From IMG/VR virus record IMGVR_UViG_3300043464_002149: a stretch of DNA of 64,000 nucleotides; one strand, 5' to 3'. Positions 1 through 64,000 of this stretch are shown piece after piece. A program made the translations under genes and the position numbers. Below the pieces are notes generated by a model. It made no database searches and had not been told where the DNA came from. It was given only the letters and a program-made list of their open reading frames with translations. How positions within the stretch are numbered: position 1 is the stretch's first letter; each line of letters opens with the position of its first letter. This DNA comes from a virus. Its lineage: Duplodnaviria > Caudoviricetes.

Positions 1-139
1 CCCCAACAACAACAACTTCTTTCAATTCTATTGAAGCTGTGTCTTTTTGAATTGTACCGCTACTTTGTTGTCCAAATGACATAGTAGTAGTAAACAATAA
101 TGCTAACATTAGCGATAGCATTTTGATTGTTTTTCTCAT
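1..139 (-). CDS. N-terminus of a Bacteroidota-type TonB-dependent receptor (partial, runs off the left edge)
   Basis: Translated by hand, absent from the ORF track: MRKTIKMLSLMLALLFTTTMSFGQQSSGTIQKDTASIELKEVVVVG. A signal peptide is followed by the LxEVVVxG motif typical of Bacteroidota TBDR/SusC N-termini. Confidence 0.7.
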   Translation of the reverse strand, partial: MRKTIKMLSLMLALLFTTTMSFGQQSSGTIQKDTASIELKEVVVVG

Positions 140-206
140 TTGTTTTTTTGTTTAAGAAAAGTTTATTATTAACTCTAATATAAACAAAAAAACGCGTAAA
201 AAGAAG

Positions 207-872
207 TTATTTACTTACTAAAAATATACCTAAACCATTCCAAAAATCACTGGAATCTTCACCGGAAGTATATAATTGTCTTGAATGTAAAATCGACAAA
301 TTGTTTTCGTCAACAAACTTTTCAAACGCACCACTATCCCAATTCCAATCGTCCATGATTATAATTGTTTCATTTGATATAATTGGTAGGATATTCTTTA
401 ACGCGATGTATTGATCATGAAATTTAGTTTCACCATCATAAAAAATAATATCTGGATTGGATAAAGTTTTGAAATCAAATAGCTGATAATCAGTTTTATA
501 TACAGATATCTTATCTACATCACCAAACTTTTTCACGTTAGATAAGAACTCTTCTTGTGGTAGCACGTCAATGTTATGTTTATAATAATTCCCCATTTTT
601 TGACTCACACCTTTTGGTGTTAAGTTGGGTGACATAAAGTTATCAATACCTATTGCATAGATATCGTTACCATAAATTGCTGAACAAAATGTTGCACCAC
701 GAAACACACCTATCTCTAGATATGTTGCACCATCAATATTGCAAATGTTATTTAAAAAACATTTAACCTTATTGCTTGTGATTCCATGAATATCTAAAAT
801 GTCTTGAGTTAATTTTGATACTTCAAGTTTACCCCATTCAATTGAATCGTCTATATGTTTAATTAAGTCCAT
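207..872 (-). CDS. Class I SAM-dependent methyltransferase (Methyltransf_24-like)
   Basis: Motifs YLEIGVFRGAT, DIIFYDG and IIIMDDW. The likely start is MDLIK at 872, overlapping the upstream stop, rather than 905. Confidence 0.8.
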   Translation of the reverse strand: MDLIKHIDDSIEWGKLEVSKLTQDILDIHGITSNKVKCFLNNICNIDGATYLEIGVFRGATFCSAIYGNDIYAIGIDNFMSPNLTPKGVSQKMGNYYKHNIDVLPQEEFLSNVKKFGDVDKISVYKTDYQLFDFKTLSNPDIIFYDGETKFHDQYIALKNILPIISNETIIIMDDWNWDSGAFEKFVDENNLSILHSRQLYTSGEDSSDFWNGLGIFLVSK

Positions 873-1896
873 ATGATTTTTTCTTATGATCCGCAACAAT
901 ATCACAGTAATTACAATCCCAGCATTGGAATTTACATTTCTTTATTTTATTTCTCCAACCCTTAAGTTCTTCGTGTGGTATACCATCCAAATATATTTCA
1001 GATGTTTTAGATAAGACATTTTTATCTGCAGCATATGAATCAACAATCTCCATCGTTTCATCTAATCGATTAAAACTATCTCTACCATGCATTTTGAAAA
1101 CATCAATGTATTCTAAGAACTCATCAAACTCTTCTTTGAATGGAGGAATGGTACCGGTTTTAAAGAAGAACGCATTAATATCTTTCTCCCATTTATGTTC
1201 ACAAGTTACTTTAGATATCTCATGATGAAAATATGGTAATTCATTATTGGTTCTAAGATTGTTATATGAATAATGTTCATCCATAACTGGGCATCTACCT
1301 AAACATCCTTCATTAACTAGTAATGATAGTTTTACATATCTACCTTTCTCTTCGTAATATTTTAATTGTGCTCTCTTGATGTTTTTTAATTCTTCAACAT
1401 CTCTCATTAAAATCCTATCAAGATTAATGTAATCAAATCCTTGATCAGCATTATACCAGAAGTCTTGTCCGGTTGCAACTTTTCTTAAAATGGTATTTTT
1501 AATTTCCATTTCAGGAAAGTGTTTCTTTAAACCCATCGCCACCCAATGACCGTGTGGGATGGTGATACACCTTAAACCTTTTTCATATAAAGGTTTTAAA
1601 TTATCAACAAACAATTTGTAGTTGTCATATCTAGGGGAAACATTAACATTATTAAATGTTGCACTTATTTTAATACCCAATGCTTGTTGAATGATCATTG
1701 CATTTTCAAAAACAATATCTCTGTCTTCATCTCTGAACACAGCGCCCATTGCATCTTGAGTAAATGGTGGAACTCTACAGGTAAAATAAATGTCATATAT
1801 CCATTCCTTATTTCTTTCTAAGAATGGATAAAATTTATTCATAAACATATCTTCCGACATCATCGGATTAAGTGGTATTGAGAATATTTTTTTCAT
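859..1896 (-). CDS. Peptidase U32-family (Fe-S, hydroxylase-like) protein
   Basis: LLVNEGCLGRCP Cys cluster, DVFKMHGR resembling the U32 KIEGR motif, and a C-terminal CKFQCWDCNYC cluster. Confidence 0.7.
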   Translation of the reverse strand: MKKIFSIPLNPMMSEDMFMNKFYPFLERNKEWIYDIYFTCRVPPFTQDAMGAVFRDEDRDIVFENAMIIQQALGIKISATFNNVNVSPRYDNYKLFVDNLKPLYEKGLRCITIPHGHWVAMGLKKHFPEMEIKNTILRKVATGQDFWYNADQGFDYINLDRILMRDVEELKNIKRAQLKYYEEKGRYVKLSLLVNEGCLGRCPVMDEHYSYNNLRTNNELPYFHHEISKVTCEHKWEKDINAFFFKTGTIPPFKEEFDEFLEYIDVFKMHGRDSFNRLDETMEIVDSYAADKNVLSKTSEIYLDGIPHEELKGWRNKIKKCKFQCWDCNYCDIVADHKKKSYGLN

Positions 1897-2897
1897 TATT
1901 TGTTACCTTCTAGACATCCACCACATATACCATTACAATCGCTCTTATAAAAGACACAATCTAAACAGTCTTGTGGTACGGTATAATTTTTATGATTTGC
2001 AATATAAAGTTTATCAAACTCGTCCCTTAAATCTAATATACCACTTTTAGCTGATATTTCCAAAACATTATCAATCTTTACTTTATCCTGTAGTGGATAA
2101 CAATGAATTGAACTTCCGTCTGGGAAAACGTCCAATGGCATAAATCCACATATGGTATCATATTCGGGGATCTTAAAGGTAGCAAAATTCAAAGAATTCT
2201 CTAAAACAGCTTTCTTTGTCTTCCCTTCCCATAAACAAGGTGGAACTTGACAATCTGAAGTAATCTTAATACCGTTATATAAGCCGAATTTAAGGATCTT
2301 AGTGATCTCCGCACCCATTTCCTTATTATTGATAAGATAAGTCCCTGTAAGGTCTAAACCGACCCTAATTGCATTTATTTTACCATCTAGCTCGTGGTAT
2401 AACCATTTGATGTATTCGTAGAAGTTTCTATCCTTCCAGTCTTTAGACATCGTTACAGCTAAATAAAGCCTTGGGTTAGTATCAAACCCCCAGGTATTAG
2501 CATAAGCCTTGTAAATTTCCAAATAGTTCTTTTTAAATAAAACTATTCTATTTTTTTCATTAAGTTCTGCTGCATTGGGGAACACCCATCGAATATTCTT
2601 GATATTTTCTATTAGATAATCCCTTGTTGTTTTACTGAATAAGAAATTACTAACTAAATTTACCTTTATATTCTTTGAAAAAATATAATCCAGAATACCA
2701 ATAAAATTAGGATGTTGTGTTGGTTCACCACCAAGGATTGTTATTTCCTCTTGCGGTGTATCTAAATGATAATGGTTGATAATCTTATCAACCATTTCTA
2801 ATGACATGTCGCCTAATGTATGGTTTAATCTTGCATCTTCTTTAGTGAAACAAAATGAACAACCTTTAGCACATGTCCCATTAATTGCTAAATTCAT
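1896..2897 (-). CDS. Radical SAM protein with C-terminal SPASM-like domain
   Basis: CAKGCSFC (CxxxCxxC), GGEPTQHP, and C-terminal HCYP...CLDC...CNGICGGC. Confidence 0.9.
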   Translation of the reverse strand: MNLAINGTCAKGCSFCFTKEDARLNHTLGDMSLEMVDKIINHYHLDTPQEEITILGGEPTQHPNFIGILDYIFSKNIKVNLVSNFLFSKTTRDYLIENIKNIRWVFPNAAELNEKNRIVLFKKNYLEIYKAYANTWGFDTNPRLYLAVTMSKDWKDRNFYEYIKWLYHELDGKINAIRVGLDLTGTYLINNKEMGAEITKILKFGLYNGIKITSDCQVPPCLWEGKTKKAVLENSLNFATFKIPEYDTICGFMPLDVFPDGSSIHCYPLQDKVKIDNVLEISAKSGILDLRDEFDKLYIANHKNYTVPQDCLDCVFYKSDCNGICGGCLEGNK

Positions 2898-2908
2898 TAA
2901 ATTTTTTT

Positions 2909-3649
2909 TTAGAAGTCCATTCTCAATGTAAGAGGTGTTGTTGAAACGTTTTCATCCTCTTTTTGTTGTTTACTCATTGCCACACCAAACTTTTCATGTT
3001 TCAATCTGTGGCAATCTGCGATATTTTGACAATCTTTAATTCTTTCTTCCAATAATTGTTGTTCTAATAACAAGTTAGCTAACTTGGTATTATAATCAGT
3101 TACGTTATTGATAATTTTTTGAACAAATGTTGCTTTATCAATTCCTCTACCTGTTGATAATACATCGATGATCGGTGTTTGATAATCACTATCTGCCGTC
3201 CAACCAAACGCCTCTCTCTTTTGTTCTTCCCATGTATCTTTTTCTAAGATAGATGCATCCACCATTAATTCTTTATATCTTTCAGAGAATCTATCAGCAA
3301 CAAGTTTTCTCATAACAGCCTTGTTAAATGCAACACCAGCAGCTTTGTCCTCATCAGTTAAAAAGTGTTTTACTTTTTGTTCATCCGTTTCTCCAGATTC
3401 CGCTAATTGAGGAATCTCATCCATGATATGAGAATTAGTTCTAACACTAATATAATCTTTATAGATGTCAGCAAATACAAATCCTCTAGCAACTTCTGGT
3501 GGAATAATTGCTGCCCCAAGTTTATTAAGTTCAACCCTCATATCATTGTACTCATCCGCAATTCTACCATAGTTGTAATTTAAATACATACCAACAACCT
3601 GAATATATCCTGGAACGTTACCTTGTAGTTTAAAAATTATATGTGTCAT
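2909..3649 (-). CDS. Phage tail-fibre-associated/assembly-like protein
   Basis: EKDTWEEQKREA...TPIIDVLSTGRGIDK motif recalled from phage fibre-adjacent proteins, plus genomic context. Confidence 0.5.
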   Translation of the reverse strand: MTHIIFKLQGNVPGYIQVVGMYLNYNYGRIADEYNDMRVELNKLGAAIIPPEVARGFVFADIYKDYISVRTNSHIMDEIPQLAESGETDEQKVKHFLTDEDKAAGVAFNKAVMRKLVADRFSERYKELMVDASILEKDTWEEQKREAFGWTADSDYQTPIIDVLSTGRGIDKATFVQKIINNVTDYNTKLANLLLEQQLLEERIKDCQNIADCHRLKHEKFGVAMSKQQKEDENVSTTPLTLRMDF

Positions 3650-4410
3650 TATAATAGTTTTTCTGTTTCAATCTTATTTGAGTTATCTAACTTCAATTGG
3701 TTTTTTAATGATTCTTCAATTGAGAAATTATTTGTTGTTGCTTGTGTCATCAAGTGATTAATATTTCTATCAATAGATATTGTGTATGCTGATGCAAGTG
3801 TTAAAACTTGTTTTTGTTGTTCAGGGTCCATCATTAAAATTGAATCTAAATTACCAGTCCCAATTCTACCATATGAAATCATATCCAACATTGCTTGTTT
3901 AGCCATACGAACTGTCCAATATTCATGTTCATATTTTTCTTCTAATTCTGGATTACCAAATACATCAATCAATTTAGTTCCATCTGGAAGAACAGCTTCT
4001 TCGGTCTCTAAAAACTCTTTAATTAATTCTATAAAGCCTTGTCTTTCTCTGTAAGCATCTCTTAAGTTTCTTTTAAACTTTCTTAAATCAATAAGTTTAT
4101 CAGCAACTGTTAGATCGATCATCTCTTTTCTTTTAGAGTCGGTAATAAACTCTTTACTTTCCTTATCCATTTCGATTTCAAGTTCAGCTTTTCTTACTGT
4201 ATACTCGAGATGTTCAACAGCATCTTCTCTACCTCTTAATTCTAATAACCACTGTTTTAATTTAGCATATGACGTTATTTGTGCACCGCCTACGAAATTA
4301 TACGCTTTGTACTTTGGTAGTGCAAAAGACATACTTTCAGAAATCTTCATTAGTTTTTCATCAAACGGGTTGTTTAAATTTTGTTCTCTGTCATATTTGT
4401 AACCTTCCAT
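3649..4410 (-). CDS. Coiled-coil hypothetical phage protein
   Basis: 253-aa ORF with QITSYAKLKQWLLEL and a helical charged region; TAATG coupling to the next gene. Confidence 0.6.
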   Translation of the reverse strand: MEGYKYDREQNLNNPFDEKLMKISESMSFALPKYKAYNFVGGAQITSYAKLKQWLLELRGREDAVEHLEYTVRKAELEIEMDKESKEFITDSKRKEMIDLTVADKLIDLRKFKRNLRDAYRERQGFIELIKEFLETEEAVLPDGTKLIDVFGNPELEEKYEHEYWTVRMAKQAMLDMISYGRIGTGNLDSILMMDPEQQKQVLTLASAYTISIDRNINHLMTQATTNNFSIEESLKNQLKLDNSNKIETEKLL

Positions 4411-4418
4411 AAATAAAT

Positions 4419-4462
4419 TGTTTTGTTATAATATAAGTAATTTTTTTTGAATTATCAACTAT
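4419..4462 (-). promoter_or_regulatory. Putative sigma70-like promoter upstream of the 4410 gene
   Basis: The minus strand reads TTGATA-17 nt-TATATT. Confidence 0.5.
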
Positions 4463-5571
4463 TGTCTCCAACCACAATGGCCAGAAGACGTTCCTGCATT
4501 AACACCAGGGTTTAATCCGGTAATACTAGTTGAGCCAACATCCGTTGCATACCAAAACTTCCAACTAACATTGTTCTGTGCCCCATCATAATTTCCTAAC
4601 ATATATTGCCAATCTTGACCTAATGTAAAGTTTTCTTCCCCACAGTTTGGATGTGGTTTTGAAACATTCCCGATATTAGTATCATTAGAATTGCTCCATC
4701 TTCTTAAATTATAACCACCATTATAACTTCCCTCATTTCCAGCATACCCCTTACCAACTTTTGAGCTAATCCCCTTTTGTTGTGAATGGTTACCCCATTG
4801 ACTAGATGAACTAGGTGTTTCATTGGAAAAATTAAATTTAATACCAGCAGATGATGTCCAAGCGTAACCAAAACTTTCATCAAAAAATGCTCCAGCACCA
4901 TCGTCGCCACTAATTGATGAAACCCCAAATCCACTTACATAGCTTTCGTTCGATAAATTAAATTTTTCAATCGTTGTTGATCCGCCAGAAAACAAATATG
5001 CTATCTCAGTTTCTTTTTGCATAGTTCCAAGATCACTTCTAGCAATACCAGTGTTGAATTTTGTTTGGTGTGCGTAATTTGTGTCCGTAATCATATTGAT
5101 AGCAGCTGTTCTCGTTCCATGTATTGTTCCGGCACTTTTCCACGCCCCGTCATCATTTACAGACCAAAGAAAAAGTATCGATTTACTACACGCTCCGGAT
5201 GTATATGAAATTGGGTAATCTAATAGTTCACCAATGTGTGTTGTTTGATCAATAAGATTAACTGTTTTGTGAACATTTCTCCAAGGTGATGAGTCTTTGT
5301 AACCACCAGCTAAATAAGAATAATTAATTACTTGTCTATATCTAAATGCGGTAGGTTGTGTTTCTTGTGCAGCGATTCTTTCCCAACCGTCATCAATGTT
5401 TGATACACCAGTATACAACATCAAATAACTACTTCCACTACTTGATGTTTCAAGGTATAATGAACCTGAACGAGGACTTGATGGTCTATTTGCTCTAGTG
5501 CCTCTTGGTGGTCTATTAACAACCCTATCTGATGCTAAGCTTCCACTAACTTCTAAATTCTCGTATAACAT
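4459..5571 (-). CDS. Tail-associated beta-propeller-like protein, paralog 3
   Basis: N-terminal RPxSPxxGSLY...YTG...W anchor motif, Gly/aromatic repeats, C-terminus SSGHCGWRQ; clearly paralogous to the two neighbouring ORFs. Confidence 0.6.
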   Translation of the reverse strand: MLYENLEVSGSLASDRVVNRPPRGTRANRPSSPRSGSLYLETSSSGSSYLMLYTGVSNIDDGWERIAAQETQPTAFRYRQVINYSYLAGGYKDSSPWRNVHKTVNLIDQTTHIGELLDYPISYTSGACSKSILFLWSVNDDGAWKSAGTIHGTRTAAINMITDTNYAHQTKFNTGIARSDLGTMQKETEIAYLFSGGSTTIEKFNLSNESYVSGFGVSSISGDDGAGAFFDESFGYAWTSSAGIKFNFSNETPSSSSQWGNHSQQKGISSKVGKGYAGNEGSYNGGYNLRRWSNSNDTNIGNVSKPHPNCGEENFTLGQDWQYMLGNYDGAQNNVSWKFWYATDVGSTSITGLNPGVNAGTSSGHCGWRQ

Positions 5572-5583
5572 TTTATTTATAAT

Positions 5584-6690
5584 TTATGCTCTCCAACCAC
5601 AATGTCCAGAAGATGTTCCACCATTAACGCCGGGTGCTAATCCACTTACGCTGGTGGTTCCTGTATCCGTTGTGTAGCTGAATTTCCAACTTGTATTATT
5701 TTGTGCGCCATCATAATTACCTAACATATATTGATGATCCTGACCCATTGTGAAATTTTCTTCTCCACAGTTTGGATGTGGTTTTGCCACATTACCAATA
5801 TTAGTGTCGCTGGCATTGCTCCATCTTCTTAAGTTATATCCGCCACTATATGACCCTTCATTTCCCGCATATCCTTTACCAACTTTTGAGCTAATCCCCT
5901 TTTGTTGCGCGTGTGCTGACCAATGAACAGATGATGAAAATGTTTCAGACGCAAAACTAAACTTGATACCTTCGCTAGATGTCCAACCGTATCCAAAGTT
6001 TTCATCAGAAAATGCACTACCACCATCACTACCATTTATTGTTGTTAAATTGAACCCAGTCATAATTGTTTCATTACTTAAATCAAATTTGTCAACAATA
6101 GAACTACCAGCGGAAAACATGTATGCAAATTCTGTTTCTTTATGCATAGTAGCAACATCGCTCCTTGCGGTTGTTATGTTAAACTTAGTTTGGTGTGTAT
6201 ATTTGGTATCATTTGCCATATTAATTGCTGATGTTCTAACACCATTAACATCACTTGGTCCTTTAAATGCATTATCTTCATTAACGGACCAAACAAAAAA
6301 GATATATTTACTACAAGCCCCCGAAGTATATGATGCAGCGTAATCTAATAGTTCACCAATATGTGTTGTTTGATCAGTAGAATTAATTGTTTTATGAACA
6401 TTCTTCCATGGTGATGAGTTTTTGTAACCACCAGCTAAATAGGAAACACTAATTATTTGTCTAAATTTAAAACCAACATTTGAGTTAACTTGGGAAGAAA
6501 CTCTAACCCACCCATTATCCCCATTATTTAAACCGGTATAAACCATTAAAAAACTACCACTTGCCGCTTCTTCAAGATATAGTGATCCTGTAACAGGACT
6601 TCCCGGTCTGTTTGCTCTCGAACCTCTAGGTGGTTTTGATACCCCCTGAACTCTTAATGAACCACTAATTTCTATATTGTCATGACGCAT
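5584..6690 (-). CDS. Tail-associated beta-propeller-like protein, paralog 2
   Basis: Shares QQKGISSKxGKGYAGNEG, HPNCGEENFT and the SSGHCGWR C-terminus with its neighbours. Confidence 0.6.
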   Translation of the reverse strand: MRHDNIEISGSLRVQGVSKPPRGSRANRPGSPVTGSLYLEEAASGSFLMVYTGLNNGDNGWVRVSSQVNSNVGFKFRQIISVSYLAGGYKNSSPWKNVHKTINSTDQTTHIGELLDYAASYTSGACSKYIFFVWSVNEDNAFKGPSDVNGVRTSAINMANDTKYTHQTKFNITTARSDVATMHKETEFAYMFSAGSSIVDKFDLSNETIMTGFNLTTINGSDGGSAFSDENFGYGWTSSEGIKFSFASETFSSSVHWSAHAQQKGISSKVGKGYAGNEGSYSGGYNLRRWSNASDTNIGNVAKPHPNCGEENFTMGQDHQYMLGNYDGAQNNTSWKFSYTTDTGTTSVSGLAPGVNGGTSSGHCGWRA

Positions 6691-6708
6691 ATCCTATAAA
6701 TAGTTTTT

Positions 6709-7842
6709 TTAATTTCTCCATCCACAATGTCCTGATGATGTTCCTCCGTTAACACCCGGTGCTAATCCAGATGGGTTAACAGTTCCAGTATCGGTAGCAT
6801 AAATAAATTTCCAGCTTGTGTTATTTTGTAAACCATCATAATTTCCTAACATATATTGATGATCTTGGCCCATGGTGAAATTTTCTTCACCACAGTTTCC
6901 ATGTGGTTTTGCCACATTACCAATATTTGTTTCATTAAACACATTCCATCTTCTTAAGTTATAACCACCATTATAATTACCTTCATTTCCCGCATATCCT
7001 TTACCCCACTTGGAACTAATTCCCTTTTGTTGCCCACTGGCCCCCCATTGTTGATTATTAGTGAAGGTATCAGTTGCAAAGAATAGTTTGTTACCACTTT
7101 CCGATCCATAACCATAACCATAATTTTCATCAGAAAACCCAGAACAACCTAATGAACTGGTGATAGATGTTTTTAATGTTAGATATGGTGCCATATTAGG
7201 GTAATAAACACTATACATAACTTCGTTGGTTGAATTGAATTTTTCAACAGTTGCAACACCTCCCCCAAATACCCAAGCAAATTCTGTTTCTTGAAATAAA
7301 GTTCCTAAGTCATCTCTTGCATTTGCTAAATCCCATTTAGATTGGTGAGCATAAGCCGTTTCATTTACCATGTTTACTCCCGTTGTCCAAGTTGAATGTA
7401 TTTGTGTTGCGGATTTCCAGGCACCATCTGTGTTTGTTGACCAAACAAATAAAATAGTTTTACTACAATGACCAGATGTATATGATGCTGGATAATCCAT
7501 CAATTCTCCTAAGTGAACAGTTTGATCCGTTGCATTTGTTGTTCTATGAACATTTTTCCAAGGAGATGCATCTTTATAACCACCAGCCAAATAAGAATAA
7601 TTAATAATTTGTCTATATAAAAAACCAATTCTATCCGTGTTTTGTGAACCAACTGGTTCCCATCCATCATCTCTATTAGATACTGCGGTATATGTTACAA
7701 CAAAACTTCCACTATCAGATTCTTCAAGATAAAGAGACCCAATTTCTGGGCTTCCTGGTCTATTGGCTCTGGGTCCTCTGGGTATAATATATTGTCCACT
7801 AACATCTAATGAGCCACTAACAATTACATTTTCTCTTAACAT
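6709..7842 (-). CDS. Tail-associated beta-propeller-like protein, paralog 1
   Basis: Same motifs as the two downstream paralogs; ends SSGHCGWRN. Confidence 0.6.
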   Translation of the reverse strand: MLRENVIVSGSLDVSGQYIIPRGPRANRPGSPEIGSLYLEESDSGSFVVTYTAVSNRDDGWEPVGSQNTDRIGFLYRQIINYSYLAGGYKDASPWKNVHRTTNATDQTVHLGELMDYPASYTSGHCSKTILFVWSTNTDGAWKSATQIHSTWTTGVNMVNETAYAHQSKWDLANARDDLGTLFQETEFAWVFGGGVATVEKFNSTNEVMYSVYYPNMAPYLTLKTSITSSLGCSGFSDENYGYGYGSESGNKLFFATDTFTNNQQWGASGQQKGISSKWGKGYAGNEGNYNGGYNLRRWNVFNETNIGNVAKPHGNCGEENFTMGQDHQYMLGNYDGLQNNTSWKFIYATDTGTVNPSGLAPGVNGGTSSGHCGWRN

Positions 7843-7859
7843 ACTTTAATATACGTATT

Positions 7860-10800
7860 TTATCCGGTAACAACAAGTCTACCTGTTCTATTTGCTGCAA
7901 AAGTTACTGTAACTGTTGTAGATGTTATGTTTATTTCAGAAGGGAAGAACATATTATTACTACTATCAAATACTTGCGCAGTTAAGTTTGCAGTTCCTAA
8001 ATTGTGAGTAAAGCTAACACTTGACACGTTGGAGAATGTTGTTGAATTACTTAAAGCAACTCTCTTCCAAGACTGCCAAGTACCGTTGTTTTTTCCTCTA
8101 GCATACATGATACCTGTTCTGTAGTCACCGTATATTTGATGTTGCCAACTTGAACTGTATATTTGAGAGTACAGTGCACCATCTGTTGCGTTACCTGTTA
8201 GGTTGGTGCTGCTACCATCAACATTCGTTACATAAGTCATACCATTCGAGTCCAATGATTGAGCATTAACACCATCATTCGAACCTGTATTTCTAAATCC
8301 AACACCATCAATTTGATCTGCGCTCGTTGCAGTTGCGGCGTTACCAGTAATGCTGATACCCCATGTACCTGATGCATTACCACCTGTTAAGGTTGGTGAA
8401 TATGAATTATAGTTCGCTGATGATAACATTGTTAACCAGTTACCCCAGCTACCTGAATATCCTTGTCTGAAATAGAATGTACCGTTACCGGAAGTACCGT
8501 AAGTACCTTGAATTTGCCACATCGTATCACCGGCGCCCGCATGAAAAACTGGAGAATATGATAAAGCCGCACCCGACCCGTTTTCATTTCTATATACCGC
8601 TGAACTTCCGTTATTTACGTTTACCGAACCATTTCCTAAACTTGTAAGTGAAATGTTAGCCGCAGCTGTTGCGTTTGTAGCACTTGCAACTGCGCCATTT
8701 ATCTTTGAGCCCGCTAATAATGTTATCCAAGAAGGATCAGAATATGAACCATTTGTATATACACCATTTGTTACTGTTGCTGCATTACCACTAATACTAC
8801 CATTGTAAACACCAGTACTACTAATAGATGAGATAGTTGTTCCAGAATTTTGGAAAATAATTGATGGGTTTTGACCACCAGCACTTATGGTATTCGAATT
8901 AAGAGTGATATTACCCGCTCTTAATTCCATAAAGTCCTCCGCATCATTCTCAACTCTAATTGTTAATTTAGCTCTTTCGGATGCACCACCTGATGCATTA
9001 TTTTCAAAATATATCGATGCACCATCTGATGGGAAATTATTTCCCGATCTGAATTCTATACCACAGTTACCAGTACTATCTGATGCAGATGATGTTAATA
9101 TAATATTAGCATTAGTGGGTGCCCCCCAAGAACTTCTTCCTGTTGCAAGACCAGCACCAACTGTTAATCCAGCAAATGTTGGTGTATTCCCTGATCCAAC
9201 GTTTTGGTTAATCGTGAAAGCAGTAATATTAGATGCCGTACCTGATGTATTTTGATTACCAGTAGTGTTTACGCCTGGTAAATCAATATTTGCAGAACCA
9301 TTAAATGAAACACCACCAATTGTTCTTGCAGTTTGTAATGTTGTTGATGTGTTGGCATTACCAGTTGTATTTTGATTACCAGTAGTGTTTACACCAGGCA
9401 AATCAATATTTGCAGAACCATTAAATGAAACGCCACCTATATTTCTTGCTGTTTGTAATATTGTTGCACTTCCAGCATTACCCGAAATAGTTGTTTGATC
9501 TCCAGTATTTGTACCACTTAAATTAGATGCTGCAATTGTTCCTGTAACAACTAAATTACCTGTGGCGCTTTGTAATGACATTAATTCAACAGCCCCATTA
9601 GAGTACCAACCAAATTTAGGTACGGCACCTGAAGATGAATAAGCAGTATGATTAGGTACATGGAATGATAATGTTCTATTCGCAATATCAGATGCAAGAC
9701 CCATACCATATTGTCCTGAGCTTGCGCCTCTTGTGCCAAAACCATACATATACCAATCAGCAGTTGCACTATTGGTAATATTTGAGCTAAATGTTTTTGC
9801 ACCTCCAATTGTTTGATCACCAGTTGTATAAACACCATTTGTTACAGTTGCAGAATTACCATCAATTGAAACCCCTGTTAATGTTTGTGATGCAGACGAT
9901 CTACCTAATGATATTGATGTTGTACCAATATTAAATGATGAATTTGCTAATTTTGCATTTGTTACAGACGCATCAACTAATTGAGATGCATTGATTGTTT
10001 TATTTGTTAATGTTTGTGTTGCTGTTCTTAAAACAACATCATCTTCAGCACCTAACGGGCCAGCAATCCATTTATCATTTGTTGTATCCCATAATAATGA
10101 ACCAGATGTTGTTGTTGGTGATGTTGCGTCTCTAACAACAATACCTGCGTTAGTTGCACCAGAACCATTTAATTGAATGATGTTATCACCTATTGCAACC
10201 GTTGTTGAATTAACAGTAGTTGTTGTACCCGATACCGTAAAATTACCTTTAATAGTAACATCAGCACCACTTAAACTAAACGCACTATTAAATGAGTTTG
10301 TAAATGTATTCAAACTACTTGTAGCAGTATGAATTGCATTTATATTTGTATTGTTACTAGCAGTATATGAATTTAATGAACTTGTAGCGACTTGTAATGT
10401 GCCTATAACTGTATTGTTACTACCAGTATATGTGTTTAATGAAGCAATCGAACCAGTAACACCTTCTATTGAATTTAATCTACCACCGGCACTTGAAGTA
10501 AAACTATTTAAACTAGCGGTTGCAGTATGAATAGCGTTGATGTTGGTGGTGTTAGAACTTGTATAAGAATTTAAAGATGATGTTGCAGTGTGAATTGCAC
10601 TTATGTTAGTATTATTACTACTCGTGTAACTATTCAAACTACTTGTGGCAGTATGAATTGCATTTATATTAGTTGTATTAGAACTAGTATACGAATTCAA
10701 TGAACCTGTTGTAGTTTCAATAGCTGTTAATCTACTATTTTGTCCACTAATAGTTGTATTATTTGAACTAGTATAACTATTCAAACTACTTGTTGCAGTT

Positions 10801-13800
10801 TCAATACTACTTAATCTACTATTAGAGCTTGAAGTGTACGAATTCAAACTACTTGTGGCAGTATGAATAGCTGTTATATTTGTGTTATTCGAACTTGTAT
10901 AACTGTTTAATGAACTAGTTGTAGATTCAATCGCTGTTAATCTACTATTTTGTGTATTGTTTGTTGTATTATTACTACTTGTATATGAATTGAAATCAGT
11001 TCTAATTGAACCGCTAGCTGTTTCAAGAGAAGATAATCTACCAGCAGCACTACTTGTAAATGTATTTAAACTACCTGTAGATGTTTCAATTGAACTTAAT
11101 CTATTGTTTGTACTAGATGTATATGAATTTAAAGAACTTGTAGTTGATTCAATTACCCCCAATCTAGTGTTAGTACTTGATGTGTATGTATTTAGGGAAG
11201 CAGTTGAGGTTTCTAAACTACCAACTCTATTTACTACGTTATTAAATTCTGTTTCTCTAACTAATCTTTGCTCCGAACCTAATTGGCCAGCAATCCAATA
11301 GTCATTTGTAGCATCCCATAATAACGAACCTGAAATTTGGTTTGGTGCTGTAGTATCTTTAACTCTTAATCCCGCAAATGTTGCACCAGTACCATTTAAG
11401 TTGATTAGATTATTATCAACATCAAGTGTTGTTGTGTTAACATTTGTTGTTGTTCCTTTAACCAATAAGTTTCCTTTAACAGTTAAGTTAGACCCAGTCA
11501 ATTCTACAGCCGCTAATATTGATGACGTGAAAGTATTTAAACTACCCGTCGATGTCTCTATTGCAGTTATATTTGGACTAGATATGTTTTCAGTTACTTT
11601 TAATGTACCTGTAACTTCTGTATTTGAATTTATAGAAACTTTAGTTCCCGTGTCCGTGATATTACTATCACCAAGGTGTTCCGCATTAACAGATTTAATA
11701 ATTCTATTTACTGTCGGATATAATTCACTCCCAAGACTATCGTATGATTGGGGGCCCATTAATAACACAGAAGATGTTAGTGGTGAACCAACTATTGCTT
11801 GGTGAACAAACACCCATTGATCGTTAATGGAATCAAATAACATTGATCCAGAAACTGTTGGTGATGACCCGCTGTCAATAACCGCTAATCCACCAAACCT
11901 TGTACCAGGATTTTGCGCGTTTACTGTTATTAAATTAGTACCGATATTTAATGTGCTTTGAGATATAAAATTAATTGACGATGACCCACCAACAATTAAG
12001 TCTTGTGAAATATATAAAGATCCGGTAATTGTTTGACTACCTTGATATGTGTTAGAGCCAGTAGTTGCATAACTACCGGTTTTACCTTCGATAGAATCTA
12101 ATCTATTATTTTGACCTAAATCTGTAGTGGCTAATGATGAACTAAAAGTACTGTAACCAGTTGTACTAGATAGTGTAACCTGTACTGATCCTGAAATAAC
12201 ATTTTCAGCGTTTAATCTATTTTTGATTGTTGTGTTAATAGAAGATGTAAAGCTATTCAAACTACTTGTTGAAGTGTGAATTGCATTTATATTACTATTG
12301 TTACTAGTGGTATATGAATTTAAACTTGAAGTTGTAGATTCAATAACACCTAATCTTGTGTTTGTTGAACTGGTATATGAATTTAAACTACCTGTTGAAG
12401 TTTCAATAATACCTAATCTTGTATTGGTGCTAGAAGTATATGTGTTTAAACTTGAAGTTGTAGATTCAATAACACCTAATCTTGTGTTTGTACTAGATGT
12501 ATAAGAATTCAAACTACTTGTGGCAGTATGAATAGCTGTTATATTTGTTGTATTAGAACTTGTATAAGAATTTAAACTACTTGTGCTTGTCTCTAAAGCG
12601 CTTAATCTACTATTTTGTGTAGATTCAACACTGTTGTTTGAACTTGTGAAACTATTGAAATCAGTTCTAATACTAGAACTAGCAGATTCTAAAGAACTTA
12701 ATCGATTGTTTGTACTTGAACTAAATGTATTTAAACTACCTGTACTTGTTTCAATATTATTTAAACGCGTATTTGTACTTGAAGTATAAGAATTTAAACT
12801 ACCGGTTGTAGATTCAATCACACCTAATCTGGTGTTAGTACTACTTGTATATGTGTTTAATGAACCTGTAGTTGTTTCAATAGCAGTTAATCTACTATTT
12901 TGTGTTGTATTTGTTGTATTATTAGAACTTGTATATGAATTAAAGTCTGTTATAATACTACCACTTGCTGTTTCTAAGTTATTTAATCTACTATTTTGTG
13001 TAGATTCAATACTGTTGTTTGAACTTGTAAAAGTATTAAAATCGTTTCTAATACTACCGCTTGCAGTTTCGAGTGAGTTTAATCTAACATTTGTACTTGA
13101 AGTGAACGTATTTAAACTTGATGTTGTAGATTCAATTACACCCAATCTTGTATTTGTTGAACTAGTGTATATATTTAAACTTCCTGTGGTTGTTTCTAAA
13201 GAATTTAATCTTCCATTAGCACTAGAAGTGAAAGTATTTAAACTACTTGTGGCGGTATGAATTGCATTTATGTTAGTAGTATTGCTACTTGTATATGAAT
13301 TTAAAGAACTCGTTGCTGTTTGTAAACTACTTGCCCTTGAATCTATTGAAGTTGATAATGTGTTATATTCATTAACTAATACAATTCTTTCTTCACTACC
13401 TAACTTACCAGCTTTCCAGAAGTCTGTTGAAGTATCCCATAATAATGAACCAGAAATAATACTAGCACCACTAGCATCTTGAACAACAAGACCAGCATTA
13501 TTTGTTGCGGCGCCATTCAATGAAATTATATTGTCACCAATATTAAGAGTTGTAGAATCAATTTGCGTTGTTGTTCCTTTAACCAATAAGTTTCCTTTAA
13601 CAGTTAAGTTAGAGCCAGTAACCTCAACTGCACTCAATATTGATGAACTAAATGAATTTAAAGAACTAGTTGCTGTATGAATCGAATTGATGTTCGAAAT
13701 ATTACTACTTGTATATGAGTTTAAACTACCAGTACTGATGTGTATAGCGTTTAAACTTGAGTTAGTACTAGAAGTAAAACTATTTAAACTCGCAGTACTT

Positions 13801-15461
13801 GTTTCAATTGATAATAATTTACTACTAGCACTTGATGTAAAACTATTTAAACTACCTGTTGAAGTTTCAATAATACCTAATCTTATATTTGTGCTAGATG
13901 TAAATGTATTTAAACTTCCTGTAGATGTTTCAATAATACCTAATCTTGTATTGGTACTAGAGGTATATGAATTTAAACTTCCAGTAGTTAATTCAATTGC
14001 GTTTAACTTACTATCAGTACTTGATGTGTATGTGTTTAACGATGATGTTGCGGTTTCTAATAAATCTAATCTACCATTTTGTAGACTATTTGTTGTGTCA
14101 TTAGATGACGTGTAACTATTGAATACAATCTCATCTAATTTACCCGTACCAATCGCCTGGCCGTTTAATGAAATAGATCCTGTTATATTAACCGATCCAG
14201 TAACAGAAAGAGACCCACTTATTGTTTCAGTACCGATAAAACTATTTGATCCGGTTGTAGCAATTCTTGATGGATCTACATAGACAACTTGTCTATCTGC
14301 TTCAACATTTAAAAGATCCGAATATACCCCAATACCATTACCCATCATATGATGTAAAGCACAGAAATAATAAAGTGTAGATGGTGTACTATCAGTTACT
14401 TCAATTTGAATGTAATCTGGTGTTGAACCTGTGGTTACACCTGTTGTATAAACCGTCCCACCATTATGTGTTCCATCATTTGTTGTAGAGAATCTAAAAG
14501 GATGCGCCCCAATATTTGGAAATAAGAATTTATATGTAAATCCTTTTATTAGACTTAAAATTGGGCTTCTTACCCCATCAATAAAGAATTTTCCACCAGA
14601 ATCCGTTACGTTTACCAATATAACCTTATCAGAACCAAGGTTAATATTTGATATTTTCAATGATCCGGTTAGTTCTGTGTTGGTGTTAATTCTAAGGCCA
14701 TCAGCTTGAGAAATGGATGCCGTAGCAGAACCATCAGCAATTCTGGTTAAATTAAGTCCCGTAACACCACTCGCCGGGATGTCATATAACCCAGCACCAC
14801 TACCCGTAAATGAACCCGAAAGTTGTGCTGCAATGTATGGTTGTGTGTCCCCCGCCAATCTAAAATATCCAGCGCCATCTCTTTTAATTATAATTGCGTT
14901 AGCTCCCTCACCAATTTGAAATTCTGACGCAATAATGTTTTTAAGATTGTTTGATGAGTCTTTTAATTGTACGTTACCATTTTCATCTTTAGTGATTTTT
15001 GTACCGCCTAAATTGATTGTGTTACCAGCTAAATAGATGTCTCTCCATCTTTTACTATCCGAACCTAAATCAAATGAAAGCGTGTCATTTGGTAAGATTG
15101 AACCGGAAACGGTAATGTTAGTATTAACGGTAAGTCCTTGGTTAGGAGAAATTGACGCGCTAACGCTACCGGAAACAATTTTATTAAGATTTAATCCCGT
15201 TACACCACTAGCAGGAATATTATATAAACCAGCACCATTTCCACCAAAAGAACCCGTAAACGCTCCAGTGGTGTAAGATGAGGTAAATTGGTGAAAACTT
15301 GATGTTAGGGTATATGCTGCGGCGTGTGAGGTTGAAACGGCATTTTCGGCAGTACCTGAAATTGTTGCAAATAAGGTACCTAAGACTCTTAAATCGCCCG
15401 AAATTTCGCTTGAGCCTGAAACCGACAGGGAACCCGATACTTGTGGATCAAAAATATTCAT
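7860..15461 (-). CDS. Giant Ser/Thr/Asn-rich tail fibre protein (2533 aa)
   Basis: SGSL beta-repeats, a cupredoxin-like insert, 21-aa polar coiled-coil repeats, two TARxIGGVSFNGSANI fibre repeats, knob-like W-rich C-terminal modules and a terminal HNLG domain. Confidence 0.8.
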   Translation of the reverse strand: MNIFDPQVSGSLSVSGSSEISGDLRVLGTLFATISGTAENAVSTSHAAAYTLTSSFHQFTSSYTTGAFTGSFGGNGAGLYNIPASGVTGLNLNKIVSGSVSASISPNQGLTVNTNITVSGSILPNDTLSFDLGSDSKRWRDIYLAGNTINLGGTKITKDENGNVQLKDSSNNLKNIIASEFQIGEGANAIIIKRDGAGYFRLAGDTQPYIAAQLSGSFTGSGAGLYDIPASGVTGLNLTRIADGSATASISQADGLRINTNTELTGSLKISNINLGSDKVILVNVTDSGGKFFIDGVRSPILSLIKGFTYKFLFPNIGAHPFRFSTTNDGTHNGGTVYTTGVTTGSTPDYIQIEVTDSTPSTLYYFCALHHMMGNGIGVYSDLLNVEADRQVVYVDPSRIATTGSNSFIGTETISGSLSVTGSVNITGSISLNGQAIGTGKLDEIVFNSYTSSNDTTNSLQNGRLDLLETATSSLNTYTSSTDSKLNAIELTTGSLNSYTSSTNTRLGIIETSTGSLNTFTSSTNIRLGIIETSTGSLNSFTSSASSKLLSIETSTASLNSFTSSTNSSLNAIHISTGSLNSYTSSNISNINSIHTATSSLNSFSSSILSAVEVTGSNLTVKGNLLVKGTTTQIDSTTLNIGDNIISLNGAATNNAGLVVQDASGASIISGSLLWDTSTDFWKAGKLGSEERIVLVNEYNTLSTSIDSRASSLQTATSSLNSYTSSNTTNINAIHTATSSLNTFTSSANGRLNSLETTTGSLNIYTSSTNTRLGVIESTTSSLNTFTSSTNVRLNSLETASGSIRNDFNTFTSSNNSIESTQNSRLNNLETASGSIITDFNSYTSSNNTTNTTQNSRLTAIETTTGSLNTYTSSTNTRLGVIESTTGSLNSYTSSTNTRLNNIETSTGSLNTFSSSTNNRLSSLESASSSIRTDFNSFTSSNNSVESTQNSRLSALETSTSSLNSYTSSNTTNITAIHTATSSLNSYTSSTNTRLGVIESTTSSLNTYTSSTNTRLGIIETSTGSLNSYTSSTNTRLGVIESTTSSLNSYTTSNNSNINAIHTSTSSLNSFTSSINTTIKNRLNAENVISGSVQVTLSSTTGYSTFSSSLATTDLGQNNRLDSIEGKTGSYATTGSNTYQGSQTITGSLYISQDLIVGGSSSINFISQSTLNIGTNLITVNAQNPGTRFGGLAVIDSGSSPTVSGSMLFDSINDQWVFVHQAIVGSPLTSSVLLMGPQSYDSLGSELYPTVNRIIKSVNAEHLGDSNITDTGTKVSINSNTEVTGTLKVTENISSPNITAIETSTGSLNTFTSSILAAVELTGSNLTVKGNLLVKGTTTNVNTTTLDVDNNLINLNGTGATFAGLRVKDTTAPNQISGSLLWDATNDYWIAGQLGSEQRLVRETEFNNVVNRVGSLETSTASLNTYTSSTNTRLGVIESTTSSLNSYTSSTNNRLSSIETSTGSLNTFTSSAAGRLSSLETASGSIRTDFNSYTSSNNTTNNTQNSRLTAIESTTSSLNSYTSSNNTNITAIHTATSSLNSYTSSSNSRLSSIETATSSLNSYTSSNNTTISGQNSRLTAIETTTGSLNSYTSSNTTNINAIHTATSSLNSYTSSNNTNISAIHTATSSLNSYTSSNTTNINAIHTATASLNSFTSSAGGRLNSIEGVTGSIASLNTYTGSNNTVIGTLQVATSSLNSYTASNNTNINAIHTATSSLNTFTNSFNSAFSLSGADVTIKGNFTVSGTTTTVNSTTVAIGDNIIQLNGSGATNAGIVVRDATSPTTTSGSLLWDTTNDKWIAGPLGAEDDVVLRTATQTLTNKTINASQLVDASVTNAKLANSSFNIGTTSISLGRSSASQTLTGVSIDGNSATVTNGVYTTGDQTIGGAKTFSSNITNSATADWYMYGFGTRGASSGQYGMGLASDIANRTLSFHVPNHTAYSSSGAVPKFGWYSNGAVELMSLQSATGNLVVTGTIAASNLSGTNTGDQTTISGNAGSATILQTARNIGGVSFNGSANIDLPGVNTTGNQNTTGNANTSTTLQTARTIGGVSFNGSANIDLPGVNTTGNQNTSGTASNITAFTINQNVGSGNTPTFAGLTVGAGLATGRSSWGAPTNANIILTSSASDSTGNCGIEFRSGNNFPSDGASIYFENNASGGASERAKLTIRVENDAEDFMELRAGNITLNSNTISAGGQNPSIIFQNSGTTISSISSTGVYNGSISGNAATVTNGVYTNGSYSDPSWITLLAGSKINGAVASATNATAAANISLTSLGNGSVNVNNGSSAVYRNENGSGAALSYSPVFHAGAGDTMWQIQGTYGTSGNGTFYFRQGYSGSWGNWLTMLSSANYNSYSPTLTGGNASGTWGISITGNAATATSADQIDGVGFRNTGSNDGVNAQSLDSNGMTYVTNVDGSSTNLTGNATDGALYSQIYSSSWQHQIYGDYRTGIMYARGKNNGTWQSWKRVALSNSTTFSNVSSVSFTHNLGTANLTAQVFDSSNNMFFPSEINITSTTVTVTFAANRTGRLVVTG
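9245..9460 (-). repeat. Tandem 120-nt (40-aa) phage fibre repeat, about 2 copies
   Basis: ARxIGGVSFNGSANIDLPGVNTTGNQNT occurs twice with near-identical DNA. Confidence 0.85.
10300..14110 (-). repeat. Arrays of 21-aa (63-nt) LN[ST][YF]TSSxNxR[LI]xx[IL]E[ST]xTxS repeats (boundaries approximate)
   Basis: Directly visible in the translation, in three blocks separated by globular-looking inserts. Confidence 0.85.
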
Positions 15462-15537
15462 CTAAATATTGTGTTATTTTATTTAGATAAATACTTTGGT
15501 TAACGAATATGGCTTTATAAATTTTGGGTTATCTGGT

Positions 15538-16185
15538 TTAAATTATTCCTGTGAATGGAGATTCCCCTTTGTTTAGTCTTACTCTAAATGAATCGGATAA
15601 AATATATCTTTCATATAAGGTATCGTTTAGGTCCACACCAATATAATCTAAAATATCTTTAAGTGTTGTTTTATCCCTATTTACATATATATCCTCAAAA
15701 TATACTATTGGGTAACCCCTATCAGATATCTCATGTAATTTCTTAGATTCTTCATTAAATATATTTTTTCTATACTCAACGTGCCCCTCTTCAATACCAT
15801 CAAAATCATAGTATTGTCTTTTATGCCAAGTACTTGTTTTACCTTTAATTGCGTGATATGTAAAACTCTCACTTTGTGAGGTTTTATCTTTCCTATCTAA
15901 AATTATGATTTTTTCAAAATATTTAAAAAACCAATCCCAATATGCCTCGTCATTACCTATTAGTTCTTTTGGTCTATGAATTTCACTAAGAAATGTTTTT
16001 ATAAAAACATTGTTCTTATTATTATAAAAATCCGGACTGTAAACATTTCTGTTTAGTTTTTCATGTAAATATTGGTTGAATGGTTCGATGTGGCATATAT
16101 ATCCAATCGGTTCTAGATGCTCTCGTATTAAATGAAAAAGAGTTGTTGAGCCAGTTCGTTCACTTGTTAATATCGCTATTCTCAT
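15538..16185 (-). CDS. Sulfotransferase (P-loop 5'-PSB type)
   Basis: N-terminal LTSERTGSTTL 5'-PSB loop and IILDRKD 3'-PB-like strand. Confidence 0.7.
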   Translation of the reverse strand: MRIAILTSERTGSTTLFHLIREHLEPIGYICHIEPFNQYLHEKLNRNVYSPDFYNNKNNVFIKTFLSEIHRPKELIGNDEAYWDWFFKYFEKIIILDRKDKTSQSESFTYHAIKGKTSTWHKRQYYDFDGIEEGHVEYRKNIFNEESKKLHEISDRGYPIVYFEDIYVNRDKTTLKDILDYIGVDLNDTLYERYILSDSFRVRLNKGESPFTGII

Positions 16186-16916
16186 ATAATAGATTTAGAT
16201 CGTTTAACGACCCCATCAATATATCTATCAACAAATTCCACCAATTCCGGTGTTCTTGTTACTGCACAATAATCTAAATTCGTCTTATTTTTATATATTA
16301 ACTTAAAATCAACATTAAATTTATTTGACATATAATCTTCAAGTTCTTTTAAATTATTAAAATCAAACTGTTTAACAATAACTTTATCATTTGTAATCCA
16401 TTGATACTGTGAAACAAAACTAAAGATATGTACGGTATATCTTTCTATAAATCCCCCATCTATAGGGTATTCTTTTGAGATACCTAATTTATCAACTAAT
16501 TTAATTAGTAATGATTTTCTAGATTCAAGTGAGTTATATGCATTGCAAAATTCTAAATGATTTTCTTTTATAAAATTGATTATAAACTCATTACCTACGT
16601 TTTTAATTTTTTCGCCTAGAGTACTATTAATTGAGTTTACCATAGCCTCTACGAAATATTTCCAAGCAGATATGAATCTGTCTGTAGAATCTCTAATTAT
16701 GGCTATATATTCAAAATTAGTTCCAAATCTTTCTAATAAATCATTTATAGTTGAGTGGAGGTGTTTTTCCGTATTTTTATAATCCGACTTTAACTGATTC
16801 TCCCAAATCTTACTTGGATATTTTAAATCAAATTCATATTCAACGCATGTATGTTCCATAGACCAAGACGCGTTTTTAGGTATTGGTATAAATACCACTT
16901 TATCATCAATAACCAT
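16182..16916 (-). CDS. Sulfotransferase family 2-like protein
   Basis: FIPIPKNASWS and IIRDSTDRFISAW match the HIPKxAxxS and xRDPxxRxxSxY/W patterns. Confidence 0.7.
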   Translation of the reverse strand: MVIDDKVVFIPIPKNASWSMEHTCVEYEFDLKYPSKIWENQLKSDYKNTEKHLHSTINDLLERFGTNFEYIAIIRDSTDRFISAWKYFVEAMVNSINSTLGEKIKNVGNEFIINFIKENHLEFCNAYNSLESRKSLLIKLVDKLGISKEYPIDGGFIERYTVHIFSFVSQYQWITNDKVIVKQFDFNNLKELEDYMSNKFNVDFKLIYKNKTNLDYCAVTRTPELVEFVDRYIDGVVKRSKSII

Positions 16917-16926
16917 TTTATTTTTT

Positions 16927-17043
16927 TTACTGAGTTACGTCTGCGTATATGAGTGTTGCAACTTCTTGCATTATAGTTGCAACATTAGTGTTGGTTGTTG
17001 CGCTTGTTAATACAACTTCGCTAGATATTATTTTTGGTTTCAT
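16927..17043 (-). CDS. 38-aa small ORF
   Basis: Hand-translated MKPKIISSEVVLTSATTNTNVATIMQEVATLIYADVTQ; it fills the gap between genes and has an A/T-rich leader. Confidence 0.5.
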   Translation of the reverse strand: MKPKIISSEVVLTSATTNTNVATIMQEVATLIYADVTQ

Positions 17044-17065
17044 ATTATTTTTAATTTATATTTTA

Positions 17066-18601
17066 TTATTTCTGCGGTCCCGGTGAATCACAAAACCAAC
17101 ATTGGTCACAACACCAAACGGCACATGTCCATGAAGCACACCAACTAAAACAAGCACCATTGTGTTGTATAAATGTTAACCCGAGCGATTCATCAGCAAC
17201 TGGTAAAAATATATCATTTAATTCTACGTTTATGTCATATACTCTTCTAGTTACATAAACAATCCCCAGATTGATTATTTTAGATTTAATTAATGTATTA
17301 TTTACATAATCAAAAAATATAATTGAGTCATTTATTCTAAATTTATTAGTATAAGCAAATGTGGTTTCTAAGGTATCATATTCTTCAATCATCATTGAAC
17401 TTCCCGGTAAATCTTCATAAACTATACCATTTTCCAAAGTTACTTTAATCATTAATGATTCTCTTGTTTGACCACCTAAATCAATAACAGTTGATGACCC
17501 TGTCGAAAATGTGGTTAAATCAGATGAGAATACCCCTGAATTAATGTCAGGGATATACTGAACTTCTCCTGTTTCTGAAGTTTCATTTTCGGGAACCCAT
17601 GTTAAATTAATGGTTTTAATAAGATCGTTTACTAAAATTTCGTTAGGGTGTTTCAAAGTTCCGTCAGCATACAAAATTGGGGTGTCATCATCTAAAAAGT
17701 AACTTGGCCCAAAATTTCTAAATGTCGGGGATTTACTCATCCATAATGGTCTAGCGTCCTGATTCATTTTACCGTTAGAATCGTATGTGGTATCCCAACT
17801 ATTGAATTTAACAGGACTTGTCATTATGTATGAACCTAAATGTAAACAATCAAGATTACCTCCATATATAATATCTAAACTTCTGATTACCCCCATTTTA
17901 TCATTTACGATGTTTTCTGAATTTGTATGAAATTCTTCCATAAATTCATGATCCATTAATGAGCTTTTTAAGGTTTCGAGGTTAGCTAAAGAATCTATCT
18001 TGTAAAATTTAGGGTAGTCAATATAATTTGTGTTTGGAAATCTAGTTTTTACAATGTAATTTGGGGTTGTCCCTGGTGTTATATGTAATTCATTTAACTG
18101 GTCAATGTTTAATGACGGTTCTGATTCTGAATTATAGTATACATTTGGGGTATATGGTTTTTCTGATATTAACCTGTGAAAATTTACCTTATCTTTAGCA
18201 TATTCTTCATCCACAACAGCTGTAGTATCATAAGATGTTCTAATAATTAAAATACCATTTCCGTCTTCAATATGTGGCACCGTTATTGAATTTTTAGCAA
18301 CTTCATAATGTGTGAATGTACCATTAATTTCAGACATTATTTCTGACATTTTATCTTTTAAACTAACATTTATAGATGTAGTATCAAATACGTTTTCTTT
18401 CTCATTATTGATAAAATTACCGTCTGTTGATATAAAATGTAAATTAACAATTGAGTTGTCTAATAAAAATTGCTTAAAGGTTCCCCAATCCAAGTCAGGT
18501 ACAATTTTATTGTGAACGTCAACATTCGTATTTGTCTCAACTATTCGTAAGTCACCATTATCATCTTTTAAGAAGTCAGTGCCTAATATAAGTGCTTTCA
18601 T
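17066..18601 (-). CDS. Circularly permuted ATP-grasp-like domain + Hint domain + 30-aa Cys/Trp-rich C-terminal peptide
   Basis: N-terminal GTDF...LRIVETNTN and YIVKTRFP...FMEEF are ATP-grasp-like. Hint blocks are FLDDDTPILYADGTLK (A), RRVYDINVE (F) and IQHN (G), followed by GACFSWCASWTCAVWCCDQCWFCDSPGPQK. Confidence 0.7.
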   Translation of the reverse strand: MKALILGTDFLKDDNGDLRIVETNTNVDVHNKIVPDLDWGTFKQFLLDNSIVNLHFISTDGNFINNEKENVFDTTSINVSLKDKMSEIMSEINGTFTHYEVAKNSITVPHIEDGNGILIIRTSYDTTAVVDEEYAKDKVNFHRLISEKPYTPNVYYNSESEPSLNIDQLNELHITPGTTPNYIVKTRFPNTNYIDYPKFYKIDSLANLETLKSSLMDHEFMEEFHTNSENIVNDKMGVIRSLDIIYGGNLDCLHLGSYIMTSPVKFNSWDTTYDSNGKMNQDARPLWMSKSPTFRNFGPSYFLDDDTPILYADGTLKHPNEILVNDLIKTINLTWVPENETSETGEVQYIPDINSGVFSSDLTTFSTGSSTVIDLGGQTRESLMIKVTLENGIVYEDLPGSSMMIEEYDTLETTFAYTNKFRINDSIIFFDYVNNTLIKSKIINLGIVYVTRRVYDINVELNDIFLPVADESLGLTFIQHNGACFSWCASWTCAVWCCDQCWFCDSPGPQK

Positions 18602-18616
18602 TTGTTTTTCTTTTAC

Positions 18617-18624
18617 TATAAATA
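18617..18624 (-). promoter_or_regulatory. Putative late-promoter motif TATTTATA upstream of the ATP-grasp-Hint gene
   Basis: The same TATTTAT core lies upstream of starts at 6690, 15461, 52041, 59507 and 61652. Confidence 0.45.
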
Positions 18625-18634
18625 TTAATGTTTA

Positions 18635-19264
18635 TTAAATTAAACTCTTTGATTTTTTCACATATTCAAAGCCAACATTACCCGCAATAACAACTCTATC
18701 TTTTGTTGAATTTGGTGATTTGTCAGGTGAATGTGGTAAAAACCCTTCCATTATTAGTAGATCCCCCTCCTCAGGAAGATAATAATACCTATTTCCGTCA
18801 TTTCCCCCAATTATTAATGTACCTTCTGTATCTAGTAAATTATTTGGCATTTGAACATAATATACAAAAGTGTATGTTGGGTGAAAAGAATTAACGAGTT
18901 TTTGTAAATCAATGTGGTTGTGTAAAGTAACCTCGCCCCCTCTTTTAAAATCGTCTTGCTTTGGTTTTCCCTTTTTAACAATATTAATCCAGGAATTGAC
19001 GTTAGTTTTATTAAAAGGTGAAATGTCCACACTCCTTAATTCGTAACAACTTTGTACCCCAAATTTAATTATTTCTTCAATAGAATTGGTTGGTTTCATT
19101 TCGTTTTGAAAATCAAAGCTCGACCAATCTCCCATGTAAGCGTAGTTATCTTTTGGTGAGTATGAGCTTGATTTTAAAAATACATTAACATCATCAATGA
19201 CATTTATTGATTGTATTTTTGTTTTATATATGACAACGTTTTTTTCAAAAACTATTTCTTCCAT
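18635..19264 (-). CDS. 2OG-Fe(II) oxygenase-like protein
   Basis: HNH...FVYYV...EGDLLIMEGFLPHSP...RVVIAGN jelly-roll motifs. Confidence 0.7.
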   Translation of the reverse strand: MEEIVFEKNVVIYKTKIQSINVIDDVNVFLKSSSYSPKDNYAYMGDWSSFDFQNEMKPTNSIEEIIKFGVQSCYELRSVDISPFNKTNVNSWINIVKKGKPKQDDFKRGGEVTLHNHIDLQKLVNSFHPTYTFVYYVQMPNNLLDTEGTLIIGGNDGNRYYYLPEEGDLLIMEGFLPHSPDKSPNSTKDRVVIAGNVGFEYVKKSKSLI

Positions 19265-19268
19265 TAAA

Positions 19269-19559
19269 CTAAATTATGGTTTTTTTTTTGATTTTTAAAT
19301 GGTTCACGTAACTATCCTCAATAATTTTCCACTTACCTAATGGACATGAGCCATATTCATTTGTAAATATTTTTTCATTTATTGGGCACCCACAAGGGCC
19401 GCAATAATGCAACCATTCTTTGTTATGTATCCCTTCTTTTCTAAATTCACATTTTAAACAAAAATCGAGTCTTTCTTTTGCTAATTTTAATCCGGTCTCA
19501 TCGGGATTAAAAGTTATTATACCTAAATTAATAATTTCTATAGGATCGAATTTCATCAA
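19269..19559 (-). CDS. Small Cys-rich metal-binding protein (DUF6171-like)
   Basis: CLKC...CGPCGC...K...CPLGKW pattern. Confidence 0.6.
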   Translation of the reverse strand: MMKFDPIEIINLGIITFNPDETGLKLAKERLDFCLKCEFRKEGIHNKEWLHYCGPCGCPINEKIFTNEYGSCPLGKWKIIEDSYVNHLKIKKKTII

Positions 19560-20212
19560 ATTAACGTTTTTTTATTCCCATCCAATAAATTAATATTCCC
19601 TGCTACCGATATTCTTTCAACCCCATCACTAAAAAATGGTGAAACATAGTGAGTTAAGTATGATGGAAAAATAAACATTTCTCCGTTTGATGGTAAATGT
19701 GATATTTGTGTTATTGGTGAGATAAAAGAATTAACAATATTAATAAATTGATTATTATTTAGTTCATTTTTTTTTATATTTTGACCATACATAAAAGATA
19801 TACTACCATTTTTAAACCCCCTCTCAATGCTTGGCTCCGATTTAATTTTTTCAGGTATGTCTACATATATAACAAATGAAATGTCTGAGGAATGAAAATG
19901 TGGTGAGTTAAAATCTTTAGTTTTTTGAAAATTGATCCATAAATCTTCAAGATGATATTTGAAATTGTAATTTGGTTGTTTTCTGTGTTTCCCAATTTCA
20001 TTAATATAATTCTCAATAAATACAAAAATTCTATCCTTAAAATAGGAAACATTTTCTGAACTATACTTAAATGAGGAATTAAAAGATATTGATTTTATTT
20101 TTTCATTAATTAGTTGTTCATTTTTACCAACCAATAATAGTTCTTCACATAATTGCATATCGACATTAACGCTCATCAATTCTGGACCAAAATTATACTT
20201 TTTAAATTCCAT
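19556..20212 (-). CDS. 2OG-Fe(II) oxygenase-like protein (TIGR02466-like)
   Basis: WINFQ...NSPHFH...SFVIYV...GEMFIFPSYLTHYV...RISVAGN. Confidence 0.8.
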   Translation of the reverse strand: MEFKKYNFGPELMSVNVDMQLCEELLLVGKNEQLINEKIKSISFNSSFKYSSENVSYFKDRIFVFIENYINEIGKHRKQPNYNFKYHLEDLWINFQKTKDFNSPHFHSSDISFVIYVDIPEKIKSEPSIERGFKNGSISFMYGQNIKKNELNNNQFINIVNSFISPITQISHLPSNGEMFIFPSYLTHYVSPFFSDGVERISVAGNINLLDGNKKTLI

Positions 20213-20772
20213 TATATTAATGTTTTTTTATGATTTTCAATCTTCTTTAATTTTAACCAACTAACTAACGAATATCTAGTACCCGATTCTATTGGCATTA
20301 CTCTATGAAAGACGTTCGACGGGAAAATATATAAATTACCGGCACCAAATTCCATTTTAGTTTGTTTATTATTTATTATCAATTCAAAATCACCCCCAGT
20401 GTAATTTTCATTTAATTGGATTACAATAGTATAGAATCTATCCTTAAATATTGTGTCATTAGAGTCTATGTGCCAATCAAAATAATCTCCCACATTATAT
20501 TTTGTAAATTGAAATGTTTCAATAGAGGGTTCAAAACCTTTTATTTTAACTTTTTCCATTACTTTTGAAAGCGTTATATTATTAATATGTCCTAGGTCAT
20601 CAATAAATGCAACCTTTGATTTTCGAGTTTCTTTTTTATTTAATTTAATAAGCTCAATTTCGGAATATGTTTCAGCGTCTAACAAATCAAGTTCATCTAA
20701 ACATTTTTTTATTATCGCCCCACATTCTTCTTTAGGTAAAAATTCAGTAATGGTGTATATATTATTGATCAT
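20212..20772 (-). CDS. Prolyl-4-hydroxylase-like 2OG-Fe(II) oxygenase
   Basis: QFTKY...WHID...YTGGDF...FPSNVFHRV...GTRYSLVSW. Confidence 0.85.
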   Translation of the reverse strand: MINNIYTITEFLPKEECGAIIKKCLDELDLLDAETYSEIELIKLNKKETRKSKVAFIDDLGHINNITLSKVMEKVKIKGFEPSIETFQFTKYNVGDYFDWHIDSNDTIFKDRFYTIVIQLNENYTGGDFELIINNKQTKMEFGAGNLYIFPSNVFHRVMPIESGTRYSLVSWLKLKKIENHKKTLI

Positions 20773-20773
20773 T

Positions 20774-20980
20774 TTATTTTTTTAACCCGAATTTTATCCA
20801 TTTATACCAAACCCTTTCATGTAAAAAATATATAATTGGTTTTAATACAAGTTCACCTAAACCAACCATACCAGCCCACTTTAATGGTAGTCCAGCAGAT
20901 ACTGTTAAGATTATTGTAGTTAAAGTACCTACAAATCTGTAACTAATACTTTTAGCTATGTGTCGTTTTACCTGTGGCAT
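20774..20980 (-). CDS. DUF2061-like small membrane protein
   Basis: KSISYRFVGT...YFLHERVW signature. Confidence 0.8.
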   Translation of the reverse strand: MPQVKRHIAKSISYRFVGTLTTIILTVSAGLPLKWAGMVGLGELVLKPIIYFLHERVWYKWIKFGLKK

Positions 20981-21317
20981 CTATTTCTCCTTTTCTAATT
21001 TTAGTTCCGCTTATTTCAGCAATTTCTGTAGGTGGTTCGTGGTATATTACTTCATACCCAACACCCCTACCATAATTAACAGATTCAATATCTGGGATAA
21101 TAGATATCATGATCTTATCCCAATTATTTTGAAAGAATGGTTCGTTTTGTAACATGAATAACACTTCTTGTGCTGTTTTGGGGTTATTTTCATCAACTTG
21201 CACATCTCTAATTGCTACCCAAACGTTTTTCCCTTTGTTTAATTGTTGGTTAATCAACCATTCGTGTCCAGCATGCCAATTTTGCCATCTCCCAATGTAA
21301 ATTGCATATTTTTTCAT
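20952..21317 (-). CDS. HxGH nucleotidyltransferase (cytidylyltransferase/ATP-sulfurylase superfamily)
   Basis: GRWQNWHAGH and ISGTKIR (HIGH/KMSKS-like) motifs. Confidence 0.75.
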   Translation of the reverse strand: MKKYAIYIGRWQNWHAGHEWLINQQLNKGKNVWVAIRDVQVDENNPKTAQEVLFMLQNEPFFQNNWDKIMISIIPDIESVNYGRGVGYEVIYHEPPTEIAEISGTKIRKGEIDATGKTTHS

Positions 21318-21748
21318 GGTAATATAATATTAAGTAATTTATTAGTGGTTTCTTCTATTGTTTGATTTGTGGTATCTAGATCCAAATAATTTTCAGTAGG
21401 TGGATCATAGTCATTAACTGCAAAATGTTCTCTACCTCTAATTTCGGTGGTGTAAACATAAATTTCTGTAACCTGATTTTCAGATTTAAAGTTTTCTCTT
21501 TGATCTTTATAGGGAGAAACTAATGAAACAACAACCGAATACCCCTTGATACTCAAGAACTTAGCAATATCCTGTGCTCTTTCGATGTTTTTACGCCTAC
21601 CTGCTTCGGAATAATCTTTATTTTTAAAAATATCACGTAGATCATCACCGTCAATATGAACGGTAGTTTCAGCTGGAAGATGTTTTATTAATTCTAGCGC
21701 TAAGGTTGTTTTCCCTGATCCGGGTTGACCTGTAAACCAATATATCAT
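21314..21748 (-). CDS. cysC: Adenylyl-sulfate (APS) kinase
   Basis: WFTGQPGSGKTT P-loop, IDGDDLR, RRKNIER, VSLVSPY, YDPP. Confidence 0.9.
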   Translation of the reverse strand: MIYWFTGQPGSGKTTLALELIKHLPAETTVHIDGDDLRDIFKNKDYSEAGRRKNIERAQDIAKFLSIKGYSVVVSLVSPYKDQRENFKSENQVTEIYVYTTEIRGREHFAVNDYDPPTENYLDLDTTNQTIEETTNKLLNIILP

Positions 21749-21751
21749 ACA

Positions 21752-21775
21752 TATAATATAATGGTTTTTTTTGAA
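21752..21775 (-). promoter_or_regulatory. Putative promoter upstream of cysC
   Basis: TTCAAAAAAAACCATTATATTATA is nearly identical to TTCAAAAAAAATTACTTATATTATA at about 4427-4451. Confidence 0.45.
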
Positions 21776-21784
21776 AAAACAAAA

Positions 21785-22930
21785 TTAAATCATACCTCTA
21801 TTATAGAACCTAAAACCAGTTACCTTTTCATATAATTTTTCACCCGGAGATAGGTTTGGTAACCCCAAATTCAAATCTTGGTTTTTAATTATAAAATGTT
21901 CATTGATTTTATATAACCAATCAACACCAAAATTATGTGCTATTTGACCAATAACAAGACATTGAATTATTGGTGACCATTTGTGATGACTTAAATGCCA
22001 TATACCGCCAAAATCATGATTAAAAAAGTCTTTTAAGCCATATAAACTTTCTATTGTATGCTCATTTCTTCTTAGATCTACACCACCACAACAATCACAA
22101 GTGAAATTTTTATCTAAATGGTTTTTAAAAGTTAATGGAAATGTAAAATCGTTTTCAAGATAGGTGCCACTTTTACGTTCTTGTAATATCTGGAAAAACC
22201 ACTTATCACATAAAAACGCTTCGTTATTTTTAATGCTATTATAATAATCATCACTTATCTCCATCAAATTTAGATGTATCATAAGTTGTTCCACATAGCA
22301 AGCCCCATAACCTTTATCATAGGAATCTATTTTTTCTTTGTTCTTATAATAATGATCTAATGATCTTTCGGTAGCTTCAGCGAATAATTCATAATCATTA
22401 ACACATAATAAATTCATATTAGGTACTTCCCCCACAAAGAAATTTTTAATTTTATTTTCACTGTGTTGATCTTTAAAATCATTAAATGGAAACCCATATG
22501 CATTCATTGAGCTAATTAAATAGTCATTGAATCCTTTTGGGGTTGTGTTTGGGCCCAGATCTGGAAAGTCCTTATGTGCATAAATGACTGGTAGATCAGA
22601 TTTGAAATCTATTTTTTTAGTTAACATTGTATCAATATCAATATGTAAAAATCTTTCAGACATCGCTTTAAAGACTTTCATTTTAACAACACTAAACGTA
22701 TTTACATCTGTTTTTGATAAAACATCAACATCAATGTTCTCATATGGTATCCCAATTTCTTGAATTTGTTTGGCTATAGTTTCATTGGTATATAATGAAA
22801 TCTTCCCGTAGTTCTTATTTGTAAAAAGAGTACTTAAGACCTGTGAATATATCATTTCTTTCCATATGATTTGAGTATATGGTATATCCAAATTAAAATT
22901 GCTTGGTATGTAGCTATGGACAATCTTCAT
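21785..22930 (-). CDS. DUF6734-like DxD protein (putative glycosyl/nucleotidyl transferase)
   Basis: LYTN, FLHIDIDT DxD motif, CYVEQ; related to the next ORF. Confidence 0.5.
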   Translation of the reverse strand: MKIVHSYIPSNFNLDIPYTQIIWKEMIYSQVLSTLFTNKNYGKISLYTNETIAKQIQEIGIPYENIDVDVLSKTDVNTFSVVKMKVFKAMSERFLHIDIDTMLTKKIDFKSDLPVIYAHKDFPDLGPNTTPKGFNDYLISSMNAYGFPFNDFKDQHSENKIKNFFVGEVPNMNLLCVNDYELFAEATERSLDHYYKNKEKIDSYDKGYGACYVEQLMIHLNLMEISDDYYNSIKNNEAFLCDKWFFQILQERKSGTYLENDFTFPLTFKNHLDKNFTCDCCGGVDLRRNEHTIESLYGLKDFFNHDFGGIWHLSHHKWSPIIQCLVIGQIAHNFGVDWLYKINEHFIIKNQDLNLGLPNLSPGEKLYEKVTGFRFYNRGMI

Positions 22931-23871
22931 TAAATTATTTTCTTATTAAATTTACCAATTTCTTTTTTATATTCATCAACCCTATATTTTCTATATTCTT
23001 CGTTAAGTTTTAATGCGTGTTTATTAAACCATACATGTTCATAATTTAAATTTTCAACGTGGTCTATTCTGTTGGGGTCTTTCAACCAAAATAAAGCTTT
23101 ACCTGGTGCTGGTGCATCACCTATAGTGTGTGATTCAGAATATGACATATATATATTATTCTCAATACTCTCCACTTTAGCGTTTAACTTTCTAATAGCA
23201 TAACCTAGTATTCCTTGATCTGCAATTAACCATAACCATTCTGGAATATACTCATATTCTCTTGTGATTATATCTAAATGTCTTCTTAAATAATCGTCCC
23301 TTAATGACTCACTATTCATAAAAATAAATGATGTATTTGGTATAAACATGTTTTGATTAAAATCTTCAATTCCACCAATTCTATTAATTTGATTTTCAAA
23401 AACAAAAAACTCGCCTCTTTGAATTTCCCATTGTGTATGAACCAAATCGTAATTCCACACCCAACTAGGCATTTCACTTCTAACAATGAAATCTAAATCT
23501 AGAAATAGATATGGTACTGGCTCTTTACCCATAACAATAGATTTACCGGTAGTCCAAAATCTACCCGGTTCAATGTATGAGTATTCTTTATTGAATGTTT
23601 CTAAAACATCCGTATCTACTTCATCCCATAATCCCAACATTCCTTTTTTCTTATAAAATTCATACCCAACATTATCAGTGTATAATTTTGTTACCCCTAC
23701 ATACTTTTTCGCGTTTCTTACTGCTAATTCCTGTATAACTAATTCATAATCAACAATATCATATTCATCGTCGGGTAAATCAAACATTTTCATTCTATTA
23801 TACCCTTGAGCATCATTCTTGTGAAAAAATGGTGCGGTCCAATTAACAAAGATTACTTTTAAATTATTCAT
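22930..23871 (-). CDS. DUF6734-like DxD protein (putative transferase)
   Basis: KLYTD, W..GK, PYLFLDLDF, ADQGIL. Confidence 0.5.
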   Translation of the reverse strand: MNNLKVIFVNWTAPFFHKNDAQGYNRMKMFDLPDDEYDIVDYELVIQELAVRNAKKYVGVTKLYTDNVGYEFYKKKGMLGLWDEVDTDVLETFNKEYSYIEPGRFWTTGKSIVMGKEPVPYLFLDLDFIVRSEMPSWVWNYDLVHTQWEIQRGEFFVFENQINRIGGIEDFNQNMFIPNTSFIFMNSESLRDDYLRRHLDIITREYEYIPEWLWLIADQGILGYAIRKLNAKVESIENNIYMSYSESHTIGDAPAPGKALFWLKDPNRIDHVENLNYEHVWFNKHALKLNEEYRKYRVDEYKKEIGKFNKKII

Positions 23872-24565
23872 GTATAAAATATAAGTCTTGTTTTAAATCA
23901 TTGGTTTTATATAAAGGTACCCCCGAATTTAAAATTGATATACCTATTATTAAACCCTCACCTCTACCTAATGGTTTGTTATTAAATTTAACATCATTAT
24001 TGTTTATTTCTTTTTTTAAACAATTAAAAATTTTAAAAAAGTCATTCAGCTTTTCATCTCTACTAATAACGAAAAATCTTTCACCAATTAATTTAGCATC
24101 GTTAATTTTTAAATTATTTTTTTTACAATGATTTTCAATATGATCAAAATAATCATCTTTAATGATGTTCTTAAATTCTTGATATATTAAAGGGATTTCT
24201 AACCAATCTTCAGTATAATAAATCCCTGGGTTAAATTTTGCTTCACAGAAGTTATCAATATTTAATGTGATATCAGAATCAATATATAATATCGTCTCAT
24301 ATTTTTTTAAAGCGATTTCACAAATCAATAATTTATCCGTATAAGATTTGTCTACTTCAGTATACAGGACAATGATAACATTTAAGTCCTTAAACTCTTC
24401 TGGACTGTCAGTTAAAACAAGAATATCTACTGGGTAAGATTTATAGGTCTTAATATTTTTAATCGCCAAATCAATATAATAATTGTCTTCTTCTTTTTCT
24501 ATTATACCATTTTTAACTAATGGAGATTTAAATACAAATAAACAAATAGCTTTATTCATAATCAA
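23864..24565 (-). CDS. Putative GT-A fold glycosyltransferase
   Basis: ILVLTDSP, YTDK, ILYIDSD DxD motif, GEG; paralogous to 41686..42429. Confidence 0.5.
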   Translation of the reverse strand: MIMNKAICLFVFKSPLVKNGIIEKEEDNYYIDLAIKNIKTYKSYPVDILVLTDSPEEFKDLNVIIVLYTEVDKSYTDKLLICEIALKKYETILYIDSDITLNIDNFCEAKFNPGIYYTEDWLEIPLIYQEFKNIIKDDYFDHIENHCKKNNLKINDAKLIGERFFVISRDEKLNDFFKIFNCLKKEINNNDVKFNNKPLGRGEGLIIGISILNSGVPLYKTNDLKQDLYFIHE

Positions 24566-25133
24566 TTTTATGGTTTTGTATTAATGTTAAGCTTTGCCCA
24601 ACCAAAACATCTCTTCGCCCATCTGTAACTGGTTTTATAAAATGTGGGTGTGTCAATCCACCTGGAAAGATAATAATATCACCCAATTCTAAATTATAAG
24701 AAATGTCTTGTCTTGGAAAACAAAGTTCGCCACCTTTAAAATTATTATTAAGTAAACCAACAAATGTTAAACCACTAAAATCCCAATGAACATTCTTTTC
24801 TGAAAAAATTGTATTGTCTCTATAATAATGTAATAAAAACATATCCCTCCATTTTGTTTTAACAAAATCTTTTATATTTTTTATTGTTTCGTGAGACGCG
24901 TTTAATCCAATACCATTTTCAATATCATAAATTTTTAGGTAGTCGTCTAAAAGCGGATATTCAATATTATTGAACCAAAAATCATTAATTTTATAAAATA
25001 AACTCATATCAATTTTATCTACATCAATCCTATCAATACCACCAATATTATCACGAACTAATAATAATTCATCAATAATAGATTTTGGTATTATAGATTT
25101 AAAAACGAAAATATCTGAATCTATTTTTATCAT
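24552..25133 (-). CDS. 2OG-Fe(II) oxygenase (lysyl/prolyl hydroxylase-like)
   Basis: HWD...NNNFKGGELCFP...GDIIIFPGGLTHPH...GRRDVLV. Confidence 0.8.
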   Translation of the reverse strand: MIKIDSDIFVFKSIIPKSIIDELLLVRDNIGGIDRIDVDKIDMSLFYKINDFWFNNIEYPLLDDYLKIYDIENGIGLNASHETIKNIKDFVKTKWRDMFLLHYYRDNTIFSEKNVHWDFSGLTFVGLLNNNFKGGELCFPRQDISYNLELGDIIIFPGGLTHPHFIKPVTDGRRDVLVGQSLTLIQNHKIDYE

Positions 25134-25844
25134 TTATATTTCAATATTAAAATTAATTACACATCTATGGGTTTTACCATAGAATGGTTTAACTGAATGT
25201 ATAATATCAGCCGGCCACATCATTAACATACCTTTTTTAGGTCTTATAAAGTGAGACATTCCTCTGATATGAAACGTAAAAACACCACTGTATGGATGAT
25301 CTGCGATTGGCTCACCATCTGATAAATAATATCCACCAACAAAACTTAAAGGTGCTGATTCATAAATAGACCACCTACAATGGTTGTGTTGATTATGTCC
25401 TCTTCCAGAAGTTGGCTCATAATATTGTATCCAACTTTCTGTCACCTTTGGGTTGTTGTTATGTTTAAAATTTAATAAATTTAAAAAATCAATAAAACCA
25501 TCTGTACATCGTTTCTTAATTAGTTTAACACATTCTTCTTCTCTATCTAAAAACTCATTTGTGGGCACAAGAAAACGACTACCTATTGGGTTGAATTCTG
25601 TCGGTTCAACCCATTTATCATGTTTACCATAATTTATTTCATATGTACTTTGTCTATCCTGATCATATTGTTCAGGTAATTCTTGCCCCATTAATTTTTG
25701 TTCGGGTGTTAACTCATTAAACCCTAAATTATAAACCAAATCATGTAAATCATGATCATCAAATTGTTTCATGTATACTGGTATGGGGGCTAAAAGATAT
25801 AGATTGTCTTGACCGCTTGGCCAAAGTGGATTGTGAAAATACAT
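25134..25844 (-). CDS. 2OG-Fe(II) oxygenase-like protein (TIGR02466-like)
   Basis: ESWIQYY...HNH...PKKGMLMMWPADIIHSV...RCVINFN. Confidence 0.7.
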   Translation of the reverse strand: MYFHNPLWPSGQDNLYLLAPIPVYMKQFDDHDLHDLVYNLGFNELTPEQKLMGQELPEQYDQDRQSTYEINYGKHDKWVEPTEFNPIGSRFLVPTNEFLDREEECVKLIKKRCTDGFIDFLNLLNFKHNNNPKVTESWIQYYEPTSGRGHNQHNHCRWSIYESAPLSFVGGYYLSDGEPIADHPYSGVFTFHIRGMSHFIRPKKGMLMMWPADIIHSVKPFYGKTHRCVINFNIEI

Positions 25845-27037
25845 TAGCTTAATTTTAAAATATTATATGTTATTGGGAATATATCTTTAAATTTTTGATC
25901 CCTAGATTCATCTAGTAAATTATTTATTTTAATAAATGAATTCCAGTCCTGTTCTGTTGATTCTTTACTATTAAGGTATTGCGTAATATTTGTAAATTGT
26001 TCTTTAATTTCTGGGCTTTTTACCGGTAAACTATTATAAGATTCATTAACATATTTTTCAATATCTATTTTTAAGTTTTCTGGAATATTGTTTATGCAAT
26101 AGTATTTTGGTTGTGATAAAAAGTTACAATGTATTCGAATATTATTCTCAATTGCAAATTCAGCGACTTCGTTAAAATCTAGGACATTCATAATTGAAAC
26201 TGTGTAACAAATATGAAACTTGAAATTTTTTAAATCTTTTGTTTTATCTAACCATAATAAAATATTATTTTTTACTTCATTCCAGTTTGCACCATATCTT
26301 AAATAATTAAATTTATCACCAACACCGTCTATACTAAATGAAATATCAGAAAGCTCAAAGTTTTTTAATATTTTAAAATATTCATCTTTAAAAATAGTAC
26401 CATTAGTGTTAAAATGAACATACTTATTTTTAGCAATACCAGTATATACACATTTTTCTAAAATGGACCATTGTTTTTTCATTAACATTGGTTCACCACC
26501 ATATAGATCAAGTATTTTTACTGATGATATATTTTTTTCAATTTCATCCCAAACCATACTGTCGTCAGCAAATGGTAAAGAACAAGATTTTGTAATCTGA
26601 TTTAGTTTTTCATCTGAAATATCTGGGTTTAGAACTGATTTATGTTCTTTTTTCCAGTTTGAAGATGAATATACATTACAAATTCTACAGGATAAATTAC
26701 ATATGTTACCCATGTTAAGTTCTAAAAAATGAATTTCGTTTTCTGATAAATTTAAATGTGAAATTCTTTGATTATCTCTCATCCTTTTACTTTCAACCCC
26801 AGAATCTTCTAAATCCCAACAGCCGTTACATTCGGGAGATTTAATTCCTTTTTTAAAATCTTCTTTTATTTTTTTTAATGTGGGAGATTGTTGTGCTTCT
26901 TGAAATGTGGTGTTTAAAACACTCATAACATTATCCCCATCATCTTTAAGATACACTTCACTTGCAATACAACATGGTGTAAACTTCCCGTCTGTTGTTA
27001 CTCTCAAACCATTAGTTATGTTTGCACACTTAATCAT
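25844..27037 (-). CDS. Radical SAM protein with N-terminal twitch/SPASM-like domain
   Basis: N-terminal C...PCC...CNGC, then CNLSCRIC and GGEP. Confidence 0.9.
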   Translation of the reverse strand: MIKCANITNGLRVTTDGKFTPCCIASEVYLKDDGDNVMSVLNTTFQEAQQSPTLKKIKEDFKKGIKSPECNGCWDLEDSGVESKRMRDNQRISHLNLSENEIHFLELNMGNICNLSCRICNVYSSSNWKKEHKSVLNPDISDEKLNQITKSCSLPFADDSMVWDEIEKNISSVKILDLYGGEPMLMKKQWSILEKCVYTGIAKNKYVHFNTNGTIFKDEYFKILKNFELSDISFSIDGVGDKFNYLRYGANWNEVKNNILLWLDKTKDLKNFKFHICYTVSIMNVLDFNEVAEFAIENNIRIHCNFLSQPKYYCINNIPENLKIDIEKYVNESYNSLPVKSPEIKEQFTNITQYLNSKESTEQDWNSFIKINNLLDESRDQKFKDIFPITYNILKLS

Positions 27038-27038
27038 A

Positions 27039-28061
27039 TTATATTGTTAAATTATGTCTTATTCTTTCAGTTTTTGGTAGCTGATTATATATTTCCAAGA
27101 GATTAGAATATTCAGGGTGGTTTGGATTACCAATATCTGTTTTTTCAAAATGTTCGGGGGTATATGTCCCCCAATTAACAACCCTATTATAAAAAACTGA
27201 CCAGTTCTTCTTTTTCATTGAGAATATATTTTTAACCATGTCATAGAATAACCCCATCTCTTTATAATTTTCATATTGAACAACAAAAGATAGTGTTATA
27301 TCGTGTAGATATGGTAAACTAGAAATGAAATCTAGGTTACTTTGTATATCTTCCCATTTACCTCCGATTCTAACTTTATTCTCATATGTTTCTTTAGTCG
27401 CTGAATCAACAGATATCTCACAACTACGCACGTATTTGTGAATGTTTTTCATTCTTGACCAGTTAGAATCATTCCATAATGTTCCGTTGGTGTGTAAATG
27501 TATCTTTTTAAGTTTTGGGTATTTGTTAAAATCGAAACCCATCATCCATTTTCTAAATGTTCTAGAAAAAAACGGGTCGCCAGATCCTGTACATTCAATA
27601 TGTTCTAAACCGTTACTTAATTCTTTTTCTATGTGCTGTATTAATTGTTCGGTCCTTTCTCTTTCTTCACCTTCATAATTAATAAATTTGGTTCTACACG
27701 ATGGGCACTTTAGGTTACAACTTTGATCAAAATTCATTTTGATACTGGTTGGAAGACCGGTATCGTATTTTTCTCTATTTTTTAAAAACTCATCTTTTTT
27801 AACAAAACCATGTGTTTTACCTTCTTTAAGACCGGTTAGTTTAGGACATCTTGATTCAATACAAAATTTATAGGAACCATCTAACATACTTTGTCTAACC
27901 TGTTCCGCAATATCTGATTTCCAATTAGTTTCAATAGACATTGGGTCACCCAAATTAACAGGTAACCAATTAGGACAACACATAAATGTTTTATGGTCAA
28001 ATAACTCTGAAAAGTTAAATGGTTGTGTACATACCCAATCTTTCTTATCTAATGGTATCAT
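27039..28061 (-). CDS. Radical SAM protein with N-terminal twitch/SPASM-like domain
   Basis: CTQPF...MCC...C...CP, then CNLKCPSC and GSGDPF. Confidence 0.9.
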   Translation of the reverse strand: MIPLDKKDWVCTQPFNFSELFDHKTFMCCPNWLPVNLGDPMSIETNWKSDIAEQVRQSMLDGSYKFCIESRCPKLTGLKEGKTHGFVKKDEFLKNREKYDTGLPTSIKMNFDQSCNLKCPSCRTKFINYEGEERERTEQLIQHIEKELSNGLEHIECTGSGDPFFSRTFRKWMMGFDFNKYPKLKKIHLHTNGTLWNDSNWSRMKNIHKYVRSCEISVDSATKETYENKVRIGGKWEDIQSNLDFISSLPYLHDITLSFVVQYENYKEMGLFYDMVKNIFSMKKKNWSVFYNRVVNWGTYTPEHFEKTDIGNPNHPEYSNLLEIYNQLPKTERIRHNLTI

Positions 28062-29371
28062 GTTAAACTTGGATAGCCTTTTTTCTCCATTAAAAATGTC
28101 TTATCATCAATTGTAGATTCAATCTCATCAAACCAATCTTTATACTGTGGATTTACTTCTAAAAATGACTCATTTCTTCTATTATCTAATATATATGTTG
28201 ATCTAAATAAGTGTCTTCTGGCATCTTGAATATCCCCTTCAAATGGTGTATACAAGTGTTTTTCCCAACCATCCTTTGCTTGTTTAACAATACTTCTAGT
28301 ATAACTGTCACCAATTGTTTCTATGTAGGTATTCAGTTTATTAATCAAACTAGTTTTTAAGTTATCTGGTAAAATTCTAATATCATACCACATCGGAGAT
28401 GTTAATAAATTATTTAAAGAAACCGTACTAGGGTTGACGCCAATACTTATAGCCATATCAATTAATTCATTGATGTGAAATATGTTTAAGATACTAATTG
28501 TGGGAGATATGTGGACTTCCATTCCTTTATCAACACAAGATTTAATGTTTTGATAAACCGCATTCCATTTTGTTCCATTTCTAACAACTTCAGCTAATTT
28601 ACCAACAGCATCTAAAGAAGCGAATAGAAAAATTCTACCTTTTGGATCTTTTAAGAAGTGATCCCATAAACCATGTAAATCCCATTTTTTAAAATGTATA
28701 TGGCTGAAATTTGTGTTGTATCTAATTCTAACATCAGTTCTACCTGCAGCTATTAATTTTTCCAAAATAATATAATGTTCATCCATTATAAGCGGCTCTC
28801 CACCAGCAAAATAAATTTCTTCAACCTCATTTATAAATTGATCAACATATTTGAATATATCTTCTTTACTATCAATATTAAAATTGATCACCCCGTTGTT
28901 ATTTACGTGAGTTCCAAATAGTGCAGCTTCATCATCATACCATTTACTACTGGAAAATATGCCACACATTCTACACTTAAAATTACACATATTGGACCAT
29001 CTGAAATCCCAATATTTTAGTACGAACTTATCATTATGCCCAGTTTCCTTATTTGTCTGGCTTATTAATTCATTAATACCATCATTGAAAAAATAGTTAT
29101 GTGTTTTTCTTGGGCTTAATAAACCGCTATCCTCAATTAAAAAACATCTTTCGCATAGTTTAGGTCTGTTACCGGATAACATATCTTTTCTAATGCTCAT
29201 CATCTGTTCATTGTTCCAGATTTCTTCTAATGTATTATCTTTAGTATTCCCTATAGGCATACCATATGGTGCCATACAGCAAGGGTATATGTCACCATTG
29301 GGTTGTATATTTAAATGTATCCAAGGTAGTACACAAAATGTGTTTGATATATTTTCTGAATTATTAATCAT
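28058..29371 (-). CDS. Radical SAM protein with N-terminal twitch/SPASM-like domain
   Basis: CVLPW...PCC...CERC, then CNFKCRMC and AGGEP. Confidence 0.9.
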   Translation of the reverse strand: MINNSENISNTFCVLPWIHLNIQPNGDIYPCCMAPYGMPIGNTKDNTLEEIWNNEQMMSIRKDMLSGNRPKLCERCFLIEDSGLLSPRKTHNYFFNDGINELISQTNKETGHNDKFVLKYWDFRWSNMCNFKCRMCGIFSSSKWYDDEAALFGTHVNNNGVINFNIDSKEDIFKYVDQFINEVEEIYFAGGEPLIMDEHYIILEKLIAAGRTDVRIRYNTNFSHIHFKKWDLHGLWDHFLKDPKGRIFLFASLDAVGKLAEVVRNGTKWNAVYQNIKSCVDKGMEVHISPTISILNIFHINELIDMAISIGVNPSTVSLNNLLTSPMWYDIRILPDNLKTSLINKLNTYIETIGDSYTRSIVKQAKDGWEKHLYTPFEGDIQDARRHLFRSTYILDNRRNESFLEVNPQYKDWFDEIESTIDDKTFLMEKKGYPSLT

Positions 29372-30603
29372 ATTATTTTTTTATTTAAAATATCTTTTAT
29401 TTTTGGGAACGTTTGTAGGAAGCTTTCACTTCTTATTTTATCAACTTCGCTTGTTACTTTTAAAAACGTGTTCATTTCTCCATTCTCTTTAGCATTGTAA
29501 TAAACACTATACAAATCATTATAATATTCATCACTAATTTTACCTTTTATTTCATCTATTTTTTTTCTTCTTACCTCTATTGGAAATAAATTAGCATTTT
29601 GATATGCTGGTGAAAAGACATGATTAGGAACTAATCTATATATTTTTCCAGTACCATCTAATTTATACAATCCCTCTGCAATTAGAAATTGAGCTAGTTC
29701 TTCAATATATAAAAAATTGAAAGCATTAACCGTTTGTGTAACTGATATATAAAAATCATATTCGTTTAGAAATCTTTTTAAGTTTGTTATTGTAAGCTCC
29801 CAATTACTTAAACTTCTAATAAAAGTGTTTCTATCTTTAACATCATCGATACTAACAGATATGGTGACATTGTTAAATGATTTTAATTTTTCTAACGTTG
29901 GTTTAATTGAATCAAAATTGTAATTAGCATTGGTTATGTAAGAAATTGTGGCATTTTTTGCGTACCCCTCACCAACCATTTTTTCTATCAGATAGTTGTG
30001 TTTTGGTACAAGAAATGGTTCACCACCACTAACCTGTATTAAATTTAAATCTGGGGTGTGTTTTACCAAATCGTCATAAAATTCTGCTTTGTCAGTCCAA
30101 TCATAACTTGTCCCCTCACTGTTTTTTAGAACATCATATGATGAAGGTAATGGTACAATATCTTTTAATTTATAATAATCCGTAATCCACGATGTACTCG
30201 ATTCAGCATTACAGGATCTGCATTTAAAGTTACAGTAATTACCCAGCCTTAATTCAACGTTCGTTAGATTTGGTTTAATGCTACCATCTTCATTTATTGA
30301 AATGTCAATAGGTGTTCTGGATTCCTTAATTCTTTTTGATATGTCGCCGTTCTGTTCTACATTATAACAAGTTAAACAAGCTTTAGGTATTTCACCATTT
30401 ACCATTTGCTTTCTAACTTTTTTAAAACTATCGGAATTGATAATTTTTTCAACACCTTGTTCAATGTTAAGCATTTTACCGTCTGTTTTAGCGAAAGTTT
30501 CATCAGCCCCCCAATTAGCTTCACAACATACAGAACAATGACCATGTGGGTGTACACTAATGTGGTTCCATAATAAGTTGCATATGAATTTTTTATTTTC
30601 CAT
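29368..30603 (-). CDS. Radical SAM protein with N-terminal twitch/SPASM-like domain
   Basis: CNLLW...VCC...CLTC, then CNFKCRSC and SGGEP. Confidence 0.9.
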   Translation of the reverse strand: MENKKFICNLLWNHISVHPHGHCSVCCEANWGADETFAKTDGKMLNIEQGVEKIINSDSFKKVRKQMVNGEIPKACLTCYNVEQNGDISKRIKESRTPIDISINEDGSIKPNLTNVELRLGNYCNFKCRSCNAESSTSWITDYYKLKDIVPLPSSYDVLKNSEGTSYDWTDKAEFYDDLVKHTPDLNLIQVSGGEPFLVPKHNYLIEKMVGEGYAKNATISYITNANYNFDSIKPTLEKLKSFNNVTISVSIDDVKDRNTFIRSLSNWELTITNLKRFLNEYDFYISVTQTVNAFNFLYIEELAQFLIAEGLYKLDGTGKIYRLVPNHVFSPAYQNANLFPIEVRRKKIDEIKGKISDEYYNDLYSVYYNAKENGEMNTFLKVTSEVDKIRSESFLQTFPKIKDILNKKII

Positions 30604-30606
30604 AAT

Positions 30607-31947
30607 CTATAATCTATTAAACCAAGTAATAAATTCGTTTGGCATGTATTCATCAATTGGCTTATTTCTTCTTATTGAATATTGATAAACGAATTTCTTT
30701 AAATCGTTTACTTTGTTTTCTCTACTGTCACTATCTTCATAAGACACGTCCACTTGTCTTAGGTATAAGACCAACCTCTCAAAATGATTTACTTCCCATT
30801 CTTCCATCCACGGTTTATTAAGATTAACCACAGATTCGATTTTACTTGCCAAGTCATTTTTGATATCCTGATCAATCATATTAATACTTTGAAAAGATGG
30901 GAATCTTAAAATGTTTACACTCATTGAGAATGTATGAATGTTATTGAATTCTTTTCTCCACTTTATAATTTCTTTTAAAAATAGATCAACAGTCCATATA
31001 CTTAAAACGCTGATAGTCATCATGATATTTAATCTTCTAACTTTTTTAGACCTCTCAACTTTAAACATATTTTCTTTCCACAAATCCCACTTAAATCCGT
31101 CTCTAACAAATTCCTGGTGTTTACCAAAACATTCTGCAGATGTATATATGTCTAATGATTTAAACTTATCAGATGAGTTAAGTAACTTATAAAGTCTTTC
31201 ATCATCCATAATGAGATTACTATTAACAGCAAAATCAAATTTATCATTATTACAAACGTCCAATAATTTCCAAAAAGACGGGCTTCTAGAAGGTTCTCCA
31301 CCGGATACCCGTAATTCTAATAATTCACCTCTAATTTCATCAAACCAATTAAAAAAATTATTTATATAAATGTTGTCTTCGTTTTTATTACCAAACGGCA
31401 TAGCGATCGACCCATCACTTTTATATGTTAATCCTCCATTAGTCTTCATCCCTTCATATTCCCCGTTAGTTAAAATATCTTTAGACCAGGTGGAACTAAA
31501 TTCTGAATTACAGTAACTACAAGCCAAATTACAAAGGTTATCAAAACAAATTTCAACAGTTTTAGGAATAACATTAGCATCCCACGGCATTGTTTTTATT
31601 TTTTCAATATCCTCCTTTGTATATCTAGATGTTTGATACATCCTATCGCTAAAAATATTTGGATTATCCTTTGCAGCATCTTCAACTCTCCAACAATATG
31701 AACATTCACTGGGTCTAATCCCGTCTAACATTTCTTTTCTTCTTTCTTTCTTGAAATTGGTGTTGTGTAATGCTGAAGGGTTATTATTTAGTTCTTCCAG
31801 TGGAATTGAATGTGCTAAAGGATGGTGACAAGACGCAGTCCTACCATTACCTAACCATATAGACACATTATACCACTTTGCAGCACAAAAAGATGAGGAA
31901 AACTCATCCATTAATTTTTTTATTTCAGTATATGGTATGTTAGACAT
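30607..31947 (-). CDS. Radical SAM protein, CxAKW...SCHHP subfamily
   Basis: CAAKW...SCHHP...CSYCW, then CNLACSYC and SGGEP. Confidence 0.9.
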   Translation of the reverse strand: MSNIPYTEIKKLMDEFSSSFCAAKWYNVSIWLGNGRTASCHHPLAHSIPLEELNNNPSALHNTNFKKERRKEMLDGIRPSECSYCWRVEDAAKDNPNIFSDRMYQTSRYTKEDIEKIKTMPWDANVIPKTVEICFDNLCNLACSYCNSEFSSTWSKDILTNGEYEGMKTNGGLTYKSDGSIAMPFGNKNEDNIYINNFFNWFDEIRGELLELRVSGGEPSRSPSFWKLLDVCNNDKFDFAVNSNLIMDDERLYKLLNSSDKFKSLDIYTSAECFGKHQEFVRDGFKWDLWKENMFKVERSKKVRRLNIMMTISVLSIWTVDLFLKEIIKWRKEFNNIHTFSMSVNILRFPSFQSINMIDQDIKNDLASKIESVVNLNKPWMEEWEVNHFERLVLYLRQVDVSYEDSDSRENKVNDLKKFVYQYSIRRNKPIDEYMPNEFITWFNRL

Positions 31948-32588
31948 TAAATGATCTTCTGTTTTGGCGCAACATTATTAAATGTGTCGATTGATTTATT
32001 AACATATTTTGGATCTTCAATTAAAATTCCATGGTTCCCATTACCACTTTTATCAAAGGTTTTAAATTTAGAATTTTGTTGGAAATCAATATTAATATAC
32101 ATATTTTTCTTTGTATAATCAAATGATGAATCATATATTATTATTTGATTGATCTCCCCGTTAAACCATTTTTCATTTTCATTATTATACGGATAAAGAG
32201 CGCCAATTAGTATCTTTTTATTTGAATAATCAACAATATTACCCTTAATTTTTGAGTCCATTAATATATCATTGAAATAAAGACTAATATACTCAGAAAC
32301 AGTCACTTTTATATCCATTATTTGTCTAATATCATCAACTACAAATCTAACATCATTGTAGATGTGTCCTGTTGTATACCAAACAAACTTAACAATATTT
32401 GGGAACTCTAAAAATAGCCCCATAGGGTAACCGTCTTTAGAGATCACACAAGATTCATTCTCGATAAAATCAATTAACTTAAAATTAGCGTGTATTGTAA
32501 AATCATTCTCTATTGAGGAATAATCTTTAATATTCGTATTATTCTTTGTTTTATTTGGAATGAAATATGATGTTTTATTGAATATCAT
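31947..32588 (-). CDS. LamG/concanavalin-like domain protein
   Basis: IGA...WFNGEINQIIIY...DKSGNGNHG. Confidence 0.65.
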   Translation of the reverse strand: MIFNKTSYFIPNKTKNNTNIKDYSSIENDFTIHANFKLIDFIENESCVISKDGYPMGLFLEFPNIVKFVWYTTGHIYNDVRFVVDDIRQIMDIKVTVSEYISLYFNDILMDSKIKGNIVDYSNKKILIGALYPYNNENEKWFNGEINQIIIYDSSFDYTKKNMYINIDFQQNSKFKTFDKSGNGNHGILIEDPKYVNKSIDTFNNVAPKQKII

Positions 32589-33957
32589 GATAAAATTTTT
32601 CTAGCTCTGGGAAAGTTTTAACGAAGTTTGTGCCTCTTCTTCTGTCATGTTCATCGACAAAAATTTTAAAATCTTTCTTATTTGTTTTTAACCATTCTTC
32701 ATCTTCCTTAACCAACATCCAGTCATGGATTCTATTTAGTTTATTGATTTCAATATCTGTAAAACCAAAACCATCCATACCAACTCTAACTTGTTCATAA
32801 AAATCCATTAATTGCGCTTGTTCTTTTACTTCTTTTATCCAATAATCATCTACGATTTTAACGGTCTGATACTCTGGGTATCTAAGGTATGAAGAATCTA
32901 AAATAATTGACGATCCATAGTATCTATAAGGATTATGGTATTCCTCTTTTAATTTATATACGTTTTTAATTAGTTCTTTATAATTTGGTATTGACAACGC
33001 ATTATATGTTGACATAATAATGATTGTAAGTGATGGGATCTCTTTTAATAAGATATTAATTCTATCCCAAACCAAATTAAAGTTCATCCCATTTCTAATA
33101 TATTCTGCCTGTTTTCCCCATGAATCTACACTAGTGAAAAGAATCACTTCATTAACCCTACCTTCATCAATTATTCTTTTTATTTTATTTAAAAAATCAT
33201 TAAATAACTTATCTGGTGCACCCAAATTGGTGTTTAAGGATAAATTTAAATTTTTATTTGGGTTGGGGTTTTCTATAATATAATCTAAAACCTTAAATGT
33301 GTCTTTAGATAGTAGTGGTTCTCCACCAGTAATTCTAAATGTGTGTAAATCTCTGTATAATTCTGGCCACCACTTCCAAAATGATTCAACATATGGGTTA
33401 TACTCATTGTGTGGAATTGGCATTTTGTTTTCGGCTTTTAACCAATCAAGATTACCAAAATCATTTGATGTTGGGTATTTACCATGTTGTAATATTTCTT
33501 GCATCCACTGTGACGAATATGATGGGCCGCAGTATGAACACTTGTAGTTACAATGATTACTAAAGGAAACTTCAACATACTTGGGATTGTAGTTTTCATC
33601 CCAATTAAGGTTTTTTATTTCATTAAGAAACGGCTTAGACCAGGGCTCAGATGATTTATAGGTTCGATCTGAAAATGCGTTAGACGAGTCTTCAATATTC
33701 CAACAGTAACCACATTCTTTCGGTTTCCCACCCTCTAACATCAACTTTCTTTGTTCCTTTTTGAACTGCGTGTTATGCAATGCGGATGGGTTATTACTTA
33801 ATTCATCCAACGGTATAAAATGTGGCGAGGGGTGATGACACGAATGAGTTTGCCCCATTTGTAAATGTAGCGTAACCTGTGTCCATTTCGCTAAACAAAA
33901 CCCACAGCCAACTGAATTCAATTCTTTTCTGGTCTTATCAAAAATTTCATTTAGCAT
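32575..33957 (-). CDS. Radical SAM protein, CxAKW...SCHHP subfamily
   Basis: CLAKW...SCHHP...CGYCW, then CNYKCSYC and TGGEP. Confidence 0.9.
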   Translation of the reverse strand: MLNEIFDKTRKELNSVGCGFCLAKWTQVTLHLQMGQTHSCHHPSPHFIPLDELSNNPSALHNTQFKKEQRKLMLEGGKPKECGYCWNIEDSSNAFSDRTYKSSEPWSKPFLNEIKNLNWDENYNPKYVEVSFSNHCNYKCSYCGPSYSSQWMQEILQHGKYPTSNDFGNLDWLKAENKMPIPHNEYNPYVESFWKWWPELYRDLHTFRITGGEPLLSKDTFKVLDYIIENPNPNKNLNLSLNTNLGAPDKLFNDFLNKIKRIIDEGRVNEVILFTSVDSWGKQAEYIRNGMNFNLVWDRINILLKEIPSLTIIIMSTYNALSIPNYKELIKNVYKLKEEYHNPYRYYGSSIILDSSYLRYPEYQTVKIVDDYWIKEVKEQAQLMDFYEQVRVGMDGFGFTDIEINKLNRIHDWMLVKEDEEWLKTNKKDFKIFVDEHDRRRGTNFVKTFPELEKFYHDIQ

Positions 33958-33960
33958 TTT

Positions 33961-34542
33961 CTATATTTTATGTAAGAAGTTACAATTGTTTGTTAAATCG
34001 TAACTTTTATTGTGTATAAACTTATCAAATGTATGCTCCGATATTAATACATCATCTTTCTTAATAGATAGATAAGAAAGAACACCATCAAAGTAATTTA
34101 AATTGAAACCATTCTTGGGAAAATTACCGGAACCGAAAATGATATGTGGTCTTTCATCACTAACCAACTTTGTACTCAAATCAATATCAAATAATAACTC
34201 ATCATTTATAGATAGTTTTATATTAAAACCACTTTTTATTATTTCTAAGCTATATTTTTTATTTGGCACCCATTGATAATTTTTGGTTAAATATTTTGTA
34301 TCATTTCCTTCCTCACTATAAACCATCAACAAACCGTGGCTTTCAATATCAATCCCAAAATATGTTGGTAACTTAGCGAACAGAGTCATTTTTTCATTAA
34401 CAATGTTAGATAATTTAAATTCCAATGAAAAATTGAAATCACCTTCGTAATCAAATATTTTATTACTTGGGTATTCAATAAAATTATCGACAAGAAAGTC
34501 TGGCCACATTACCCAAATATTATCTTTATTTATTTTTAACAT
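33961..34542 (-). CDS. LamG/concanavalin-like domain protein
   Basis: FNFSLEF...IIFGSG...YFDG...YDLTNNCN. Confidence 0.55.
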   Translation of the reverse strand: MLKINKDNIWVMWPDFLVDNFIEYPSNKIFDYEGDFNFSLEFKLSNIVNEKMTLFAKLPTYFGIDIESHGLLMVYSEEGNDTKYLTKNYQWVPNKKYSLEIIKSGFNIKLSINDELLFDIDLSTKLVSDERPHIIFGSGNFPKNGFNLNYFDGVLSYLSIKKDDVLISEHTFDKFIHNKSYDLTNNCNFLHKI

Positions 34543-35908
34543 CGTTATATAAGCTTTTTAATTGTGGGAAAGTTGAAATGAAATCTGTTCCCCTTCTTTC
34601 ATCATATTCGTCAACAAATGCTACGAAATCTTTTCTGTTTTGTTCAACATCAAAGGTATCATCATTCGCTATTGCATAATCATAAATTCTCTTTATTTTT
34701 TGTACCTCAACATCTGAAAACCCAACATTGTCATAATTAAATTCTGGGGTAGCATAATAAAACGCTTTTTTTGCCGACTCTAAAATAAGTTCTTTATGTT
34801 CTTTATCTAAAATCTTCACAGATAAATGTTTAGGCCATCTTAAATAAGAAGTATCTAACTGTATTGCAGAAATCCAATATCTAAGATCGTTAGCATGTTT
34901 TTTCTTCATAAGAAATGTTTGTTCTATAACATCACTGTATGTAAAGACAGATAACGCATTAAATGTTGCCATAACATTAATTGTTACTTTGGGTAGCTTT
35001 GTTAATATTTTATCTACATTCAACCAAAATTTTTCATAATCTAGACCGTATCTAACATATTCCGCTTGTTTATCTTTTGCCTCAACTGAAGTAAAAATAA
35101 TTAATTCTTTCACTTTATTATTATCACATAAATCTTTAGCAATTTCAATAAACCTATCTATTAAGTTATCCGGAACACCTAAGTTACTATTAATCGCCAA
35201 TGACAAATTAGGATTATCCTCCCAATTTGTTTGAATATATTCTAAAACCTTAAAGGTATCTTTAGCTAATAATGGTTCACCGCCGGTAATTCTAAATGTG
35301 TGTAGATCTTTATATAAATTTGGCCACCATTCCCAAAACGCCTCTAGATATGGGTTATGTTCTGAGTGTTTATATGGCATTTCTTTTTTCGCCTCTAATT
35401 CTTTAATGTTGTTATAATTGGTTGATGTTTTATAACCACCAAACTTTTCTATCTCCTCAACCCATTTCGAAGAATATTGAGGGCCACAATATGCACATTT
35501 GAAATTACAAGTATTAGAAAAAGAAACTTCGACATATCTTGGGTTAAATTCTTCTCGCCAATGAGACTCTTTTATTTGCTCAAAATATGGTAATGACCAT
35601 GGTTCGGATGATTTAAAAACACGATCAGAAAAATTATTACTGTTGTCTTCTATATTCCAACAATAGTTACATTCTTTTGGTTTCCCCCCTTCCATCATTT
35701 CCTTTCTTTGCATCTTTTTATAACGAGTATTATGTAATGCTGATGGATCTCTTTTTATCTCTGCTATCGGGATTTTATGTTGAGCTGGGTGGTGGCAAGA
35801 GTGTGTTAAACCAATACCTAAATGCATGGTAACTTGTGTCCATTTTGCTAAACAAAACCCACAACCAACACCATCTAATAACTCTTTTGTGTCTTTAAAA
35901 TTATTCAT
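34526..35908 (-). CDS. Radical SAM protein, CxAKW...SCHHP subfamily
   Basis: CLAKW...SCHHP...CNYCW, then CNFKCAYC; close paralog of 32575..33957. Confidence 0.9.
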   Translation of the reverse strand: MNNFKDTKELLDGVGCGFCLAKWTQVTMHLGIGLTHSCHHPAQHKIPIAEIKRDPSALHNTRYKKMQRKEMMEGGKPKECNYCWNIEDNSNNFSDRVFKSSEPWSLPYFEQIKESHWREEFNPRYVEVSFSNTCNFKCAYCGPQYSSKWVEEIEKFGGYKTSTNYNNIKELEAKKEMPYKHSEHNPYLEAFWEWWPNLYKDLHTFRITGGEPLLAKDTFKVLEYIQTNWEDNPNLSLAINSNLGVPDNLIDRFIEIAKDLCDNNKVKELIIFTSVEAKDKQAEYVRYGLDYEKFWLNVDKILTKLPKVTINVMATFNALSVFTYSDVIEQTFLMKKKHANDLRYWISAIQLDTSYLRWPKHLSVKILDKEHKELILESAKKAFYYATPEFNYDNVGFSDVEVQKIKRIYDYAIANDDTFDVEQNRKDFVAFVDEYDERRGTDFISTFPQLKSLYNDVKNK

Positions 35909-37102
35909 TTAAAACATTATTTCAATCCATGGACAGATTTCTTTGTAATCAGTATTCCTCATACTATCTAATTTTTCCAAGTATTCTTTTAAATCATTTT
36001 TAGTTTGATTACCCCTTATTATCGATGAGTCAATTTTTAAATGATTAATAAAATCATTCATTATTGATACCGTTTTACTATAGTATTCTTTTTTACTTAA
36101 ATTTTCATTTATGTAATCAATTACTTTATTTTTAAATTCTGTTGGTGCCGCACCTACCGCAAACCAGTAAGGTGTTGTCGCCCAGTGAATGTGTATCAAA
36201 TCTTTTTTAGTATAGTTGTTATCTAAAACATAATCAATAAAGTCAAAGGTATGAAATACATTCATCATTGTGATAGTATATTCAATTTCAGCATTAACAT
36301 TTGGGTGTGTTAAATTGAAATCCGCAATTTTTTTGATATTATCAAAGAACTTTTCAGAGATGAATCCAGTTCTCTGAAACTCACCAACCTTTCCGTATCC
36401 ATCACATGAACACCCAATTATTACGTTTTTGAATTTTTTTAATGCTTCAAGAATATCAATTTGTTTATATTTTAAATTCGATAAATTAGAATTTATATAA
36501 ACATTAATATTCTTTGCTTGATCTTCACTAAATCTATCAATTAGTTTGAATACATCTTCATTAATAAACGGTTCGCCTCCAGCGATATAAAGATGTTCAA
36601 TATAATTTAAATCTTCATCAGAAAATTTATTAACTGGGTCTTCACCAATCTTATAATGCTTACTATAAAGGTTGTTCATACCAACACCATAAATTTCAAT
36701 CAAATCATCAAGCCACGACGATGATAATGTTGGGCCACACATTCTACATTTAAAATTACATAAGTTGGAAAATCTCACGTCCAAATACTGTAACTTATTT
36801 ATAGAATAATCTTCATTAAACAATTCTGGATCATCAAACTTTTCTTTCCAGTTATTATTCCAAACATCTTTTAGGGTGTTACCCTTTTTAAAACAAATAT
36901 CACATGGTTTAGGGGTTATACCATTATCCATGTCTTCTCTTAGTTTTTTGAATTGTTTACTGTTTAATAGATCCATTACATTATCATAATCGGACCACAG
37001 TAATTTTTCTTCAAAATTATCAGCAACACAACAAGGTCTAACTAACCCATCTGGGTTTACATACAAAGAAGTATATGCTAAAATACATTGAGTATCTTTC
37101 AT
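35909..37102 (-). CDS. Radical SAM protein with N-terminal twitch/SPASM-like domain
   Basis: CILAY...PCC...CDIC, then CNFKCRMC and AGGEP. Confidence 0.9.
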   Translation of the reverse strand: MKDTQCILAYTSLYVNPDGLVRPCCVADNFEEKLLWSDYDNVMDLLNSKQFKKLREDMDNGITPKPCDICFKKGNTLKDVWNNNWKEKFDDPELFNEDYSINKLQYLDVRFSNLCNFKCRMCGPTLSSSWLDDLIEIYGVGMNNLYSKHYKIGEDPVNKFSDEDLNYIEHLYIAGGEPFINEDVFKLIDRFSEDQAKNINVYINSNLSNLKYKQIDILEALKKFKNVIIGCSCDGYGKVGEFQRTGFISEKFFDNIKKIADFNLTHPNVNAEIEYTITMMNVFHTFDFIDYVLDNNYTKKDLIHIHWATTPYWFAVGAAPTEFKNKVIDYINENLSKKEYYSKTVSIMNDFINHLKIDSSIIRGNQTKNDLKEYLEKLDSMRNTDYKEICPWIEIMF

Positions 37103-38496
37103 TTCATTTTACAATTTATAAATTTTGTGTTAGGGTATGTTAAATCATCAATATTATCTATTTCCAAAACATTTAATATTTGTGATAAACCATCGTTTTT
37201 ATATTCTATTTTTTTCTGTTGCATTTCTGTAACAAACCTTTTTTCATTTCTAGCTGTTGTTTCCCCCTTTGCCCATTTTCCATTTACAAACCCTTCATCA
37301 ATATGAGGTAAACAATAGAACCTACTATCTCTACGATATGGAATAACATTTTCAATCACTTCAATATCTTCTTTAGTGAATTGTACATTTTGATTTATAA
37401 AAGCCACATTATTAAAATCAGAATTTAAAATCAAATTGTCGGTATTTTGATCCATCTCTTTTATATTGTCAAAAAATCTATTATAAATTTTAACATCTGA
37501 GATTTTACCTTTGTAATAAACATTTGAATGGTTACAAAAACCGATTAAAAAAGGTTTGATAGCATCATGCGTTTTTAAATCATTACCAATTGAGAACGGT
37601 GTGTTTTGTTTTACCCCATTCATTTGACAAATTAGTTCATCATTTACATAAAAGTACACTTTTTTCTCCTCACTATTAAAACTTAATGTTACTTGTGTCC
37701 ACAACCCTTCAAACCTCTTAGCCCAGTTATAGTGATGCATACCATTTCTGTCAAATAATTGCATTGTTACTGCTCTAGAATTATTGAAAGACATTCCCCA
37801 AGTCCAGCTACCATCTTTTCTAATTAACGGGTATTCAACAAAAATTCTTTGTTCATCACCAACAAGCCAAATAGGTACTTTATCATTTTGTTGTTCAGCA
37901 TTAAAGGTTATTGTAATTGTATGGTCATTATGTAAACACGAACTTATTTCTCTACTCGTAGGGAACGTTAAAAAAGAATTTGAACCATTAAAGTTAGCAA
38001 CAATCTTATCGGTTTCTTTTCTAATAACTCTACCGGTTGTTAAACCTTCAAAATAACATCTCCAAAATAAATCATCATCTTCTTGCCCCCAATCCCAATA
38101 ATCATTTGAATAACCATTGGTTGCTTCCGTTTGCTCCTTATTGAAAAGGACGACACCACCAAAGTATTGATCATAACCTAAGTTATAACCATATTTGGAA
38201 AGTTTTGTTGCTATGTGCATTGGTGTTTGATCTGGATAAGAATAATCAGCTTCTTCTTGTGGTAACATATCTACATCATGCCACGCTATATAATCACATC
38301 CGTCTTCGAATGCTACATGTGCTGCAATATTTTTCATTGCCCCCCTATTAAATAATTTATCATCAATCTGATGACCGACATAAAACGAATGGTTAATACC
38401 CCTTTCATTTAAATGATTTGATAAATGTGGTATTAACCTATCAATATGTTCTTTTCTGTTTCTATATGGTATACAAATACCTAATTTATGCGTCAT
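37099..38496 (-). CDS. GT7 (beta-1,4-galactosyltransferase-like) glycosyltransferase with inserted LamG domain
   Basis: IPYRNR, FNRG, HDVD, FGGV, GYSN.YW.WGQEDDD; then a LamG-like insert; then the GT7 C-terminal part (PYRRDSRFYCLPH). Confidence 0.85.
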   Translation of the reverse strand: MTHKLGICIPYRNRKEHIDRLIPHLSNHLNERGINHSFYVGHQIDDKLFNRGAMKNIAAHVAFEDGCDYIAWHDVDMLPQEEADYSYPDQTPMHIATKLSKYGYNLGYDQYFGGVVLFNKEQTEATNGYSNDYWDWGQEDDDLFWRCYFEGLTTGRVIRKETDKIVANFNGSNSFLTFPTSREISSCLHNDHTITITFNAEQQNDKVPIWLVGDEQRIFVEYPLIRKDGSWTWGMSFNNSRAVTMQLFDRNGMHHYNWAKRFEGLWTQVTLSFNSEEKKVYFYVNDELICQMNGVKQNTPFSIGNDLKTHDAIKPFLIGFCNHSNVYYKGKISDVKIYNRFFDNIKEMDQNTDNLILNSDFNNVAFINQNVQFTKEDIEVIENVIPYRRDSRFYCLPHIDEGFVNGKWAKGETTARNEKRFVTEMQQKKIEYKNDGLSQILNVLEIDNIDDLTYPNTKFINCKMK

Positions 38497-39920
38497 ATTC
38501 CTACATTAACGTGTAAAATTTTATTATTATGTGTTTTACCATGTTCAATGAAATTTAAATCAGATAAACCATCTTCTTTCATTAAATGGGTGTTTAGTGA
38601 AACTTCATTATGAAACCTTAATTGGTTCCACCTTGTTGCTTGATCTTTCCAACGGTTCCCTAAAAAACCATTTTCTTCATGTTTTAAAGATTTGAATAAA
38701 GATCTTCTTCTATAAGGTATTTTTACTTCTTTATAGTTAGTATATTCTTGACTTATTATTTCGCAATTCACTATTTTACCATCATTACCATTATTTGTTA
38801 AATCTTTTAATTTGTAATTTTCGATATGATCCGCTTCATAATATATTTTAAGCGAGTTTTGTGAATGATATTTTCCAAATGATTCGTTTAAATAATGATT
38901 TGTATTATATGATAATTCTTTAATTTCTTCATCACTTAACATTTCATCATAATAAGCAAAAGAATCTATTTTCCCTTTAAAAAAATTAGGTATCTTCTCT
39001 CTGTCTGGTTTACCCACACCTAAGTAAAAATTTGGTTCTTTTCTGTAAAAATATAATTTTTTAAATTGTTCGGTTTGACCTAAAAATTCACCGTCTTGAT
39101 ATACTTTAATTATATTGTTTTCTCTATCTAAAACAATCACCATATTTGTTTTATAGTTTGTTTTGATTTTGGAATTAATGAAGTATGGATTATATGAGCT
39201 ATCAAAAGCACAAAAATTATATCTCATAAATGAATTGTAGCAAATAGCAAAATCCCAACCAGGAATGCTAAACACAGTAAATTCATCAGATTCTTTGGTA
39301 TGATCCAAAACAATTTTTTCTGGATAAAATGAAATAAAAAAAGTTGCATTATTATTTAAATCTATTGTGTTTTTACATTCAACATATGCATCAACACCAT
39401 TAAACATTAACGCTTTATCACTCTTAGTCAAGTTTTTAAATTCAAGAGTATCTAAATCTAAACCATTTACTACACATCTTAATAAAAGTTCTGTATCTTC
39501 ATAACCCCACCCCCAATACTTGTTTGAGTATCCGTTAATTTTTTCGAAATCTTCAATGGTAAACATCGTAACCCCACCAAAATATTCATCAAATATTTCT
39601 CTCTTTTTCTCACCTTCTTCTAGTTTAAAATCAGTTGCAAGATGTAATGGTTTTTTTGAATATGAATAATCAACATTTATTGGTAACATATCAACATCAT
39701 GAAAAACAATGTAGTCACAATTTAATATTTTTGCATAGGTATATCCTATGTTCAATAACATACCTCTATTAAATTGTTTAGCATTGTCCTGATTAATTAC
39801 TATAATCTCATAGTTAATTTCCTTATTTTTAAAATACTTCGCCATGTGACTTGAAAATAACCTCAAATCACGCTGTCTGTTTCTATAAGGAACTATGATA
39901 CCAAGTTTGTGTTTATCCAT
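38493..39920 (-). CDS. GT7-like glycosyltransferase with inserted LamG domain
   Basis: VPYRNR, FNRGMLLN, HDVD, FGGV, GYSNKYWGWGYED; LamG insert FNGVD...FKGKID...LTNNGNDG. Confidence 0.85.
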   Translation of the reverse strand: MDKHKLGIIVPYRNRQRDLRLFSSHMAKYFKNKEINYEIIVINQDNAKQFNRGMLLNIGYTYAKILNCDYIVFHDVDMLPINVDYSYSKKPLHLATDFKLEEGEKKREIFDEYFGGVTMFTIEDFEKINGYSNKYWGWGYEDTELLLRCVVNGLDLDTLEFKNLTKSDKALMFNGVDAYVECKNTIDLNNNATFFISFYPEKIVLDHTKESDEFTVFSIPGWDFAICYNSFMRYNFCAFDSSYNPYFINSKIKTNYKTNMVIVLDRENNIIKVYQDGEFLGQTEQFKKLYFYRKEPNFYLGVGKPDREKIPNFFKGKIDSFAYYDEMLSDEEIKELSYNTNHYLNESFGKYHSQNSLKIYYEADHIENYKLKDLTNNGNDGKIVNCEIISQEYTNYKEVKIPYRRRSLFKSLKHEENGFLGNRWKDQATRWNQLRFHNEVSLNTHLMKEDGLSDLNFIEHGKTHNNKILHVNVGI

Positions 39921-40116
39921 TAATAGTAGGGTCTTTTGGTTTTGTTGTGTCGTGCCACTCGGATAAGTAATATTGAATTCTATCGCTCCATTCCTTTTTA
40001 TCTATTTCTTCAAACCAAATCGTTAGTGCATCTAATGAATTAGCGATCTTTTCAAGTGCTTTTACTTTTCTTTCTTCTAACTTTTGAAGTTGTTCTTCTT
40101 TTTCTGATTTTGTCAT
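39913..40116 (-). CDS. Hypothetical protein (67 aa)
   Basis: Co-oriented ORF overlapping both neighbours. Confidence 0.55.
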   Translation of the reverse strand: MTKSEKEEQLQKLEERKVKALEKIANSLDALTIWFEEIDKKEWSDRIQYYLSEWHDTTKPKDPTING

Positions 40117-40964
40117 ATCGATATTATTTTTTTTATTAGTTTATCCCATTGTTTATATCTTTTGAATTCTACCTGGCCATTACTGGTTTCAAACATAAAC
40201 TCAGGATTATTTAAATTTATTTTAAATTTACTTTTTACTAGTTCTTTATACATTATACGATACTCATCAGAGTATGAATATTCTTTGTTAACATCAGCAA
40301 CTGCTTTTATTCTTTCTATTGATGTTTTATCCCATTTAAAGTGGTGTACTTGAACAAATGAGTGTGGGTTAATTAATGGATGATTCCATCCTTGCCACCT
40401 CCAAGTAGTTTGCCCATTAATTTTCGCATAATGTTGTCCAGATGTGATTTCAATATACCCCTTCATTATACAAGCTTTATTTGGACACGCTTTACTCATT
40501 GGATATCTAAAAAATCCCATGTTTGGAAACTGTTTAAAGATATTTTCATCATCTTTTAATTCAACAAATTCACCATGTGGTCCAATTCTATCAATAAACC
40601 CACCTCTAACTAAATCCCAACCGTATTCATTACAATTTGAAATTAATTTTTTTAAATTATCGTTAGGGTATAAATGAAACTCATCAATATCGGCAATAAT
40701 CCACCAATCATCAGGGTTTTTAGATTTTATTAAATTGTATAATGCGGTGACCTTTTCCCAATCAAAAACGCGGTCTTCAATTGTTTTAACAATTTTAACA
40801 TTCTTGTAATTTTTAATGATATTCTTAACATCATCAATTAATGTGGGTTGTATAAGTGATTGATATACAATGAATTGTATTTCATCAACATACTTGGTGT
40901 AGTGATCAATAAAATGTGGGATAAGACTTGTTCCGTGACCTACAACTGAAAGTGCTCTAATCAT
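40113..40964 (-). CDS. GT2-like glycosyltransferase (Glyco_tranf_2_4-like)
   Basis: FIDHY, WWIIADIDEF DxD motif, K...GQH, HHFKW. Confidence 0.7.
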   Translation of the reverse strand: MIRALSVVGHGTSLIPHFIDHYTKYVDEIQFIVYQSLIQPTLIDDVKNIIKNYKNVKIVKTIEDRVFDWEKVTALYNLIKSKNPDDWWIIADIDEFHLYPNDNLKKLISNCNEYGWDLVRGGFIDRIGPHGEFVELKDDENIFKQFPNMGFFRYPMSKACPNKACIMKGYIEITSGQHYAKINGQTTWRWQGWNHPLINPHSFVQVHHFKWDKTSIERIKAVADVNKEYSYSDEYRIMYKELVKSKFKINLNNPEFMFETSNGQVEFKRYKQWDKLIKKIISI

Positions 40965-41707
40965 TTTTTCCTGTTAATAATGGTAATACCGCTTGAAGAC
41001 GGTTTATCCATTAATATACGGAAATTATGTAAATTAATCAAGTTCCACTCGTTGTTTTTTTCGAGCTCTTTTACCAATCTAGATGGGCCTTTAAATGAAT
41101 AGTGGTCTTTTTTTGCATCTTCAGAAACTATTAAAGTCTCCTCATAATTTGGGTCGGTGTCGTGAATAATAATAACACCATTATCGGATAATATTTTTGA
41201 ATATAACTCGAAATCGGATTTAACCCCTTCATAAGAATGGTCACCATCGATCCAGAGTAAATCTATTTTAATATCCTGTCTAATAAAAAAGTCATAGTAG
41301 GCATCGACTGAAGTCGCTTTAATAAGGCGCGGGTAAAACGTGCTCCTGAAGAATGAGGACTCGTTTTCAAGGTCGTTAGGGCCACCAATACCGTTACAAG
41401 CGTCAACAAGATAAGTAGCGCCAATATCCCCCCAATTATAATCACTGTTTCCATCAAATATTTTTTGTTTATGTAAATCAATTCTAGCTTGTGTCATGAT
41501 TCTGGGGATAAAACCACCACCAGATCCAATACATACACAATTTTTTGCTCTCATATGCTGTATAAGAGAATACACAATAATACCGTCTCCCATATGTAAA
41601 TCTGTGGCACCATGCGTCCAGCGATAAGGTACAGGTTCATCATTATTGTTAGTGATGTTCTTTCTAATATATTCTTCATTTGTTATCATTTCATCCATTC
41701 TGGCCAA
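40961..41707 (-). CDS. Class I SAM-dependent methyltransferase (Methyltransf_24-like)
   Basis: CIGSGGG, IDLLWIDGDHSYEGV, GVIIIHD. The real start may be 41689 (ATGA overlap). Confidence 0.8.
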   Translation of the reverse strand: MARMDEMITNEEYIRKNITNNNDEPVPYRWTHGATDLHMGDGIIVYSLIQHMRAKNCVCIGSGGGFIPRIMTQARIDLHKQKIFDGNSDYNWGDIGATYLVDACNGIGGPNDLENESSFFRSTFYPRLIKATSVDAYYDFFIRQDIKIDLLWIDGDHSYEGVKSDFELYSKILSDNGVIIIHDTDPNYEETLIVSEDAKKDHYSFKGPSRLVKELEKNNEWNLINLHNFRILMDKPSSSGITIINRKK

Positions 41708-42429
41708 AATTCAGGTCTAGTGTATCTTCTACTAACACTCTCAATTTTGTCTTTTAATAAGTTATAAAGATCTAAATCTCTTTCAACATTTATTTCAGAT
41801 AATTTTGATGCGATCTGTATTGATATACCCTCACCCGCACCATTTATTTCTTTATTAATAAATAAATCAGAAAACTCTTTGGCTAATTGTAATTTTTCAT
41901 AATACCCATAGAAAGAATTCTGATTAAATCCTTTTTTATTAATTATTAAAAAATACTCCCATAATGTTGGGAAGTCAATATATTTTGAATATAATCTATT
42001 AGCATATTCGTGATAATATTTCCATTCGGGATTATCTGTAACAATTAAATCTTTAACCCAACCTTTTCCACACTTATGATTTTCTAATGTATCAATATAA
42101 CTAATACCTTCTTTAAAGTCAAATAGTTTTATTTCATTTAGAATTGAATAATCTTTAATGTATGTATCGGCGTCAAGTAGAATGCAAATATCGTGTTGTT
42201 TAAGAACATACTTTGGTAAAATCATTTTATCAGCATATGATTTATATGTTCTATTGTATTCAAATACATGAACGTTTTGTGTGAGGTATTTTTTTGTGAA
42301 ATATTCAGTGTCTTCTGTTAATATATAACAACTAAAACCATGATCAAGAATATTATCTATTTTTTCTACCGTTCCCTTGTAGTAATATTCTTCACCAAAA
42401 CAGAAAATACCAAAACCTATGTTATTCAT
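41686..42429 (-). CDS. Putative GT-A fold glycosyltransferase
   Basis: YILTED, YADK, ILLDAD DxD motif, GAGEG; paralogous to 23864..24565. Confidence 0.5.
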   Translation of the reverse strand: MNNIGFGIFCFGEEYYYKGTVEKIDNILDHGFSCYILTEDTEYFTKKYLTQNVHVFEYNRTYKSYADKMILPKYVLKQHDICILLDADTYIKDYSILNEIKLFDFKEGISYIDTLENHKCGKGWVKDLIVTDNPEWKYYHEYANRLYSKYIDFPTLWEYFLIINKKGFNQNSFYGYYEKLQLAKEFSDLFINKEINGAGEGISIQIASKLSEINVERDLDLYNLLKDKIESVSRRYTRPEFWPEWMK

Positions 42430-42448
42430 AGGGATAATTTAAGAAAAA

Positions 42449-42625
42449 TTATTCAGATTGTGTAGCGCTTCTTTCTTGCATTAATTCAAGATAAAATTCA
42501 TTTGCATTTAAATCAGTGTCAAATGTGTCTTTTTTAATTTGACCATCAGTATCAACATATTCAACTATATAATATCCAGACATATTACTATTGTCTTGAT
42601 ACATGTTAATAAATTTTCTACTCAT
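42449..42625 (-). CDS. 58-aa small protein
   Basis: Hand-translated MSRKFINMYQDNSNMSGYYIVEYVDTDGQIKKDTFDTDLNANEFYLELMQERSATQSE; overlaps the upstream stop. Confidence 0.55.
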   Translation of the reverse strand: MSRKFINMYQDNSNMSGYYIVEYVDTDGQIKKDTFDTDLNANEFYLELMQERSATQSE

Positions 42626-42740
42626 TGTCTAAATTGTTTTGAGCTTCTTCTAATGTATAATATATACCAATAAGGTCAGCACCATCAAGCACAAACCAAC
42701 ATTGAATACCATCTTTATCTATACCTTCTTCTATTCTCAT
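42618..42740 (-). CDS. 40-aa small protein
   Basis: Hand-translated MRIEEGIDKDGIQCWFVLDGADLIGIYYTLEEAQNNLDNE; ATGA overlap with the upstream ORF. Confidence 0.55.
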   Translation of the reverse strand: MRIEEGIDKDGIQCWFVLDGADLIGIYYTLEEAQNNLDNE

Positions 42741-42940
42741 AGATCAAAATCATTTTGAACAACAGTTAATTCACCAAATAGTGATGATAGTTGTTGTATT
42801 GTGTCATTTATTTTTTCACCATCCATTACAATTTCTTCCATGTAATTGTGATAACGAACGTCATTAAAAATAATTGTTTCACCATCTTTAATGGTTATTT
42901 CAAATTTCTCGTCTGATATTTTTTCTATTGTTATATCCAT
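42737..42940 (-). CDS. 67-aa acidic small protein
   Basis: Co-oriented ORF in the gene chain. Confidence 0.55.
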   Translation of the reverse strand: MDITIEKISDEKFEITIKDGETIIFNDVRYHNYMEEIVMDGEKINDTIQQLSSLFGELTVVQNDFDL

Positions 42941-42951
42941 AATATTAAATA

Positions 42952-43722
42952 TTAAATGTCTGTAAATGCTAAGAAAGCAGCGCCGTAGTTATGATAATCA
43001 GAACCAGAACTATCCCAATACGGTCCATCAACGTAACCACCACCAGCAAAATAATTTCCTGACCAACAACATCCATACCAAAATGGATTGTTATTATATT
43101 GACCAGAACACCCGCAACCGTTTCCGTTTGCGTTATCGAATGTTGATAAACTATACTGATTTACCGCATGATAAGCGTACCAACCTGGTGTAGATCCGCC
43201 AACATCATTAACTATTGATCTTGGGTATAAAAAAGAATAATTACTAGCCCAGCCACTATATTTCCATCTTGATCTTTTGGTATGTGAACCAGATAATCCC
43301 GTTGCTGAAGTTGAAACATATTGATTGACAGTGTTTCCTAAGTATGGCCAATAGTTTAATCCGACCCATAAATTAAAATTTAAATTAGCGTCATATGTTC
43401 CTCTAGTATTAACAACCGCACCAGTTGCGTTTGCAAATGTTAAGTTATTCATTCCACCAGTATTGATTCTATTGGCTATAACCATAGTCCACACTCTTGT
43501 TGAATCAAAATCAAAATTTAGATAAAATTGATTTGCTCCCAATCCACCTGGATTCAACCAATAAATTCCATTGGTTGTTATACCAGCATTAAACTTTAAA
43601 TAGTTTGCAGATGGTGCTGCCTTTTCTGCTGTTGATCCATCTAATAATAACGTAAAATTAGATGTCCCAGATGAGTCGAAAGACCTTGTACCTAACTGTG
43701 ATGTACCGATGAATATTGACAT
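42952..43722 (-). CDS. Fibrinogen C-terminal-like (FReD) lectin-type protein
   Basis: NGIYWLNP...WTMV at the domain start and STFDNANG...C...FWYGCC at the end resemble the FBG FSTxDxDND...C...WW..C pattern. Confidence 0.55.
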   Translation of the reverse strand: MSIFIGTSQLGTRSFDSSGTSNFTLLLDGSTAEKAAPSANYLKFNAGITTNGIYWLNPGGLGANQFYLNFDFDSTRVWTMVIANRINTGGMNNLTFANATGAVVNTRGTYDANLNFNLWVGLNYWPYLGNTVNQYVSTSATGLSGSHTKRSRWKYSGWASNYSFLYPRSIVNDVGGSTPGWYAYHAVNQYSLSTFDNANGNGCGCSGQYNNNPFWYGCCWSGNYFAGGGYVDGPYWDSSGSDYHNYGAAFLAFTDI

Positions 43723-43725
43723 AAT

Positions 43726-44523
43726 TTATGCAAATAATGTTGTCCCCATTTGTGTAAATAGGTTGCTATAATAATTATAGACTTCGTTTATTCTTGTTGA
43801 GTTTAAATCAACATTCCATACCATACAAGAGTGTAAATACCCCACTTCCATTATTCCCGTATATCCATTACCTATTCTCACTGTACTTGATCTTAATATG
43901 TTTGTATCGCTTCTATTACCATAATCAGTTACCCAACCAGATTGTGATGTGTAGTAAAACCCGCTAGAGTGATTTGCTGTACCTTTAATTGCAATAAAAT
44001 TCCACTGATTTAATGTATATGCTTTAGTGCTTGCATAATCATATGTACCTTCTTGTCCACCGGCTCTATAATAAGAAAGAGTATTAGCTACTTCCCATGT
44101 TGTTGCTAATTCCTGTTGATACGATGCATATGATGTACCCGCCTTTTCAAATAAATTGTGTCTCGCGCTATTAGAAGGAAACCAATATATCAAAACTAAC
44201 GTAAATGCCCCTCTCAAGTCAACTCTATCTGCTTGTGTGCTATTTGCACTTTCCCACCAACTTTGACCATTAAACGCTATTGCTGGTACACTATTAACCC
44301 AAACTTTAGGTGTTGGTGTTGTTGCATAGGGTTCACCACTATTTCTGCTATTAAAACACATACCATAAACCGAATCACACCATGTAGATGAACCACCTTG
44401 GTAGTTATTCGCATTTAAATCTAACACCAATCCATCTGTGGGGAAATTATAAAATGATTTAATTTCTGCCCCAGAATTGGCACTTGATGACGATATACTA
44501 TTTCCACCTATTATTAAACTCAT
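43726..44523 (-). CDS. LamG/concanavalin-like protein
   Basis: GLVLDLNANNYQG...WCD, WNFIAI, RIGNG, VWNVDL. Confidence 0.7.
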   Translation of the reverse strand: MSLIIGGNSISSSSANSGAEIKSFYNFPTDGLVLDLNANNYQGGSSTWCDSVYGMCFNSRNSGEPYATTPTPKVWVNSVPAIAFNGQSWWESANSTQADRVDLRGAFTLVLIYWFPSNSARHNLFEKAGTSYASYQQELATTWEVANTLSYYRAGGQEGTYDYASTKAYTLNQWNFIAIKGTANHSSGFYYTSQSGWVTDYGNRSDTNILRSSTVRIGNGYTGIMEVGYLHSCMVWNVDLNSTRINEVYNYYSNLFTQMGTTLFA

Positions 44524-45956
44524 TATAATCCGAATCTTGCTTTTTGTGTTCTAAAAGCTTGACCTGCTTCATCAGCAGATAAAACTCTGTTATATACTTT
44601 ACATAATCCCATTTGACCATCAATACTAAAGCCAGTATTTCCTCCCCAAGATCCATAAGGATATAAAGTGAAAACACCAGCGCCAACATTTGCATTTCCC
44701 GCTGATGGTGCGTCACCAGTTATCCCGTGACTTCTTGATCCACTAAATTCACCACCATTTATATAGTAACCCATGTTTGTTGAATCTGCCCAACAAACAA
44801 TGTGCGTCCATGTATTGTTAGATAGTGTTCTAGCAAACCCAATATCAGTAGCTGTTGAACCAGCGAATAAATAGAATGAACCAGGGAATATCCAAATATT
44901 ATATTGTCCAGAACCATTCCATGGTTTTGTGAAATAAACACCACCAGTATCAGATGATTTTACCCACATTTCGATTGTCATTGTTGAACGACCGATAGCA
45001 CCATTTGGTGACCATGCAAAATCTGGGGCACTTCCACTGAAAATACCCATTCCACCAACACCATCAAAATTAATTATACCCTCGTTACTAGAACTATAAG
45101 AATATCCATTATAAAGTGTTAATGTTCTGCTATTACCGCTTAGATCTGTCATAGATCCACCACTACCAGGGTATGAAGCTAATGATGCTGGATCAACCCA
45201 AGCTTGTAAGCCTCTCGTTATACCATGATATTTTTCTCTTGTTGCAAAATAATTTTGTAGAACCTCAGATGGTGTTAATGCTCTATTGTAAATTCTAACT
45301 TCAGCTATACTACCACTAAACTGTCTTGAAGACCCTTCTCTACCAATACTTAAATCTGTACCTGGCGCTCCTCCATTTGTTGTGGAAGCCATTCCAACAA
45401 AAGTTCCATTAACATATTGATATAATTTATCAGCCCTTCCGTCCCAAACCGTACACCAATGATGCCAAGTTTTTCTTGCTGACGGGCCGTTTGTTTCATG
45501 ATATCCATTACTAGTACTACAATACCAATATGTTGACAAATATTGATTTGATTTATTCCAACTCATATATTGCCCACAACCACCACCAGTTAATAATATA
45601 ATTGTTCCTCTATCGCCAGATGTTACTTCAGATGCTGCGGCATATATCCACGCCTCAAAAGTTCCTTGAACGTTTGGTTGTGTGCCGCCATATGTGCCAT
45701 TTATCCATGCGCCATCAAAGTTCATGTTAAATCCTTTCACACCATTAAACGTCGATGTACCCATACCGTTTAGTATAGATAAATTACTATGGTCCCTGGC
45801 AATATTATTCCATGTGCTACCACCATTTGGATAAGAATAAAAGTTGTTTACATCATAGTAGGCTTGAAGACCTGCTCTAATAATATTTTCTTTGAATATA
45901 CCACCAGATGTTATGTCATCTTTATCCAACACATTTGTTTTTACATATACTGGCAT
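44523..45956 (-). CDS. Tandem two-LamG protein
   Basis: Two copies of GLxxxxD...SYP..G...DLSGN...WxH...FxG.I....YNRAL. Confidence 0.8.
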   Translation of the reverse strand: MPVYVKTNVLDKDDITSGGIFKENIIRAGLQAYYDVNNFYSYPNGGSTWNNIARDHSNLSILNGMGTSTFNGVKGFNMNFDGAWINGTYGGTQPNVQGTFEAWIYAAASEVTSGDRGTIILLTGGGCGQYMSWNKSNQYLSTYWYCSTSNGYHETNGPSARKTWHHWCTVWDGRADKLYQYVNGTFVGMASTTNGGAPGTDLSIGREGSSRQFSGSIAEVRIYNRALTPSEVLQNYFATREKYHGITRGLQAWVDPASLASYPGSGGSMTDLSGNSRTLTLYNGYSYSSSNEGIINFDGVGGMGIFSGSAPDFAWSPNGAIGRSTMTIEMWVKSSDTGGVYFTKPWNGSGQYNIWIFPGSFYLFAGSTATDIGFARTLSNNTWTHIVCWADSTNMGYYINGGEFSGSRSHGITGDAPSAGNANVGAGVFTLYPYGSWGGNTGFSIDGQMGLCKVYNRVLSADEAGQAFRTQKARFGL

Positions 45957-45957
45957 A

Positions 45958-48900
45958 CTATATAATTTCCTCTAATGATATTTTAAATTTCTTTCCGTTG
46001 TTATTGTTTATAATATACAGATTTTCCGCTCCTTCCTGAATAGTCCAATTACCATTTGTTCCATCAACATCATTACCTTCAGGTTTACCCATATTACTTA
46101 AGTGTAAGTCGTTTGTATAAACGTTTCTCCAACCAAAAGACGCTGTACCCAAATCATATGTATTATTAGCAAACGGTCTTAAATGTCCGTCAGATTGTAA
46201 TCTAACTCTCTGTACTGCATTTGACCACAAATCCATATTACCAAAGTCTGTATAAATGTTTAAACCACCATCACCAGCCCATGATGATGTGTTTTGATTT
46301 CCAATCCAAATATATCCATTTCTACTACCTGCTCTCATATTAAGTTGGCAATACTGATCAGCACTTGTGCTGGTATTTTCAAATCTAACCATTTCGTTAG
46401 ACCCTCTAACATGAAATTTAAGTGCAGGACTAGCGCCGACACCAACACTTCCATCCATTCTAACATCACCACCCATCCAAACATTTCCATTGTTACCATA
46501 GATAGACATTCTACTACCACCATTACCAACAAAAACATATTCGTTCGGATTGTCGCTGTTTCCCCAAATGTTGCCAGGACCACTAGCGCCATTTGTACCA
46601 TATTGTGCACTAGCATTACCAGCCCAGAATAACCCCCACCCATTATTACTACCAGGTGCACCTGCAACAATTGACATCCATCCACTATAGTCAGCCCCAA
46701 ATCTAAATGGTGCATTACCATCTCCATTACCAGAACTTGTTATTGCACCAGTAACAGAGTTAAATGTAACATTACTGTTTGTATTCAAGTTTTGGTTTGC
46801 AGAATAACCGGCACCAGACATTGCATAAGATGTGAAGTTACCTGAATGTAAAAGGGTTCTTGAAGTTGATCCATCATAAAATGCACCACCACCATATACA
46901 TACGTGCTTCCAGTCCCCTTAATATACGTTCCCAACCCACTAGTTGTATTGTAACCAAAAGAATCTGATTGGCCCGAAAAATTGATTGCGGTTCCGCTAG
47001 ATACTGTTGTAATTACACCAGTCATTGTACCACCACCTAAAGGTAATGCGTATGAGTTATAGTTACCAGCTGTTAATATTAAACTATTATTTGCGAAAAG
47101 ACCTGTTGTTGATGCTTTTGTTGTTAGATATTGATATGCAGAACCATTGTATAGAGCTATACCTGCCCTGCCATAATTAGCACCAGCAGCTGTTGTTGAG
47201 TACATGTGAAGTGTACCTAAGTCACCATCATATCCACTTTCATTCCATCTTGCATCAGATTTTATTACACCTGAGCCATAATTCCAGAAAACATCATGAC
47301 ATCCAACAACTTGTTCTGAATCGGTATTACTACTTAAAGCCCCTAAGCTGTTTAATGTTTGGTCACCAGTATTTGTTCCCGATGAACTTCCGCTAAAGTT
47401 TGATGCACCAATAGTACCACTAATAGTTAAATTTCCACTAGTTGATAAAGTGAAGTGTTTGTTTGCCGAACCAGCACCCATAGATATTTCACCACTATGA
47501 TTTAAGGCTATATATGTATTTGATGGTGTATATGAACTATTGCTAGTACCTAAAAATATATCAATACCACCATCTCCCAAATATGTTCTTGCTCCCGAAG
47601 CAAATGAATCACTAACACTATCCATTTGAATTCTAAATAACCCATTTGTATCTCCACTATCACCATTAATTGTTAGTGGTTGTGTTGATGTCGTTGCTTG
47701 GGTATATGTTCCGTTGTTAGTTAATCCTGCAAATGTAGGTGAACTTGATGTTAGAACCGCTTGATTTAAAACAGAACCATATCCAGTTGTGGATGATAAT
47801 GTGATTTGTGCAGATCCAGAGACCGTTCCGCTTGGTAATCCTGCAATGATTTGTGCGGAACCAGAAACAGTACCACTCGGTAATGCCGCAACAATTTGAG
47901 CCGATCCAGAAACAATACCACTTGGTATGTTAGATAAACTTGGGTAAGATATTTGAGAAGAACCAGATACTACACCCTCAGCATTCAATCTTGTTTTTAT
48001 TCCTGTTGAATAATTTGTTGTTGCCGTTAAATCAATTTGAGATGATCCTGAAACTAACCCACTAGGAATCCCCGAGATTGAACCAAATGATATTTGACTA
48101 GATCCAGAAACCAATGTTGGTTTATCTGTAATCCCATTAAAAGATATTTGAGCAGACCCAGAAACAACACTTATACCATTAAAGAATGAACCTGAATGTA
48201 TTGTTGTTCCGGCTAGTACTTGTGAAGATCCGGATACTAAACCAGAAGGAACACCAGTTATACTTCCGAATGCAATTTGTGATGAACCTGATACTAATGT
48301 TGGTTTATCAGTTATTCCATTAAAAGAAACTTGACTTGATCCAGAAAAAACACCTTCAGCATTTAATCTATTTTTAATTGTTGTATTAATAGAAGATGTA
48401 AATGAATTTAAACTTCCTGTTGCTGTTTCTATATTACCTAATCTTGTATTAGTAGATGATGTATATGAATTTAAACTTCCTGTAGATGTTTCAATTGATG
48501 TTAATCTACTACCAGCACTTGAGGTAAAACTATTTAAACTACTAGTTGCTGTATGAATAGCGGATATATTTGTATTATTACTACTTGTGTAACTATTCAA
48601 ACTACTAGTTGCTGTGTGAATAGCACTTATATTTGTGTTATTAGAACTAGTATAAGAGTTTAAACTACTTGTTGCTGTATGTAATGCATTTATATTCGTA
48701 GTGTTACTACTTGTATATGAATTTAACGAACTAGTAGTAGCTTGTAATGTACCTATAACTGTATTGTTACTACTTGTATAACTATTAAGACTACTTGTTG
48801 CTGTATGAATTGCATTAATGTTAGTAGTATTACTACTTGTATATGAATTTAATGAGCTAATCGCCGTATTATTACTACTCGTATATGAATTTAAACTAGC

Positions 48901-51900
48901 TGTTGTGCTCTCAAGTGCACTTACGTTTGAAGTTACATTTAAATTAGTCCCAACACCATTAGCCAATGTTGAGATATCAAGATATGCTCCTCTCGCATTA
49001 CCACCTTGTTCAAAAATTCTTAATCTATTTTGCCAAACATCGATTGTCACACCTTCACCTGAAAGTGTTGTGTTGGTTGTTGCTTTACCCAATAAAATTT
49101 CACCTCCTTCATCCCCACCTGTAGCATTTACTGTTATTTTATTTCCGCCAGCAACAATTAATGAACCTGTAATTTCAGTATTTGAATTAACACTTACCTT
49201 TGTTCCTGTGTCGGTAATATTACTATCACCAACGTGTTCAGCATTTACTGATTTTAATATTTTATTTGTTGTTGGGTACAATTCAGAACCAAGACTATTA
49301 ATACTTTGTGGACCCATTAATAATACTGAAGATGTTACTGTCGATTGATTTTGATGAACAAATATCCATTGGTCATTAATTGAATCAAATAACATTGAAC
49401 CAGAGACAGTTGGGGAAGACCCACTATCGATAACCGCCAACCCACCGAATCTCGTTTCAGGATTTTGAGCATTTACTGTGATTAAATTAGTACCAATGTT
49501 TAAAGTACTTTGAGAAACGAAATTAATTGAAGATGAACCACCAACAATTAAATTTTGTGAAATAAATAATGAACCTGTAATTGTTTGACTACCTTGGAAA
49601 ACATTGCTACCTGTTGTTGCGTAACTTCCAGTTTTACCTTCAATGGATGTTAGTCTATTATCTTGTCCTAGATCAGTTGTTGCTAATGATGAACTAAATG
49701 TATTATAACCTGTTGTTTGTGTTAATGATACTTGAGCAGAACCAGATATAACATCATCAGTATTAAGTTTATTCTTAATTGTTGTATTGATTGATGATGT
49801 AAATGTGTTTAAACTTGAGGTTGATGTATGAATAGCATTTATGTTTGTGTTATTACTACTTGTATAAGAGTTTAAACTTCCTGTAGATGTTTCAATTGAT
49901 GTTAATCTACTACCAGCACTTGATGTGAATGTATTCAAACTACTAGTTGATGTTTCAATTGTTGACAATCTAGTGTTTGTACTAGAAGTATAGCTGTTTA
50001 AGCTACTCGTTGCTGTGTGAATAGCATTGATATTTGTTATATTAGAGCTAGTGTATGTATTTAAACTACCAGTAGTTGTTTCTAACGCTGTTAATCTACT
50101 ATTTTGTGTATTGTTTGTTGTATTATTAGAACTTGTATAAGAATTAAAATCTGTTCTAATACTACCAGATGCTGTTTCTAATAATGATAATCTAGTATTA
50201 GCACTTGAGCTAAATGTGTTTAAACTTCCTGTCGATGTTTCTATATTATTTAATCTACTATTTGTACTAGATGTGTAAGAATTTAAACTAGATGTAGTCG
50301 ATTCAATTGAACTCAATCTTACACCTGCACTTGATGTAAATGAATTTAAGCTACCTGTAGATGTTTCAATATTTCCTAATCTTGTATTCGTTGATGATGT
50401 AAATGTATTTAATGAACTAGTGGTAGATTCTATTACCCCTAATTTAGTATTTGTACTTGATGTAAAACTATTTAAACTACCTGTTGCAGTGTGAATAGCA
50501 TTAATGTTTGTAGTGTTTGAACTTGTATAAGAATTTAAACTACCTGTTGTAGTTTCAATACTACCTATTTTTGTATTAAGTGATGAACTTAATGATTGTA
50601 AGTCAATACCATCAACTGTTCCCGTTAAATCTATTGATCCAGATACAACAATATCATTTGCAAACACGACCGGTGTACCACCAACAGAAGATTGGATTTT
50701 TTGACCACTTAATACCTCGACAGGCCCTTTTAACATTATCTTACCATTGGTTGGATCTAATAAAATATCACCGTCCGCGCTAGATTTTAATTCAATATCA
50801 CCATCGGCAGTTTGTAAAATAATTGAGTCTGTTGTGCCCTCTAAAATTTTAATTGATTGACCAGAATCTGTTGTGATTGTTAATTCTTGAGCTGTAGATG
50901 ATAATACTTTTGTCCCATCAATATATAATGAACCTGATGAGATATAAACATCTCTCCATTGATATTCGGTGCTACCTAAATCATATGTATTATCTACTGA
51001 TGGTAATATTGATCCACTGTGTGTTTGTGTACCCTTGAATAAATTTGAACCAGTTGTTGCAAAACCGTATGCTGTAACTTGCGCTGAACTTGATACTAGA
51101 TTTGATCCGTTTAATATTTGTGATGAACCAGAAATTACACCATCATTATCTAATTTAGATTTAATTGTTGTGTTAATAGAAGAAGTAAAACTATTTAAAC
51201 TTCCACTACTTGTTTCTAACGCAGTTAATCTGTTATCTTGATTTAAATCTATTGTTGCAATTGAACTTGATAAACTTCCAATACTACTTGTTAAAGATGA
51301 ACTTAAACTTGTAATCGTTGATGTTAAACCACTTGTTGTTGTTGCAACACTTGAACTTAAGCTTGATATGGTGCTTGTTAAACCACTAGTTGTTGTTGCA
51401 ACACTTGAACTAAGACTATCAAAACTATTTGAAATACTTGAACTAAATGTACTATATCCAGTAGTTCCAGTTATATTAACTTGTACACTACCTGAAATAA
51501 CATTGTCACTGTCTAATTTTGACTTGATCGTTGTATTAATAGATGAAGTAAAACTATTTAAACTTCCTGATGATGTTTCAAGTGATGAAACTCTATTATT
51601 ATTACTTGATGTATATGATTGGAAAGTTGTTTCATCTAACTTTCCTGTTCCAATTGCTTGACCATTTAATGAAATTGAACCGGTTATCTGAACAGAGCCG
51701 GTAAATTGATGCACATCGTTGTTATCGTTACCAAATGCTGAAGAACCACTAGCAAAACTTGTGGTCATATAAATTACTGATGAACTTACAATATACTCAT
51801 TAGCAATAAGTGCTCCGGTAACCGATAAATTACCCTGAATTTGAGTGTTTTTATTAACAGTGAATCCTGATGTGGTAATAGATGCTGTAGCGTCTCCACT

Positions 51901-52041
51901 TGCTATTTGTGAAAGGTTTAAACCGGTGACACCTGAGGCTTGAATCCCAGATAATCCCGAACCATCACCAATAAATGAACCAGTAAAGGCTGAGGCTGTG
52001 ACAGACCCCGAAATATTGAGTAACGAACCGTATAATTCCAT
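45958..52041 (-). CDS. Giant tail fibre protein (2027 aa)
   Basis: Ser-rich repeats; C-terminal YDLG...WRNVYTNDLHLSN...DGTNGNWTIQEG...FKISL domain recalled from phage fibres. Confidence 0.8.
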   Translation of the reverse strand: MELYGSLLNISGSVTASAFTGSFIGDGSGLSGIQASGVTGLNLSQIASGDATASITTSGFTVNKNTQIQGNLSVTGALIANEYIVSSSVIYMTTSFASGSSAFGNDNNDVHQFTGSVQITGSISLNGQAIGTGKLDETTFQSYTSSNNNRVSSLETSSGSLNSFTSSINTTIKSKLDSDNVISGSVQVNITGTTGYSTFSSSISNSFDSLSSSVATTTSGLTSTISSLSSSVATTTSGLTSTITSLSSSLTSSIGSLSSSIATIDLNQDNRLTALETSSGSLNSFTSSINTTIKSKLDNDGVISGSSQILNGSNLVSSSAQVTAYGFATTGSNLFKGTQTHSGSILPSVDNTYDLGSTEYQWRDVYISSGSLYIDGTKVLSSTAQELTITTDSGQSIKILEGTTDSIILQTADGDIELKSSADGDILLDPTNGKIMLKGPVEVLSGQKIQSSVGGTPVVFANDIVVSGSIDLTGTVDGIDLQSLSSSLNTKIGSIETTTGSLNSYTSSNTTNINAIHTATGSLNSFTSSTNTKLGVIESTTSSLNTFTSSTNTRLGNIETSTGSLNSFTSSAGVRLSSIESTTSSLNSYTSSTNSRLNNIETSTGSLNTFSSSANTRLSLLETASGSIRTDFNSYTSSNNTTNNTQNSRLTALETTTGSLNTYTSSNITNINAIHTATSSLNSYTSSTNTRLSTIETSTSSLNTFTSSAGSRLTSIETSTGSLNSYTSSNNTNINAIHTSTSSLNTFTSSINTTIKNKLNTDDVISGSAQVSLTQTTGYNTFSSSLATTDLGQDNRLTSIEGKTGSYATTGSNVFQGSQTITGSLFISQNLIVGGSSSINFVSQSTLNIGTNLITVNAQNPETRFGGLAVIDSGSSPTVSGSMLFDSINDQWIFVHQNQSTVTSSVLLMGPQSINSLGSELYPTTNKILKSVNAEHVGDSNITDTGTKVSVNSNTEITGSLIVAGGNKITVNATGGDEGGEILLGKATTNTTLSGEGVTIDVWQNRLRIFEQGGNARGAYLDISTLANGVGTNLNVTSNVSALESTTASLNSYTSSNNTAISSLNSYTSSNTTNINAIHTATSSLNSYTSSNNTVIGTLQATTSSLNSYTSSNTTNINALHTATSSLNSYTSSNNTNISAIHTATSSLNSYTSSNNTNISAIHTATSSLNSFTSSAGSRLTSIETSTGSLNSYTSSTNTRLGNIETATGSLNSFTSSINTTIKNRLNAEGVFSGSSQVSFNGITDKPTLVSGSSQIAFGSITGVPSGLVSGSSQVLAGTTIHSGSFFNGISVVSGSAQISFNGITDKPTLVSGSSQISFGSISGIPSGLVSGSSQIDLTATTNYSTGIKTRLNAEGVVSGSSQISYPSLSNIPSGIVSGSAQIVAALPSGTVSGSAQIIAGLPSGTVSGSAQITLSSTTGYGSVLNQAVLTSSSPTFAGLTNNGTYTQATTSTQPLTINGDSGDTNGLFRIQMDSVSDSFASGARTYLGDGGIDIFLGTSNSSYTPSNTYIALNHSGEISMGAGSANKHFTLSTSGNLTISGTIGASNFSGSSSGTNTGDQTLNSLGALSSNTDSEQVVGCHDVFWNYGSGVIKSDARWNESGYDGDLGTLHMYSTTAAGANYGRAGIALYNGSAYQYLTTKASTTGLFANNSLILTAGNYNSYALPLGGGTMTGVITTVSSGTAINFSGQSDSFGYNTTSGLGTYIKGTGSTYVYGGGAFYDGSTSRTLLHSGNFTSYAMSGAGYSANQNLNTNSNVTFNSVTGAITSSGNGDGNAPFRFGADYSGWMSIVAGAPGSNNGWGLFWAGNASAQYGTNGASGPGNIWGNSDNPNEYVFVGNGGSRMSIYGNNGNVWMGGDVRMDGSVGVGASPALKFHVRGSNEMVRFENTSTSADQYCQLNMRAGSRNGYIWIGNQNTSSWAGDGGLNIYTDFGNMDLWSNAVQRVRLQSDGHLRPFANNTYDLGTASFGWRNVYTNDLHLSNMGKPEGNDVDGTNGNWTIQEGAENLYIINNNNGKKFKISLEEII

Positions 52042-52057
52042 TAATTTATAGTTTAAC

Positions 52058-52065
52058 TATAAATA
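52058..52065 (-). promoter_or_regulatory. Putative late-promoter motif TATTTATA upstream of the 2027-aa fibre gene
   Basis: Recurrent intergenic motif, 16 nt upstream of the ATG. Confidence 0.45.
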
Positions 52066-52095
52066 TTAACAGAACTGATTAGGGTAGGGATTATT

Positions 52096-52923
52096 TTAAC
52101 AAACAGTACAGCCGGGGTCATAATTGTATAATTGACACCCATAACCACAATCATAGTATTTTTCGAATCTTGTTCTAAAGAATTGATAATTTTGTAAAAT
52201 CTCAGCGTTCGTTAATTCTACATCATAAATTACAACTGCGGCCACTCTAACATAAGCATTTTCGATAGTTAAATTTGAATTCATTGCTATAGTCATTCTT
52301 TGTACTGCACTCTGACTAAATCCCCCACCAATTGAGGCAGATGCTTCTTGTAACCCATTAACGTGAACAAATGCGGTGTTATTTTGTGTCCATTTATATG
52401 AAATTATTCTATATGGATCATTTGCGGCTTTTATACTGGTTGTTGGGTATAGACCACCAACACCACCATAAGATGCTCTCCACCATAAACCATGTTTTGA
52501 TTCATCACATGATGCTAGTGTAAAAAAATCACTATAATCGTTATTTACACTACTACCATCGTTAAAACTAACCAATCTACTACAACCACCAAAATTGGTG
52601 TTGTTAATACTTGACATCATTATCATCACCGTACCGGCCGCACCTACATTGTGTGAAATACTTCCCGCCCTTGTGGCATAATCGTTTGAACCACTAAATT
52701 GGAAAGCAGTTGCTCTATTATAAACACCATATACTGGACTATTAACTAATGTGAAATCGTAACCATTTCCACTTAAATCATACCAAATATTCCCATTACC
52801 GGGATATGAATTACCGTTTTGAGCATCCAAATAAAGCATCATACCTCTTCTAACGATTGACGTTGAATTGATTAATCCTGTCTCTATATTATCTAATATG
52901 TTTCCACCTACATCAAACGGCAT
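52096..52923 (-). CDS. LamG/concanavalin-like protein with Cys-rich tail
   Basis: LYLDAQNGNSYPGNG..WYDLSGNG; ends DCGYGCQLYNYDPGCTVC. Confidence 0.75.
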   Translation of the reverse strand: MPFDVGGNILDNIETGLINSTSIVRRGMMLYLDAQNGNSYPGNGNIWYDLSGNGYDFTLVNSPVYGVYNRATAFQFSGSNDYATRAGSISHNVGAAGTVMIMMSSINNTNFGGCSRLVSFNDGSSVNNDYSDFFTLASCDESKHGLWWRASYGGVGGLYPTTSIKAANDPYRIISYKWTQNNTAFVHVNGLQEASASIGGGFSQSAVQRMTIAMNSNLTIENAYVRVAAVVIYDVELTNAEILQNYQFFRTRFEKYYDCGYGCQLYNYDPGCTVC

Positions 52924-52935
52924 ATTTTTTCTTTT

Positions 52936-53652
52936 TTATCTACCAAATCGAACTCTTTGAGAGGCAAAGTCTTGTATAACTTGTGCATCACTAAAAGCAA
53001 CGTTATATACTTTAGCATTTGCGATTATACCCGCAAATCTTGCCGCCCAACTACCACCTATTATATCAATTGGGTTGTTATTACCGGATGGTGAACTACC
53101 AGCACTAAGGTCTTTTATACCATTTACATACATATCCATTGTTGTATTGGTTCTATTAACCCAAGTTAAGTGTTGCCATAGATTATTATTTACTGTTGTC
53201 GATCCTATTAATCTAAACCACCCACCACTATATGACCAATAAGATATTCTACCAGAATTTATTCCTATTGACGAATACACAGGACCACCGCTTGAATTAC
53301 TGAATATTGCACCGGCACCTAAACCATCTGCGGATGTTCCAGTTCTAACCCACGCTGATATTGTCCAAGCAACATTACCATTACCTAAATTAAATGTAGT
53401 CATCATACCATAATCATCACCACCGTCAAAACTAAGTTGACCACCTGTTGTGGTACTATAAGTTGGCCCATTATATAATGTTATAGTTCTGCCGTTTCCA
53501 GTTAAGTCAGTCCAACTACTTCCACTACCCGGATATGAAGTAGCGATTCCAGCATCCCAATAATATAATAATCCACTTGTGATTACTGACGAATCATTAA
53601 GTAGTTTTACACCTAAGGAATTTAATTCATTACCACTTAAATTAATCGGCAT
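52936..53652 (-). CDS. LamG/concanavalin-like protein
   Basis: YWDAG...SYPGSGSSWTDLTGNG, WTISAWV, WQHL, FAG.I...VYN. Confidence 0.85.
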   Translation of the reverse strand: MPINLSGNELNSLGVKLLNDSSVITSGLLYYWDAGIATSYPGSGSSWTDLTGNGRTITLYNGPTYSTTTGGQLSFDGGDDYGMMTTFNLGNGNVAWTISAWVRTGTSADGLGAGAIFSNSSGGPVYSSIGINSGRISYWSYSGGWFRLIGSTTVNNNLWQHLTWVNRTNTTMDMYVNGIKDLSAGSSPSGNNNPIDIIGGSWAARFAGIIANAKVYNVAFSDAQVIQDFASQRVRFGR

Positions 53653-53653
53653 A

Positions 53654-53905
53654 TTATAATCTGTTTAATTCACTATTTGTCCATTCTTCAGTTGCAAGAA
53701 TTTCCAAAATTTCAAAATTATAGTACTCTCTAGACTTAGTTAATAAATCATTAACACATTCAGGCATAACCCCTTCATATTTAACAAAGGTTTTATTACC
53801 GTCAACTGATTTACGTAACGTTTCTATCGAATCTTCTTTCACTTCATTAAAATTGATTTTATCAGCTTCTGAAAAATCAAATATTACATATTTTAATTCA
53901 CTCAT
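53654..53905 (-). CDS. Small fibre-adjacent phage protein (83 aa)
   Basis: TLRKSVDGNKTFVKY...EILEILATEEW; lies directly after a fibre gene. Confidence 0.6.
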   Translation of the reverse strand: MSELKYVIFDFSEADKINFNEVKEDSIETLRKSVDGNKTFVKYEGVMPECVNDLLTKSREYYNFEILEILATEEWTNSELNRL

Positions 53906-53906
53906 T

Positions 53907-56900
53907 TTAATGTACTTTTTTTGCTGGTGCTATTGATGGATCAACTTCTTGTAATAAGAATTTGAACACTTTATTTGTTTTATTATTATATATAAATAAA
54001 TCTTCTTCTCCTTCCACAATTGTATAATCACCAATTCCGTTTGACATCGATAAGTCAGAAGTAAATACTGTATTCCATCTTGAGGAGGATGAACCTAAAT
54101 TATAAGTTGAATTAGCTTTAGGTATGATGCTTCCATGTGTGTGTAATCCTCCCTCAACCCACATGTCAACTCTTCTATCTGATGAACCACTACTGGAAGA
54201 CATACCAACAATATTTAACGAATTTACTTGGTGATATCCCACAGATATTTGTGCGGAATTTGTTTCTTTACCACTATTAGCACCTCCAAAAATAATTCCG
54301 TTTGCACTAATTTTCATATTAGCGGTTGGTGTGTCTACCGTAACCGCCTGATGTACATTTAATACACCGTTGTTGTTAATTGTAAATAAGTTTAATGTAT
54401 CGGCCTCATTGTTGAACCTATAACCATGAGTCGCGTTTCCTGTAAAATATGCACTACCGCTACCTAATTTATAAACCCCATTAACTGTTAATGAACCCGT
54501 ATCAAACACGGAACCAGATGCATCTCTTTTCATATAGAACATTCTATACCATGCTGAACCATTGTTTACATAAAATTCAAAATCATGTGGTGAACCCGCA
54601 GCCGTTTGTATTGCACCATATTCAACACCCCCTTTAGCAAATCTTAGGTCATTATCAGTTGAAGTATTTAGGCTATCTAATCTAAGTGCAAAACTAGTAT
54701 TACCATCATTCTTAAATGTTGCATTATTTGTTGAATTTAGTGAAGATGATAGTGTTAAACCAACAAAAGTGGGACTATTACTTGTACCTAAATTTTGGTT
54801 GATGGTATATGCGGTAATATTACCTGCAGTTGTTGCACTGGTTGCTGTTCCAGCACTATCAGCATAACCCGCATAAATTTTATACCAAGAACCCCATGTG
54901 CCCGCCTCTCTTGTTCTAAAAGAAAAATATCTGTCCGATGAATTATATCTCGGAATTGCCATTTGCATTGCATATTGTGAATATGTATAATCATTACCTA
55001 ATCCAAGAGAAATACCATAAAACTGACCAGAACCTGTACCCGGCCCATTAGTTGTTCCCTGTATGAAATATGGACCATATACACTTACCGAATCAAAGTC
55101 AGTTGGGCTTCCGTGATTTCTACCTCTATTATTAAAAATTTGATTTATTGTTAATCCTTCTAAACCGCTTGAGTTTGATGCTAATGTTGCGGTAGCCGCA
55201 TTACCTGTTATATTTGTTTGGTCTCCGGTATTTGTTCCAGATAAATTAGCCGCACTTAAATTACCGGCAAATGTTGCGGTAGCATTAGAAGATATTGTTA
55301 ATACATCGTTACCATACGTCCATGAATATATTTTCATGTTATCTTCACCTGACCCATTACCCACTCTAATTTGCCATTGTTTAGCACCAGATGCCCCCCA
55401 AGTATTTGTTCCAACTTGAAATCTAATGTGTGCTTGATTTATACCACTAACTAATGTTCCACCATATTGAGTTCCTGGGGTTGTGCTAGTATTATAAAAA
55501 TGACTTTGTACAAATGGTTCATCAATTCTTGAATAACCAACACTTAATAAACCAGTCATTGTACCACCACCCAATGGTACTGAATATGATGAATAGTTAC
55601 CTGCGTGTAAAATAGCATTACTATTAAAACTGAAATTATCTCTAGCAACAGTGAATATAGATGTAAATGTTGCTGAACCACCAATGGTCGCCCCAGAGAA
55701 CACGTTTAAATCCATACCACCACCAGAAGTATTGAAATTTAAGTACGCACCAGTAGTACTTGTTGCTTGCCATCCACCATTAAAAAACGCACCTCTACTT
55801 ATAATACCACTATCTGATGTTATAAAAATACCATTTGCGGTTGATCCAAATAATGCTACAGTTTGATAGTTTGTTGTACTTGGTTTATTGAATGTATAAT
55901 ATGATGTACCTGAAACAGTTAACCCGGCTGATGATGTTATTCCTGGTGCTGTTAGTGCTCCAGTCATTGTATCACCGGCCTTTTGTACAAAAGTTGATGT
56001 TAATTGCGCAGAACCTGAAACTATACCACTTGGAATACTAGATATACTACTATATGTTATTTGGCTTGAACCGGATACCAAACCAGAAGGAATACTACTT
56101 ATTGAACCAAATGTTATTTGTGAAGAACCAGACACTAAACCAGAAGGTACACCGGTTATACCACCAAATGATATTTGTCCTGAACCTGATACAACAGTTA
56201 TTCCATTAAAGAACGAACCAGAGTGTATTGTTGTTCCGGCAAGTACTTGTGAAGAACCTGATACAGTTCCAGCAGGTAATGCTGAGACAACTTGTGCTGA
56301 ACTTGATAATACGTTTTCAGCATTCAATCTTGTTTTAATACCTGAAGAATAGTTTGTTGTTGCAGTTAAGTCAATTTGTGCTGAACCAGAAACAATTCCA
56401 CTAGGGATTCCTGATATACCACTATATGTGATTTGAGATGAACCAGAAACAATACCACTTGGTATGTTTGATAAACTTGGGTACGATACTTGTGAAGATC
56501 CAGAAACAATACCACTTGGCACATTACTTAATCCTGTATATGATACTTGTGAAGAACCAGACACCAAACCTGAAGGTACCCCCGATACTGAACCAAATGA
56601 AACTTGACTTGATCCTGATAATACGCCTTCAGCATTCAATCTATTTTTAATTGTTGTGTTGATTGAACTTGTAAAAGTATTTAAACTACTTGTACTAGTT
56701 TCAATCGCGTTAACTCTACTATTATTGCTTGATGTATATGAATTAAAATCTGTTCTAATACTTCCACTAGCAGTTTCTAAAGAACTTAATCTTGATGATG
56801 CTGATGACGTAAATGTATTTAAAGAACCTGTTGTACCTTCTATAACACCAAGTCTTGTATTGTTAGATGATGTGTATGAATTCAAACTTGCCGTTGCTGT

Positions 56901-59507
56901 TTGAATTGCATTAATATTTGTTGTATTAGATGATGTGTAACTGTTTAATGAGTTAACTGAAGATTGTATTGTTGTAATGTTTGTTCCACCAACTGTACCC
57001 GTTACAACCAAACCACCAGTAATTTCAGTATTTGAATTAATTGATACTATTGTACCATTGTCACTAATATTACTGTCACCAAGGTGTTCAGAATTGATTG
57101 ATTTGACTACTCTGTTTGTTGTAGGATAAATTTCAGAACCCAAACTGTCAAAACTTTCAGGACCCATTAACACAACGGAAGAAGTTGTTGGACTACCTGC
57201 AATTGCCTGGTGAACAAATATCCATTGGTCGTTTGTTGAATCAAATAACATTGATCCAGATACTTGCGGCGAAGATCCACTATCAATAACACTTAATCCA
57301 CCAAATCTTATATTTGGATTCTGTGCATTTACTGTAATGATATTATCAGCGATGTTTACCACCGAAGAACTAATATGTTGAATCGAAGATGAACCAGCGA
57401 TAATTAAATCTTGTGAAACAAATAATGAACCGGTAATAATTTGATTACCTATAAAGGTGTTACTACCAGTAGTTGCGTAACTACCTGTCTTTCCTTCAAT
57501 AGAACTTAATCTATTATCTTGTCCTAAATTATATGTTGCAACAGATGTACTTAAGTTATTTGTTGTTGTAGCAACTGAACTTGATAAAGCACCAGCGCTA
57601 CTTGAAATTGAAGAACTAAATGTTGAATATCCTGTTGTATCCGTAATATTAATTTGAACAGAACCAGATATTACACCTTCAGTATTTAATCTATTTTTAA
57701 TAGTAGTGTTAATAGAACTAGTAAAAGTATTTAAACTGCTAGTTGATGTTTCAATTGATGTTAATCTACTACCAGCACTTGAGGTAAAACTATTTAAACT
57801 TCCACTACTTGTTTCAAGATTTGATAAACGAGTGTTGGCAGAAGATGTAAATGTATTTAAAGAACCTGTTGTTGTTTCAATAACACCAAGTCTTGTATTA
57901 TTAGATGATGTATATGAATTTAATGAAGCTGTAGTTGTTTCTATTACACCTAATTTAGTATTTGTACTAGATGTAAAAGTGTTTAAACTACTTGTTGTAG
58001 TTTCAATAGCCCCCAATCTTGTGTTTGTACTTGAGGTAAAACTATTTAAACTTCCAGCACTAGTTTCAAGATTAGAAACCCTTGTATTAATAGAAGAACT
58101 AAAATCAGTTAAATTAATTCCTTCAATTGTTCCAGTAATATCAATAGAACCAGATACAACAATATCACTTGCAAAAACAACTGGTGTTCCGTTAACTGAT
58201 GATTGAATCTTATTTCCGTTTAAAATTTCAACGGCACCTTTCAACATGATTTTACCATTTGTTGGGTCTAATAAGATATCACCATCGGCATTTGATTTTA
58301 ATTCAATATCACCGTCAGCTGTTTGAAGAATGATTGAATCTGTACCACCTTCTAAAATCTTAATTGATTGGCCATTATCGGTTGTGATTTGTAATTCTTG
58401 TGCAGTACTACTAATAACTTTGGTTCCGTCGATGTAAAGAGATCCAGAAGAAATATAAACATCTCTCCATTGATAATCTGGGCTACCTAAATCATATGTA
58501 TTATCAACAGAAGGTATAATTGAACCAGATAATGTTTGAGTTCCTTTAAATAAATTAGATCCAGTTATAGCAAACCCATAATTGGTTATTTGAGTAGAAC
58601 TTGAAACAACATTAGAACCATTTAATATTTGTGATGAACCAGATATAACACCATCAGCATTAAGTTTATTCTTAATTGTTGTATTAATTGATGATGTAAA
58701 TGAGTTTAAACTAGAAGTAGATGTTTCAATAATTCCCAATCTTACATCATTACTAGAAGAATAGGAATTTAAACTACTTGTACTTGTCTCAATCGCGTTT
58801 AATCTATTATTGGTACTCGAACTGAATGTATTTAAACTTCCTGTTGAAGTTTCAACTGTTGTTAATCTATTATTAACTGATGAACTAAAACTGTATAAAC
58901 TAGCTGTTGCGGATTCAATTGAATTAAATCTACCGTTTGCACTACTTGTAAATGTGTTTAAAGAACTTGTTGTTGAATCAATAACATTTAATTTATTTTC
59001 TAAACTATTTGTATAATTGTTAAGACTTGATGTAAAAGTTTTAATTGAACTTGAAAATAAAGCAAATTCAACTTCATTCACAAAAGAAGCATCTAATGAG
59101 GAACTAAATGATTCTAACGAACCTACTCTTGAATTAAATGAAGAACTATGGCTAATATAAGATGTTGTAAACGAATTATATGAACTTGTTAAACCATTAA
59201 AATCTGACGTTGCAACTTTATAAGATGAGGTATATGTTTGAAATGTTGTTTCATCCAATTTACCTGTACCAATTGCTTGTCCATTTAGTGTGATTGAACC
59301 AGTAATATTAACTGATCCAGTAAGTGTATGGGTATCATCAAATGTGTTACCAAAGGCTGTAGACCCCGATTCAAAAATTACTGATGATGTGGTGATTGAA
59401 GTATGAAGTTCATCTACCGTTAATGTTCCCCTAACCCTTAAATCCTGCTCAAAATCGGCAGAACCGGACACAATAAGTCCGTTTTTAACTTTAAATTCGT
59501 TTGCCAT
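53907..59507 (-). CDS. Giant tail fibre protein (1866 aa)
   Basis: Starts MANEFKVKNGL; Ser-rich repeats, knob-like module, and C-terminal YNLG...WNTVFTSDL...YTIVEGEEDLF domain homologous to the 2027-aa C-terminus. Confidence 0.8.
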   Translation of the reverse strand: MANEFKVKNGLIVSGSADFEQDLRVRGTLTVDELHTSITTSSVIFESGSTAFGNTFDDTHTLTGSVNITGSITLNGQAIGTGKLDETTFQTYTSSYKVATSDFNGLTSSYNSFTTSYISHSSSFNSRVGSLESFSSSLDASFVNEVEFALFSSSIKTFTSSLNNYTNSLENKLNVIDSTTSSLNTFTSSANGRFNSIESATASLYSFSSSVNNRLTTVETSTGSLNTFSSSTNNRLNAIETSTSSLNSYSSSNDVRLGIIETSTSSLNSFTSSINTTIKNKLNADGVISGSSQILNGSNVVSSSTQITNYGFAITGSNLFKGTQTLSGSIIPSVDNTYDLGSPDYQWRDVYISSGSLYIDGTKVISSTAQELQITTDNGQSIKILEGGTDSIILQTADGDIELKSNADGDILLDPTNGKIMLKGAVEILNGNKIQSSVNGTPVVFASDIVVSGSIDITGTIEGINLTDFSSSINTRVSNLETSAGSLNSFTSSTNTRLGAIETTTSSLNTFTSSTNTKLGVIETTTASLNSYTSSNNTRLGVIETTTGSLNTFTSSANTRLSNLETSSGSLNSFTSSAGSRLTSIETSTSSLNTFTSSINTTIKNRLNTEGVISGSVQINITDTTGYSTFSSSISSSAGALSSSVATTTNNLSTSVATYNLGQDNRLSSIEGKTGSYATTGSNTFIGNQIITGSLFVSQDLIIAGSSSIQHISSSVVNIADNIITVNAQNPNIRFGGLSVIDSGSSPQVSGSMLFDSTNDQWIFVHQAIAGSPTTSSVVLMGPESFDSLGSEIYPTTNRVVKSINSEHLGDSNISDNGTIVSINSNTEITGGLVVTGTVGGTNITTIQSSVNSLNSYTSSNTTNINAIQTATASLNSYTSSNNTRLGVIEGTTGSLNTFTSSASSRLSSLETASGSIRTDFNSYTSSNNSRVNAIETSTSSLNTFTSSINTTIKNRLNAEGVLSGSSQVSFGSVSGVPSGLVSGSSQVSYTGLSNVPSGIVSGSSQVSYPSLSNIPSGIVSGSSQITYSGISGIPSGIVSGSAQIDLTATTNYSSGIKTRLNAENVLSSSAQVVSALPAGTVSGSSQVLAGTTIHSGSFFNGITVVSGSGQISFGGITGVPSGLVSGSSQITFGSISSIPSGLVSGSSQITYSSISSIPSGIVSGSAQLTSTFVQKAGDTMTGALTAPGITSSAGLTVSGTSYYTFNKPSTTNYQTVALFGSTANGIFITSDSGIISRGAFFNGGWQATSTTGAYLNFNTSGGGMDLNVFSGATIGGSATFTSIFTVARDNFSFNSNAILHAGNYSSYSVPLGGGTMTGLLSVGYSRIDEPFVQSHFYNTSTTPGTQYGGTLVSGINQAHIRFQVGTNTWGASGAKQWQIRVGNGSGEDNMKIYSWTYGNDVLTISSNATATFAGNLSAANLSGTNTGDQTNITGNAATATLASNSSGLEGLTINQIFNNRGRNHGSPTDFDSVSVYGPYFIQGTTNGPGTGSGQFYGISLGLGNDYTYSQYAMQMAIPRYNSSDRYFSFRTREAGTWGSWYKIYAGYADSAGTATSATTAGNITAYTINQNLGTSNSPTFVGLTLSSSLNSTNNATFKNDGNTSFALRLDSLNTSTDNDLRFAKGGVEYGAIQTAAGSPHDFEFYVNNGSAWYRMFYMKRDASGSVFDTGSLTVNGVYKLGSGSAYFTGNATHGYRFNNEADTLNLFTINNNGVLNVHQAVTVDTPTANMKISANGIIFGGANSGKETNSAQISVGYHQVNSLNIVGMSSSSGSSDRRVDMWVEGGLHTHGSIIPKANSTYNLGSSSSRWNTVFTSDLSMSNGIGDYTIVEGEEDLFIYNNKTNKVFKFLLQEVDPSIAPAKKVH
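56000..56640 (-). repeat. 19-aa VSGS[SA]Q-x6-[IV]PSG[IL] repeats (similar block at about 47780-48400)
   Basis: Visible in the translation, e.g. VSGSSQVSYTGLSNVPSGI repeated. Confidence 0.8.
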
Positions 59508-59558
59508 ATTATATTAGTTTCACTGTCCACTAATGTGTTACTAATAAATACTTACTTT

Positions 59559-61652
59559 TTAACAAGCGTAAGTGTTAATTACATATCCTTGGCTATCAAT
59601 TTGCAATGTTGTACCATAATCGGCATTAGAATTACCATAATACTTGCTACCACCGTTAAATGGTGTTGTCATTGATGAATTTGTGTAGAATCTTGTGATA
59701 TCTAACCAATCAACTGCATTACCATATACGGTTTGACTTGTTCCAAATAATCCAGAACAATAGTCAGGAGCAGTACTACCACTACTAATTAAAAAATTCG
59801 TTGCAGTTGGGGTAGGTGTTGGTGTTGGTGTAGATGTTACAGTCGGTGTTGCGGTAGGTGTAGATGTTACAGTTGGTGTAGGGGTTGAAGTAACAGTTGC
59901 TGTTGGTGTAGGGGTTGAAGTAACAGTTGCTGTTGGTGTAGGGGTTGAAGTAACAGTTGCTGTTGGGGTTGGTGTCGCTTGAATACCAGACGATTCCCCA
60001 AGTGCTCTATATAATACCTCAACTGTCCAAGTCCCTGAGCTTATTGTTGCGTTTAATCTACCAGTTCCTGAAACATTAAATCCAACAGCACTAGTATTAC
60101 CTAAGTCAATTGTTGTTGTTTCGTTATATGATGAGTTCATGCCATCCCAAACGCTCATAATGTTTCCAGCCCTCATATTAGAACCATTCTTAACAACATA
60201 ATCAAAGAATGCACCATCAAAAGAACCCAAATTAAAAATTTCAGTATTACTTGAGATAGTTGTTCCTGTTGCACATATTTTTGCGTTGTTTATTGTTAAA
60301 CAACCATTGATTGTTTGATTACCATTAAACGTATTTGAACCGGTTGTTGCATAACCTAAGTTGGAGATTTGTGAACTACCACTTATTAAATTAGTATTTG
60401 TGAAATTTATACTAGAAGCGTTAACAGAACCAGAAATTATATGACCACCCTTTGCAACATTTAAATGACCTGAAACAGGTATTGAAAAATAAACCTCAAT
60501 ATTATCACCATCAATAGATTTAATTTCTTGTGGGAAAATTATTTTTCTATTGTTATCATAAACAGTAACAATTGGATAATCTGTCCCCATATTATGATTA
60601 ACAGACCAAGTTGTTGCTGAAGCGAATTGTTGTGTCATTCCACCAGGGCCAGTACCAAGTGACGCAATCACTTTACCGGTTTGTGCCGATGGGAATGTAA
60701 TTGTTGCCGTGTCAGAATTTACAGCTGTTATTTGTGAAGGTAAAATAACTCTATCATTTGTATCGAAAATCTGAAAGATAGGGTATTTTTGACCTAGGTT
60801 ATGATTGAACGTCCAAGTTGTACTAGGTGTTGTTTGATCTAATTTAACAAAACCGCCACCACTTGACCCACCACTTCCACCAGCACCCGCATTAAGAGCA
60901 AATGATGCAGTTAACGCATATGATGAACTAAGAACCGTCATTGACGATGTTTCACTAGTTAATACAACACTTGATGTGAAATTATCTAATGATGATAGAT
61001 GATTATCTGTTGAACTTGTAAAAGAATTAAAACTATTTGTTAAACTATCTAATGAACCAGTTACATTATCAATTCTTGTATTAAGAGATGATGATAATGT
61101 AAGTGTACTAAACTTTAATTCTTTTGTATATCCGTTTGTATTGGTATCAGTATTTGATACTGTGATATCAATACCACCATCACTAATAACTTCAAATGCA
61201 TCAGATCCGGTTGCTCTTAACATTCCAGAGCCTGAAACAAAAATATCTCTAAAATGTGAACCGATTGAAATAAATGCAGTTCCTGGTGCAGATTCGCTTA
61301 CATTTAAACCAGTATCGGAATCAAAATGTAATTTTGAGAATTGTTTATCATAATTGTTCCCATCAACATCTGATCCAGTAACTACAAATGGTACGTTTGT
61401 CAACCCACTCGCATTACCAATAAATGAACCTGTAAAATTTGATGCTGATATAGCACCTACTAAATTAATTGAACCAGTATTAACAGTGTTTGTAACAACC
61501 AATTCTTGTACTGAGGGTCCCCCTGAACCGGATACCGCCATAAAGACTTTACCATCGGCGGTATTAAGCGCTAATTCTCCAAGTTGTAAGTTAGTGTTAG
61601 TTGGTTTTTGACCAGATACACTACTTCTACGCAGTTTTACTATTTGTGCCAT
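59559..61652 (-). CDS. Tail fibre protein with Mtd_N-like N-terminus, HNLG domains and Thr/Pro linker
   Basis: IVKLRR...GELALNTADGK N-terminus, two WxxxHN[LM]G repeats, TPTPTAT linker, small C-terminal domain with two Cys. Confidence 0.75.
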   Translation of the reverse strand: MAQIVKLRRSSVSGQKPTNTNLQLGELALNTADGKVFMAVSGSGGPSVQELVVTNTVNTGSINLVGAISASNFTGSFIGNASGLTNVPFVVTGSDVDGNNYDKQFSKLHFDSDTGLNVSESAPGTAFISIGSHFRDIFVSGSGMLRATGSDAFEVISDGGIDITVSNTDTNTNGYTKELKFSTLTLSSSLNTRIDNVTGSLDSLTNSFNSFTSSTDNHLSSLDNFTSSVVLTSETSSMTVLSSSYALTASFALNAGAGGSGGSSGGGFVKLDQTTPSTTWTFNHNLGQKYPIFQIFDTNDRVILPSQITAVNSDTATITFPSAQTGKVIASLGTGPGGMTQQFASATTWSVNHNMGTDYPIVTVYDNNRKIIFPQEIKSIDGDNIEVYFSIPVSGHLNVAKGGHIISGSVNASSINFTNTNLISGSSQISNLGYATTGSNTFNGNQTINGCLTINNAKICATGTTISSNTEIFNLGSFDGAFFDYVVKNGSNMRAGNIMSVWDGMNSSYNETTTIDLGNTSAVGFNVSGTGRLNATISSGTWTVEVLYRALGESSGIQATPTPTATVTSTPTPTATVTSTPTPTATVTSTPTPTVTSTPTATPTVTSTPTPTPTPTATNFLISSGSTAPDYCSGLFGTSQTVYGNAVDWLDITRFYTNSSMTTPFNGGSKYYGNSNADYGTTLQIDSQGYVINTYAC
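59872..59966 (-). repeat. Perfect 30-nt tandem repeat, about 3.2 copies (TATVTSTPTP)
   Basis: gttggtgtaggggttgaagtaacagttgct repeated exactly. Confidence 0.95.
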
Positions 61653-61715
61653 ATATATGGGTCCCTCAAAATTGTTGTGGTATATACCACTGTTAATAAC
61701 CTATGTAGGTCTTAC

Positions 61716-61723
61716 TATAAATA
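61716..61723 (-). promoter_or_regulatory. Putative late-promoter motif TATTTATA downstream of the terminator
   Basis: Sits between the terminator and the next start codon, where re-initiation is needed. Confidence 0.5.
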
Positions 61724-61744
61724 CATAAAAAATATGATTGTGTA

Positions 61745-61782
61745 AATAAAAAAGGGAGGTTTTTATCCTCCCTTTTATTTTT
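61745..61782 (-). terminator. Rho-independent terminator (possibly bidirectional)
   Basis: Stem aaaagggagg/cctccctttt (61750-61776) with a 7-nt loop and a U-tract on the minus strand, just after the stop at 61800. Confidence 0.85.
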
Positions 61783-61799
61783 TATCCTAATATAAACGT

Positions 61800-64000
61800 T
61801 TAGTACGTTCCGCCATCGATCACTGTAGAAAACTTAAGTGCCCCATCTGAATTTTTATATCCTAAAATTCCATCAAGTACATCTGTTGTTTCTGTTGTTG
61901 ACACAAAACCAACCACATTACTTGAATTTCTAAACATAATAGCAGATGTGTTGTTTCCATTATCTGTTCCACCTGAATATGAAAGTGTGAAGTTACCGCT
62001 TATCGCCGTATCACCACTACTTGAATCAACCGTAAATTTATTTGTATTAAAAGATAATGTTGTACCACTATATCTTAGTAAACTATCACCAATTGTATTT
62101 GTTCCCGTTGCAATTGGGAAATATGTGTCAGTTAAACTATTTTCTGAACCGTATGTTCCAGCTGTTGTACCAATCATTTTACTTGATTGACCACTTGAAG
62201 AAACAAACATCCAGTAATCATTCAATGAATCCCAAACTACAGATCCAGAAATCCCTGAAGAACCAGAATCTATAACTTCAAATCCAGCATATCTTTCAAA
62301 TGGTGAATATGCATTTAATCTTATAATGTTATCATCCAATTCAATTGTTTGTGATTGAATAATTACATTTGTTGCTGAACCTAATACTTCTAAGTTACCA
62401 GATACATATAAATTTGATTGTAGTTGAGTATTTCCCGTTACTGTTAGTACACCATTTACAGTTAAGTCACCATTGTTTGTTAAACCATTTGTGGTTAATG
62501 AACCTGAAGTTCTAACGTCTCCATCATTTGTGTCAACTTCGAATTGACCGTTTCCGATTTTGAAAACAGTACCATTATAAGTAAATCCTGAACTATCAAT
62601 TAATGAACCACCAGCACCTACGGTTACAATTCTGTCTTGTGTTAAATCTTCAACGGTTGCGGACGCTAATGTTGCTTCACTATCAACATTAATTGTTGAT
62701 TTAAATTGTGCAGAACCTGTAACATCTAAAGTTGAATTCATACCTACAGCCCCTCTTAATTCTGATGTAGAGTTTACTTGTAAGGTTGATTTTAAAGTTG
62801 CAGAACCTGTAACATCCAAACTTGAGTTCATACCTACAGCACCTTTAAGTTGTGATGTTGAATCAACCTGTAATGTTGATTTTAAAGTTGCTGAACCTGT
62901 TACATCCAAAGTTGAGTTAAGCCCTGTCGCCCCTTGAACTTCTAATGTTGATTTTAAAATTGCTGAACCTGTTACATCCAAAGTTGAGTTAAGTCCTGTC
63001 GCCCCTTTAACTTCTAATGTTGAATTTAGAGTTGATGAACCTGTAACATCCAAAGTTGAGTTAAGTCCTGTTGCACCTTTAACTTCTAATGTTGAATTTA
63101 GAGTTGATGAACCTGTAACATTTAATGAAGAACTAACAATTACACCGTTTACACCAACAAGTGTTGCTGTTTGTGCACTATCATTAATCATTAAGTAATT
63201 GGTGTCGTCACCAAAGAAACTTAAACCATTACTAGATTTAATGTGTACATCACTTGCGCCTGTGTTATAAATTTCAAAATATCTTCCGTCGATTTGATCG
63301 GGTTGTAAATAAAGTGAACCAGTACCTAAAATTTTGTCAGTGAACACTGAACCTGTTACTTGTAATGATGAACTAACAATTACACCATTTACACCAACAA
63401 GTGTTGCTGTTTGTGCCGAGTCGTCAATTTTTAAGTAATTCGTATCATCACCAAAGAAGTTAAAATCTGTATTACCTTTAAAGTGAATATCATTACCCGA
63501 AGGTGATGCAGTATTATAAATTTGAAAAAATCTCGAGTCATTTAAATCAGGTTTTAAATATAATGAACCCGTTCCTTGGATATTTGTAACCTCAAGTGCT
63601 CCTGATAAGTTTAAATTACCATTATCAAAAGTTAAACCACTGTAATCTGTTATTAAACCATTAGCACCAGCTACTACTAATCTTTTTTCTGTTAATGCAT
63701 CATTAAAAATTGATCCAGAAACTACTACTTGATCTCCACCACCTGTTCCTAAGTATGATGAACCACTAACAACCAAATCTTCAAATACAGTAATTCCATC
63801 AAGTGAAATTGATTGTGCTTCTAAAATATTAACATATGCTGTTCCACTAACATGTAAATTTCTCCAATTTTTGTCTGTTGAACCTAAATCAAATGAATCA
63901 TGAACATCAGGAACGATTGAAGAACTAACTTCACCGGCAAGAATAATATTATCGGCACTTGAATCACCGACAGTAATATTACCTTTCATAACAATTGAAC
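61800..64000 (-). CDS. Tail fibre/beta-helix repeat protein (5'-truncated at the right edge)
   Basis: Frame is open to the window edge upstream of 63989; 24-aa repeats, a duplicated GTGSLYLxPD...FFGDDTNYL module, and C-terminal IDGGTY. Confidence 0.75.
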   Translation of the reverse strand, partial: SIVMKGNITVGDSSADNIILAGEVSSSIVPDVHDSFDLGSTDKNWRNLHVSGTAYVNILEAQSISLDGITVFEDLVVSGSSYLGTGGGDQVVVSGSIFNDALTEKRLVVAGANGLITDYSGLTFDNGNLNLSGALEVTNIQGTGSLYLKPDLNDSRFFQIYNTASPSGNDIHFKGNTDFNFFGDDTNYLKIDDSAQTATLVGVNGVIVSSSLQVTGSVFTDKILGTGSLYLQPDQIDGRYFEIYNTGASDVHIKSSNGLSFFGDDTNYLMINDSAQTATLVGVNGVIVSSSLNVTGSSTLNSTLEVKGATGLNSTLDVTGSSTLNSTLEVKGATGLNSTLDVTGSAILKSTLEVQGATGLNSTLDVTGSATLKSTLQVDSTSQLKGAVGMNSSLDVTGSATLKSTLQVNSTSELRGAVGMNSTLDVTGSAQFKSTINVDSEATLASATVEDLTQDRIVTVGAGGSLIDSSGFTYNGTVFKIGNGQFEVDTNDGDVRTSGSLTTNGLTNNGDLTVNGVLTVTGNTQLQSNLYVSGNLEVLGSATNVIIQSQTIELDDNIIRLNAYSPFERYAGFEVIDSGSSGISGSVVWDSLNDYWMFVSSSGQSSKMIGTTAGTYGSENSLTDTYFPIATGTNTIGDSLLRYSGTTLSFNTNKFTVDSSSGDTAISGNFTLSYSGGTDNGNNTSAIMFRNSSNVVGFVSTTETTDVLDGILGYKNSDGALKFSTVIDGGTY
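62700..63125 (-). repeat. 72-nt (24-aa) tandem repeats VTGSxxLxSTLxVxGAxGLNSTLD
   Basis: Visible at both DNA and protein level. Confidence 0.85.

Follow-up and report, generated by a model that had tools for sequence, protein, structure and literature searches.

A predicted phage sulfation pathway with a candidate minimal ATP sulfurylase

A gene cluster in an uncultured lake phage likely, though by no means certainly, encodes a self-contained sulfation pathway made up of a small HxGH nucleotidyltransferase (NT), an APS kinase and two sulfotransferases; nothing in it has been assayed. From the joint presence of these genes we infer that the phage probably makes its own PAPS and sulfates one of its own products. 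For the NT, the most likely function is that of a minimal ATP sulfurylase derived from NMNAT-type enzymes. This activity (ATP + sulfate to APS + PPi) is inferred only, from gene fusions, gene neighborhood and pathway holes, and there are no biochemical data for any member of the family. To our knowledge there are only two kinds of ATP sulfurylase, Sat and CysDN. A literature search returned no account of a small or novel ATP sulfurylase like the NT, nor of phage cysC with sulfotransferases.

Organization of the locus

The window analyzed here (the whole 64,000-nt stretch of phage DNA) contains all five genes named in a preliminary description, namely cysC, an HxGH nucleotidyltransferase, DUF2061 and two sulfotransferases, and all five lie on the minus strand (Table 1). 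The start of the NT gene overlaps the stop of the kinase gene by 4 nt, the DUF2061 and NT genes overlap by 29 nt, and the two sulfotransferase genes overlap by 4 nt. The three 2OG-Fe(II) oxygenase-like genes and the 96-aa gene belong to a conserved tailoring cassette. The sulfotransferase genes had been described as directly preceding the largest fibre gene. Their position was confirmed, as only 77 nt separate the sulfotransferase gene end from the longest ORF. The identity of that ORF as a fibre is plausible but was not shown by the Pfam search, because its only matches are of the coiled-coil type.

Table 1. Features of the putative sulfation locus, with positions in the window
Feature	Length	Position	Strand	Basis
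Short-lid APS kinase gene	144 aa	21314..21748	-	Pfam PF01583, PDB sequence matches
HxGH nucleotidyltransferase (NT) gene	121 aa	20952..21317	-	Motifs, family, predicted fold
DUF2061 small membrane protein gene	68 aa	20774..20980	-	Pfam PF09834
2OG-Fe(II) oxygenase-like genes (n=3)		20212-20772, 19556-20212, 18635-19264	-	Pfam and PHROG matches, synteny
Cys-rich gene	96 aa	19269-19559	-	Synteny in related phages
Gene for protein with Cys/Trp-rich tail	511 aa	17066..18601	-	Synteny; C-terminal ends of relatives
Sulfotransfer_2-family sulfotransferase gene	244 aa	16182..16916	-	PF03567, phrog_3347, family profile
Minimal sulfotransferase gene, unnamed phage family	215 aa	15538..16185	-	Family profile, invariant residues, predicted fold
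Fibre-like ORF	2533 aa	7860-15461		Longest ORF in window

An APS kinase with a shortened lid

The kinase matched Pfam APS_kinase PF01583 (E 6.9e-18, 65.6 bits, cut-off 21.1) over residues 2-100 only, and all 21 of its 21 PDB sequence matches are APS kinases. When aligned motif by motif with the Penicillium enzyme and other APS kinases, the sequences GQPGSGKT, IDGDDLR, YSEAGRRKNIER and SLVSPY match Walker A, DGDxxR, (F/Y)SxxxRxxNxxR and SxxSP, respectively. The canonical mobile lid, RDPKGxYKKARxGEIxxFTGI, is not present. In its place is EIRGREHFAVN, which is shorter by ~14 residues, a deletion that we placed by aligning the kinase with short and full-length relatives. Against TIGR00455 the protein scored 69.8 bits, under the cut-off of 138.7. 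The gene previously called cysC encodes a short-lid variant of the kinase and not a full-length CysC.

Kinases of phages, Marinimicrobia, MGIII archaea and others conserve the short-lid form; many relatives of the NT are paired instead with a full-length, canonical APS kinase. Action of the phage kinase on APS is well supported by homology, and as the lid is shortened, we regard this substrate as inferred and not shown.

A small nucleotidyltransferase descended from NMNAT-type enzymes

The NT carries the motifs GRWQNWHAGH and ISGTKIR and belongs to a large, unnamed family (805 representative matches) whose invariants are GRWQxxHxGH, R37-D38, G83-R84-G-V-G-Y and ISxTxIR. Its predicted model has the HxGH fold (pLDDT 94.5), with no regular structure at residues 76-96. 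PPAT and NMNAT were matched with Z 9.6, Thermus ATP sulfurylase (1v47) with Z 8.0 and PAPSS1 with 7.1, and the fold search does not tell NMNAT, PPAT and ATP sulfurylase apart. No match to the Sat domain PF01747 was found in the Pfam search, and the Sat motifs QxRNP and GRDHAG were not found in the sequence.

The best match in both fold and sequence is NadM/archaeal NMNAT (PDB 1f9a, 1ej2, 2qjo; TIGR01527), with Z 9.6 and 29% identity, and the two share GRxQPxHxGH, NPxTAxE and ISGTxIR. The NT descends from NMNAT-type enzymes and not from Sat. However, it differs from NMNAT in having lost the C-terminal subdomain and ~27 residues after strand 4. In detail, NT residues 75-87 match chain residues 77-116 of the M. 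thermoautotrophicum NMNAT, so that the deleted segment falls between strand 4 and the ISxTxxR motif. Further differences are an R-D specific to the NT family, which follows strand 2, and a GRGVGY loop that is invariant. The scores of the NT against the NMNAT models TIGR01527 and NF002243 (27 and 30 bits) are far under the cut-offs (181 and 127), and its gene neighborhood relates to sulfate metabolism and not to NAD. The NT is fused to APS kinase in either domain order, with 32 and 20 representatives.

Distribution of the nucleotidyltransferase in cellular genomes

We searched for related loci using an 8-sequence alignment of closer NT relatives. An APS kinase gene is directly upstream of the NT gene at 40 of the 77 cellular loci, fused to it at 9 and nearby at 9; ~20 loci have no kinase, and several of these, in Thermodesulfobacteriota and Dadabacteria, have no sulfur genes either. 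The kinase-NT pair adjoins sulfotransferases in polysaccharide loci. Elsewhere the NT is sometimes found in assimilatory operons, or adjoining MetK and AhcY. A Nitrospiraceae operon without the kinase has the order Rrf2, sulfite reductase, thioredoxin-dependent (CysH-type) APS reductase and NT, and at one SAR11 locus the NT is followed by an AprM/QmoC-like protein and then AprB.

Sampling of Marinimicrobia at the phylum and order levels was sparse (5 matches each), and a family-level sample of 38 genomes was used. In this streamlined family the NT was detected in 20 genomes, APS kinase in 21 and Sulfotransfer_5 in 22, and every one of the 20 genomes with the NT also holds the other two (Fisher p ~7e-9). 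Neither Sat nor AprA was found in any of the 38 genomes, one of which is a 0.97-Mb assembly labelled as a chromosome. The absence of AprA rules out AprBA as the supplier of APS. The search for CysD/CysH (PAPS_reduct) in these genomes gave only weak matches, in frames of ~440 aa (three in 360-522-aa frames), and they occur whether or not a genome has the NT. Sat and strong CysD matches were likewise not found in other small genomes with the kinase-NT pair (a Bacteroidetes SAG, an MGIII archaeon, Pelagibacteraceae and Patescibacteria); the small genomes searched are mostly incomplete SAGs or MAGs.

Complementarity between the NT and known sulfurylases is not strict. The NT was found in 37 of 81 sampled SAR11 genomes versus four with Sat, and four SAR11 genomes have both. 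Nitrospiraceae genomes with the NT hold Sat too, one Flavobacteriaceae genome carries CysD, and at an Acidobacteriota locus CysN-CysD adjoin an NT-kinase fusion.

APS is the factor shared among the contexts of the NT, from which we infer minimal ATP sulfurylase as its most likely function. This possibility, already raised for the 121-aa protein in the preliminary description, gains support from the fusion to and adjacency with APS kinase, from the APS reductase and aprM/aprB neighbors, and from the occurrence of NT, APS kinase and sulfotransferase in genomes without Sat, CysD and AprA.

Two putative PAPS-dependent sulfotransferases

The 244-aa protein matched Sulfotransfer_2 (PF03567) with 25.4 bits, over the cut-off of 22, and was assigned to phrog_3347, galactose-3-O-sulfotransferase. 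The profile of its family matched heparan sulfate 2-O-sulfotransferase (HS2ST; E 8.8e-5) in an alignment that covers three motifs, PKxASTS, HGH and RDPxxRxxS. The corresponding motifs of the phage protein are PKNASWS (5'-PSB), HLH (catalytic His) and RDSTDRFIS (3'-PB), and P13, S17, H52, H54, R75 and S83 are invariant in the family.

The 215-aa protein had no Pfam, PHROG or NCBIfam match. Its family profile, however, matched the CurM sulfotransferase (E 6.9e-5) and NodH (0.022). The invariants R10, G12, K63, R98 and S107 correspond to a PRTGST-type 5'-PSB, which reads ERTGSTT in this protein, and an R..S 3'-PB. The best Foldseek matches of the predicted model (pLDDT 87) are mostly SULTs, Stf0, CurM-ST and TPST2, with E 6e-5 to 1e-3 and TM ~0.5, and NMP kinases are interspersed among them. 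Use of PAPS by both proteins is well supported by homology.

Related phages and the tailoring cassette

Megablast of the region against cultured phages gave no match. A protein search of cultured phages returned Xylella, Stenotrophomonas and Xanthomonas phages and one Clavibacter phage with the fused form, and otherwise unrelated APS kinases. The fusion in Xylella phage Salvo is located among early genes, and no sulfotransferase was detected in this phage with the two models tried. In a CheckV-complete 202-kb phage the NT and a short APS kinase are at separate sites. Sat is absent from this genome and from a second complete phage genome, which carries the kinase-NT pair.

Among 80 phage NT loci, 41 have sulfotransferase genes of the two families. 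At 59 of the 80, UvdE and peptide deformylase flank an NT-DUF2061 pair, and no kinase was found within 6 kb of the NT at these loci. The DUF2061 protein of the window matched PF09834 (E 2.1e-12, 47.7 bits, cut-off 23.1), and a DUF2061 gene occurs ≤800 bp downstream of the NT gene at 82 of the 84 loci with such a gene. Longer relatives (~140 aa) consist of the DUF2061 domain only, and no fusions to other domains were seen among them. In the literature DUF2061 appears solely as an iron/Fur-regulated hypothetical protein. In phages this membrane protein constantly accompanies the NT, in a role that is unknown.

In phages resembling the one in the window, the kinase-NT-DUF2061 module directly heads the cassette that bears the sulfotransferases. 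The proposal that cysC here serves sulfotransfer and not cysteine synthesis is supported by the sharing of one phage cassette by the kinase, NT, DUF2061 and both sulfotransferase families, and by the polysaccharide loci of cells. The co-occurrence of phage cysC with sulfotransferases, suggested earlier as a check, is borne out in related phages, where both travel in this tailoring cassette.

In related phages the sulfotransferase genes show tight synteny with those for 2OG oxygenases, a Trp halogenase and a protein that has a Hint-like junction. The Sulfotransfer_2, 96-aa and 511-aa genes are always neighbors, and the 511-aa gene is ≤2.5 kb from the Sulfotransfer_2 gene at all 20 of the 20 loci that hold both. 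The 511-aa protein has no Pfam match and ends in ...QHNGACFSW... with a Cys/Trp-rich tail; its relatives end in ...MHN, then C and a ~30-aa Cys/Trp-rich tail (a Hint-like HN|C junction). By synteny alone, we consider this protein a candidate for the modified precursor or acceptor. Glycans and peptides had both been suggested as sulfation targets. Given the synteny with 2OG oxygenases, Trp halogenase and the Hint-like Cys/Trp-rich protein, a peptide or protein is likelier than a glycan, the acceptor again being inferred only from gene order.

Proposed pathway and alternatives

In the pathway that we propose, whose component genes are all present and intact, the NT would convert ATP and sulfate into APS and pyrophosphate. 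The enzyme may have arisen from an NMNAT-like HxGH ancestor that lost its NMN-binding insert, which would have been replaced by the invariant DIESVNYGRGVGY loop and the Arg-Asp after strand 2. The translationally coupled short-lid kinase would then phosphorylate the 3'-OH of APS, giving PAPS and pulling the unfavorable sulfurylase step forward. Both sulfotransferases would draw on this PAPS. The neighboring cassette, with its 2OG oxygenases, 96-aa Cys-rich protein and 511-aa protein, most likely yields their target, and the sulfated, hydroxylated peptide or protein may be located at or close to the fibre, whose gene comes next.

It is also possible that only the kinase functions in sulfate metabolism, using APS made by the host, and that the NT is an adenylyltransferase for NMN, NaMN or another substrate, for example in NAD+ salvage. 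The NT does have its best sequence and fold matches in NadM, NadR, archaeal NMNAT and PPAT, shares GRxQxxHxGH, NPxTA and ISxTxIR with these, and has some loci without sulfur genes. We nevertheless consider this unlikely, in view of scores of 27-30 bits against NMNAT models with cut-offs of 127-181, the ~27 residues missing between strand 4 and ISxT relative to archaeal NMNAT, the kinase fusions in both domain orders, and the location of the NT next to APS reductases where the kinase is absent. The more specific reading as a housekeeping NMNAT was rejected because the NT is patchily distributed in the Marinimicrobia family (only 20 of 38 genomes) and tracks APS kinase and sulfotransferase, unlike a housekeeping NAD enzyme.

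The Campylobacter CysC homologue Cj1415 reportedly phosphorylates cytidine diphosphoramidate for capsule phosphoramidation, according to work of the Raushel lab. By this precedent the kinase-NT pair could make a PAPS-like donor, a 3'-phosphonucleotide with another group; the altered lid could shift the substrate of the kinase, and test data are lacking for the acceptor of the NT. This is very unlikely in our judgment, as the kinase retains its APS-binding motifs, the partner of the NT in many relatives is a canonical APS kinase of full length, the nearby transferases are of sulfotransferase families with both PAPS-binding motifs, and the NT adjoins sulfur-specific sulfite reductase and APS reductase, and AprB. 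We give equally little credence to the kinase, NT and DUF2061 being an auxiliary module for sulfur assimilation into host cysteine and methionine, unrelated to sulfotransferases 4 kb away. Such a role would suit the phage loci between UvdE and peptide deformylase where no kinase was found within 6 kb, and the cellular NT genes in assimilatory operons or by MetK and AhcY. Assimilation requires PAPS only where the host has a PAPS reductase, however, and the phage loci hold sulfotransferases and no reductase, with the module at the head of the sulfotransferase cassette in window-like phages.

Comparison with known systems

The proposed two-step chemistry (ATP + sulfate to APS to PAPS) is that of PAPS synthases and Sat-CysC (animal PAPSS1/2, PDB 1x6v; Aquifex aeolicus 2gks), which likewise couple or fuse APS kinase with an adenylyltransferase of the HxGH superfamily. 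The PAPSS domain order is repeated in the kinase-then-NT fusions. In contrast, the NT has ~110 aa versus ~390 aa for the Sat-type transferase, lacks the PUA-like domain as well as the PF01747 match, QxRNP and GRDHAG, and is nearer to NMNAT, and the phage kinase is missing ~14 lid residues. Bacterial sulfation loci (NodH, CurM sulfotransferase, Stf0, Sulfotransfer_2/3/5) also place sulfotransferases with 5'-PSB and 3'-PB motifs beside genes for PAPS supply. Unlike these, the system described here is phage-encoded, includes a sulfotransferase family without a Pfam model, and lies in a cassette with 2OG oxygenases (in relatives, also a Trp halogenase) and a Hint-like Cys/Trp-rich protein.

Implications

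We suggest, tentatively and with doubt, that the NT is a third kind of ATP sulfurylase, with an NMNAT-derived core of ~110 residues, supplying or consuming APS in SAR11, streamlined Marinimicrobia, MGIII archaea and many phages that have no Sat or CysDN, and that in this phage it may act with its membrane partner DUF2061 and the short-lid kinase in sulfating a Cys/Trp-rich peptide that is hydroxylated and is set free by a Hint-like domain. If true, such a sulfurylase would change the annotation of sulfate activation, and biotechnology would gain a very small module for PAPS synthesis. Carriers of the NT include SAR11, which is among the ocean's most abundant bacteria, and a streamlined Marinimicrobia family without a known sulfurylase. 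The NT would explain the supply of PAPS for sulfated surface polymers in those cells and their phages, and would show that phages encode every step needed to sulfate products of their own.

Gene content of the region

Every gene of the region is encoded on the minus strand. The predicted product of the longest ORF of the window had coiled-coil-type matches only. With two weak matches upstream of the kinase, at least five 2OG-Fe(II) oxygenase-like genes occur in a stretch of 7 kb.

Genes of the putative sulfate activation and transfer region, from the kinase onwards, with two upstream entries at the end
Feature	Length (aa)	Position	Strand	Remark
P-loop kinase	144	21314-21748	minus	First in transcription order
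HxGH nucleotidyltransferase (NT)	121	20952-21317	minus	Start overlaps kinase stop by 4 nt
DUF2061 membrane protein	68	20774-20980	minus	29-nt overlap with NT
2OG-Fe(II) oxygenase-like gene		20212-20772	minus	
2OG-Fe(II) oxygenase-like gene		19556-20212	minus	
Cys-rich protein	96	19269-19559	minus	
2OG-Fe(II) oxygenase-like gene		18635-19264	minus	
~500-aa family protein	511	17066-18601	minus	Without family match
Putative sulfotransferase	244	16182-16916	minus	Overlaps the next gene
Putative sulfotransferase	215	15538-16185	minus	
ORF	2533	7860-15461	minus	Longest in the window
Protein upstream of the kinase	381	21785-22930		DUF6734 match
Two 2OG-Fe(II) oxygenase-like genes		24552-25844		Weak; upstream of the kinase

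The kinase matched the Pfam APS_kinase family (E = 6.9e-18) over residues 2-100 only, and was below the NCBIfam cut-off (69.8 vs. 138.7 bits). All 21 of its sequence matches in the PDB are APS kinases, and its Walker A, DGDDLR, YSEAGRRKNIER and SLVSPY segments line up, position by position, with the motifs that bind APS and carry out catalysis in APS kinases of known structure. Alignment with relatives revealed EIRGREHF in place of ~14 residues of the mobile lid. As this short-lid form is itself a conserved subfamily, present in phages, Marinimicrobia, MGIII archaea, Patescibacteria and others, we infer from sequence that the window kinase is a functional variant and not a remnant. The gene reported in the preliminary description as cysC encodes an APS-kinase-like protein with the motifs of that family, but is not a full-length CysC. 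In three Pelagibacteraceae (SAR11) loci (L164-L166), the gene upstream of NT encodes a 136-147-aa P-loop kinase of uncertain substrate that has diverged further still, with NADEVRK instead of DGDDLR and ~30-36 bits against APS kinase models.

The 244-aa protein clears the Sulfotransfer_2 gathering score, and the profile of its phage family matched heparan sulfate 2-O-sulfotransferase (E = 8.8e-5) in an alignment that spans the 5′-phosphosulfate loop, the catalytic HxH and the RDxxxRxxS 3′-phosphate motif. No curated family match to the 215-aa protein was found in Pfam, PHROG or NCBIfam. Its phage family has an invariant PRTGST-type loop and Arg...Ser pair, and the family profile matched CurM sulfotransferase (6.9e-5) and also NodH. 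The best fold matches of its model (pLDDT 87) were SULT7A1, SULT1B1, Stf0, CurM-ST and TPST2, with NMP kinases interspersed. Given these profile matches, binding motifs and fold matches, both are credible PAPS-dependent enzymes, and the initial observation of five genes (kinase, NT, DUF2061 and two sulfotransferases) is confirmed.

NT is a separate branch of the HxGH superfamily

The NT model (pLDDT 94.5) has an HxGH nucleotidyltransferase fold. The fold matches were PPAT and archaeal NMNAT (Z = 9.6), NadM and NadR (~9), Thermus ATP sulfurylase (8.0) and PAPSS1 (7.1), and fold by itself is not enough to identify the substrate. The closest family in sequence is NMNAT, but far under the cut-offs (27-30 vs. 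127-181 bits), and NT lacks ~27 residues after strand 4 in comparison with NMNAT. A search of the whole library recovered 805 NT relatives. The family retains GRWQPxHxGH and ISxTxIR in common with NMNAT; its own features are an invariant GRGVGY loop and an Arg-Asp that immediately follows strand 2. In the HxGH superfamily the acceptor phosphate is held at the position after strand 2; we infer that so small an enzyme with two extra invariant arginines suits a small anion. NT falls outside the Sat family and, by curated thresholds, outside the NMNAT family as well, and forms an unnamed branch of its own within the superfamily. In the Atlas it corresponds to large viral clusters of hypothetical proteins, and full-text literature searches found no paper describing the enzyme.

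Genomic context links NT to APS

Among the best 150 of the 805 NT representatives, APS kinase is fused in front of NT in 32 and behind it in 20, and the kinases in these fusions are mostly full-length and canonical. The fused kinase-NT form occurs in Xylella, Xanthomonas and Stenotrophomonas phages. Of the 77 NT loci from bacteria and archaea, 40 have APS kinase directly upstream of NT, 9 have it fused to NT and 9 have it nearby. The cellular loci form polysaccharide gene clusters (Wza, Wzz, UDP-glucose dehydrogenase, GDP-mannose dehydratase, DegT) that also carry Sulfotransfer_5 or Sulfotransfer_3/1 genes. In Bacteroidetes loci L141, L144, L152 and L156, another small HxGH nucleotidyltransferase (132 aa, RfaE-domain-II/TagD-like) separates APS kinase from NT (~9550-9950), and MetK and SAH hydrolase come after the block.

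In a streamlined Marinimicrobia family (38 genomes, one a 0.97-Mb assembly labelled chromosome), 20 genomes have NT, 21 have APS kinase and 22 have Sulfotransfer_5, and every NT-bearing genome (20/20) has both of the others (Fisher p ~7e-9). Neither Sat nor AprA was detected in any of the 38. PAPS_reduct matches in this family, of 18-33 bits only and in frames mostly of ~440 aa (three of 360-522 aa), were ruled out as CysD or CysH on these grounds and because they occur in NT-bearing and NT-free genomes alike. Sat and strong CysD matches were also absent from the kinase-NT genomes of Bacteroidetes, MGIII, Pelagibacteraceae and Patescibacteria; the small genomes searched are in many cases incomplete.

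Other lineages place NT beside different enzymes. In Nitrospiraceae, without a kinase, the order is an Rrf2 regulator, sulfite reductase, a thioredoxin-dependent APS reductase (TIGR02055, 273 bits vs. a cut-off of 235) and NT. The sulfite reductase in one such locus (L127:6644-9115) is an 823-aa fusion with C-terminal HEPN and TusA domains. In Pelagibacteraceae, 37 of 81 genomes have NT and 4 have Sat, and the one SAR11 locus examined for an apr context encodes NT, an AprM/QmoC-like membrane protein and then AprB (187 bits vs. a cut-off of 136). NT thus adjoins three unrelated enzymes, and because APS is the sole ligand common to them, the simplest reading is that NT makes APS, or consumes it in sulfite oxidisers, and would therefore be an ATP sulfurylase; catalysis is inferred, without an assay. 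The earlier suggestion that the 121-aa protein is a minimal sulfurylase or APS-handling enzyme gains support from the APS kinase fusions, the neighbourhoods and the pathway hole.

Several observations count against this reading. The complementarity of NT and known sulfurylases is not strict. The clearest case of co-occurrence is an Acidobacteriota locus (L124:5117-8259), where canonical CysN-CysD divergently adjoins an NT-APS kinase fusion. Sat is also present in the Nitrospiraceae NT genomes and CysD in one Flavobacteriaceae genome, and all four Sat-bearing SAR11 genomes have NT as well. Moreover, ~20 cellular loci have NT alone, several of them (Thermodesulfobacteriota, Dadabacteria) among genes unlinked to sulfur, and the fusion of Xylella phage Salvo sits among early genes. 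No sulfotransferase was found in Salvo with the two models tried; phage DLP6 has one. With these points weighed, we consider it likely that NT acts on APS. In the early region of Salvo (L001), a gene annotated as cysteine dioxygenase precedes the fused kinase-NT gene by 3.5 kb (2381-3076 and 6578-7324); this second sulfur-related gene could have a bearing on sulfate supply.

NT and DUF2061 in phages

In 80 related viral loci NT is nearly always followed by DUF2061, and DUF2061 is within 800 bp of NT in 82 of the 84 loci that have it. In phages resembling the window, kinase-NT-DUF2061 heads a cassette in which 2OG oxygenases are joined by a Sulfotransfer_2 gene, the ~500-aa gene, the 96-aa Cys-rich gene, a minimal sulfotransferase and, in many cases, a tryptophan halogenase; kinase and sulfotransferase genes occur together in these phages. 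No kinase was detected within 6 kb of NT in 59 of the 80 viral loci. In most of the other viral loci (~50), the NT-DUF2061 pair, without an adjacent kinase, lies between UvdE UV endonuclease and peptide deformylase, near Hsp20 (around position 10000 in L004, L008, L013 and ~50 others), and the same cassette is present a few kb off. The sole CheckV-complete genome of this type (202 kb, behind L019) encodes a short APS kinase ~160 kb from NT (G237:C1:30881-31195). Sat is absent from this genome and from a second complete genome with the pair.

DUF2061, the steady partner of NT in phages, is rare beside NT in cells (5 of 80 loci). In the literature it appears solely as a hypothetical membrane protein under iron/Fur regulation. 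Its longer relatives (~140 aa) contain the DUF2061 domain alone, and no informative fusion was found among them. Roles in sulfate entry or in tethering NT to the membrane are guesses.

Probable acceptor of the sulfate

The Sulfotransfer_2, 96-aa and ~500-aa genes lie pairwise no more than 2.5 kb apart in 19/19, 21/22 and 20/20 loci with two of them. The 511-aa window protein belongs to a family of ~500-aa proteins (L003:10000-11484, L081:14718-16202, L078:15614-17107 and others). In many members the C-terminus reads ...FxVMHN, then Cys and a Cys/Trp-rich tail of ~30 residues, which, judged by these residues, looks like a Hint-type HN|C junction; the C-termini of other members differ markedly from this. 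Relatives have an added Trp halogenase beside the ~500-aa gene. A protein of L083 (1170-2354) joins the 96-aa Cys-rich module to a ~300-aa domain, and a related 314-aa protein in L020 (2394-3338) is that domain alone, which may hint at an enzymatic partner of the 96-aa protein.

Because halogenase, hydroxylases and sulfotransferases surround the ~500-aa gene, we infer from synteny that tailoring of a peptide or protein fits better than that of a glycan. Of the sulfation of virion glycans or peptides first proposed, the peptide part is retained and the glycan part fits less well; a virion-associated target is possible, as the cassette lies directly before a fibre-like gene. The pathway as a whole we regard as fairly likely, and the interpretation in the preliminary description is supported overall by homology, fusions and neighbourhood, in the absence of an assay. 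The phage system would work much as PAPS synthase does, feeding the sulfotransferases.

Follow-up and report, generated by a model that had tools for sequence, protein, structure and literature searches.

A short C-terminal tag shared by unrelated enzymes of a phage gene cluster, with a possible role as an address label

Short C-terminal labels that gather unrelated enzymes are found in eukaryotic organelles, in Fe-S delivery and in bacterial nanocompartments. The PTS1 peroxisomal signal and the cargo-loading peptides of encapsulins both serve as labels at the C-terminus of clients or cargo. The clamp-binding tails of replication proteins in T4 and bacteria, and the acidic tails of T7 gp2.5 and gp4, dock on one hub protein. 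We know of no short C-terminal enzyme-gathering label in a phage-encoded modification pathway, and our literature search found no paper describing the tag reported here. A further comparison is offered by the CIA targeting complex and its C-terminal tripeptide, [LIM]-[DES]-[WF]-COO- (PMC10245660).

The phage tag resembles the PTS1, CIA and encapsulin labels in being a very short motif at a free C-terminus, carried by unrelated folds, that gives its bearers a common address or partner, as we predict for the phage case. Its sequence is unrelated to theirs, with no Gly-Ser-Leu core of the encapsulin GSL type in K-[STK]-[LI]-I, and it is limited to the enzymes of one cluster; the comparison concerns a possible mode of action, not membership. 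With the clamp-binding and T7 tails it shares the pattern of unrelated phage proteins bearing one short C-terminal peptide and, it is predicted, a common hub, while differing in sequence and in sitting on tailoring rather than DNA enzymes.

Tagged and untagged genes of the window

Within the window (the whole 64,000-nt stretch of DNA that was analysed, from an uncultured T4-like phage), K-[ST]-[LI]-I is the ending of five genes at 16.2-20.8 kb, and K-K/Q-I-I that of three further genes. These genes are listed here with two others whose endings approach the tag.

15538..16185, minus strand: 215-aa protein, ends FTGII, a hydrophobic pair without a basic residue; next start 76 nt away
16182..16916, minus strand: sulfotransferase-like enzyme, 244 aa, ends KRSKSII (Pfam Sulfotransfer_2, E 1.8e-5)
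16185-16196, minus strand: tag codons of the sulfotransferase-like gene
18635..19264, minus strand: 209-aa protein, probably a 2OG oxygenase, ends KSKSLI; next start 33 nt away
19269..19556, minus strand: Cys-rich protein, 95 aa, ends KKKTII
19556..20212, minus strand: 2OG-FeII_Oxy_5 oxygenase, 218 aa, ends NKKTLI (Pfam E 8e-13)
20212..20772, minus strand: 2OG-FeII_Oxy_3 oxygenase, 186 aa, ends HKKTLI; the Pfam domain stops at residue 173
21785..22930, minus strand: DUF6734 protein, 381 aa, ends NRGMI, a weak form of the tag; its L002 orthologue ends DKGMI
22930..23871, minus strand: unknown-family protein, 313 aa, ends NKKII; its L002 orthologue (88% identity) ends SKKLI
29368..30603, minus strand: radical SAM/SPASM enzyme, 411 aa, ends NKKII
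31947..32588, minus strand: unknown-family protein, 213 aa, ends KQKII

The tag is a property of families as well as of single genes. More than 50 homologues of the sulfotransferase-like enzyme, down to 48% identity, end in K-[ST]-[IL]-[IL]. In the AF2 model of this enzyme (pLDDT 87), the final three residues score below 50 and lie beyond the terminal helix, placing the tag at the extreme, flexible C-terminus. All members of the family of the 209-aa protein are tagged (11/11); the protein itself has a weak 2OG-FeII_Oxy_5 match, and its L005 orthologue a weak PF13640 match. The Cys-rich protein has seven database homologues (60-99% identity), and 7/7 end in K-[KEN]-K-[TS]-[IV]-I. Homologues of the 2OG-FeII_Oxy_5 oxygenase keep a K-x-[LI]-[LI] ending to ~40% identity and lack it below 35%, while 23/26 members of the 2OG-FeII_Oxy_3 family are tagged and the cyanophage S-RSM4 homologues of that enzyme are not. 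Conservation in orthologues, which the initial annotation of this DNA had named as a check on the motif, is thereby borne out: in three unrelated families the tag persists to about 40-50% identity. The 215-aa protein at 15538, whose L002 orthologue ends in FTGLI, is by sequence a degenerate member of a tagged family (12/17 tagged).

The C-termini quoted in the initial annotation are all present on the minus strand (16182, 18635, 19269, 19556, 20212, 22930, 29368, 31947, 15538, 21785, 27039 and 40113), but the motif is narrower than was claimed. The five core genes and the three K-K/Q-I-I genes stand. A spread to LamG and GT-like enzymes does not: the LamG/GT7 proteins at 37099 and 38493 end in NCKMK and NVGI, and the GT2-like protein at 40113 (KIISI) has Ser at position -1. 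Nor does the radical SAM protein at 27039 fit, since its ending (HNLTI) has no basic residue nearby; its 40% identical L005 relative ends in KKSLI. Among the radical SAM genes of the window, the claim holds for the enzyme at 29368 and fails for the other seven (1/8 tagged), and 7/21 members of the 29368 family carry the tag. Most radical SAM, LamG and GT genes of the window are thus untagged, and the tag is not on every tailoring enzyme.

Also untagged are the sulfate-activation genes, which together span 20774..21748 on the minus strand.

20774-20980, minus strand: DUF2061 membrane protein, untagged (Pfam; family 1/11 tagged)
20952-21317, minus strand: 121-aa cytidylyltransferase-like protein, untagged (Pfam; family 0/11 tagged)
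21314-21748, minus strand: APS kinase, untagged (Pfam; family 0/7 tagged)

Frequency, consensus and level of selection

The tag is far more frequent at gene ends than elsewhere, both in the window and in related loci. In the window, K[ST][LI]I ends 5/51 genes and occurs internally twice in 20,791 positions (P ~1e-11), and 15/31 genes at 15.5-42.5 kb have a C-terminal Ile where 2.8 are expected. We then counted a loose and a strict pattern over 379 genes in 14 non-redundant related loci. The loose tag is found at 128/379 gene ends (34%), compared with 1.7% of internal positions and 4.4% of positions before off-frame stops; the strict tag is found at 41/379 gene ends (11%), compared with 0.037% and 0.06%, respectively, an enrichment of ~290-fold.

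The consensus is [K/R]-x(0-2)-K-[S/T/K]-[L/I]-[I/L]-COOH. Of the 128 loose tags, 102 finish with Ile and 26 with Leu, in every case right before the stop codon. At position -2, 60 have S/T, 40 have Lys and 8 have Asn. Position -3 is Lys in 79/128 tags, and Lys is also the commonest residue at -4 and -6. Tag residues showed no lineage-specific co-variation; all lineages share one consensus, in keeping with a single conserved reader.

The related loci contain at least 13 BLAST-separate families with the tag, in each case on nearly all members: oxygenases, sulfotransferase-like enzymes, some radical SAM enzymes, the Cys-rich protein and several unknowns. The diversity of folds noted initially is therefore real at this scale, but less so in the window, where 3/5 core genes are 2OG oxygenases. 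Families follow an all-or-none rule: the precursor-like protein and the small peptide described below lack the tag, and so, very nearly, do the sulfate-activation families, among which the DUF2061 family is the one with a tagged member (1/11). In a complete 238-kb relative, G003, tags are concentrated at 115-123.5 kb, which is the cluster; outside it, one radical SAM gene ending in KSLI and the adjacent gene ending in QTLI, 20 kb off, are the only carriers. As a control, we took a T4-like locus that has a homologous oxygenase and lacks the precursor gene: of its 46 genes, 1 is tagged.

A motif at gene ends could also arise at the nucleotide level, from A/T-rich translation re-initiation, slippery A-runs, RNA processing or recombination between gene cassettes, with the peptide a by-product. 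The genome is ~30% G+C with genes that often overlap, and 34% of tagged genes have an A-run of at least 7 within their final 30 nt, compared with 10% of untagged ones. Two thirds of tags, however, have no A7 run. For K, S, T, L and I, tag and internal codon usage do not differ (all p >0.05), with Ser encoded by AGT (33%) as well as by TCN, and the five S/T codons reported earlier for the window (TCT, AGT, ACC, ACG, ACA) are as claimed. The final two positions accept hydrophobics only (L, I, F, M, V); K, N and Y, which are just as A/T-rich, are not accepted. Distance to the next start has no bearing on the tag rate (41% in overlapping gene pairs, 43% at gaps of 31-60 nt), and tags also occur at gaps of 62-104 nt; the wide gaps pointed out in the window are real, although they measure 33 nt (18635) and 76 nt (15538) rather than 34 and 77. 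Because orthologues conserve the tag, its codon usage is that of internal positions, its rate does not depend on the gap and the strict motif is rare before off-frame stops, selection at the protein level, rather than a by-product of gene overlap or A-rich start regions, is supported by these sequence comparisons, in agreement with the initial annotation. The nucleotide-level explanation is disfavoured, and we consider it highly improbable.

An untagged precursor-like gene at the centre

The initial annotation overlooked that the tag marks enzymes around an untagged Hint precursor-like gene (17066-18601) and a small peptide gene.

16927..17043, minus strand: conserved 38-aa peptide gene, untagged, directly after the precursor gene
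17066..18601, minus strand: precursor-like protein, 511 aa, untagged (family 0/13 tagged)

The precursor-like protein consists of a ~300-aa N-terminal domain with a D-x13-E-x-N motif, a Hint fold ending in His-Asn (Foldseek match E 1e-7; profile against the PDB E 2.8e-8) and a 30-aa Cys/Trp-rich tail. Its family, whose Cys-rich tails are hypervariable, forms 384 clusters at 50% identity, and in 66/150 representatives the His-Asn precedes a variable tail of 8-60 aa that contains 4 or more Cys. These are the traits of a RiPP-like precursor, namely a conserved leading part, a hypervariable core and a release mechanism, the cleavage itself being predicted. A counterpart of the small peptide follows the precursor gene in all loci whose junction was read, namely L002, L005, L008, L011-L015 and L019-L022. 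In L039, the precursor is only 21% identical, yet its immediate neighbours are tagged. L040 has a distant precursor homologue (1129 aa) among GT7-LamG and radical SAM genes, and 1/20 of its gene ends fits the loose tag, so a precursor-like gene is not always accompanied by tagged enzymes.

In RiPP pathways, the usual arrangement places a recognition domain on the enzyme and a leader peptide on the precursor. The phage cluster shares with these pathways many co-located tailoring enzymes, one precursor, a hypervariable Cys-rich end and, as predicted here, self-cleavage. It differs in that the short peptide is on the enzymes and the large folded domain on the precursor; recognition would run in the opposite direction. 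No RRE or PqqD-like domain matched in the tagged enzymes at E <=0.01.

What the tag may do

The broad idea of a docking, targeting or degradation code fits the evidence; of its forms, we find a docking label the most probable and a degron its strongest competitor. We put the probability at roughly 0.55 that the tag is an address label read by one common partner, marking the enzymes of a single precursor-centred pathway. The 2OG oxygenases, sulfotransferase-like enzymes, some radical SAM enzymes, the Cys-rich protein and the unknowns would then act on one pathway built around a self-cleaving Hint precursor-like protein with a hypervariable Cys-rich tail and the downstream small peptide. A putative conserved partner would bind the free hydrophobic C-terminus and the preceding lysines, bringing every tailoring enzyme to the same place. 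As this partner we favour the folded N-terminal part of the precursor, alone or in complex with the small peptide, which would reverse the usual ribosomal peptide arrangement.

More speculatively, the precursor itself may collect the tailoring enzymes by their tags, with its N-terminal domain binding or chemically engaging their C-terminal carboxylates. That domain begins with the D-x13-E-x-N motif, which resembles the Mg-binding triad of ATP-grasp ligases, enzymes that act on carboxylates. Hydroxylases, sulfotransferases and radical SAM enzymes would be held beside the Cys-rich tail until Hint release. We regard this version as tentative; if true, it would describe a ribosomal-peptide pathway that owes its organisation to tags on the enzymes and to a folded leader able to remove itself.

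The same peptide could instead be a degron that, like the signal of MuA, is recognised by an AAA+ protease (ClpXP, for instance) of the host or, occasionally, of the phage. Tailoring enzymes would then be cleared or remodelled at a fixed point in infection. The MuA C-motif-2 signal RRKKAI has at least two basic residues before a small or hydrophobic end (PMC5143411, PMC12723719). The phage tag resembles it, with a basic run, a hydrophobic last residue and an unstructured C-terminus, and this likeness to a known protease signal counts against an address label. Two hydrophobics, usually preceded by Ser, Thr or Lys, set the phage tag apart, as does its occurrence on 10-15 co-encoded enzymes rather than on one regulator. 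A consensus that is constant across lineages would suit a conserved host reader, and the related phage G002 encodes a true ClpP (E 2e-56), but the complete relative G003 has none. The restriction to the enzymes around the precursor is hard to explain when the co-expressed APS kinase and cytidylyltransferase-like proteins are never tagged, and a destabilising tag kept on 10-15 enzymes over deep divergence would be less economical than transcriptional timing. By analogy with MuA, we hold a degron to be possible but doubtful. Retention at the inner membrane, in a phage-made compartment or in the capsid, through the lysines and hydrophobic end, strikes us as unlikely. It accords with a net charge of +1.8 over the last 8 residues (-0.2 for internal 8-mers), with the small DUF2061 membrane protein conserved beside the cluster, and with the precedent of C-terminal cargo peptides in encapsulins and microcompartments. 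The DUF2061 gene, however, lies outside the cluster in L008, and four to six conserved residues are too few to make an amphipathic membrane helix. Over the last 11-18 residues, the helical hydrophobic moment is ordinary, being equalled by 28-34% of internal segments, which also separates the tag from the amphipathic helices of microcompartment cargo. Nor is a shell gene seen in the cluster: Pfam matches of cluster genes from the window, L002, L005 and L008 include no shell-like family, and the sole HK97-type gene found, the T4-like capsid gene gp23, lies well away from the cluster in G003.

The class I PDZ pattern first proposed for the tag, X-[ST]-X-hydrophobic-COOH read by a PDZ protein or tail-specific protease, describes the five core tags of the window, including their hydrophobic last residue with a free carboxylate. 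It fails across the related loci, where under half of the tags (60/128) have S/T at position -2. A phage-encoded reader of the proposed kinds is not seen either: the related phage genomes G002 and G003 (the latter complete) have no PDZ, PDZ_2, PDZ_6, Peptidase_S41 or TPR_8, with no match to PF00595, PF13180 or PF17820 at E <=1, while the same PDZ/S41 searches, run on 14 control genomes, recovered these families in 11-14 of them. Most bacterial PDZ proteases are periplasmic, whereas inspection of their N-termini showed the tagged enzymes to be without signal peptides. We consider a PDZ ligand very unlikely.

The tag is simple, at four to six residues, and present on at least 13 enzyme families in widespread uncultured aquatic T4-like phages, where it is tied to a large family (384 clusters) of putative self-cleaving proteins with hypervariable Cys-rich ends. 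Should it recruit enzymes to the precursor, it would represent a new way to organise peptide or protein tailoring and provide a ready-made portable tag for engineering such pathways. A degron would be interesting too, since the enzymes would then carry a timer for the whole pathway.

The I-x-I anchor of small heat-shock proteins was also considered and rejected as a parallel, the tag's hydrophobics being adjacent (-1 and 0) rather than spaced as hydrophobic-x-hydrophobic. A phage Hsp20 adjoins the cluster in L005 and L008 and carries its own I-K-V or L-K-L motif.

The tag within the window

All long ORFs of the window (~30% G+C) lie on the minus strand. Megablast with window positions 15.5-24 kb and tblastn with the 511-aa Hint-containing protein, which we call the precursor, found no match among isolated phages. 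The related uncultured contigs are T4-like, and a complete 238-kb relative, phage genome G003, carries a gp23-type capsid gene and lacks psbA. The parts of the window that concern us here are:

Window flanks: very large fibre-like genes
15.5-23.9 kb: oxygenase/sulfur group, with 2OG-Fe(II) oxygenases, a sulfotransferase-like enzyme, APS kinase, DUF2061 and DUF6734
16927-17043 (-): 38-aa peptide gene, directly 3' of the precursor gene and below standard ORF-list length
17066-18601 (-): 511-aa precursor
24-42 kb: radical SAM/GT group, with eight radical SAM genes, LamG-containing GT7 enzymes, a GT2-like enzyme and a methyltransferase

The initial annotation had noticed that unrelated putative tailoring enzymes share a C-terminal ending, or tag, with the core K-[ST]-[LI]-I, and the C-termini, Ser/Thr codons and intergenic gaps that it quoted were all found where it placed them. 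K[ST][LI]I forms the C-terminus of 5/51 window genes and occurs internally just twice among 20,791 positions; between 15.5 and 42.5 kb, 15 of 31 genes end in Ile, versus 2.8 expected. We defined a loose tag as K/R somewhere in positions -5 to -2, L/I/M/F/V at -1, and I/L at 0. Nine genes of the stretch originally described carry it (16182, sulfotransferase-like; 18635; 19269, a Cys-rich 95-aa protein; 19556, a 2OG-FeII_Oxy_5 oxygenase; 20212; 21785; 22930; 29368; 31947), and beyond the cluster there is a single match, at 3649. The endings HNLTI (27039), KIISI (40113) and NVGI (38493) and those of the other LamG/GT7 enzymes miss even the loose definition, so the spread of the tag to LamG and GT-like folds that had been claimed does not hold. 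Most genes of the 24-42 kb module lack the tag, which therefore marks out a sub-pathway and not the whole of tailoring.

Enrichment and conservation across related loci

We retrieved 14 non-redundant related loci and called their ORFs by a simple longest-ORF rule, which leaves C-termini unaffected by the choice of start codon. Each locus contains a run of consecutive tagged genes, flanked by untagged genes encoding hsp20, UvdE, peptide deformylase, carbamoyltransferase and fibres. Pooled over the 14 loci, the loose tag ends 128/379 genes, versus 1.7% of internal positions and 4.4% of positions ahead of off-frame stops, an enrichment that bears out the original observation. The strict form, K[ST][LI][LI], ends 41/379 genes, versus 0.037% and 0.06%, respectively. 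Lys is preferred at positions -6, -4 and -3. Of the 128 loose tags, 44 have S at position -2, 40 have K and 16 have T; position -1 is L in 63 and I in 47, and position 0 is I in 102 and L in 26.

The tag is also conserved among orthologues in the oxygenase, sulfotransferase-like and Cys-rich families. Homologues of oxygenase 19556 from 88% down to ~40% identity all terminate in K-x-[LI]-[LI], which falls in the same final column of the alignment, and those below 35% have other C-termini. More than 50 sulfotransferase-like proteins, down to 48% identity, end in K-[ST]-[IL]-[IL], and a homologue at 30% identity ends in LSLI. The Cys-rich 95-aa family keeps the ending in 7/7 homologues. When all locus proteins were grouped into families by BLAST clustering, tagging proved to be all-or-none by family. 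Nearly every member carries the tag in at least 13 families. Among these are the Cys-rich and sulfotransferase-like families, two families of oxygenases, a family of 329-417 aa with no assigned function (5/5 tagged) and several others whose function is unknown; radical SAM proteins of one family (340-355 aa) have it in relatives (locus L005 and G003). Four families are essentially untagged:

511-aa precursor: 0/13 tagged
121-aa cytidylyltransferase-like protein: 0/11 tagged
APS kinase: 0/7 tagged
DUF2061: 1/11 tagged

Tagged enzymes likely act on a macromolecular substrate, unlike the suppliers of activated sulfate. Genome-wide, the loose pattern is near background in the complete G003 (21/316 ORFs), with 8 of the 21 matches in a 115-123.5 kb cluster. 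Two further matches, in a radical SAM gene (KSLI) and the adjacent gene for a 468-aa protein (QTLI) at G003 94.3-96.9 kb (L027:14330-16937), lie 20 kb off the main cluster, and therefore the tag travels with an enzyme class, not with a locus. The tag is absent from the homologous oxygenases of cyanophage S-RSM4, and a T4-like control locus that lacks the precursor gene has 1 tag in 46 genes. Locus L040 has a very distant homologue of the precursor whose GT7-LamG and radical SAM neighbours are untagged.

Selection on the tag and its possible meanings

The initial annotation had argued for selection on the protein rather than an artefact of gene overlap, and codon usage, residue choice, gap independence and A-run counts agree on this. 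Codons for K, S, T, L and I are used inside the tag as they are inside the same genes, and the tag Ser is encoded by both AGT and TCN. The last two positions are filled by hydrophobic residues from several codon families and never by K, N or Y, whose codons are just as A/T-rich. The tag rate is 43% before gaps of 31-60 nt versus 41% before overlaps, and tags also occur with gaps of 62-104 nt. A signal at the nucleotide level could draw on the A-runs found at 34% of tagged versus 10% of untagged ends, but such runs are expected from the Lys codons and are absent from two thirds of tags. Taken together, these features argue for selection on amino acids, and we give a nucleotide signal almost no credence. 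AF2 models the sulfotransferase-like enzyme (pLDDT 87) with a helix close to its end and the last three residues disordered beyond it. As a C-terminus, the tag is free and flexible, with basic residues preceding hydrophobic ones. Literature searches turned up no earlier account of it.

We favour a docking or address label as the meaning of this ending, with a probability of roughly 55%. Ranked second, and on balance unlikely, is a degron of the type by which MuA is delivered to a protease (PMC5143411, PMC12723719): the related phage genome G002 encodes a true ClpP (E 2e-56; L035, G002 128.3-128.9 kb), but ClpP is absent from the complete G003. Targeting to a membrane or compartment is less probable again, as an amphipathic-helix test was negative. 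The proposed class I PDZ ligand fares worse still and seems very improbable, given that position -2 is variable and that PDZ and S41 domains are absent from G002 and G003. A search of the same two genomes for TPR_8 was likewise empty, so that the suggested check for a phage-encoded PDZ or TPR reader came out negative; one of 84 precursor homologues (alignment A3) has a Pfam PDZ match, at an E value (0.0017) that is about chance level for 84 scans. A label for cofactor (iron) delivery, comparable to the CIA tripeptide and to MoxR/VWA metal insertion (PMC13036017), was also considered; we discounted it, as the sulfotransferase-like enzyme, which bears the best-conserved tag, needs no metal. The I-x-I groove of Hsp20 was dropped as a binding site because the tag spacing is wrong.

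A permutation test found no lineage co-variation of tag residues (P 0.23-0.67), and the consensus is the same in all lineages, which points to a single conserved reader. The preferred candidate docking partner would be the precursor complex; a single complex prediction of the precursor (84-row alignment) with the sulfotransferase-like enzyme (26 rows) gave a median score of 0.21, against a mark of 0.32, and shifts the odds of binding in neither direction. In place of a ClpP, G003 encodes a MoxR-type AAA+ ATPase with a CbbQ/NorQ C-terminal domain at 76.7-78.0 kb (L026:16725-18041). ATPases related to this type contact their partner's C-terminus (PMC13036017). This ATPase and the ClpP of G002 are both candidates to consider as tag reader.

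The precursor-like protein and neighbouring genes

Approximately residues 300-480 of the precursor adopt a Hint fold, with Foldseek matches to Hedgehog and inteins (E 1e-7) and a profile match to the KlbA intein (E 2.8e-8). The last two residues of this fold are almost invariably His-Asn, and a tail rich in Cys and Trp comes after them. The family comprises 384 clusters at 50% identity, and in 66 of its best 150 representatives the tail behind the His-Asn is hypervariable and contains four or more Cys; other members have a C-terminal endosialidase-type chaperone domain or a second intein-like Hint in place of the Cys-rich tail. In GTDB genomes, neither pattern scans for the family nor a search with A2, an alignment of precursor homologues, found a relative. 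AF2 on a 13-row alignment reached pLDDT 54, with the Hint part alone usable.

At the N-terminus lies D9-x13-E22-x-N24, in which E22 and N24 do not vary among 84 homologues and whose spacing is that of the Mg-binding triad of ATP-grasp ligases. This triad is normally near the end of the fold; its N-terminal position here suggests a possible permuted ligase. Weak signals for ATP-grasp are language-model neighbours (scores 0.88-0.92), RimK matches in 3/84 members (E 0.055) and a biotin carboxylase match to the E-x-N stretch (E 0.5).

The 38-aa peptide, whose first half is Thr/Ser-rich, has a 28-40-aa counterpart after the precursor gene in every locus where the junction could be read (L016 starts too late). 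Its possible roles are those of a second substrate and of a small subunit.

The 121-aa cytidylyltransferase-like protein (20952-21317, -) is 79% identical to its counterpart in locus L008, versus 25-40% for nearby genes. Its gene adjoins APS kinase, and it may therefore be a small sulfate adenylyltransferase-like enzyme. In the radical SAM genes at 25844-37102 (-), Pfam positions place the SPASM segment N-terminally, ahead of the radical SAM core, the opposite of the usual order in radical SAM enzymes. Three tandem paralogues of 368-377 aa at 4459-7842 (-) each have the C-terminus SGHCGWR-x, an ending that recurs 3' of a large fibre gene in L013 and L015.

Follow-up and report, generated by a model that had tools for sequence, protein, structure and literature searches.

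The window analysed here, a 64,000-nucleotide stretch of DNA, comes from a large, uncultured phage of lake water. The open reading frame at 17066-18601 on its minus strand is real and translates to 511 amino acids plus a stop codon; we call its product P0001. On the structural models, P0001 unites in a single chain an ATP-dependent amide ligase, an intein-like (Hint) domain crippled for splicing and a fast-evolving, cysteine-rich peptide of 30 residues. Its parts are as follows:

17066..18601 (-): whole gene, ligase-Hint-peptide fusion (P0001), 511 aa plus stop; 100 homologues, 232 cluster representatives
17717..18601 (-): ATP-grasp-like amide ligase domain, residues 1-295, of the GspS/YgiC/glutathione-synthetase type (VIA, Foldseek, conservation)
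17159..17698 (-): Hint domain, residues 302-481, with Phe at position 1 and without the block-B His (VIA, Foldseek)
17159..17164 (-): His480-Asn481, predicted site of Asn cyclisation (cut N481/G482); conserved, and aligned to the terminal residue of inteins
17069..17158 (-), or 17066-17158 including the stop: 30-aa tail, residues 482-511, with a Cys framework, four Trp and Lys as last residue

The boundaries given in a preliminary description of this DNA proved exact, with residues 302-481 at 17159-17698 and residues 482-511 plus stop at 17066-17158.

The family is large. Alongside the 100 close homologues, 232 representatives of clusters formed at 50% identity are found at E ≤ 1e-3, with the same layout kept. 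All come from phage or metagenome DNA, and the family occurs in both lake and marine phages, on contigs of up to 347 kb. Neither megablast nor tblastn gave a match among cultured phages (INPHARED), and three peptide patterns run against the cellular genomes of 185,579 species returned no relative, such patterns reaching only fairly close relatives. The ligase-Hint-peptide layout itself was found neither in family libraries nor in the literature on Hint plus ATP-grasp, RiPPs, BIL domains and phage knottins. Please note that the gene body is partly matched, at ≥99% identity, by contigs of four metatranscriptome runs; DNA carry-over is possible, these matches are not counted as expression, and no meaning attaches to the stretches left uncovered, the tail among them.

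The ligase and Hint domains

The preliminary description had named an ATP-grasp and a Hint domain, and both folds are confirmed by AlphaFold2, Foldseek and VIA. Its suggestion of checking them by profile as well as by structure was borne out for structure only, since Pfam, PHROGs and NCBIfam hold no family match for the whole of P0001 or for the tail alone, and a Pfam search at E ≤ 1 gives nothing except a chance Topo-VIb match. Run against PDB sequences, the alignment profile gives only weak matches (KlbA intein, E 0.0033; BIL2, E 0.1; biotin carboxylase, E 1.1), and for this reason the domain calls rest on structure.

For residues 1-295, VIA-align returns ATP-grasp folds at Z 9.3-7 over 200-233 residues, including 3k1t (Z 9.3, 233 residues aligned), YgiC 7uka (Z 8.8), GspS 2io7 (Z 8.1) and eukaryotic glutathione synthetases (Z 7-8). 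Foldseek adds YjfC 7uk6 at E 1.7e-4, and the language-model neighbours of the domain belong to ATP-grasp, TTL, GshA and GSP_synth clusters; at sequence level it has no family match in Pfam, PHROGs, NCBIfam or the PDB. The structural alignment starts at model residue 1 for the GspS/glutathione-synthetase subgroup and at about residue 50 for RimK, LysX and TTLL, consistent with glutathione synthetase having its strands in a permuted order.

Across 208 full-length members, several polar residues of this domain are near-invariant: D9 (201 members), E22 (203), N24 (203), R121 (207), D131 (207), K185 (207) and R240 (208). Because this polar core is so well kept, the ligase is probably active. E22-x-N24 is similar to the E-x-N motif with which ATP-grasp enzymes bind Mg; the alignment of the domain to the E-x-N region of biotin carboxylase is not significant (E 1.1). 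The model put forward in the preliminary description leaves the role of the ligase domain unexplained.

The Hint domain is modelled with a mean pLDDT of 83.7 and a pTM of 0.77, and its beta-fold spans the entire domain in VIA and Foldseek. The hedgehog autoprocessing domain 1at0 is matched by Foldseek against the PDB (E 1.7e-7, TM 0.74 by target), and VIA-align gives the Npu DnaB mini-intein 4o1r (Z 15.8, rmsd 2.2, 139/142 residues, model range 299..481), BIL2 6tmm (Z 15.6) and 1at0 (Z 15.3). In several inteins, residue 1 aligns to residue 302 of P0001 and the final residue to 481, so Phe302 is taken as position 1 and Asn481 as the terminal Asn. The PT-HINT profile (PF07591) in Pfam does not match this domain.

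That the domain is crippled for splicing, as had been claimed, holds for the family as well as for P0001. Position 302 is Ile in 80 of the 208 members, His in 32, Leu in 11, Phe in 9 and Thr in 6, and never Cys. The block-B TxxH is absent from P0001; the region reads YEDLPGSS, of which D397 and S401 are conserved across the 208 members, and apart from H480 the domain has a single His, H318, which is not conserved. The +1 residue, Gly482, offers no Cys/Ser/Thr nucleophile, and this position is not conserved among 230 distinct tails (Gly in 50, Pro in 40, Ala in 34, Leu and Val in 19 each, and others), with Cys in only four.

What is kept lies at the C-terminal end. The terminal His-Asn had been described as intact, and so it is family-wide, with H480 in 199 of 208 members and N481 in 203. 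Position 463 of block F is Asp in 154 members and His in 32, and by eye the residues just upstream of His-Asn resemble blocks F and G of inteins (VYD..VE..D.F...HN). Judged from its residues, the P0001 Hint domain is thus ruled out for splicing and for N-terminal cleavage, with the C-terminal His-Asn and the block-F acid intact. In inteins and BIL domains, cyclisation of the Asn is by itself sufficient for cleavage at the C-terminus. A true intein is rejected on two grounds: the nucleophiles are missing, and no host protein surrounds the domain.

The cysteine-rich tail and its relatives

The composition reported earlier for the tail (30 residues, seven Cys, four Trp) is correct, and its single Lys is the last residue, K511. 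The Cys framework reads C-x3-C-x4-C-x3-CC-x2-C-x2-C, in which C484, C493, C501 and C504 are invariant and C488 and C498 near-invariant. In homologues, too, the conserved His-Asn is followed by a Cys-rich tail of variable sequence, so that a check proposed in the preliminary description has a positive outcome. Among the 230 distinct tails, 137 have six Cys, 49 have eight and nine have ten, the first Cys lying mostly at +2 or +3, not +1. All 230 contain Lys, 169 of them a single one; for peptides of 31 aa with 4% Lys, roughly one in four would be expected to lack it.

The tail also changes much faster than the protein that carries it. In ten clusters at 90% identity, 109 of 300 tail columns vary and 469 of 4744 in the body (odds ratio 5.2, Fisher p 8e-32); the tail loops thus vary about five times more than the body, with the Cys positions unchanged. 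Such rapid loop change around an unchanging set of cysteines points to a target engaged in an arms race. A graspetide is rejected, since many tails are without acidic partners for ester or amide rings with Ser, Thr or Lys side chains (58 of 230 have no acidic residue at all) and the ligase, in its fold, most closely resembles the GspS/glutathione-synthetase type.

Here, we must consider whether the tail is released at all. It could be a retained metal-binding or disulfide module, with the ligase substrate elsewhere (virion fibres, or the tagged neighbours described below) and the Hint domain as a scaffold or a one-off maturation or regulatory switch. Spacings of the C-x2-C-x2-C type could indeed bind metal, but Cys patterns differ from clade to clade and a common metal motif is rejected on that account, and the speed at which the loops evolve would be unusual for an internal metal site. 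In the AlphaFold2 model the tail has low confidence (pLDDT 32-55) and is not packed on the body, which also speaks against a built-in module. His-Asn also persists in about 96% of members, those with identities as low as 25% included, although the other splicing machinery is lost, and this counts against a retained module as well. On the other side stand the giant fibre genes and virion structural proteins that adjoin the fusion gene, and the exceptions in the family: four members have His-Asn with only 5-7 residues beyond it, and about five have the Cys tail with the His missing. Because of these short-tailed and His-less members, peptide release is not the whole story. A further three variants have no tail, and the Tyr that they carry in place of H480 ties this His to the presence of the tail. 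Taken together, we regard a retained module as unlikely.

Relatives with additional domains are informative in this regard. A Peptidase_S74 domain is added in 18 of 208 members, with the Ser preceded by Lys and another Lys at +5 after the Ser; as read from these residues, S74 cleavage would leave a ...K end as in the short forms. In 19 of 208, a canonical, Cys-first Hint directly follows the peptide, and these extra downstream Hints match families of the PT-HINT/Intein_splicing type. One relative, P0223, has its Cys-rich peptide flanked by two canonical Hints. By their domain order, such relatives point to excision of the peptide. S74 domains normally mature trimeric phage fibres, which would also suit a retained module; P0001 itself has no Peptidase_S74 domain and ends at K511.

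Release could also follow the logic of polymorphic toxins, in which the Hint domain would free a toxin- or signal-like mini-protein as PT-HINT does, the job of the ligase would be unrelated and the neighbours would modify other targets. The Hint domain does sit directly before a hypervariable payload that is swapped among relatives for short or long Cys peptides or for large non-Cys regions after His-Asn (e.g., with BACON domains), and some clades have the C-C-CC-C-C framework typical of knottin-like peptides. We nevertheless find this distinctly improbable: the ligase-Hint pairing is constant in 208 of 208 members with no alternative N-terminal domain, the obligatory Lys suggests chemistry on the peptide, Pfam and NCBIfam reveal no secretion or delivery domain in P0001, and the tail is not cationic.

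Neighbouring genes and a shared C-terminal tag

The genes around the fusion gene, compared over 82 loci, are best considered together with it. Those concerned in the window are:

15538..16185 (-): 215-aa protein without a family match, ending ..GII (an [IL]I ending, not the full tag); 25/82 loci
16182..16916 (-): sulfotransferase-like enzyme (Pfam Sulfotransfer_2, E 1.8e-5), ending ..KSII (tagged); 48/82 loci
16927..17043 (-): conserved micro-ORF of 38 aa, starting 23 nt after the P0001 stop
18635..19264 (-): 209-aa 2OG-oxygenase-like protein, ending ..KSLI (tagged); 35/82 loci; a family member matches 2OG-FeII_Oxy_3 at E 0.0021
19269..19559 (-): 96-aa six-Cys protein (CxxC...CxxCGC...CP..KW), tagged; 76/82 loci, always on the same strand
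19556-20212 and 20212-20772 (-): two 2OG-Fe(II) oxygenases (Pfam), both ending ..KTLI (tagged); the 186-aa enzyme in 55/82 loci
27039..28061 (-): Twitch-first radical SAM enzyme of 340 aa (Pfam; NCBIfam N_Twi_rSAM, E 9.9e-16, below cut-off); 34/82 loci

The preliminary description had proposed a one-gene system, which is too narrow: none of the tailoring enzymes is as tightly linked as the micro-ORF (81/82 loci) or the 96-aa six-Cys protein (76/82). It had missed both of them, as well as the C-terminal tag, the extra Hint and S74 domains of relatives and the obligatory Lys.

In 81 of the 82 loci, an ORF of 24-52 aa begins 1-51 nt downstream of the fusion gene. Its C-terminal half is conserved and amphipathic/helical, and its N-terminal half is variable. 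That its product is the substrate of the ligase, or that it supplies a missing piece of the ligase and leaves the Cys tail secondary, receives little credence from us; it is the most constant neighbour, and in the P0001 clade it is rich in Thr and has a single Glu and a single Asp, but against this reading stand the division into a conserved helical and a variable half, in which there is no graspetide-like repeat motif, and the lack of a family match in Pfam, PHROGs and NCBIfam.

The 96-aa partner is modelled at pLDDT 86.8 and belongs to virus-only clusters. It matches no known fold (best Z 4.4) and nothing in Pfam, PHROGs or NCBIfam; the Atlas offers a weak lead to DUF6171, which within some virus clusters applies to 15-30% of members. 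The predicted complex of P0001 with this partner scores 0.29, where the mark is 0.32, and counts neither for nor against an interaction.

Linkage to the fusion gene is steadier for the 2OG oxygenase (55/82) and the sulfotransferase-like enzyme (48/82) than for radical SAM (34/82). The gene at 27039..28061 is the member of the radical SAM array found most often with the fusion gene, and 47% of its family carry the tag. It is missing from one whole clade, that with long tails and S74, and a radical SAM enzyme as obligatory partner is rejected on this ground.

The tag in question, K-x-K-[ST]-[IL]-[IL] at the C-terminus, is common to the neighbouring 2OG, sulfotransferase-like and radical SAM enzymes. 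Its frequency is 34-100% in the families of tailoring enzymes, 5% in unconserved ORFs and 0% in P0001 and its relatives, HSP20, carbamoyltransferase and APS kinase. Of the 57 ORFs in the window, 10 have [IL]I endings where 0.65 would be expected (P 1e-9). Sharing of the tag by three enzyme types suggests a recruitment code for phage tailoring enzymes. That the peptide would be RiPP-like and matured by the adjacent radical SAM/oxygenase array, as the preliminary description proposed, has in its favour the co-occurrence of 2OG, sulfotransferase-like and radical SAM enzymes and their common tag. It should be remembered that the neighbourhood is a fibre and glycan-modification region, and for that reason the tagged enzymes could act on virion proteins instead of the peptide.

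Proposed mechanism and comparison with known systems

With moderate confidence, we propose that P0001 is the hub of an undescribed peptide-making island of large aquatic phages, in which the Hint domain frees the tail and the ligase and tagged enzymes modify the product. P0001 would be made as a single ligase-Hint-peptide chain. Asn481 would then cyclise and the chain be cut between N481 and G482, which we consider the most likely of the steps. Two products would result, a 481-aa ligase-Hint body with a succinimide end and the 30-residue peptide, set free and bearing a new alpha-amine. The even-numbered, fixed Cys scaffold, the hypervariable loops and the obligatory Lys lead us to read this peptide as a small mini-protein, of disulfide type or possibly metal-binding, that may meet a fast-changing target. 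The ligase would most likely form a single amide bond, with either the obligatory Lys or the new N-terminus of the peptide as its site, while the peptide is still tethered or soon after its release, and the tagged 2OG oxygenases, the sulfotransferase-like enzyme and (in part of the family) the radical SAM enzymes probably act on, or are recruited to, the peptide product. It is important to remember that the cleavage, the ligase chemistry and the substrate of the tagged enzymes are matters that we infer.

We hold out only a slim chance for a single-turnover conjugation of the peptide, in which the ligase would join its own peptide to the tag carboxylate of the island enzymes or to virion proteins once Hint cleavage had exposed an amine or freed the Lys, in a ubiquitin- or Pup-like scheme built from an intein relic.

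The proposed peptide-making island, if real, has some reach, the P0001 family being spread over 232 sequence clusters. The layout may be a new viral route to small peptides. If the Hint domain cuts as predicted, P0001 would be an enzyme that carries its own peptide and its own release device, a new logic for small cysteine-rich peptides; it would represent a third use of Hint beside splicing and hedgehog/toxin release, and a compact self-cleaving module for biotechnology.

Several known systems resemble parts of this arrangement. The PT-HINT domains (PF07591) of polymorphic toxins likewise stand directly before a hypervariable, swappable C-terminal payload for which autoproteolytic release is expected, and the AlphaFold DB neighbours of P0001 include a PT-HINT protein. 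In contrast to these, the P0001 Hint has no Pfam match and no Cys at position 1, its payload is a 30-aa Cys peptide and not a toxin domain, its host is a phage, and the upstream part is an ATP-grasp ligase, not a delivery or filament region.

The BIL domains (C. thermocellum 2lwy; Tetrahymena BIL2 6tmm/6y75) and mini-inteins (Npu DnaB 4o1r, Mtu RecA 2imz) have the fold seen in P0001, with VIA giving near full-length alignments at Z 15.1-15.8 and rmsd 2.2-2.7, and they share its terminal His-Asn and block-F-like motif. Unlike them, P0001 is without the position-1 Cys/Ser, the block-B His and the +1 nucleophile, and its Hint is not inserted in a host protein. For the ligase, glutathionylspermidine synthetase 2io7, E. 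coli YgiC/YjfC (7uka, 7uk6), eukaryotic glutathione synthetases and fungal Cp1B (9cjn) have a like ATP-grasp fold at Z 7-9, whereas the P0001 ligase is fused to a Hint domain and a peptide and has no sequence-level match to them.

In borosin precursors (OphMA), a modifying enzyme, a methyltransferase, is fused to its own C-terminal core peptide, and a separate protease is needed. P0001 likewise has an enzyme and a C-terminal candidate substrate peptide on one chain; the enzyme class differs, a built-in Hint would release the peptide, and there is no homology. Lastly, the relatives in which S74 or a Cys-first Hint follows the peptide recall Peptidase_S74 fibre chaperones and SICLOPPS-type intein-peptide-intein constructs (5ol6), and their peptides would be cut at both ends. 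The SICLOPPS-type order of Hint, peptide and Hint is the one seen in P0223, whereas P0001 ends with the peptide.

The gene and its predicted folds

The window is AT-rich (G+C ~30%), its minus strand carries all of its genes, including three giant ORFs of 1866-2533 aa, and its PHROGs matches are to virion structural proteins, which fits a large tailed phage. The stretch recurs, at ≥91% of sampled words, in metagenomes that at least 13 studies drew from lakes and fresh water. Three tandem paralogues of ~370 aa each (4459-7842, minus strand) all match phrog_1417 and end in SSGHCGWR plus one residue.

The gene of interest encodes the 511-aa protein P0001, and its translation bears out exactly the boundaries that the preliminary description had drawn.

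17066-18601 (-), P0001
17159-17698 (-), Hint part
17066-17158 (-), tail, including the stop codon

RNA-library contigs match parts of this gene, a coverage that is not proof of transcription. P0001 goes unrecognised by Pfam, PHROGs, and NCBIfam. An AlphaFold2 model built with 70 homologues as input is confident (mean pLDDT 83.7, pTM 0.77), its weak parts being the linker (residues 294-299) and the tail (pLDDT 32-55).

In this model, residues 299-481 superpose nearly end to end on mini-inteins, BIL domains, and the hedgehog autoprocessing domain: Npu DnaB intein 4o1r (Z 15.8, rmsd 2.2, 139/142 residues), BIL2 6tmm (Z 15.6), hedgehog 1at0 (Z 15.3), and the C. thermocellum BIL 2lwy (Z 15.1), with a Foldseek E of 1.7e-7. 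Phe302 aligns with residue 1, and Asn481 with the last residue, of several inteins. The structural matches to residues 1-293 are ATP-grasp amide ligases akin to glutathionylspermidine synthetase, YgiC, and glutathione synthetase, namely 3k1t (Z 9.3), YgiC 7uka (Z 8.8), GspS 2io7 (Z 8.1), and Cp1B 9cjn (Z 7.1); the Foldseek match is YjfC 7uk6 (E 1.7e-4), and language-model neighbours fall in ATP-grasp, TTL, GshA, and GSP_synth clusters. Glutathione synthetase has a permuted strand order. Alignments on the model start at residue 1 for the GspS/YgiC/glutathione-synthetase subgroup and at about residue 50 for RimK, LysX, and TTLL, which suggests that P0001 shares this permuted order, with the near-invariant E22-x-N24 at the extreme N-terminus.

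Conservation, tails, and variant ends

The anatomy and the statistics of the P0001 family are established. A word-index search returned 100 homologues with identity down to 25%, and an exhaustive HMMER scan 232 cluster representatives at E≤1e-3, 61 of them at E≤1e-30. IMG/VR holds 77 loci, on contigs of up to 310 kb; neither a pattern scan through cellular genomes nor a search of cultured-phage records returned a relative.

Across 208 full-length members the ligase core is conserved at D9 (201), E22 (203), N24 (203), R121, D131, and K185 (207 each), and R240 (all 208), and so the ligase domain looks active. At the Hint end, H480 is kept in 199 and N481 in 203, and position 1 (residue 302) is most often I (80), H (32), L (11), or F (9), and Cys in none. 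Asparagine cyclisation, with cleavage at the C-terminus, is established intein chemistry, and by this pattern it is the only reaction for which the Hint retains the equipment. The first Cys past His-Asn, C484, is present in 188; in three variants lacking the Cys tail His480 is replaced by Tyr, which ties the His to the tail.

The P0001 tail follows the framework C-x3-C-x4-C-x3-CC-x2-C-x2-C. Seventy relatives show no variation at C484, C493, C501, and C504 and almost none at C488 and C498. Within ten 90%-identity clusters the Cys positions are fixed, and the per-site diversity of the tail is 2-18 times that of the body (variable columns 109/300 vs 469/4744; odds ratio 5.2, p 8e-32). In a set of 230 distinct short tails (median length 31), 137 have six Cys, 32 seven, 49 eight, and nine ten. 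All 230 contain Lys, exactly one in 169, where it is the last or second-to-last residue in 119. As Lys makes up 4% of tail residues, about a quarter of the tails would be expected to lack it by chance, and none does; Lys is thus required.

One rival reading is that the tail is a metal or disulfide module and stays attached to a virion-serving enzyme. The Cys patterns of other clades are quite different (for example C-C-CC-C-C), which argues for disulfide-type mini-proteins and against one common metal site.

C-terminal ends of the 208 full-length members
Short Cys tail: 113
Long Cys-rich tail: 42
Tail, then canonical Cys-first Hint: 19
Tail, then Peptidase_S74: 18
Just 5-7 residues past His-Asn: 4
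Other: 12

Pfam backs the S74 assignment (P0138, E 1.9e-5; P0024 and P0029 weakly) and the extra Hints (PT-HINT, Intein_splicing, Hint). In the S74 forms Lys directly precedes the catalytic Ser (profile position 1; residue 510 in P0024), so that self-cleavage would leave a terminal Lys, as at the end of P0001. The extra Hints terminate in His-Asn plus 1-4 residues, mostly Lys. Four relatives (P0220, P0223, P0226, P0231) have two or three tandem canonical Hints past the degenerate one, and in P0223 two Cys-first Hints flank a Cys-rich peptide, a natural intein-peptide-intein order. A few members have large payloads with BACON domains past His-Asn, of 700-1200 residues in P0235 and P0236, which indicates that the ligase-Hint module can carry large non-Cys payloads. 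These ends fit a module that would cut something loose past His-Asn, often at both ends. Pure release of a toxin-type payload, the ligase being unrelated, is a second rival.

Neighbouring genes and a shared tag

Gene neighbourhoods were compared at 82 loci, of which IMG/VR supplied 77, encoding contigs four, and a near record one; the steady partners always lie on the strand of the P0001-family gene.

Partner genes, loci of 82
Micro-ORF, 24-52 aa, starting 1-51 nt past the stop (window 16927-17043, -): 81
Six-Cys protein, 96 aa (window 19269-19559, -): 76
P4H-like 2OG oxygenase: 55
Sulfotransferase-like enzyme: 48
HxGH nucleotidyltransferase-like protein: 41
DUF2061 membrane protein: 40
Second 2OG-like protein: 35
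Twitch-first radical SAM: 34
Carbamoyltransferase: 23
APS kinase: 21

The clade with long tails and S74 lacks this radical SAM gene. The window micro-ORF (38 aa) begins 23 nt past the P0001 stop; the C-terminal half of micro-ORFs is amphipathic and conserved, and their three sequence classes track the main-protein clades. That the ligase acts on, or together with, the micro-ORF is the third rival. The 96-aa protein, a member of virus-only clusters, has C34, C37, C53, C56, C58, C72, W77, and K63 invariant or nearly so; its model is confident (pLDDT 86.8) and matched no known fold.

The HxGH gene (121 aa; 20952-21317, -) overlaps that of APS kinase (21314-21748, -). Its NCBIfam match, NMN adenylyltransferase-like, is below cut-off (E 3e-7), and the protein could carry out adenylyl transfer in a pathway of sulfate activation that feeds the sulfotransferase-like enzymes. 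In the radical SAM array (25844-37102, -) the SPASM/twitch domain is N-terminal; a 340-aa member matches N_Twi_rSAM below cut-off (E 9.9e-16). On the phage-like contig L005 an IS605 OrfB/TnpB-like gene (8537-9682; Cas12f1-like_TNB) adjoins, upstream, a distant P0001 homologue.

Of the 57 window ORFs, ten close with [IL]I, where 0.65 would be expected (P 1e-9), and eight of the ten have the fuller ending K-x-K-[ST]-[IL]-I. The nine given below lie within 15538-32588 (-).

15538-16185 (-), [IL]I ending without the full tag
16182-16916 (-), sulfotransferase-like enzyme, tagged
18635-19264, 19556-20212, 20212-20772 (-), 2OG-type enzymes, tagged
19269-19559 (-), six-Cys protein, tagged
22930-23871 (-), tagged ORF
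29368-30603 (-), one radical SAM of the array, tagged
31947-32588 (-), tagged ORF

Across the 82 loci 34-100% of the members of the tagged families carry the tag, compared with 5% of unconserved ORFs; it does not occur on the hub protein (P0001), HSP20, carbamoyltransferase, APS kinase, and the nucleotidyltransferase-like protein. Because it is found in tailoring-type families and not in the small-molecule enzymes of the island, the tag marks a functional set, part of the radical SAM array included, as membership and not as substrate. The link to that array suspected in the preliminary description thereby gains some indirect support. The tag may act as a signal for recruitment or for ligation.

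Proposed release and known systems

We consider peptide release the most economical model, and we infer its every chemical step. The ligase-Hint-peptide chain would fold, and cyclisation of Asn481 would free the 30-residue peptide, on which the ligase would form an amide bond at the required Lys or at the new amine. Tagged oxygenases, sulfotransferase-like enzymes, and radical SAM enzymes would either modify this product too or bind to the hub, and the oxidised mini-protein would act extracellularly on a target that changes rapidly.

A literature search found no description of such a system. P0001 does not belong to the intein, BIL-A, or PT-HINT families, from which it departs at position 1, in block B, and at the +1 residue, and whose profile it does not match; nor is it a graspetide system. 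In releasing a downstream part it would nonetheless work like the PT-HINT and BIL modules, and as an enzyme-fused precursor it resembles the borosins. There is a small chance that the peptide is conjugated to the tagged proteins, and if so, the system would be categorically new.

Follow-up and report, generated by a model that had tools for sequence, protein, structure and literature searches.

Why should a phage carry eight radical SAM enzymes side by side, and on what do they act? The window, a stretch of 64,000 nucleotides from an uncultured lake-water phage, encodes an array of eight co-directional ORFs on the minus strand (25844-37102, here r1 to r8), located directly behind sugar-transferase genes in the tail-fibre region. 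We suggest that the role of these enzymes is most likely the radical editing of a sugar coat. Near-identical copies of this stretch occur in lake-water and freshwater metagenomes of 17 studies, of which three may represent the source sample.

All eight ORFs retain the CxxxCxxC motif, and each has an N-terminal, twitch-like module with four Cys ahead of the radical SAM barrel. This was claimed in a preliminary description of the DNA and is confirmed by the ORF list and an alignment, as is the division into two N-terminal motif types of five and three enzymes. The CxxxCxxC triad and GG(E/D)P are invariant across the alignment of r1 to r8; in r2 the GGE motif reads GSGDP. The triad is also present in all 226 proteins of the related viral loci. 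Type A has the pattern C...CC...CxxC and comprises r1, r3, r4 and r8, plus r2 with Cx4C, and type B, C(A/L)AKW...SCHHP...CxYCW, comprises r5, r6 and r7. Judged from 364 family members, the only one of these Cys that is replaced in type B is the first of the CC pair, which becomes Ser. Four Cys are the only ones conserved outside the SAM cluster, both in the array and in the family; all are N-terminal, and the positions (13, 32, 73 and 76 in r3) are kept in at least 94% of the 364 members. Because these four are conserved family-wide, the His residues that had been raised as possible ligands of the auxiliary cluster are not needed. The array enzymes have no C-terminal Cys motif and are not SPASM proteins proper, with seven Cys and two auxiliary clusters (PF13186 / TIGR04085).

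The matching family is NCBIfam NF033640 (N_Twi_rSAM, twitch domain-containing radical SAM protein), which has a curated cut-off of 170 bits for the whole protein. Seven of the eight enzymes pass it, covering model positions of approximately 1-398 with E-values of 1e-80 to 1e-110, which rules out chance. In brief, type A includes r1 (25844-27037, 397 aa, 292.8 bits), r3 (28058-29371, 437 aa, 368.4 bits), r4 (29368-30603, 411 aa, 301.1 bits) and r8 (35909-37102, 397 aa, 285.7 bits), and type B includes r5 (30607-31947, 446 aa, 269.4 bits), r6 (32575-33957, 460 aa, 338.7 bits) and r7 (34526-35908, 460 aa, 331 bits). The remaining gene, r2 (27039-28061), encodes a shorter, divergent relative of 340 aa that scores 36 bits for Radical_SAM and 57.8 bits for NF033640, and was rejected as a certified member. 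Pfam SPASM (PF13186) is found N-terminally, within residues 4-80 and before Radical_SAM, in r3 (56 bits, residues 13-76; AF2 pLDDT 82), r4 (residues 8-80) and r8 (residues 6-70), and below threshold in r1. The preliminary description took the N-terminal twitch to belong to a described but functionally uncharacterised family. This holds for NF033640: no paper on its function was found, and no member has a known reaction.

Compared with two orthologous arrays (68-93% identical), in which the lengths are identical, NG86 omega values for r1 to r8 are 0.015-0.11. By this measure all eight enzymes are under strong purifying selection, and none of the copies is degenerate or neutrally evolving. Omega is 0.06-0.10 for r1, 0.05-0.08 for r2, 0.06-0.07 for r4, 0.015-0.04 for r5, 0.02-0.03 for r6 and 0.03-0.04 for r8; r7 is strongly conserved, with a mean column identity of 68% (alignment A4). 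Every paralog falls in its own well-supported ortholog clade with other phage contigs, and no two are sisters. The clades join r1 with L066 and L123, r2 with L066, L063, L056 and L076, r5 with L123, L066 and L063, r6 with L108 and L076, and r8 with L084. Since each enzyme belongs to an old ortholog group of its own and is under purifying selection, the array is not a recent or decaying duplication. Of the earlier argument for distinct roles, the part stating that the paralogs are intact, divergent and selected stands; with the roles themselves the separate clades are consistent.

A profile of the eight proteins gave a family of 6,746 representatives at 50% identity (E <=1e-30). The family appears concentrated in uncultured aquatic phages, and its SCHHP type B branch appears almost wholly viral. 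The family has the layout of the array enzymes, a four-Cys twitch module and then a radical SAM barrel. Unlike the eight copies of this phage, its bacterial members are mostly single-copy, and they are rare: they turned up in 3 of 301 Bacteroidota genomes sampled, and five isolates had a single copy each. N-twitch enzymes of 79 related loci form 21-31 sequence clusters, with one to eight radical SAM copies per locus.

Next to r8, also on the minus strand, are two GT7-type glycosyltransferases, GT7b (37099-38496) and GT7a (38493-39920). Both have the CAZy GT7 domains (Pfam Glyco_transf_7N and Glyco_transf_7C) at E 1e-15 to 1e-21, and an internal LamG (Laminin_G_3) that separates the core from the C-terminal part. 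A GT2-like glycosyltransferase of 283 aa (40113-40964, minus strand; Pfam Glyco_tranf_2_4, 28.4 bits) and a Methyltransf_24-type methyltransferase of 248 aa (40961-41707, minus strand; PF13578, E 1.3e-12), the first gene of the conserved core, complete the set. Across the 79 loci the order is MT-GT2-GT7-GT7-RB-LamG, followed by a variable radical SAM tail of 0-7 cassettes. The core enzyme of this module is r7. Orthologues of the r7/r6 type occur in 79/79 IMG/VR loci, and the type B enzyme follows two GT7 glycosyltransferases in 77/79; the GT2-like homologue is present in 67/79, in fixed order, and the methyltransferase homologue in 61/79. Natural fusions repeat these associations. P0185 joins GT7 to a radical SAM enzyme, P0198 joins a radical SAM enzyme to GT2, LamG is fused to radical SAM enzymes in P0138 and in 698-aa forms, and many double and triple radical SAM fusions exist. 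Arrays adjoining glycosyltransferases are also found in bacteria (L025, L028 and G157), and the neighbours of some other bacterial members are uninformative (L041, L043 and L006). The array genes continue without gaps from fibre and lectin genes. Sugars, one of the substrates suggested at the outset, are favoured by the conserved GT7/GT2 neighbourhood and by the fusions with glycosyltransferases.

Two ORFs within the array do not encode radical SAM enzymes (31947-32588 and 33961-34542, minus strand). The second encodes LamG193, a stand-alone and fast-evolving protein of the lectin-like LamG/LNS fold (AF2 pLDDT 92), with Foldseek matches to neurexin LNS, agrin and perlecan LG3 at E ~2e-7. Its start overlaps the stop of its partner r7 by 17 nt, and r7 is, as read from the sequence, translationally coupled to it. 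The first, LamG213, is a second LamG-like partner located downstream of r6, the stop of which it overlaps by 14 nt. A jackhmmer profile links LamG213 to the LamG domain of GT7a and to the N-terminal extension of P0138, and its orthologue in L002 has a faint Laminin_G_3 match. The related loci hold 61 radical SAM-LamG pairs with overlapping stop and start codons, and GT7a and LamG193 end in a common motif, K-x-x-D-L-T-N-N-x-N.

In the model of the complex, LamG193 docks on the C-terminal helices of r7 with a score of 0.83, the best of three controls scoring 0.00; the runs agree in 100% of contacts, and the pLDDT of the partner is at least 91. In 80 solved complexes this mark was attained 58 times and in 110 mismatched pairs twice, counts that are only roughly valid for r7 and LamG193 because own alignments and riding ligands were used. 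The predicted interface residues G396, K404 and R407 of r7 are invariant in 24 partner-bearing enzymes. The model supports binding of r7 to LamG193. It should be noted that a LamG fold does not prove sugar binding.

We consider it probable, with some reserve, that the phage has a glycan cassette in which the eight genes serve to tailor the product by radical chemistry. Beside the family membership, intactness, selection, ancient divergence, gene order and fusions that are observed, we infer sugar as the substrate, the types of reaction and the target, be it a virion fibre glycan or the host envelope. The core, consisting of the methyltransferase, the GT2-like enzyme, the two GT7 enzymes with LamG and a type B enzyme with its LamG protein, probably uses host nucleotide sugars to assemble a simple glycan. 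The LamG modules would probably guide the enzymes to this common glycan or to a glycoprotein. At its CxxxCxxC cluster, each radical SAM enzyme would split SAM and remove a single, specific hydrogen from the sugar, and the sugar radical would be resolved with help of the four-Cys auxiliary cluster. By analogy with BtrN, HygY/NeoN and AprD4, the outcome would be oxidation, epimerisation or deoxygenation. The variable downstream set, here r1-r5 and r8, may introduce further distinct edits, and we propose that different phages make different glycans in this way. As target, the Ser/Thr-rich fibres of the phage itself, whose genes belong to the same run, seem most likely.

A more specific version, which we hold only tentatively and find rather doubtful, is a lectin-guided "radical glycan editing", in which a minimal glycan, made from common host nucleotide sugars on fibre proteins or another polymer, is rewritten in place by mix-and-match, LamG-docked N-twitch enzymes. 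These would be epimerases, oxidases and deoxygenases, possibly in one multi-enzyme assembly with the GT7 transferases. If true, this would be radical carbohydrate chemistry at the level of a polymer, and a new viral surface diversification without the need to encode sugar-nucleotide pathways.

Fold searches with r3 gave generic radical SAM cores only (BlsE, Z 12.6; SkfB, viperin, CteB, anSME and MoaA, approximately 11), and the structure thus does not point to a sugar substrate. Most characterised SPASM/twitch enzymes have peptide substrates. The array enzymes could be maturases of phage structural proteins, acting on their residues by cross-linking, epimerisation or oxidation. Substrates would then be the fibres, whose genes lie in the same run, the LamG proteins next to the enzymes, or the C-terminal tail of ORF 17066-18601, which is rich in Cys and Trp. 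Among the weak NCBIfam matches of the enzymes, peptide maturases prevail (YhhB, XyeB, FibroRumin and SkfB), SkfB, CteB, SuiB and anSME are among the structural neighbours, and a small protein gene follows each core enzyme. We nevertheless find this unlikely. The tail, a peptide with seven Cys and four Trp, had been suggested as a substrate, but a homologue of its gene lies within 10 kb of the array in only 1 of the 79 related loci. The small gene next to the enzyme does not encode a leader-core peptide but a LamG domain of 190 aa that is well folded and, in the model, docks on the enzyme. Neither a precursor peptide nor, by Pfam, where an absent match is no proof of absence, a peptide-recognition (RRE) domain was found, and the fusion partners are glycosyltransferases and not peptide-processing domains.

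The same chemistry directed at the host envelope, remodelling lipopolysaccharide, capsule or an S-layer glycan to block superinfection, seems quite improbable to us. Such a block has been proposed for glycosyltransferases in the pelagimyophage host-recognition cluster, the bacterial homologues adjoin GT2/GT4 and a membrane GT22-like transferase, and the variable cassette content resembles O-antigen loci. However, the block is contiguous with fibre and lectin genes, the radical SAM enzymes must work in the cytoplasm, and among the block proteins searched with Pfam, several of which have no match at all, none is recognised as a flippase, a polymerase or a lipid-carrier transferase.

LamG modules and GT7 enzymes are not known from DNA-modification systems. 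That the enzymes and glycosyltransferases modify nucleotides or phage DNA, giving a hypermodified, glycosylated base that evades restriction, is highly improbable, since the top Foldseek matches to viperin (substrate CTP) and BlsE (sugar nucleoside), with MoaA (GTP) close, rank level with many unrelated radical SAM cores, the cassette is located in the fibre region and not in a nucleotide-metabolism region, and no base-modifying enzyme is seen among the block proteins searched with Pfam, even if glycan decoration of DNA by phage glycosyltransferases is known (Pyle et al. 2024, cited in PMC12619734).

If the array enzymes edit sugars, as we prefer to think, they would add new radical carbohydrate chemistry. 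The window offers a testable unit, a conserved GT7-GT7-rSAM-LamG core and accessory cassettes, all of them selected.

How does this compare with known systems? Peptide maturases and anSME (AlbA, SkfB, CteB, SuiB, PqqE and anSMEcpe) resemble the array enzymes in having a radical SAM core and a Cys motif of SPASM type, and their structural Z against the array enzyme fold is approximately 10-12. The array enzymes differ from them by the permuted order, by four Cys (one cluster) instead of seven, and by having glycosyltransferases and LamG domains as neighbours and fusion partners. Were a lectin subunit to steer a radical SAM enzyme, it would be a counterpart of the peptide-recognition domains of RiPP maturases.

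Our working model of the chemistry is provided by BtrN (2-deoxy-scyllo-inosamine dehydrogenase), HygY/NeoN (epimerases) and AprD4 (diol dehydratase), with roles according to PMC10991966, PMC10337720, PMC9012708 and general knowledge. They combine a radical SAM core with one Cys-bound auxiliary 4Fe-4S cluster and act on carbohydrate C-H bonds. Their twitch is C-terminal, whereas that of the array enzymes is N-terminal, and they act on small aminoglycoside intermediates without a lectin subunit. Specific sequence or fold kinship to BtrN, HygY or AprD4 was not found (AprD4, Z 7.6; BtrN not among the top matches).

Mycobacteriophages use their own glycosyltransferases to decorate their structural proteins (Freeman et al. 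2023, PMC10527164, cited in PMC12619734). That system, as far as it is described there, involves no radical SAM enzymes or lectin modules, and for the present phage virion glycosylation is a prediction. A similar gene content is seen in the host-recognition cluster that pelagimyophages and cyanomyophages, T4-like myophages of aquatic habitats, carry as a hypervariable island between their fibre genes (Zaragoza-Solas et al. 2020, PMC7029224). Its glycosyltransferases and its radical SAM "cassettes" vary from one close relative to the next; PMC7029224 only mentions the cassettes and neither defines the family nor describes the GT7-rSAM-LamG core, its partner protein or any fusions, and the present phage, unlike that cluster, comes from lake water. 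If the enzymes edit sugars, this would account for a component that has long been noted in the hypervariable host-recognition islands of aquatic T4-like phages.

The eight radical SAM (rSAM) genes, r1 to r8 in order of increasing coordinate, are located on the minus strand at 25844-37102. They are tightly packed, with intergenic gaps of -17 to +3 nt, and two ORFs of 193 and 213 aa, LamG193 (33961-34542, after r7) and LamG213 (31947-32588, after r6), are interspersed among them. Both the CxxxCxxC motif and the SAM motif GG(E/D)P are intact in all eight, and the alignment places Cys residues before the barrel in each, in agreement with the preliminary description, which had called eight intact ORFs with N-terminal Cys clusters. 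The NCBIfam model NF033640, 'twitch domain-containing radical SAM protein', has a cut-off of 170 bits, and seven of the eight pass it with 269-368 bits. r2 scores 57.8 bits, below the cut-off, and is a shorter, divergent relative. r3, r4 and r8 have an N-terminal Pfam SPASM match, and r1 has one just under threshold. The division into two motif classes was also right. Type A (C...CC...CxxC) comprises r1, r3, r4, r8 and, with Cx4C, r2; type B (CxAKW...SCHHP...CxYCW) comprises r5, r6 and r7. The preliminary description had called the N-terminal arrangement a described but functionally uncharacterized family. It is catalogued as NF033640, and we found no functional study of NF033640, N_Twi_rSAM or an N-terminal twitch or SPASM domain in the literature. 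The sole literature match for 'N-terminal auxiliary cluster' was the tetraether synthase Tes, which belongs to a different family.

In an alignment of 364 family members, drawn from viral loci, bacterial loci and library representatives, four N-terminal positions, C13, C32, C73 and C76 (r3 numbering), have Cys in 94% or more of the sequences in every group. Type B has Ser in place of the leading Cys of the 'CC' pair. A full complement of four Cys for a single auxiliary 4Fe-4S cluster is thus present in both types, so that the His pair of type B is dispensable as a ligand and the earlier suggestion of His ligation is unneeded. The pair is invariant in 24 of 24 type-B proteins (type-B alignment A4) and probably serves some other role.

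The identical eight-gene array, with order and lengths unchanged, is present on three other contigs, L002 (a 216-kb NCBI record) and L004 and L005 (both from JGI). Pairwise Nei-Gojobori comparisons gave dN of 0.04-0.22 and omega of 0.015-0.11 for every copy, the omega values being rough because dS is saturated (1.1-3.6; two comparisons were not computable). Strong constraint on all copies is nevertheless clear, which answers the possibility, raised in the preliminary description, that most copies are degenerate or neutrally evolving. A maximum-likelihood tree of 94 sequences groups each window paralog with proteins of other viral contigs in a separate, well-supported clade. The closest pair is r6 and r7, both within the 'first type-B' clade, and we rejected recent tandem amplification because no two window paralogs are sisters. 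Selection on every copy and the separate clades indicate that the array is an assemblage of old, separate ortholog groups and is not decaying.

Searching IMG/VR with type-B patterns gave at least 550 relatives, and 79 loci were kept; the related-locus searches used subfamily alignments. Within 10 kb of the match there is one rSAM copy in 19 loci, two in 25, three in 14, four in 5, five in 8, six in 4, seven in 1 and eight in 3, the last including another, different eight-gene array (L056, L057). The rSAM sequences of the 79 loci form 21 clusters at 40% identity and 31 at 50%. Homologues of either GT7 transferase (GT7a, 38493-39920; GT7b, 37099-38496) are found in 77 of the 79 loci, of the 283-aa GT2-like gene (40113-40964) in 67 and of the Methyltransf_24 gene (40961-41707) in 61. 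The order is nearly fixed, methyltransferase-GT2-GT7-GT7-type-B rSAM-LamG-like gene, followed by a variable tail of more rSAM and other genes. The preliminary description had named a 7-Cys/4-Trp peptide as a possible substrate. This peptide forms the C-terminal end of a 511-aa protein (ORF 17066-18601, minus strand) that lacks Pfam hits. Only one of the 79 viral loci has a homologue of that gene within 10 kb of the array; the gene is thus not a regular companion of the rSAM genes, and the proposed tie is not upheld.

Each GT7 protein has a LamG domain (approximately residues 190-340) that is preceded by the Glyco_transf_7N/7C core and followed by some 130 C-terminal residues with a D-G-L-S motif. 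We take these last residues to resemble the closing part of a GT7 catalytic domain, as in animal beta-4-galactosyltransferases, and the LamG therefore appears to be nested inside the GT7 enzyme.

A LamG-like gene directly follows an rSAM gene in 61 cases, with a spacing of -46 to +3 nt. The fold of LamG193 is predicted with a pLDDT of 92, and LNS/LamG domains from neurexin, agrin and perlecan match it (E ~2e-7). The partner is fast-evolving, with a mean column identity of 27% versus 68% for the enzyme. We modelled r7 together with LamG193, two clusters and SAM. The complex scored 0.83, against 0.00 for the highest of three controls; the runs showed 100% contact agreement and a partner pLDDT of at least 91. 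Of 80 solved complexes 58 reached this mark, as did 2 of 110 mismatched pairs; the counts apply only roughly to r7-LamG193, for which own alignments and ligands were used. The model supports binding of LamG193 by r7. The predicted interface pairs r7 residues 379-406 with the N-terminal strand and conserved C-terminal motif of LamG193, and G396, K404 and R407 of r7 are invariant across partner-bearing enzymes. The LamG insert of GT7a closes with the same end motif as LamG193, and the GT7 transferases may dock likewise.

A profile of r1-r8 retrieved 6,746 library representatives at E <=1e-30, among them many double or triple rSAM fusions of 800-1400 aa. P0185 combines a GT7 domain with an rSAM module, P0198 combines an rSAM module with a GT2 domain, and N-terminal LamG-like extensions occur in P0138 and in 698-aa forms in several loci. 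These fusions directly link the rSAM family with glycosyltransferases and LamG modules, and the multi-module forms suggest that neighbouring paralogs cooperate. P0121, P0203 and P0184 are single chains of 1200-1466 aa with two or three N-twitch rSAM modules; P0203 additionally has TPR repeats.

Other minus-strand genes of the window merit mention. Two sulfotransferase-like ORFs (16182-16916, Sulfotransfer_2-like, and 15538-16185), an ORF for an APS kinase (21314-21748; recognized by Pfam in the L002 and L004 orthologues) and one for a small nucleotidyltransferase-like protein (20952-21317) possibly form a sulfation set. In loci L076 and L078, homologues of the set recur jointly, with DUF6734, on the downstream side of the arrays. 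Several 2OG-Fe(II) oxygenase-like ORFs (19556-20212, 20212-20772, 24552-25133 and 25134-25844) come after the rSAM array in one gene run (region 18635-25844) and are a second, oxygen-dependent oxidative tailoring set. Many unrelated enzymes encoded on the minus strand at 15538-40964 end in a basic tail, K/x-[KST]-[ILT]-[IL]-I. Examples are r4, which is the one rSAM protein of eight to carry it, and the ORF at 22930-23871 (both ...NKKII), LamG213 (...KQKII) and the oxygenase-like ORFs at 19556-20212 and 20212-20772 (both ...KKTLI). A 95-aa ORF (19269-19556, minus strand), whose six Cys are spaced as CxxC and CGPCGC, has no family hit, is present in only one of the 79 related loci and could encode a small metal-binding or redox protein.

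The window has a G+C content of ~30% and contains very long fibre-like ORFs, along with genes for which T4-like cyanomyophages are the closest cultured relatives (~46% identity). The stretch recurs almost identical in metagenome runs of lake water and freshwater from 17 studies (3 possibly the source sample), indicating that the source is an uncultured freshwater myophage. No RNA run was among the public runs listed as carrying the stretch. A late-promoter-like box (TATTTAT or TATAAATA) within 40 nt upstream is found for none of the rSAM genes; the sole gene in the block with one is that at 17066-18601.

The Atlas clusters nearest to r7 are 88-100% viral. Against cultured phages, megablast with the 11-kb array and tblastn with GT7a gave no matches. 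The sole tblastn match of r7 was in Ralstonia phage RsoM2USA (L047, 217327-218748; 38% identical). There the rSAM gene adjoins one that encodes more than 2500 aa, every gene carries a hypothetical annotation, and homologues of GT7 or LamG are absent within 12 kb. For r3, tblastn gave only distant genes of KVP40-like Vibrio phages (~23% identical; 135061-135921 in KVP40), annotated moaA/nifB/pqqE. The GT7-rSAM-LamG core was absent from the cultured phages of the collection searched, including these relatives. This is the chief obstacle to testing, and RsoM2USA and the KVP40-like phages are possible distant experimental stand-ins. Among bacteria, 3 of 301 sampled Bacteroidota genomes passed the NF033640 cut-off, and five bacterial genomes (isolates and MAGs) reached via the loci have one copy each. 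Where bacteria carry arrays, glycosyltransferases adjoin them: three rSAM genes are followed by GT2, GT2, GT1 and GT4 in L025, and four by a methyltransferase-GT2 fusion and a GT22-like protein in G157. In Synechococcus sp. 1G10 the neighbour is a GT2. Neighbours in the bacterial loci L041, L043 and L006 were uninformative.

The rSAM block is continuous and gapless with fibre and lectin genes, and Ser/Thr repeats are abundant in the fibres. On these grounds the virion is our tentatively preferred target, with odds well short of even. A 2533-aa fibre-like protein with dozens of S-L-N-[ST]-[YF]-T-S-S repeats (7860-15461, minus strand) is a plausible O-glycosylation substrate near the cassette. 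It is also possible that the host envelope is remodelled, as proposed for pelagimyophages (PMC7029224). Searches with the r3 model using Foldseek and VIA-align returned generic rSAM cores only; BlsE, SkfB, viperin, CteB, anSME and MoaA were tied (Z 11-12.6), so searches with this predicted fold cannot discriminate substrates.

rSAM cassettes in hypervariable host-recognition islands of T4-like aquatic myophages have already been mentioned in print (PMC7029224), and the N-twitch rSAM family is catalogued. Distinctive in the window are the complete eight-gene set under selection, the defined GT7-rSAM-LamG core and the evidence for an enzyme and a lectin-fold protein as one unit. Surface-glycan loci likewise have a conserved core plus accessory cassettes. 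We suggest that the core would make a simple glycan from host UDP-sugars; no sugar-nucleotide pathway genes were found among the neighbours having Pfam hits. Each rSAM enzyme would take one sugar hydrogen and then oxidize, epimerize or deoxygenate that position, with the auxiliary cluster acting as an electron relay. We infer this sugar substrate and these reactions by analogy with the sugar-acting twitch rSAM enzymes BtrN, HygY/NeoN and AprD4 (PMC10991966, PMC10337720, PMC9012708).
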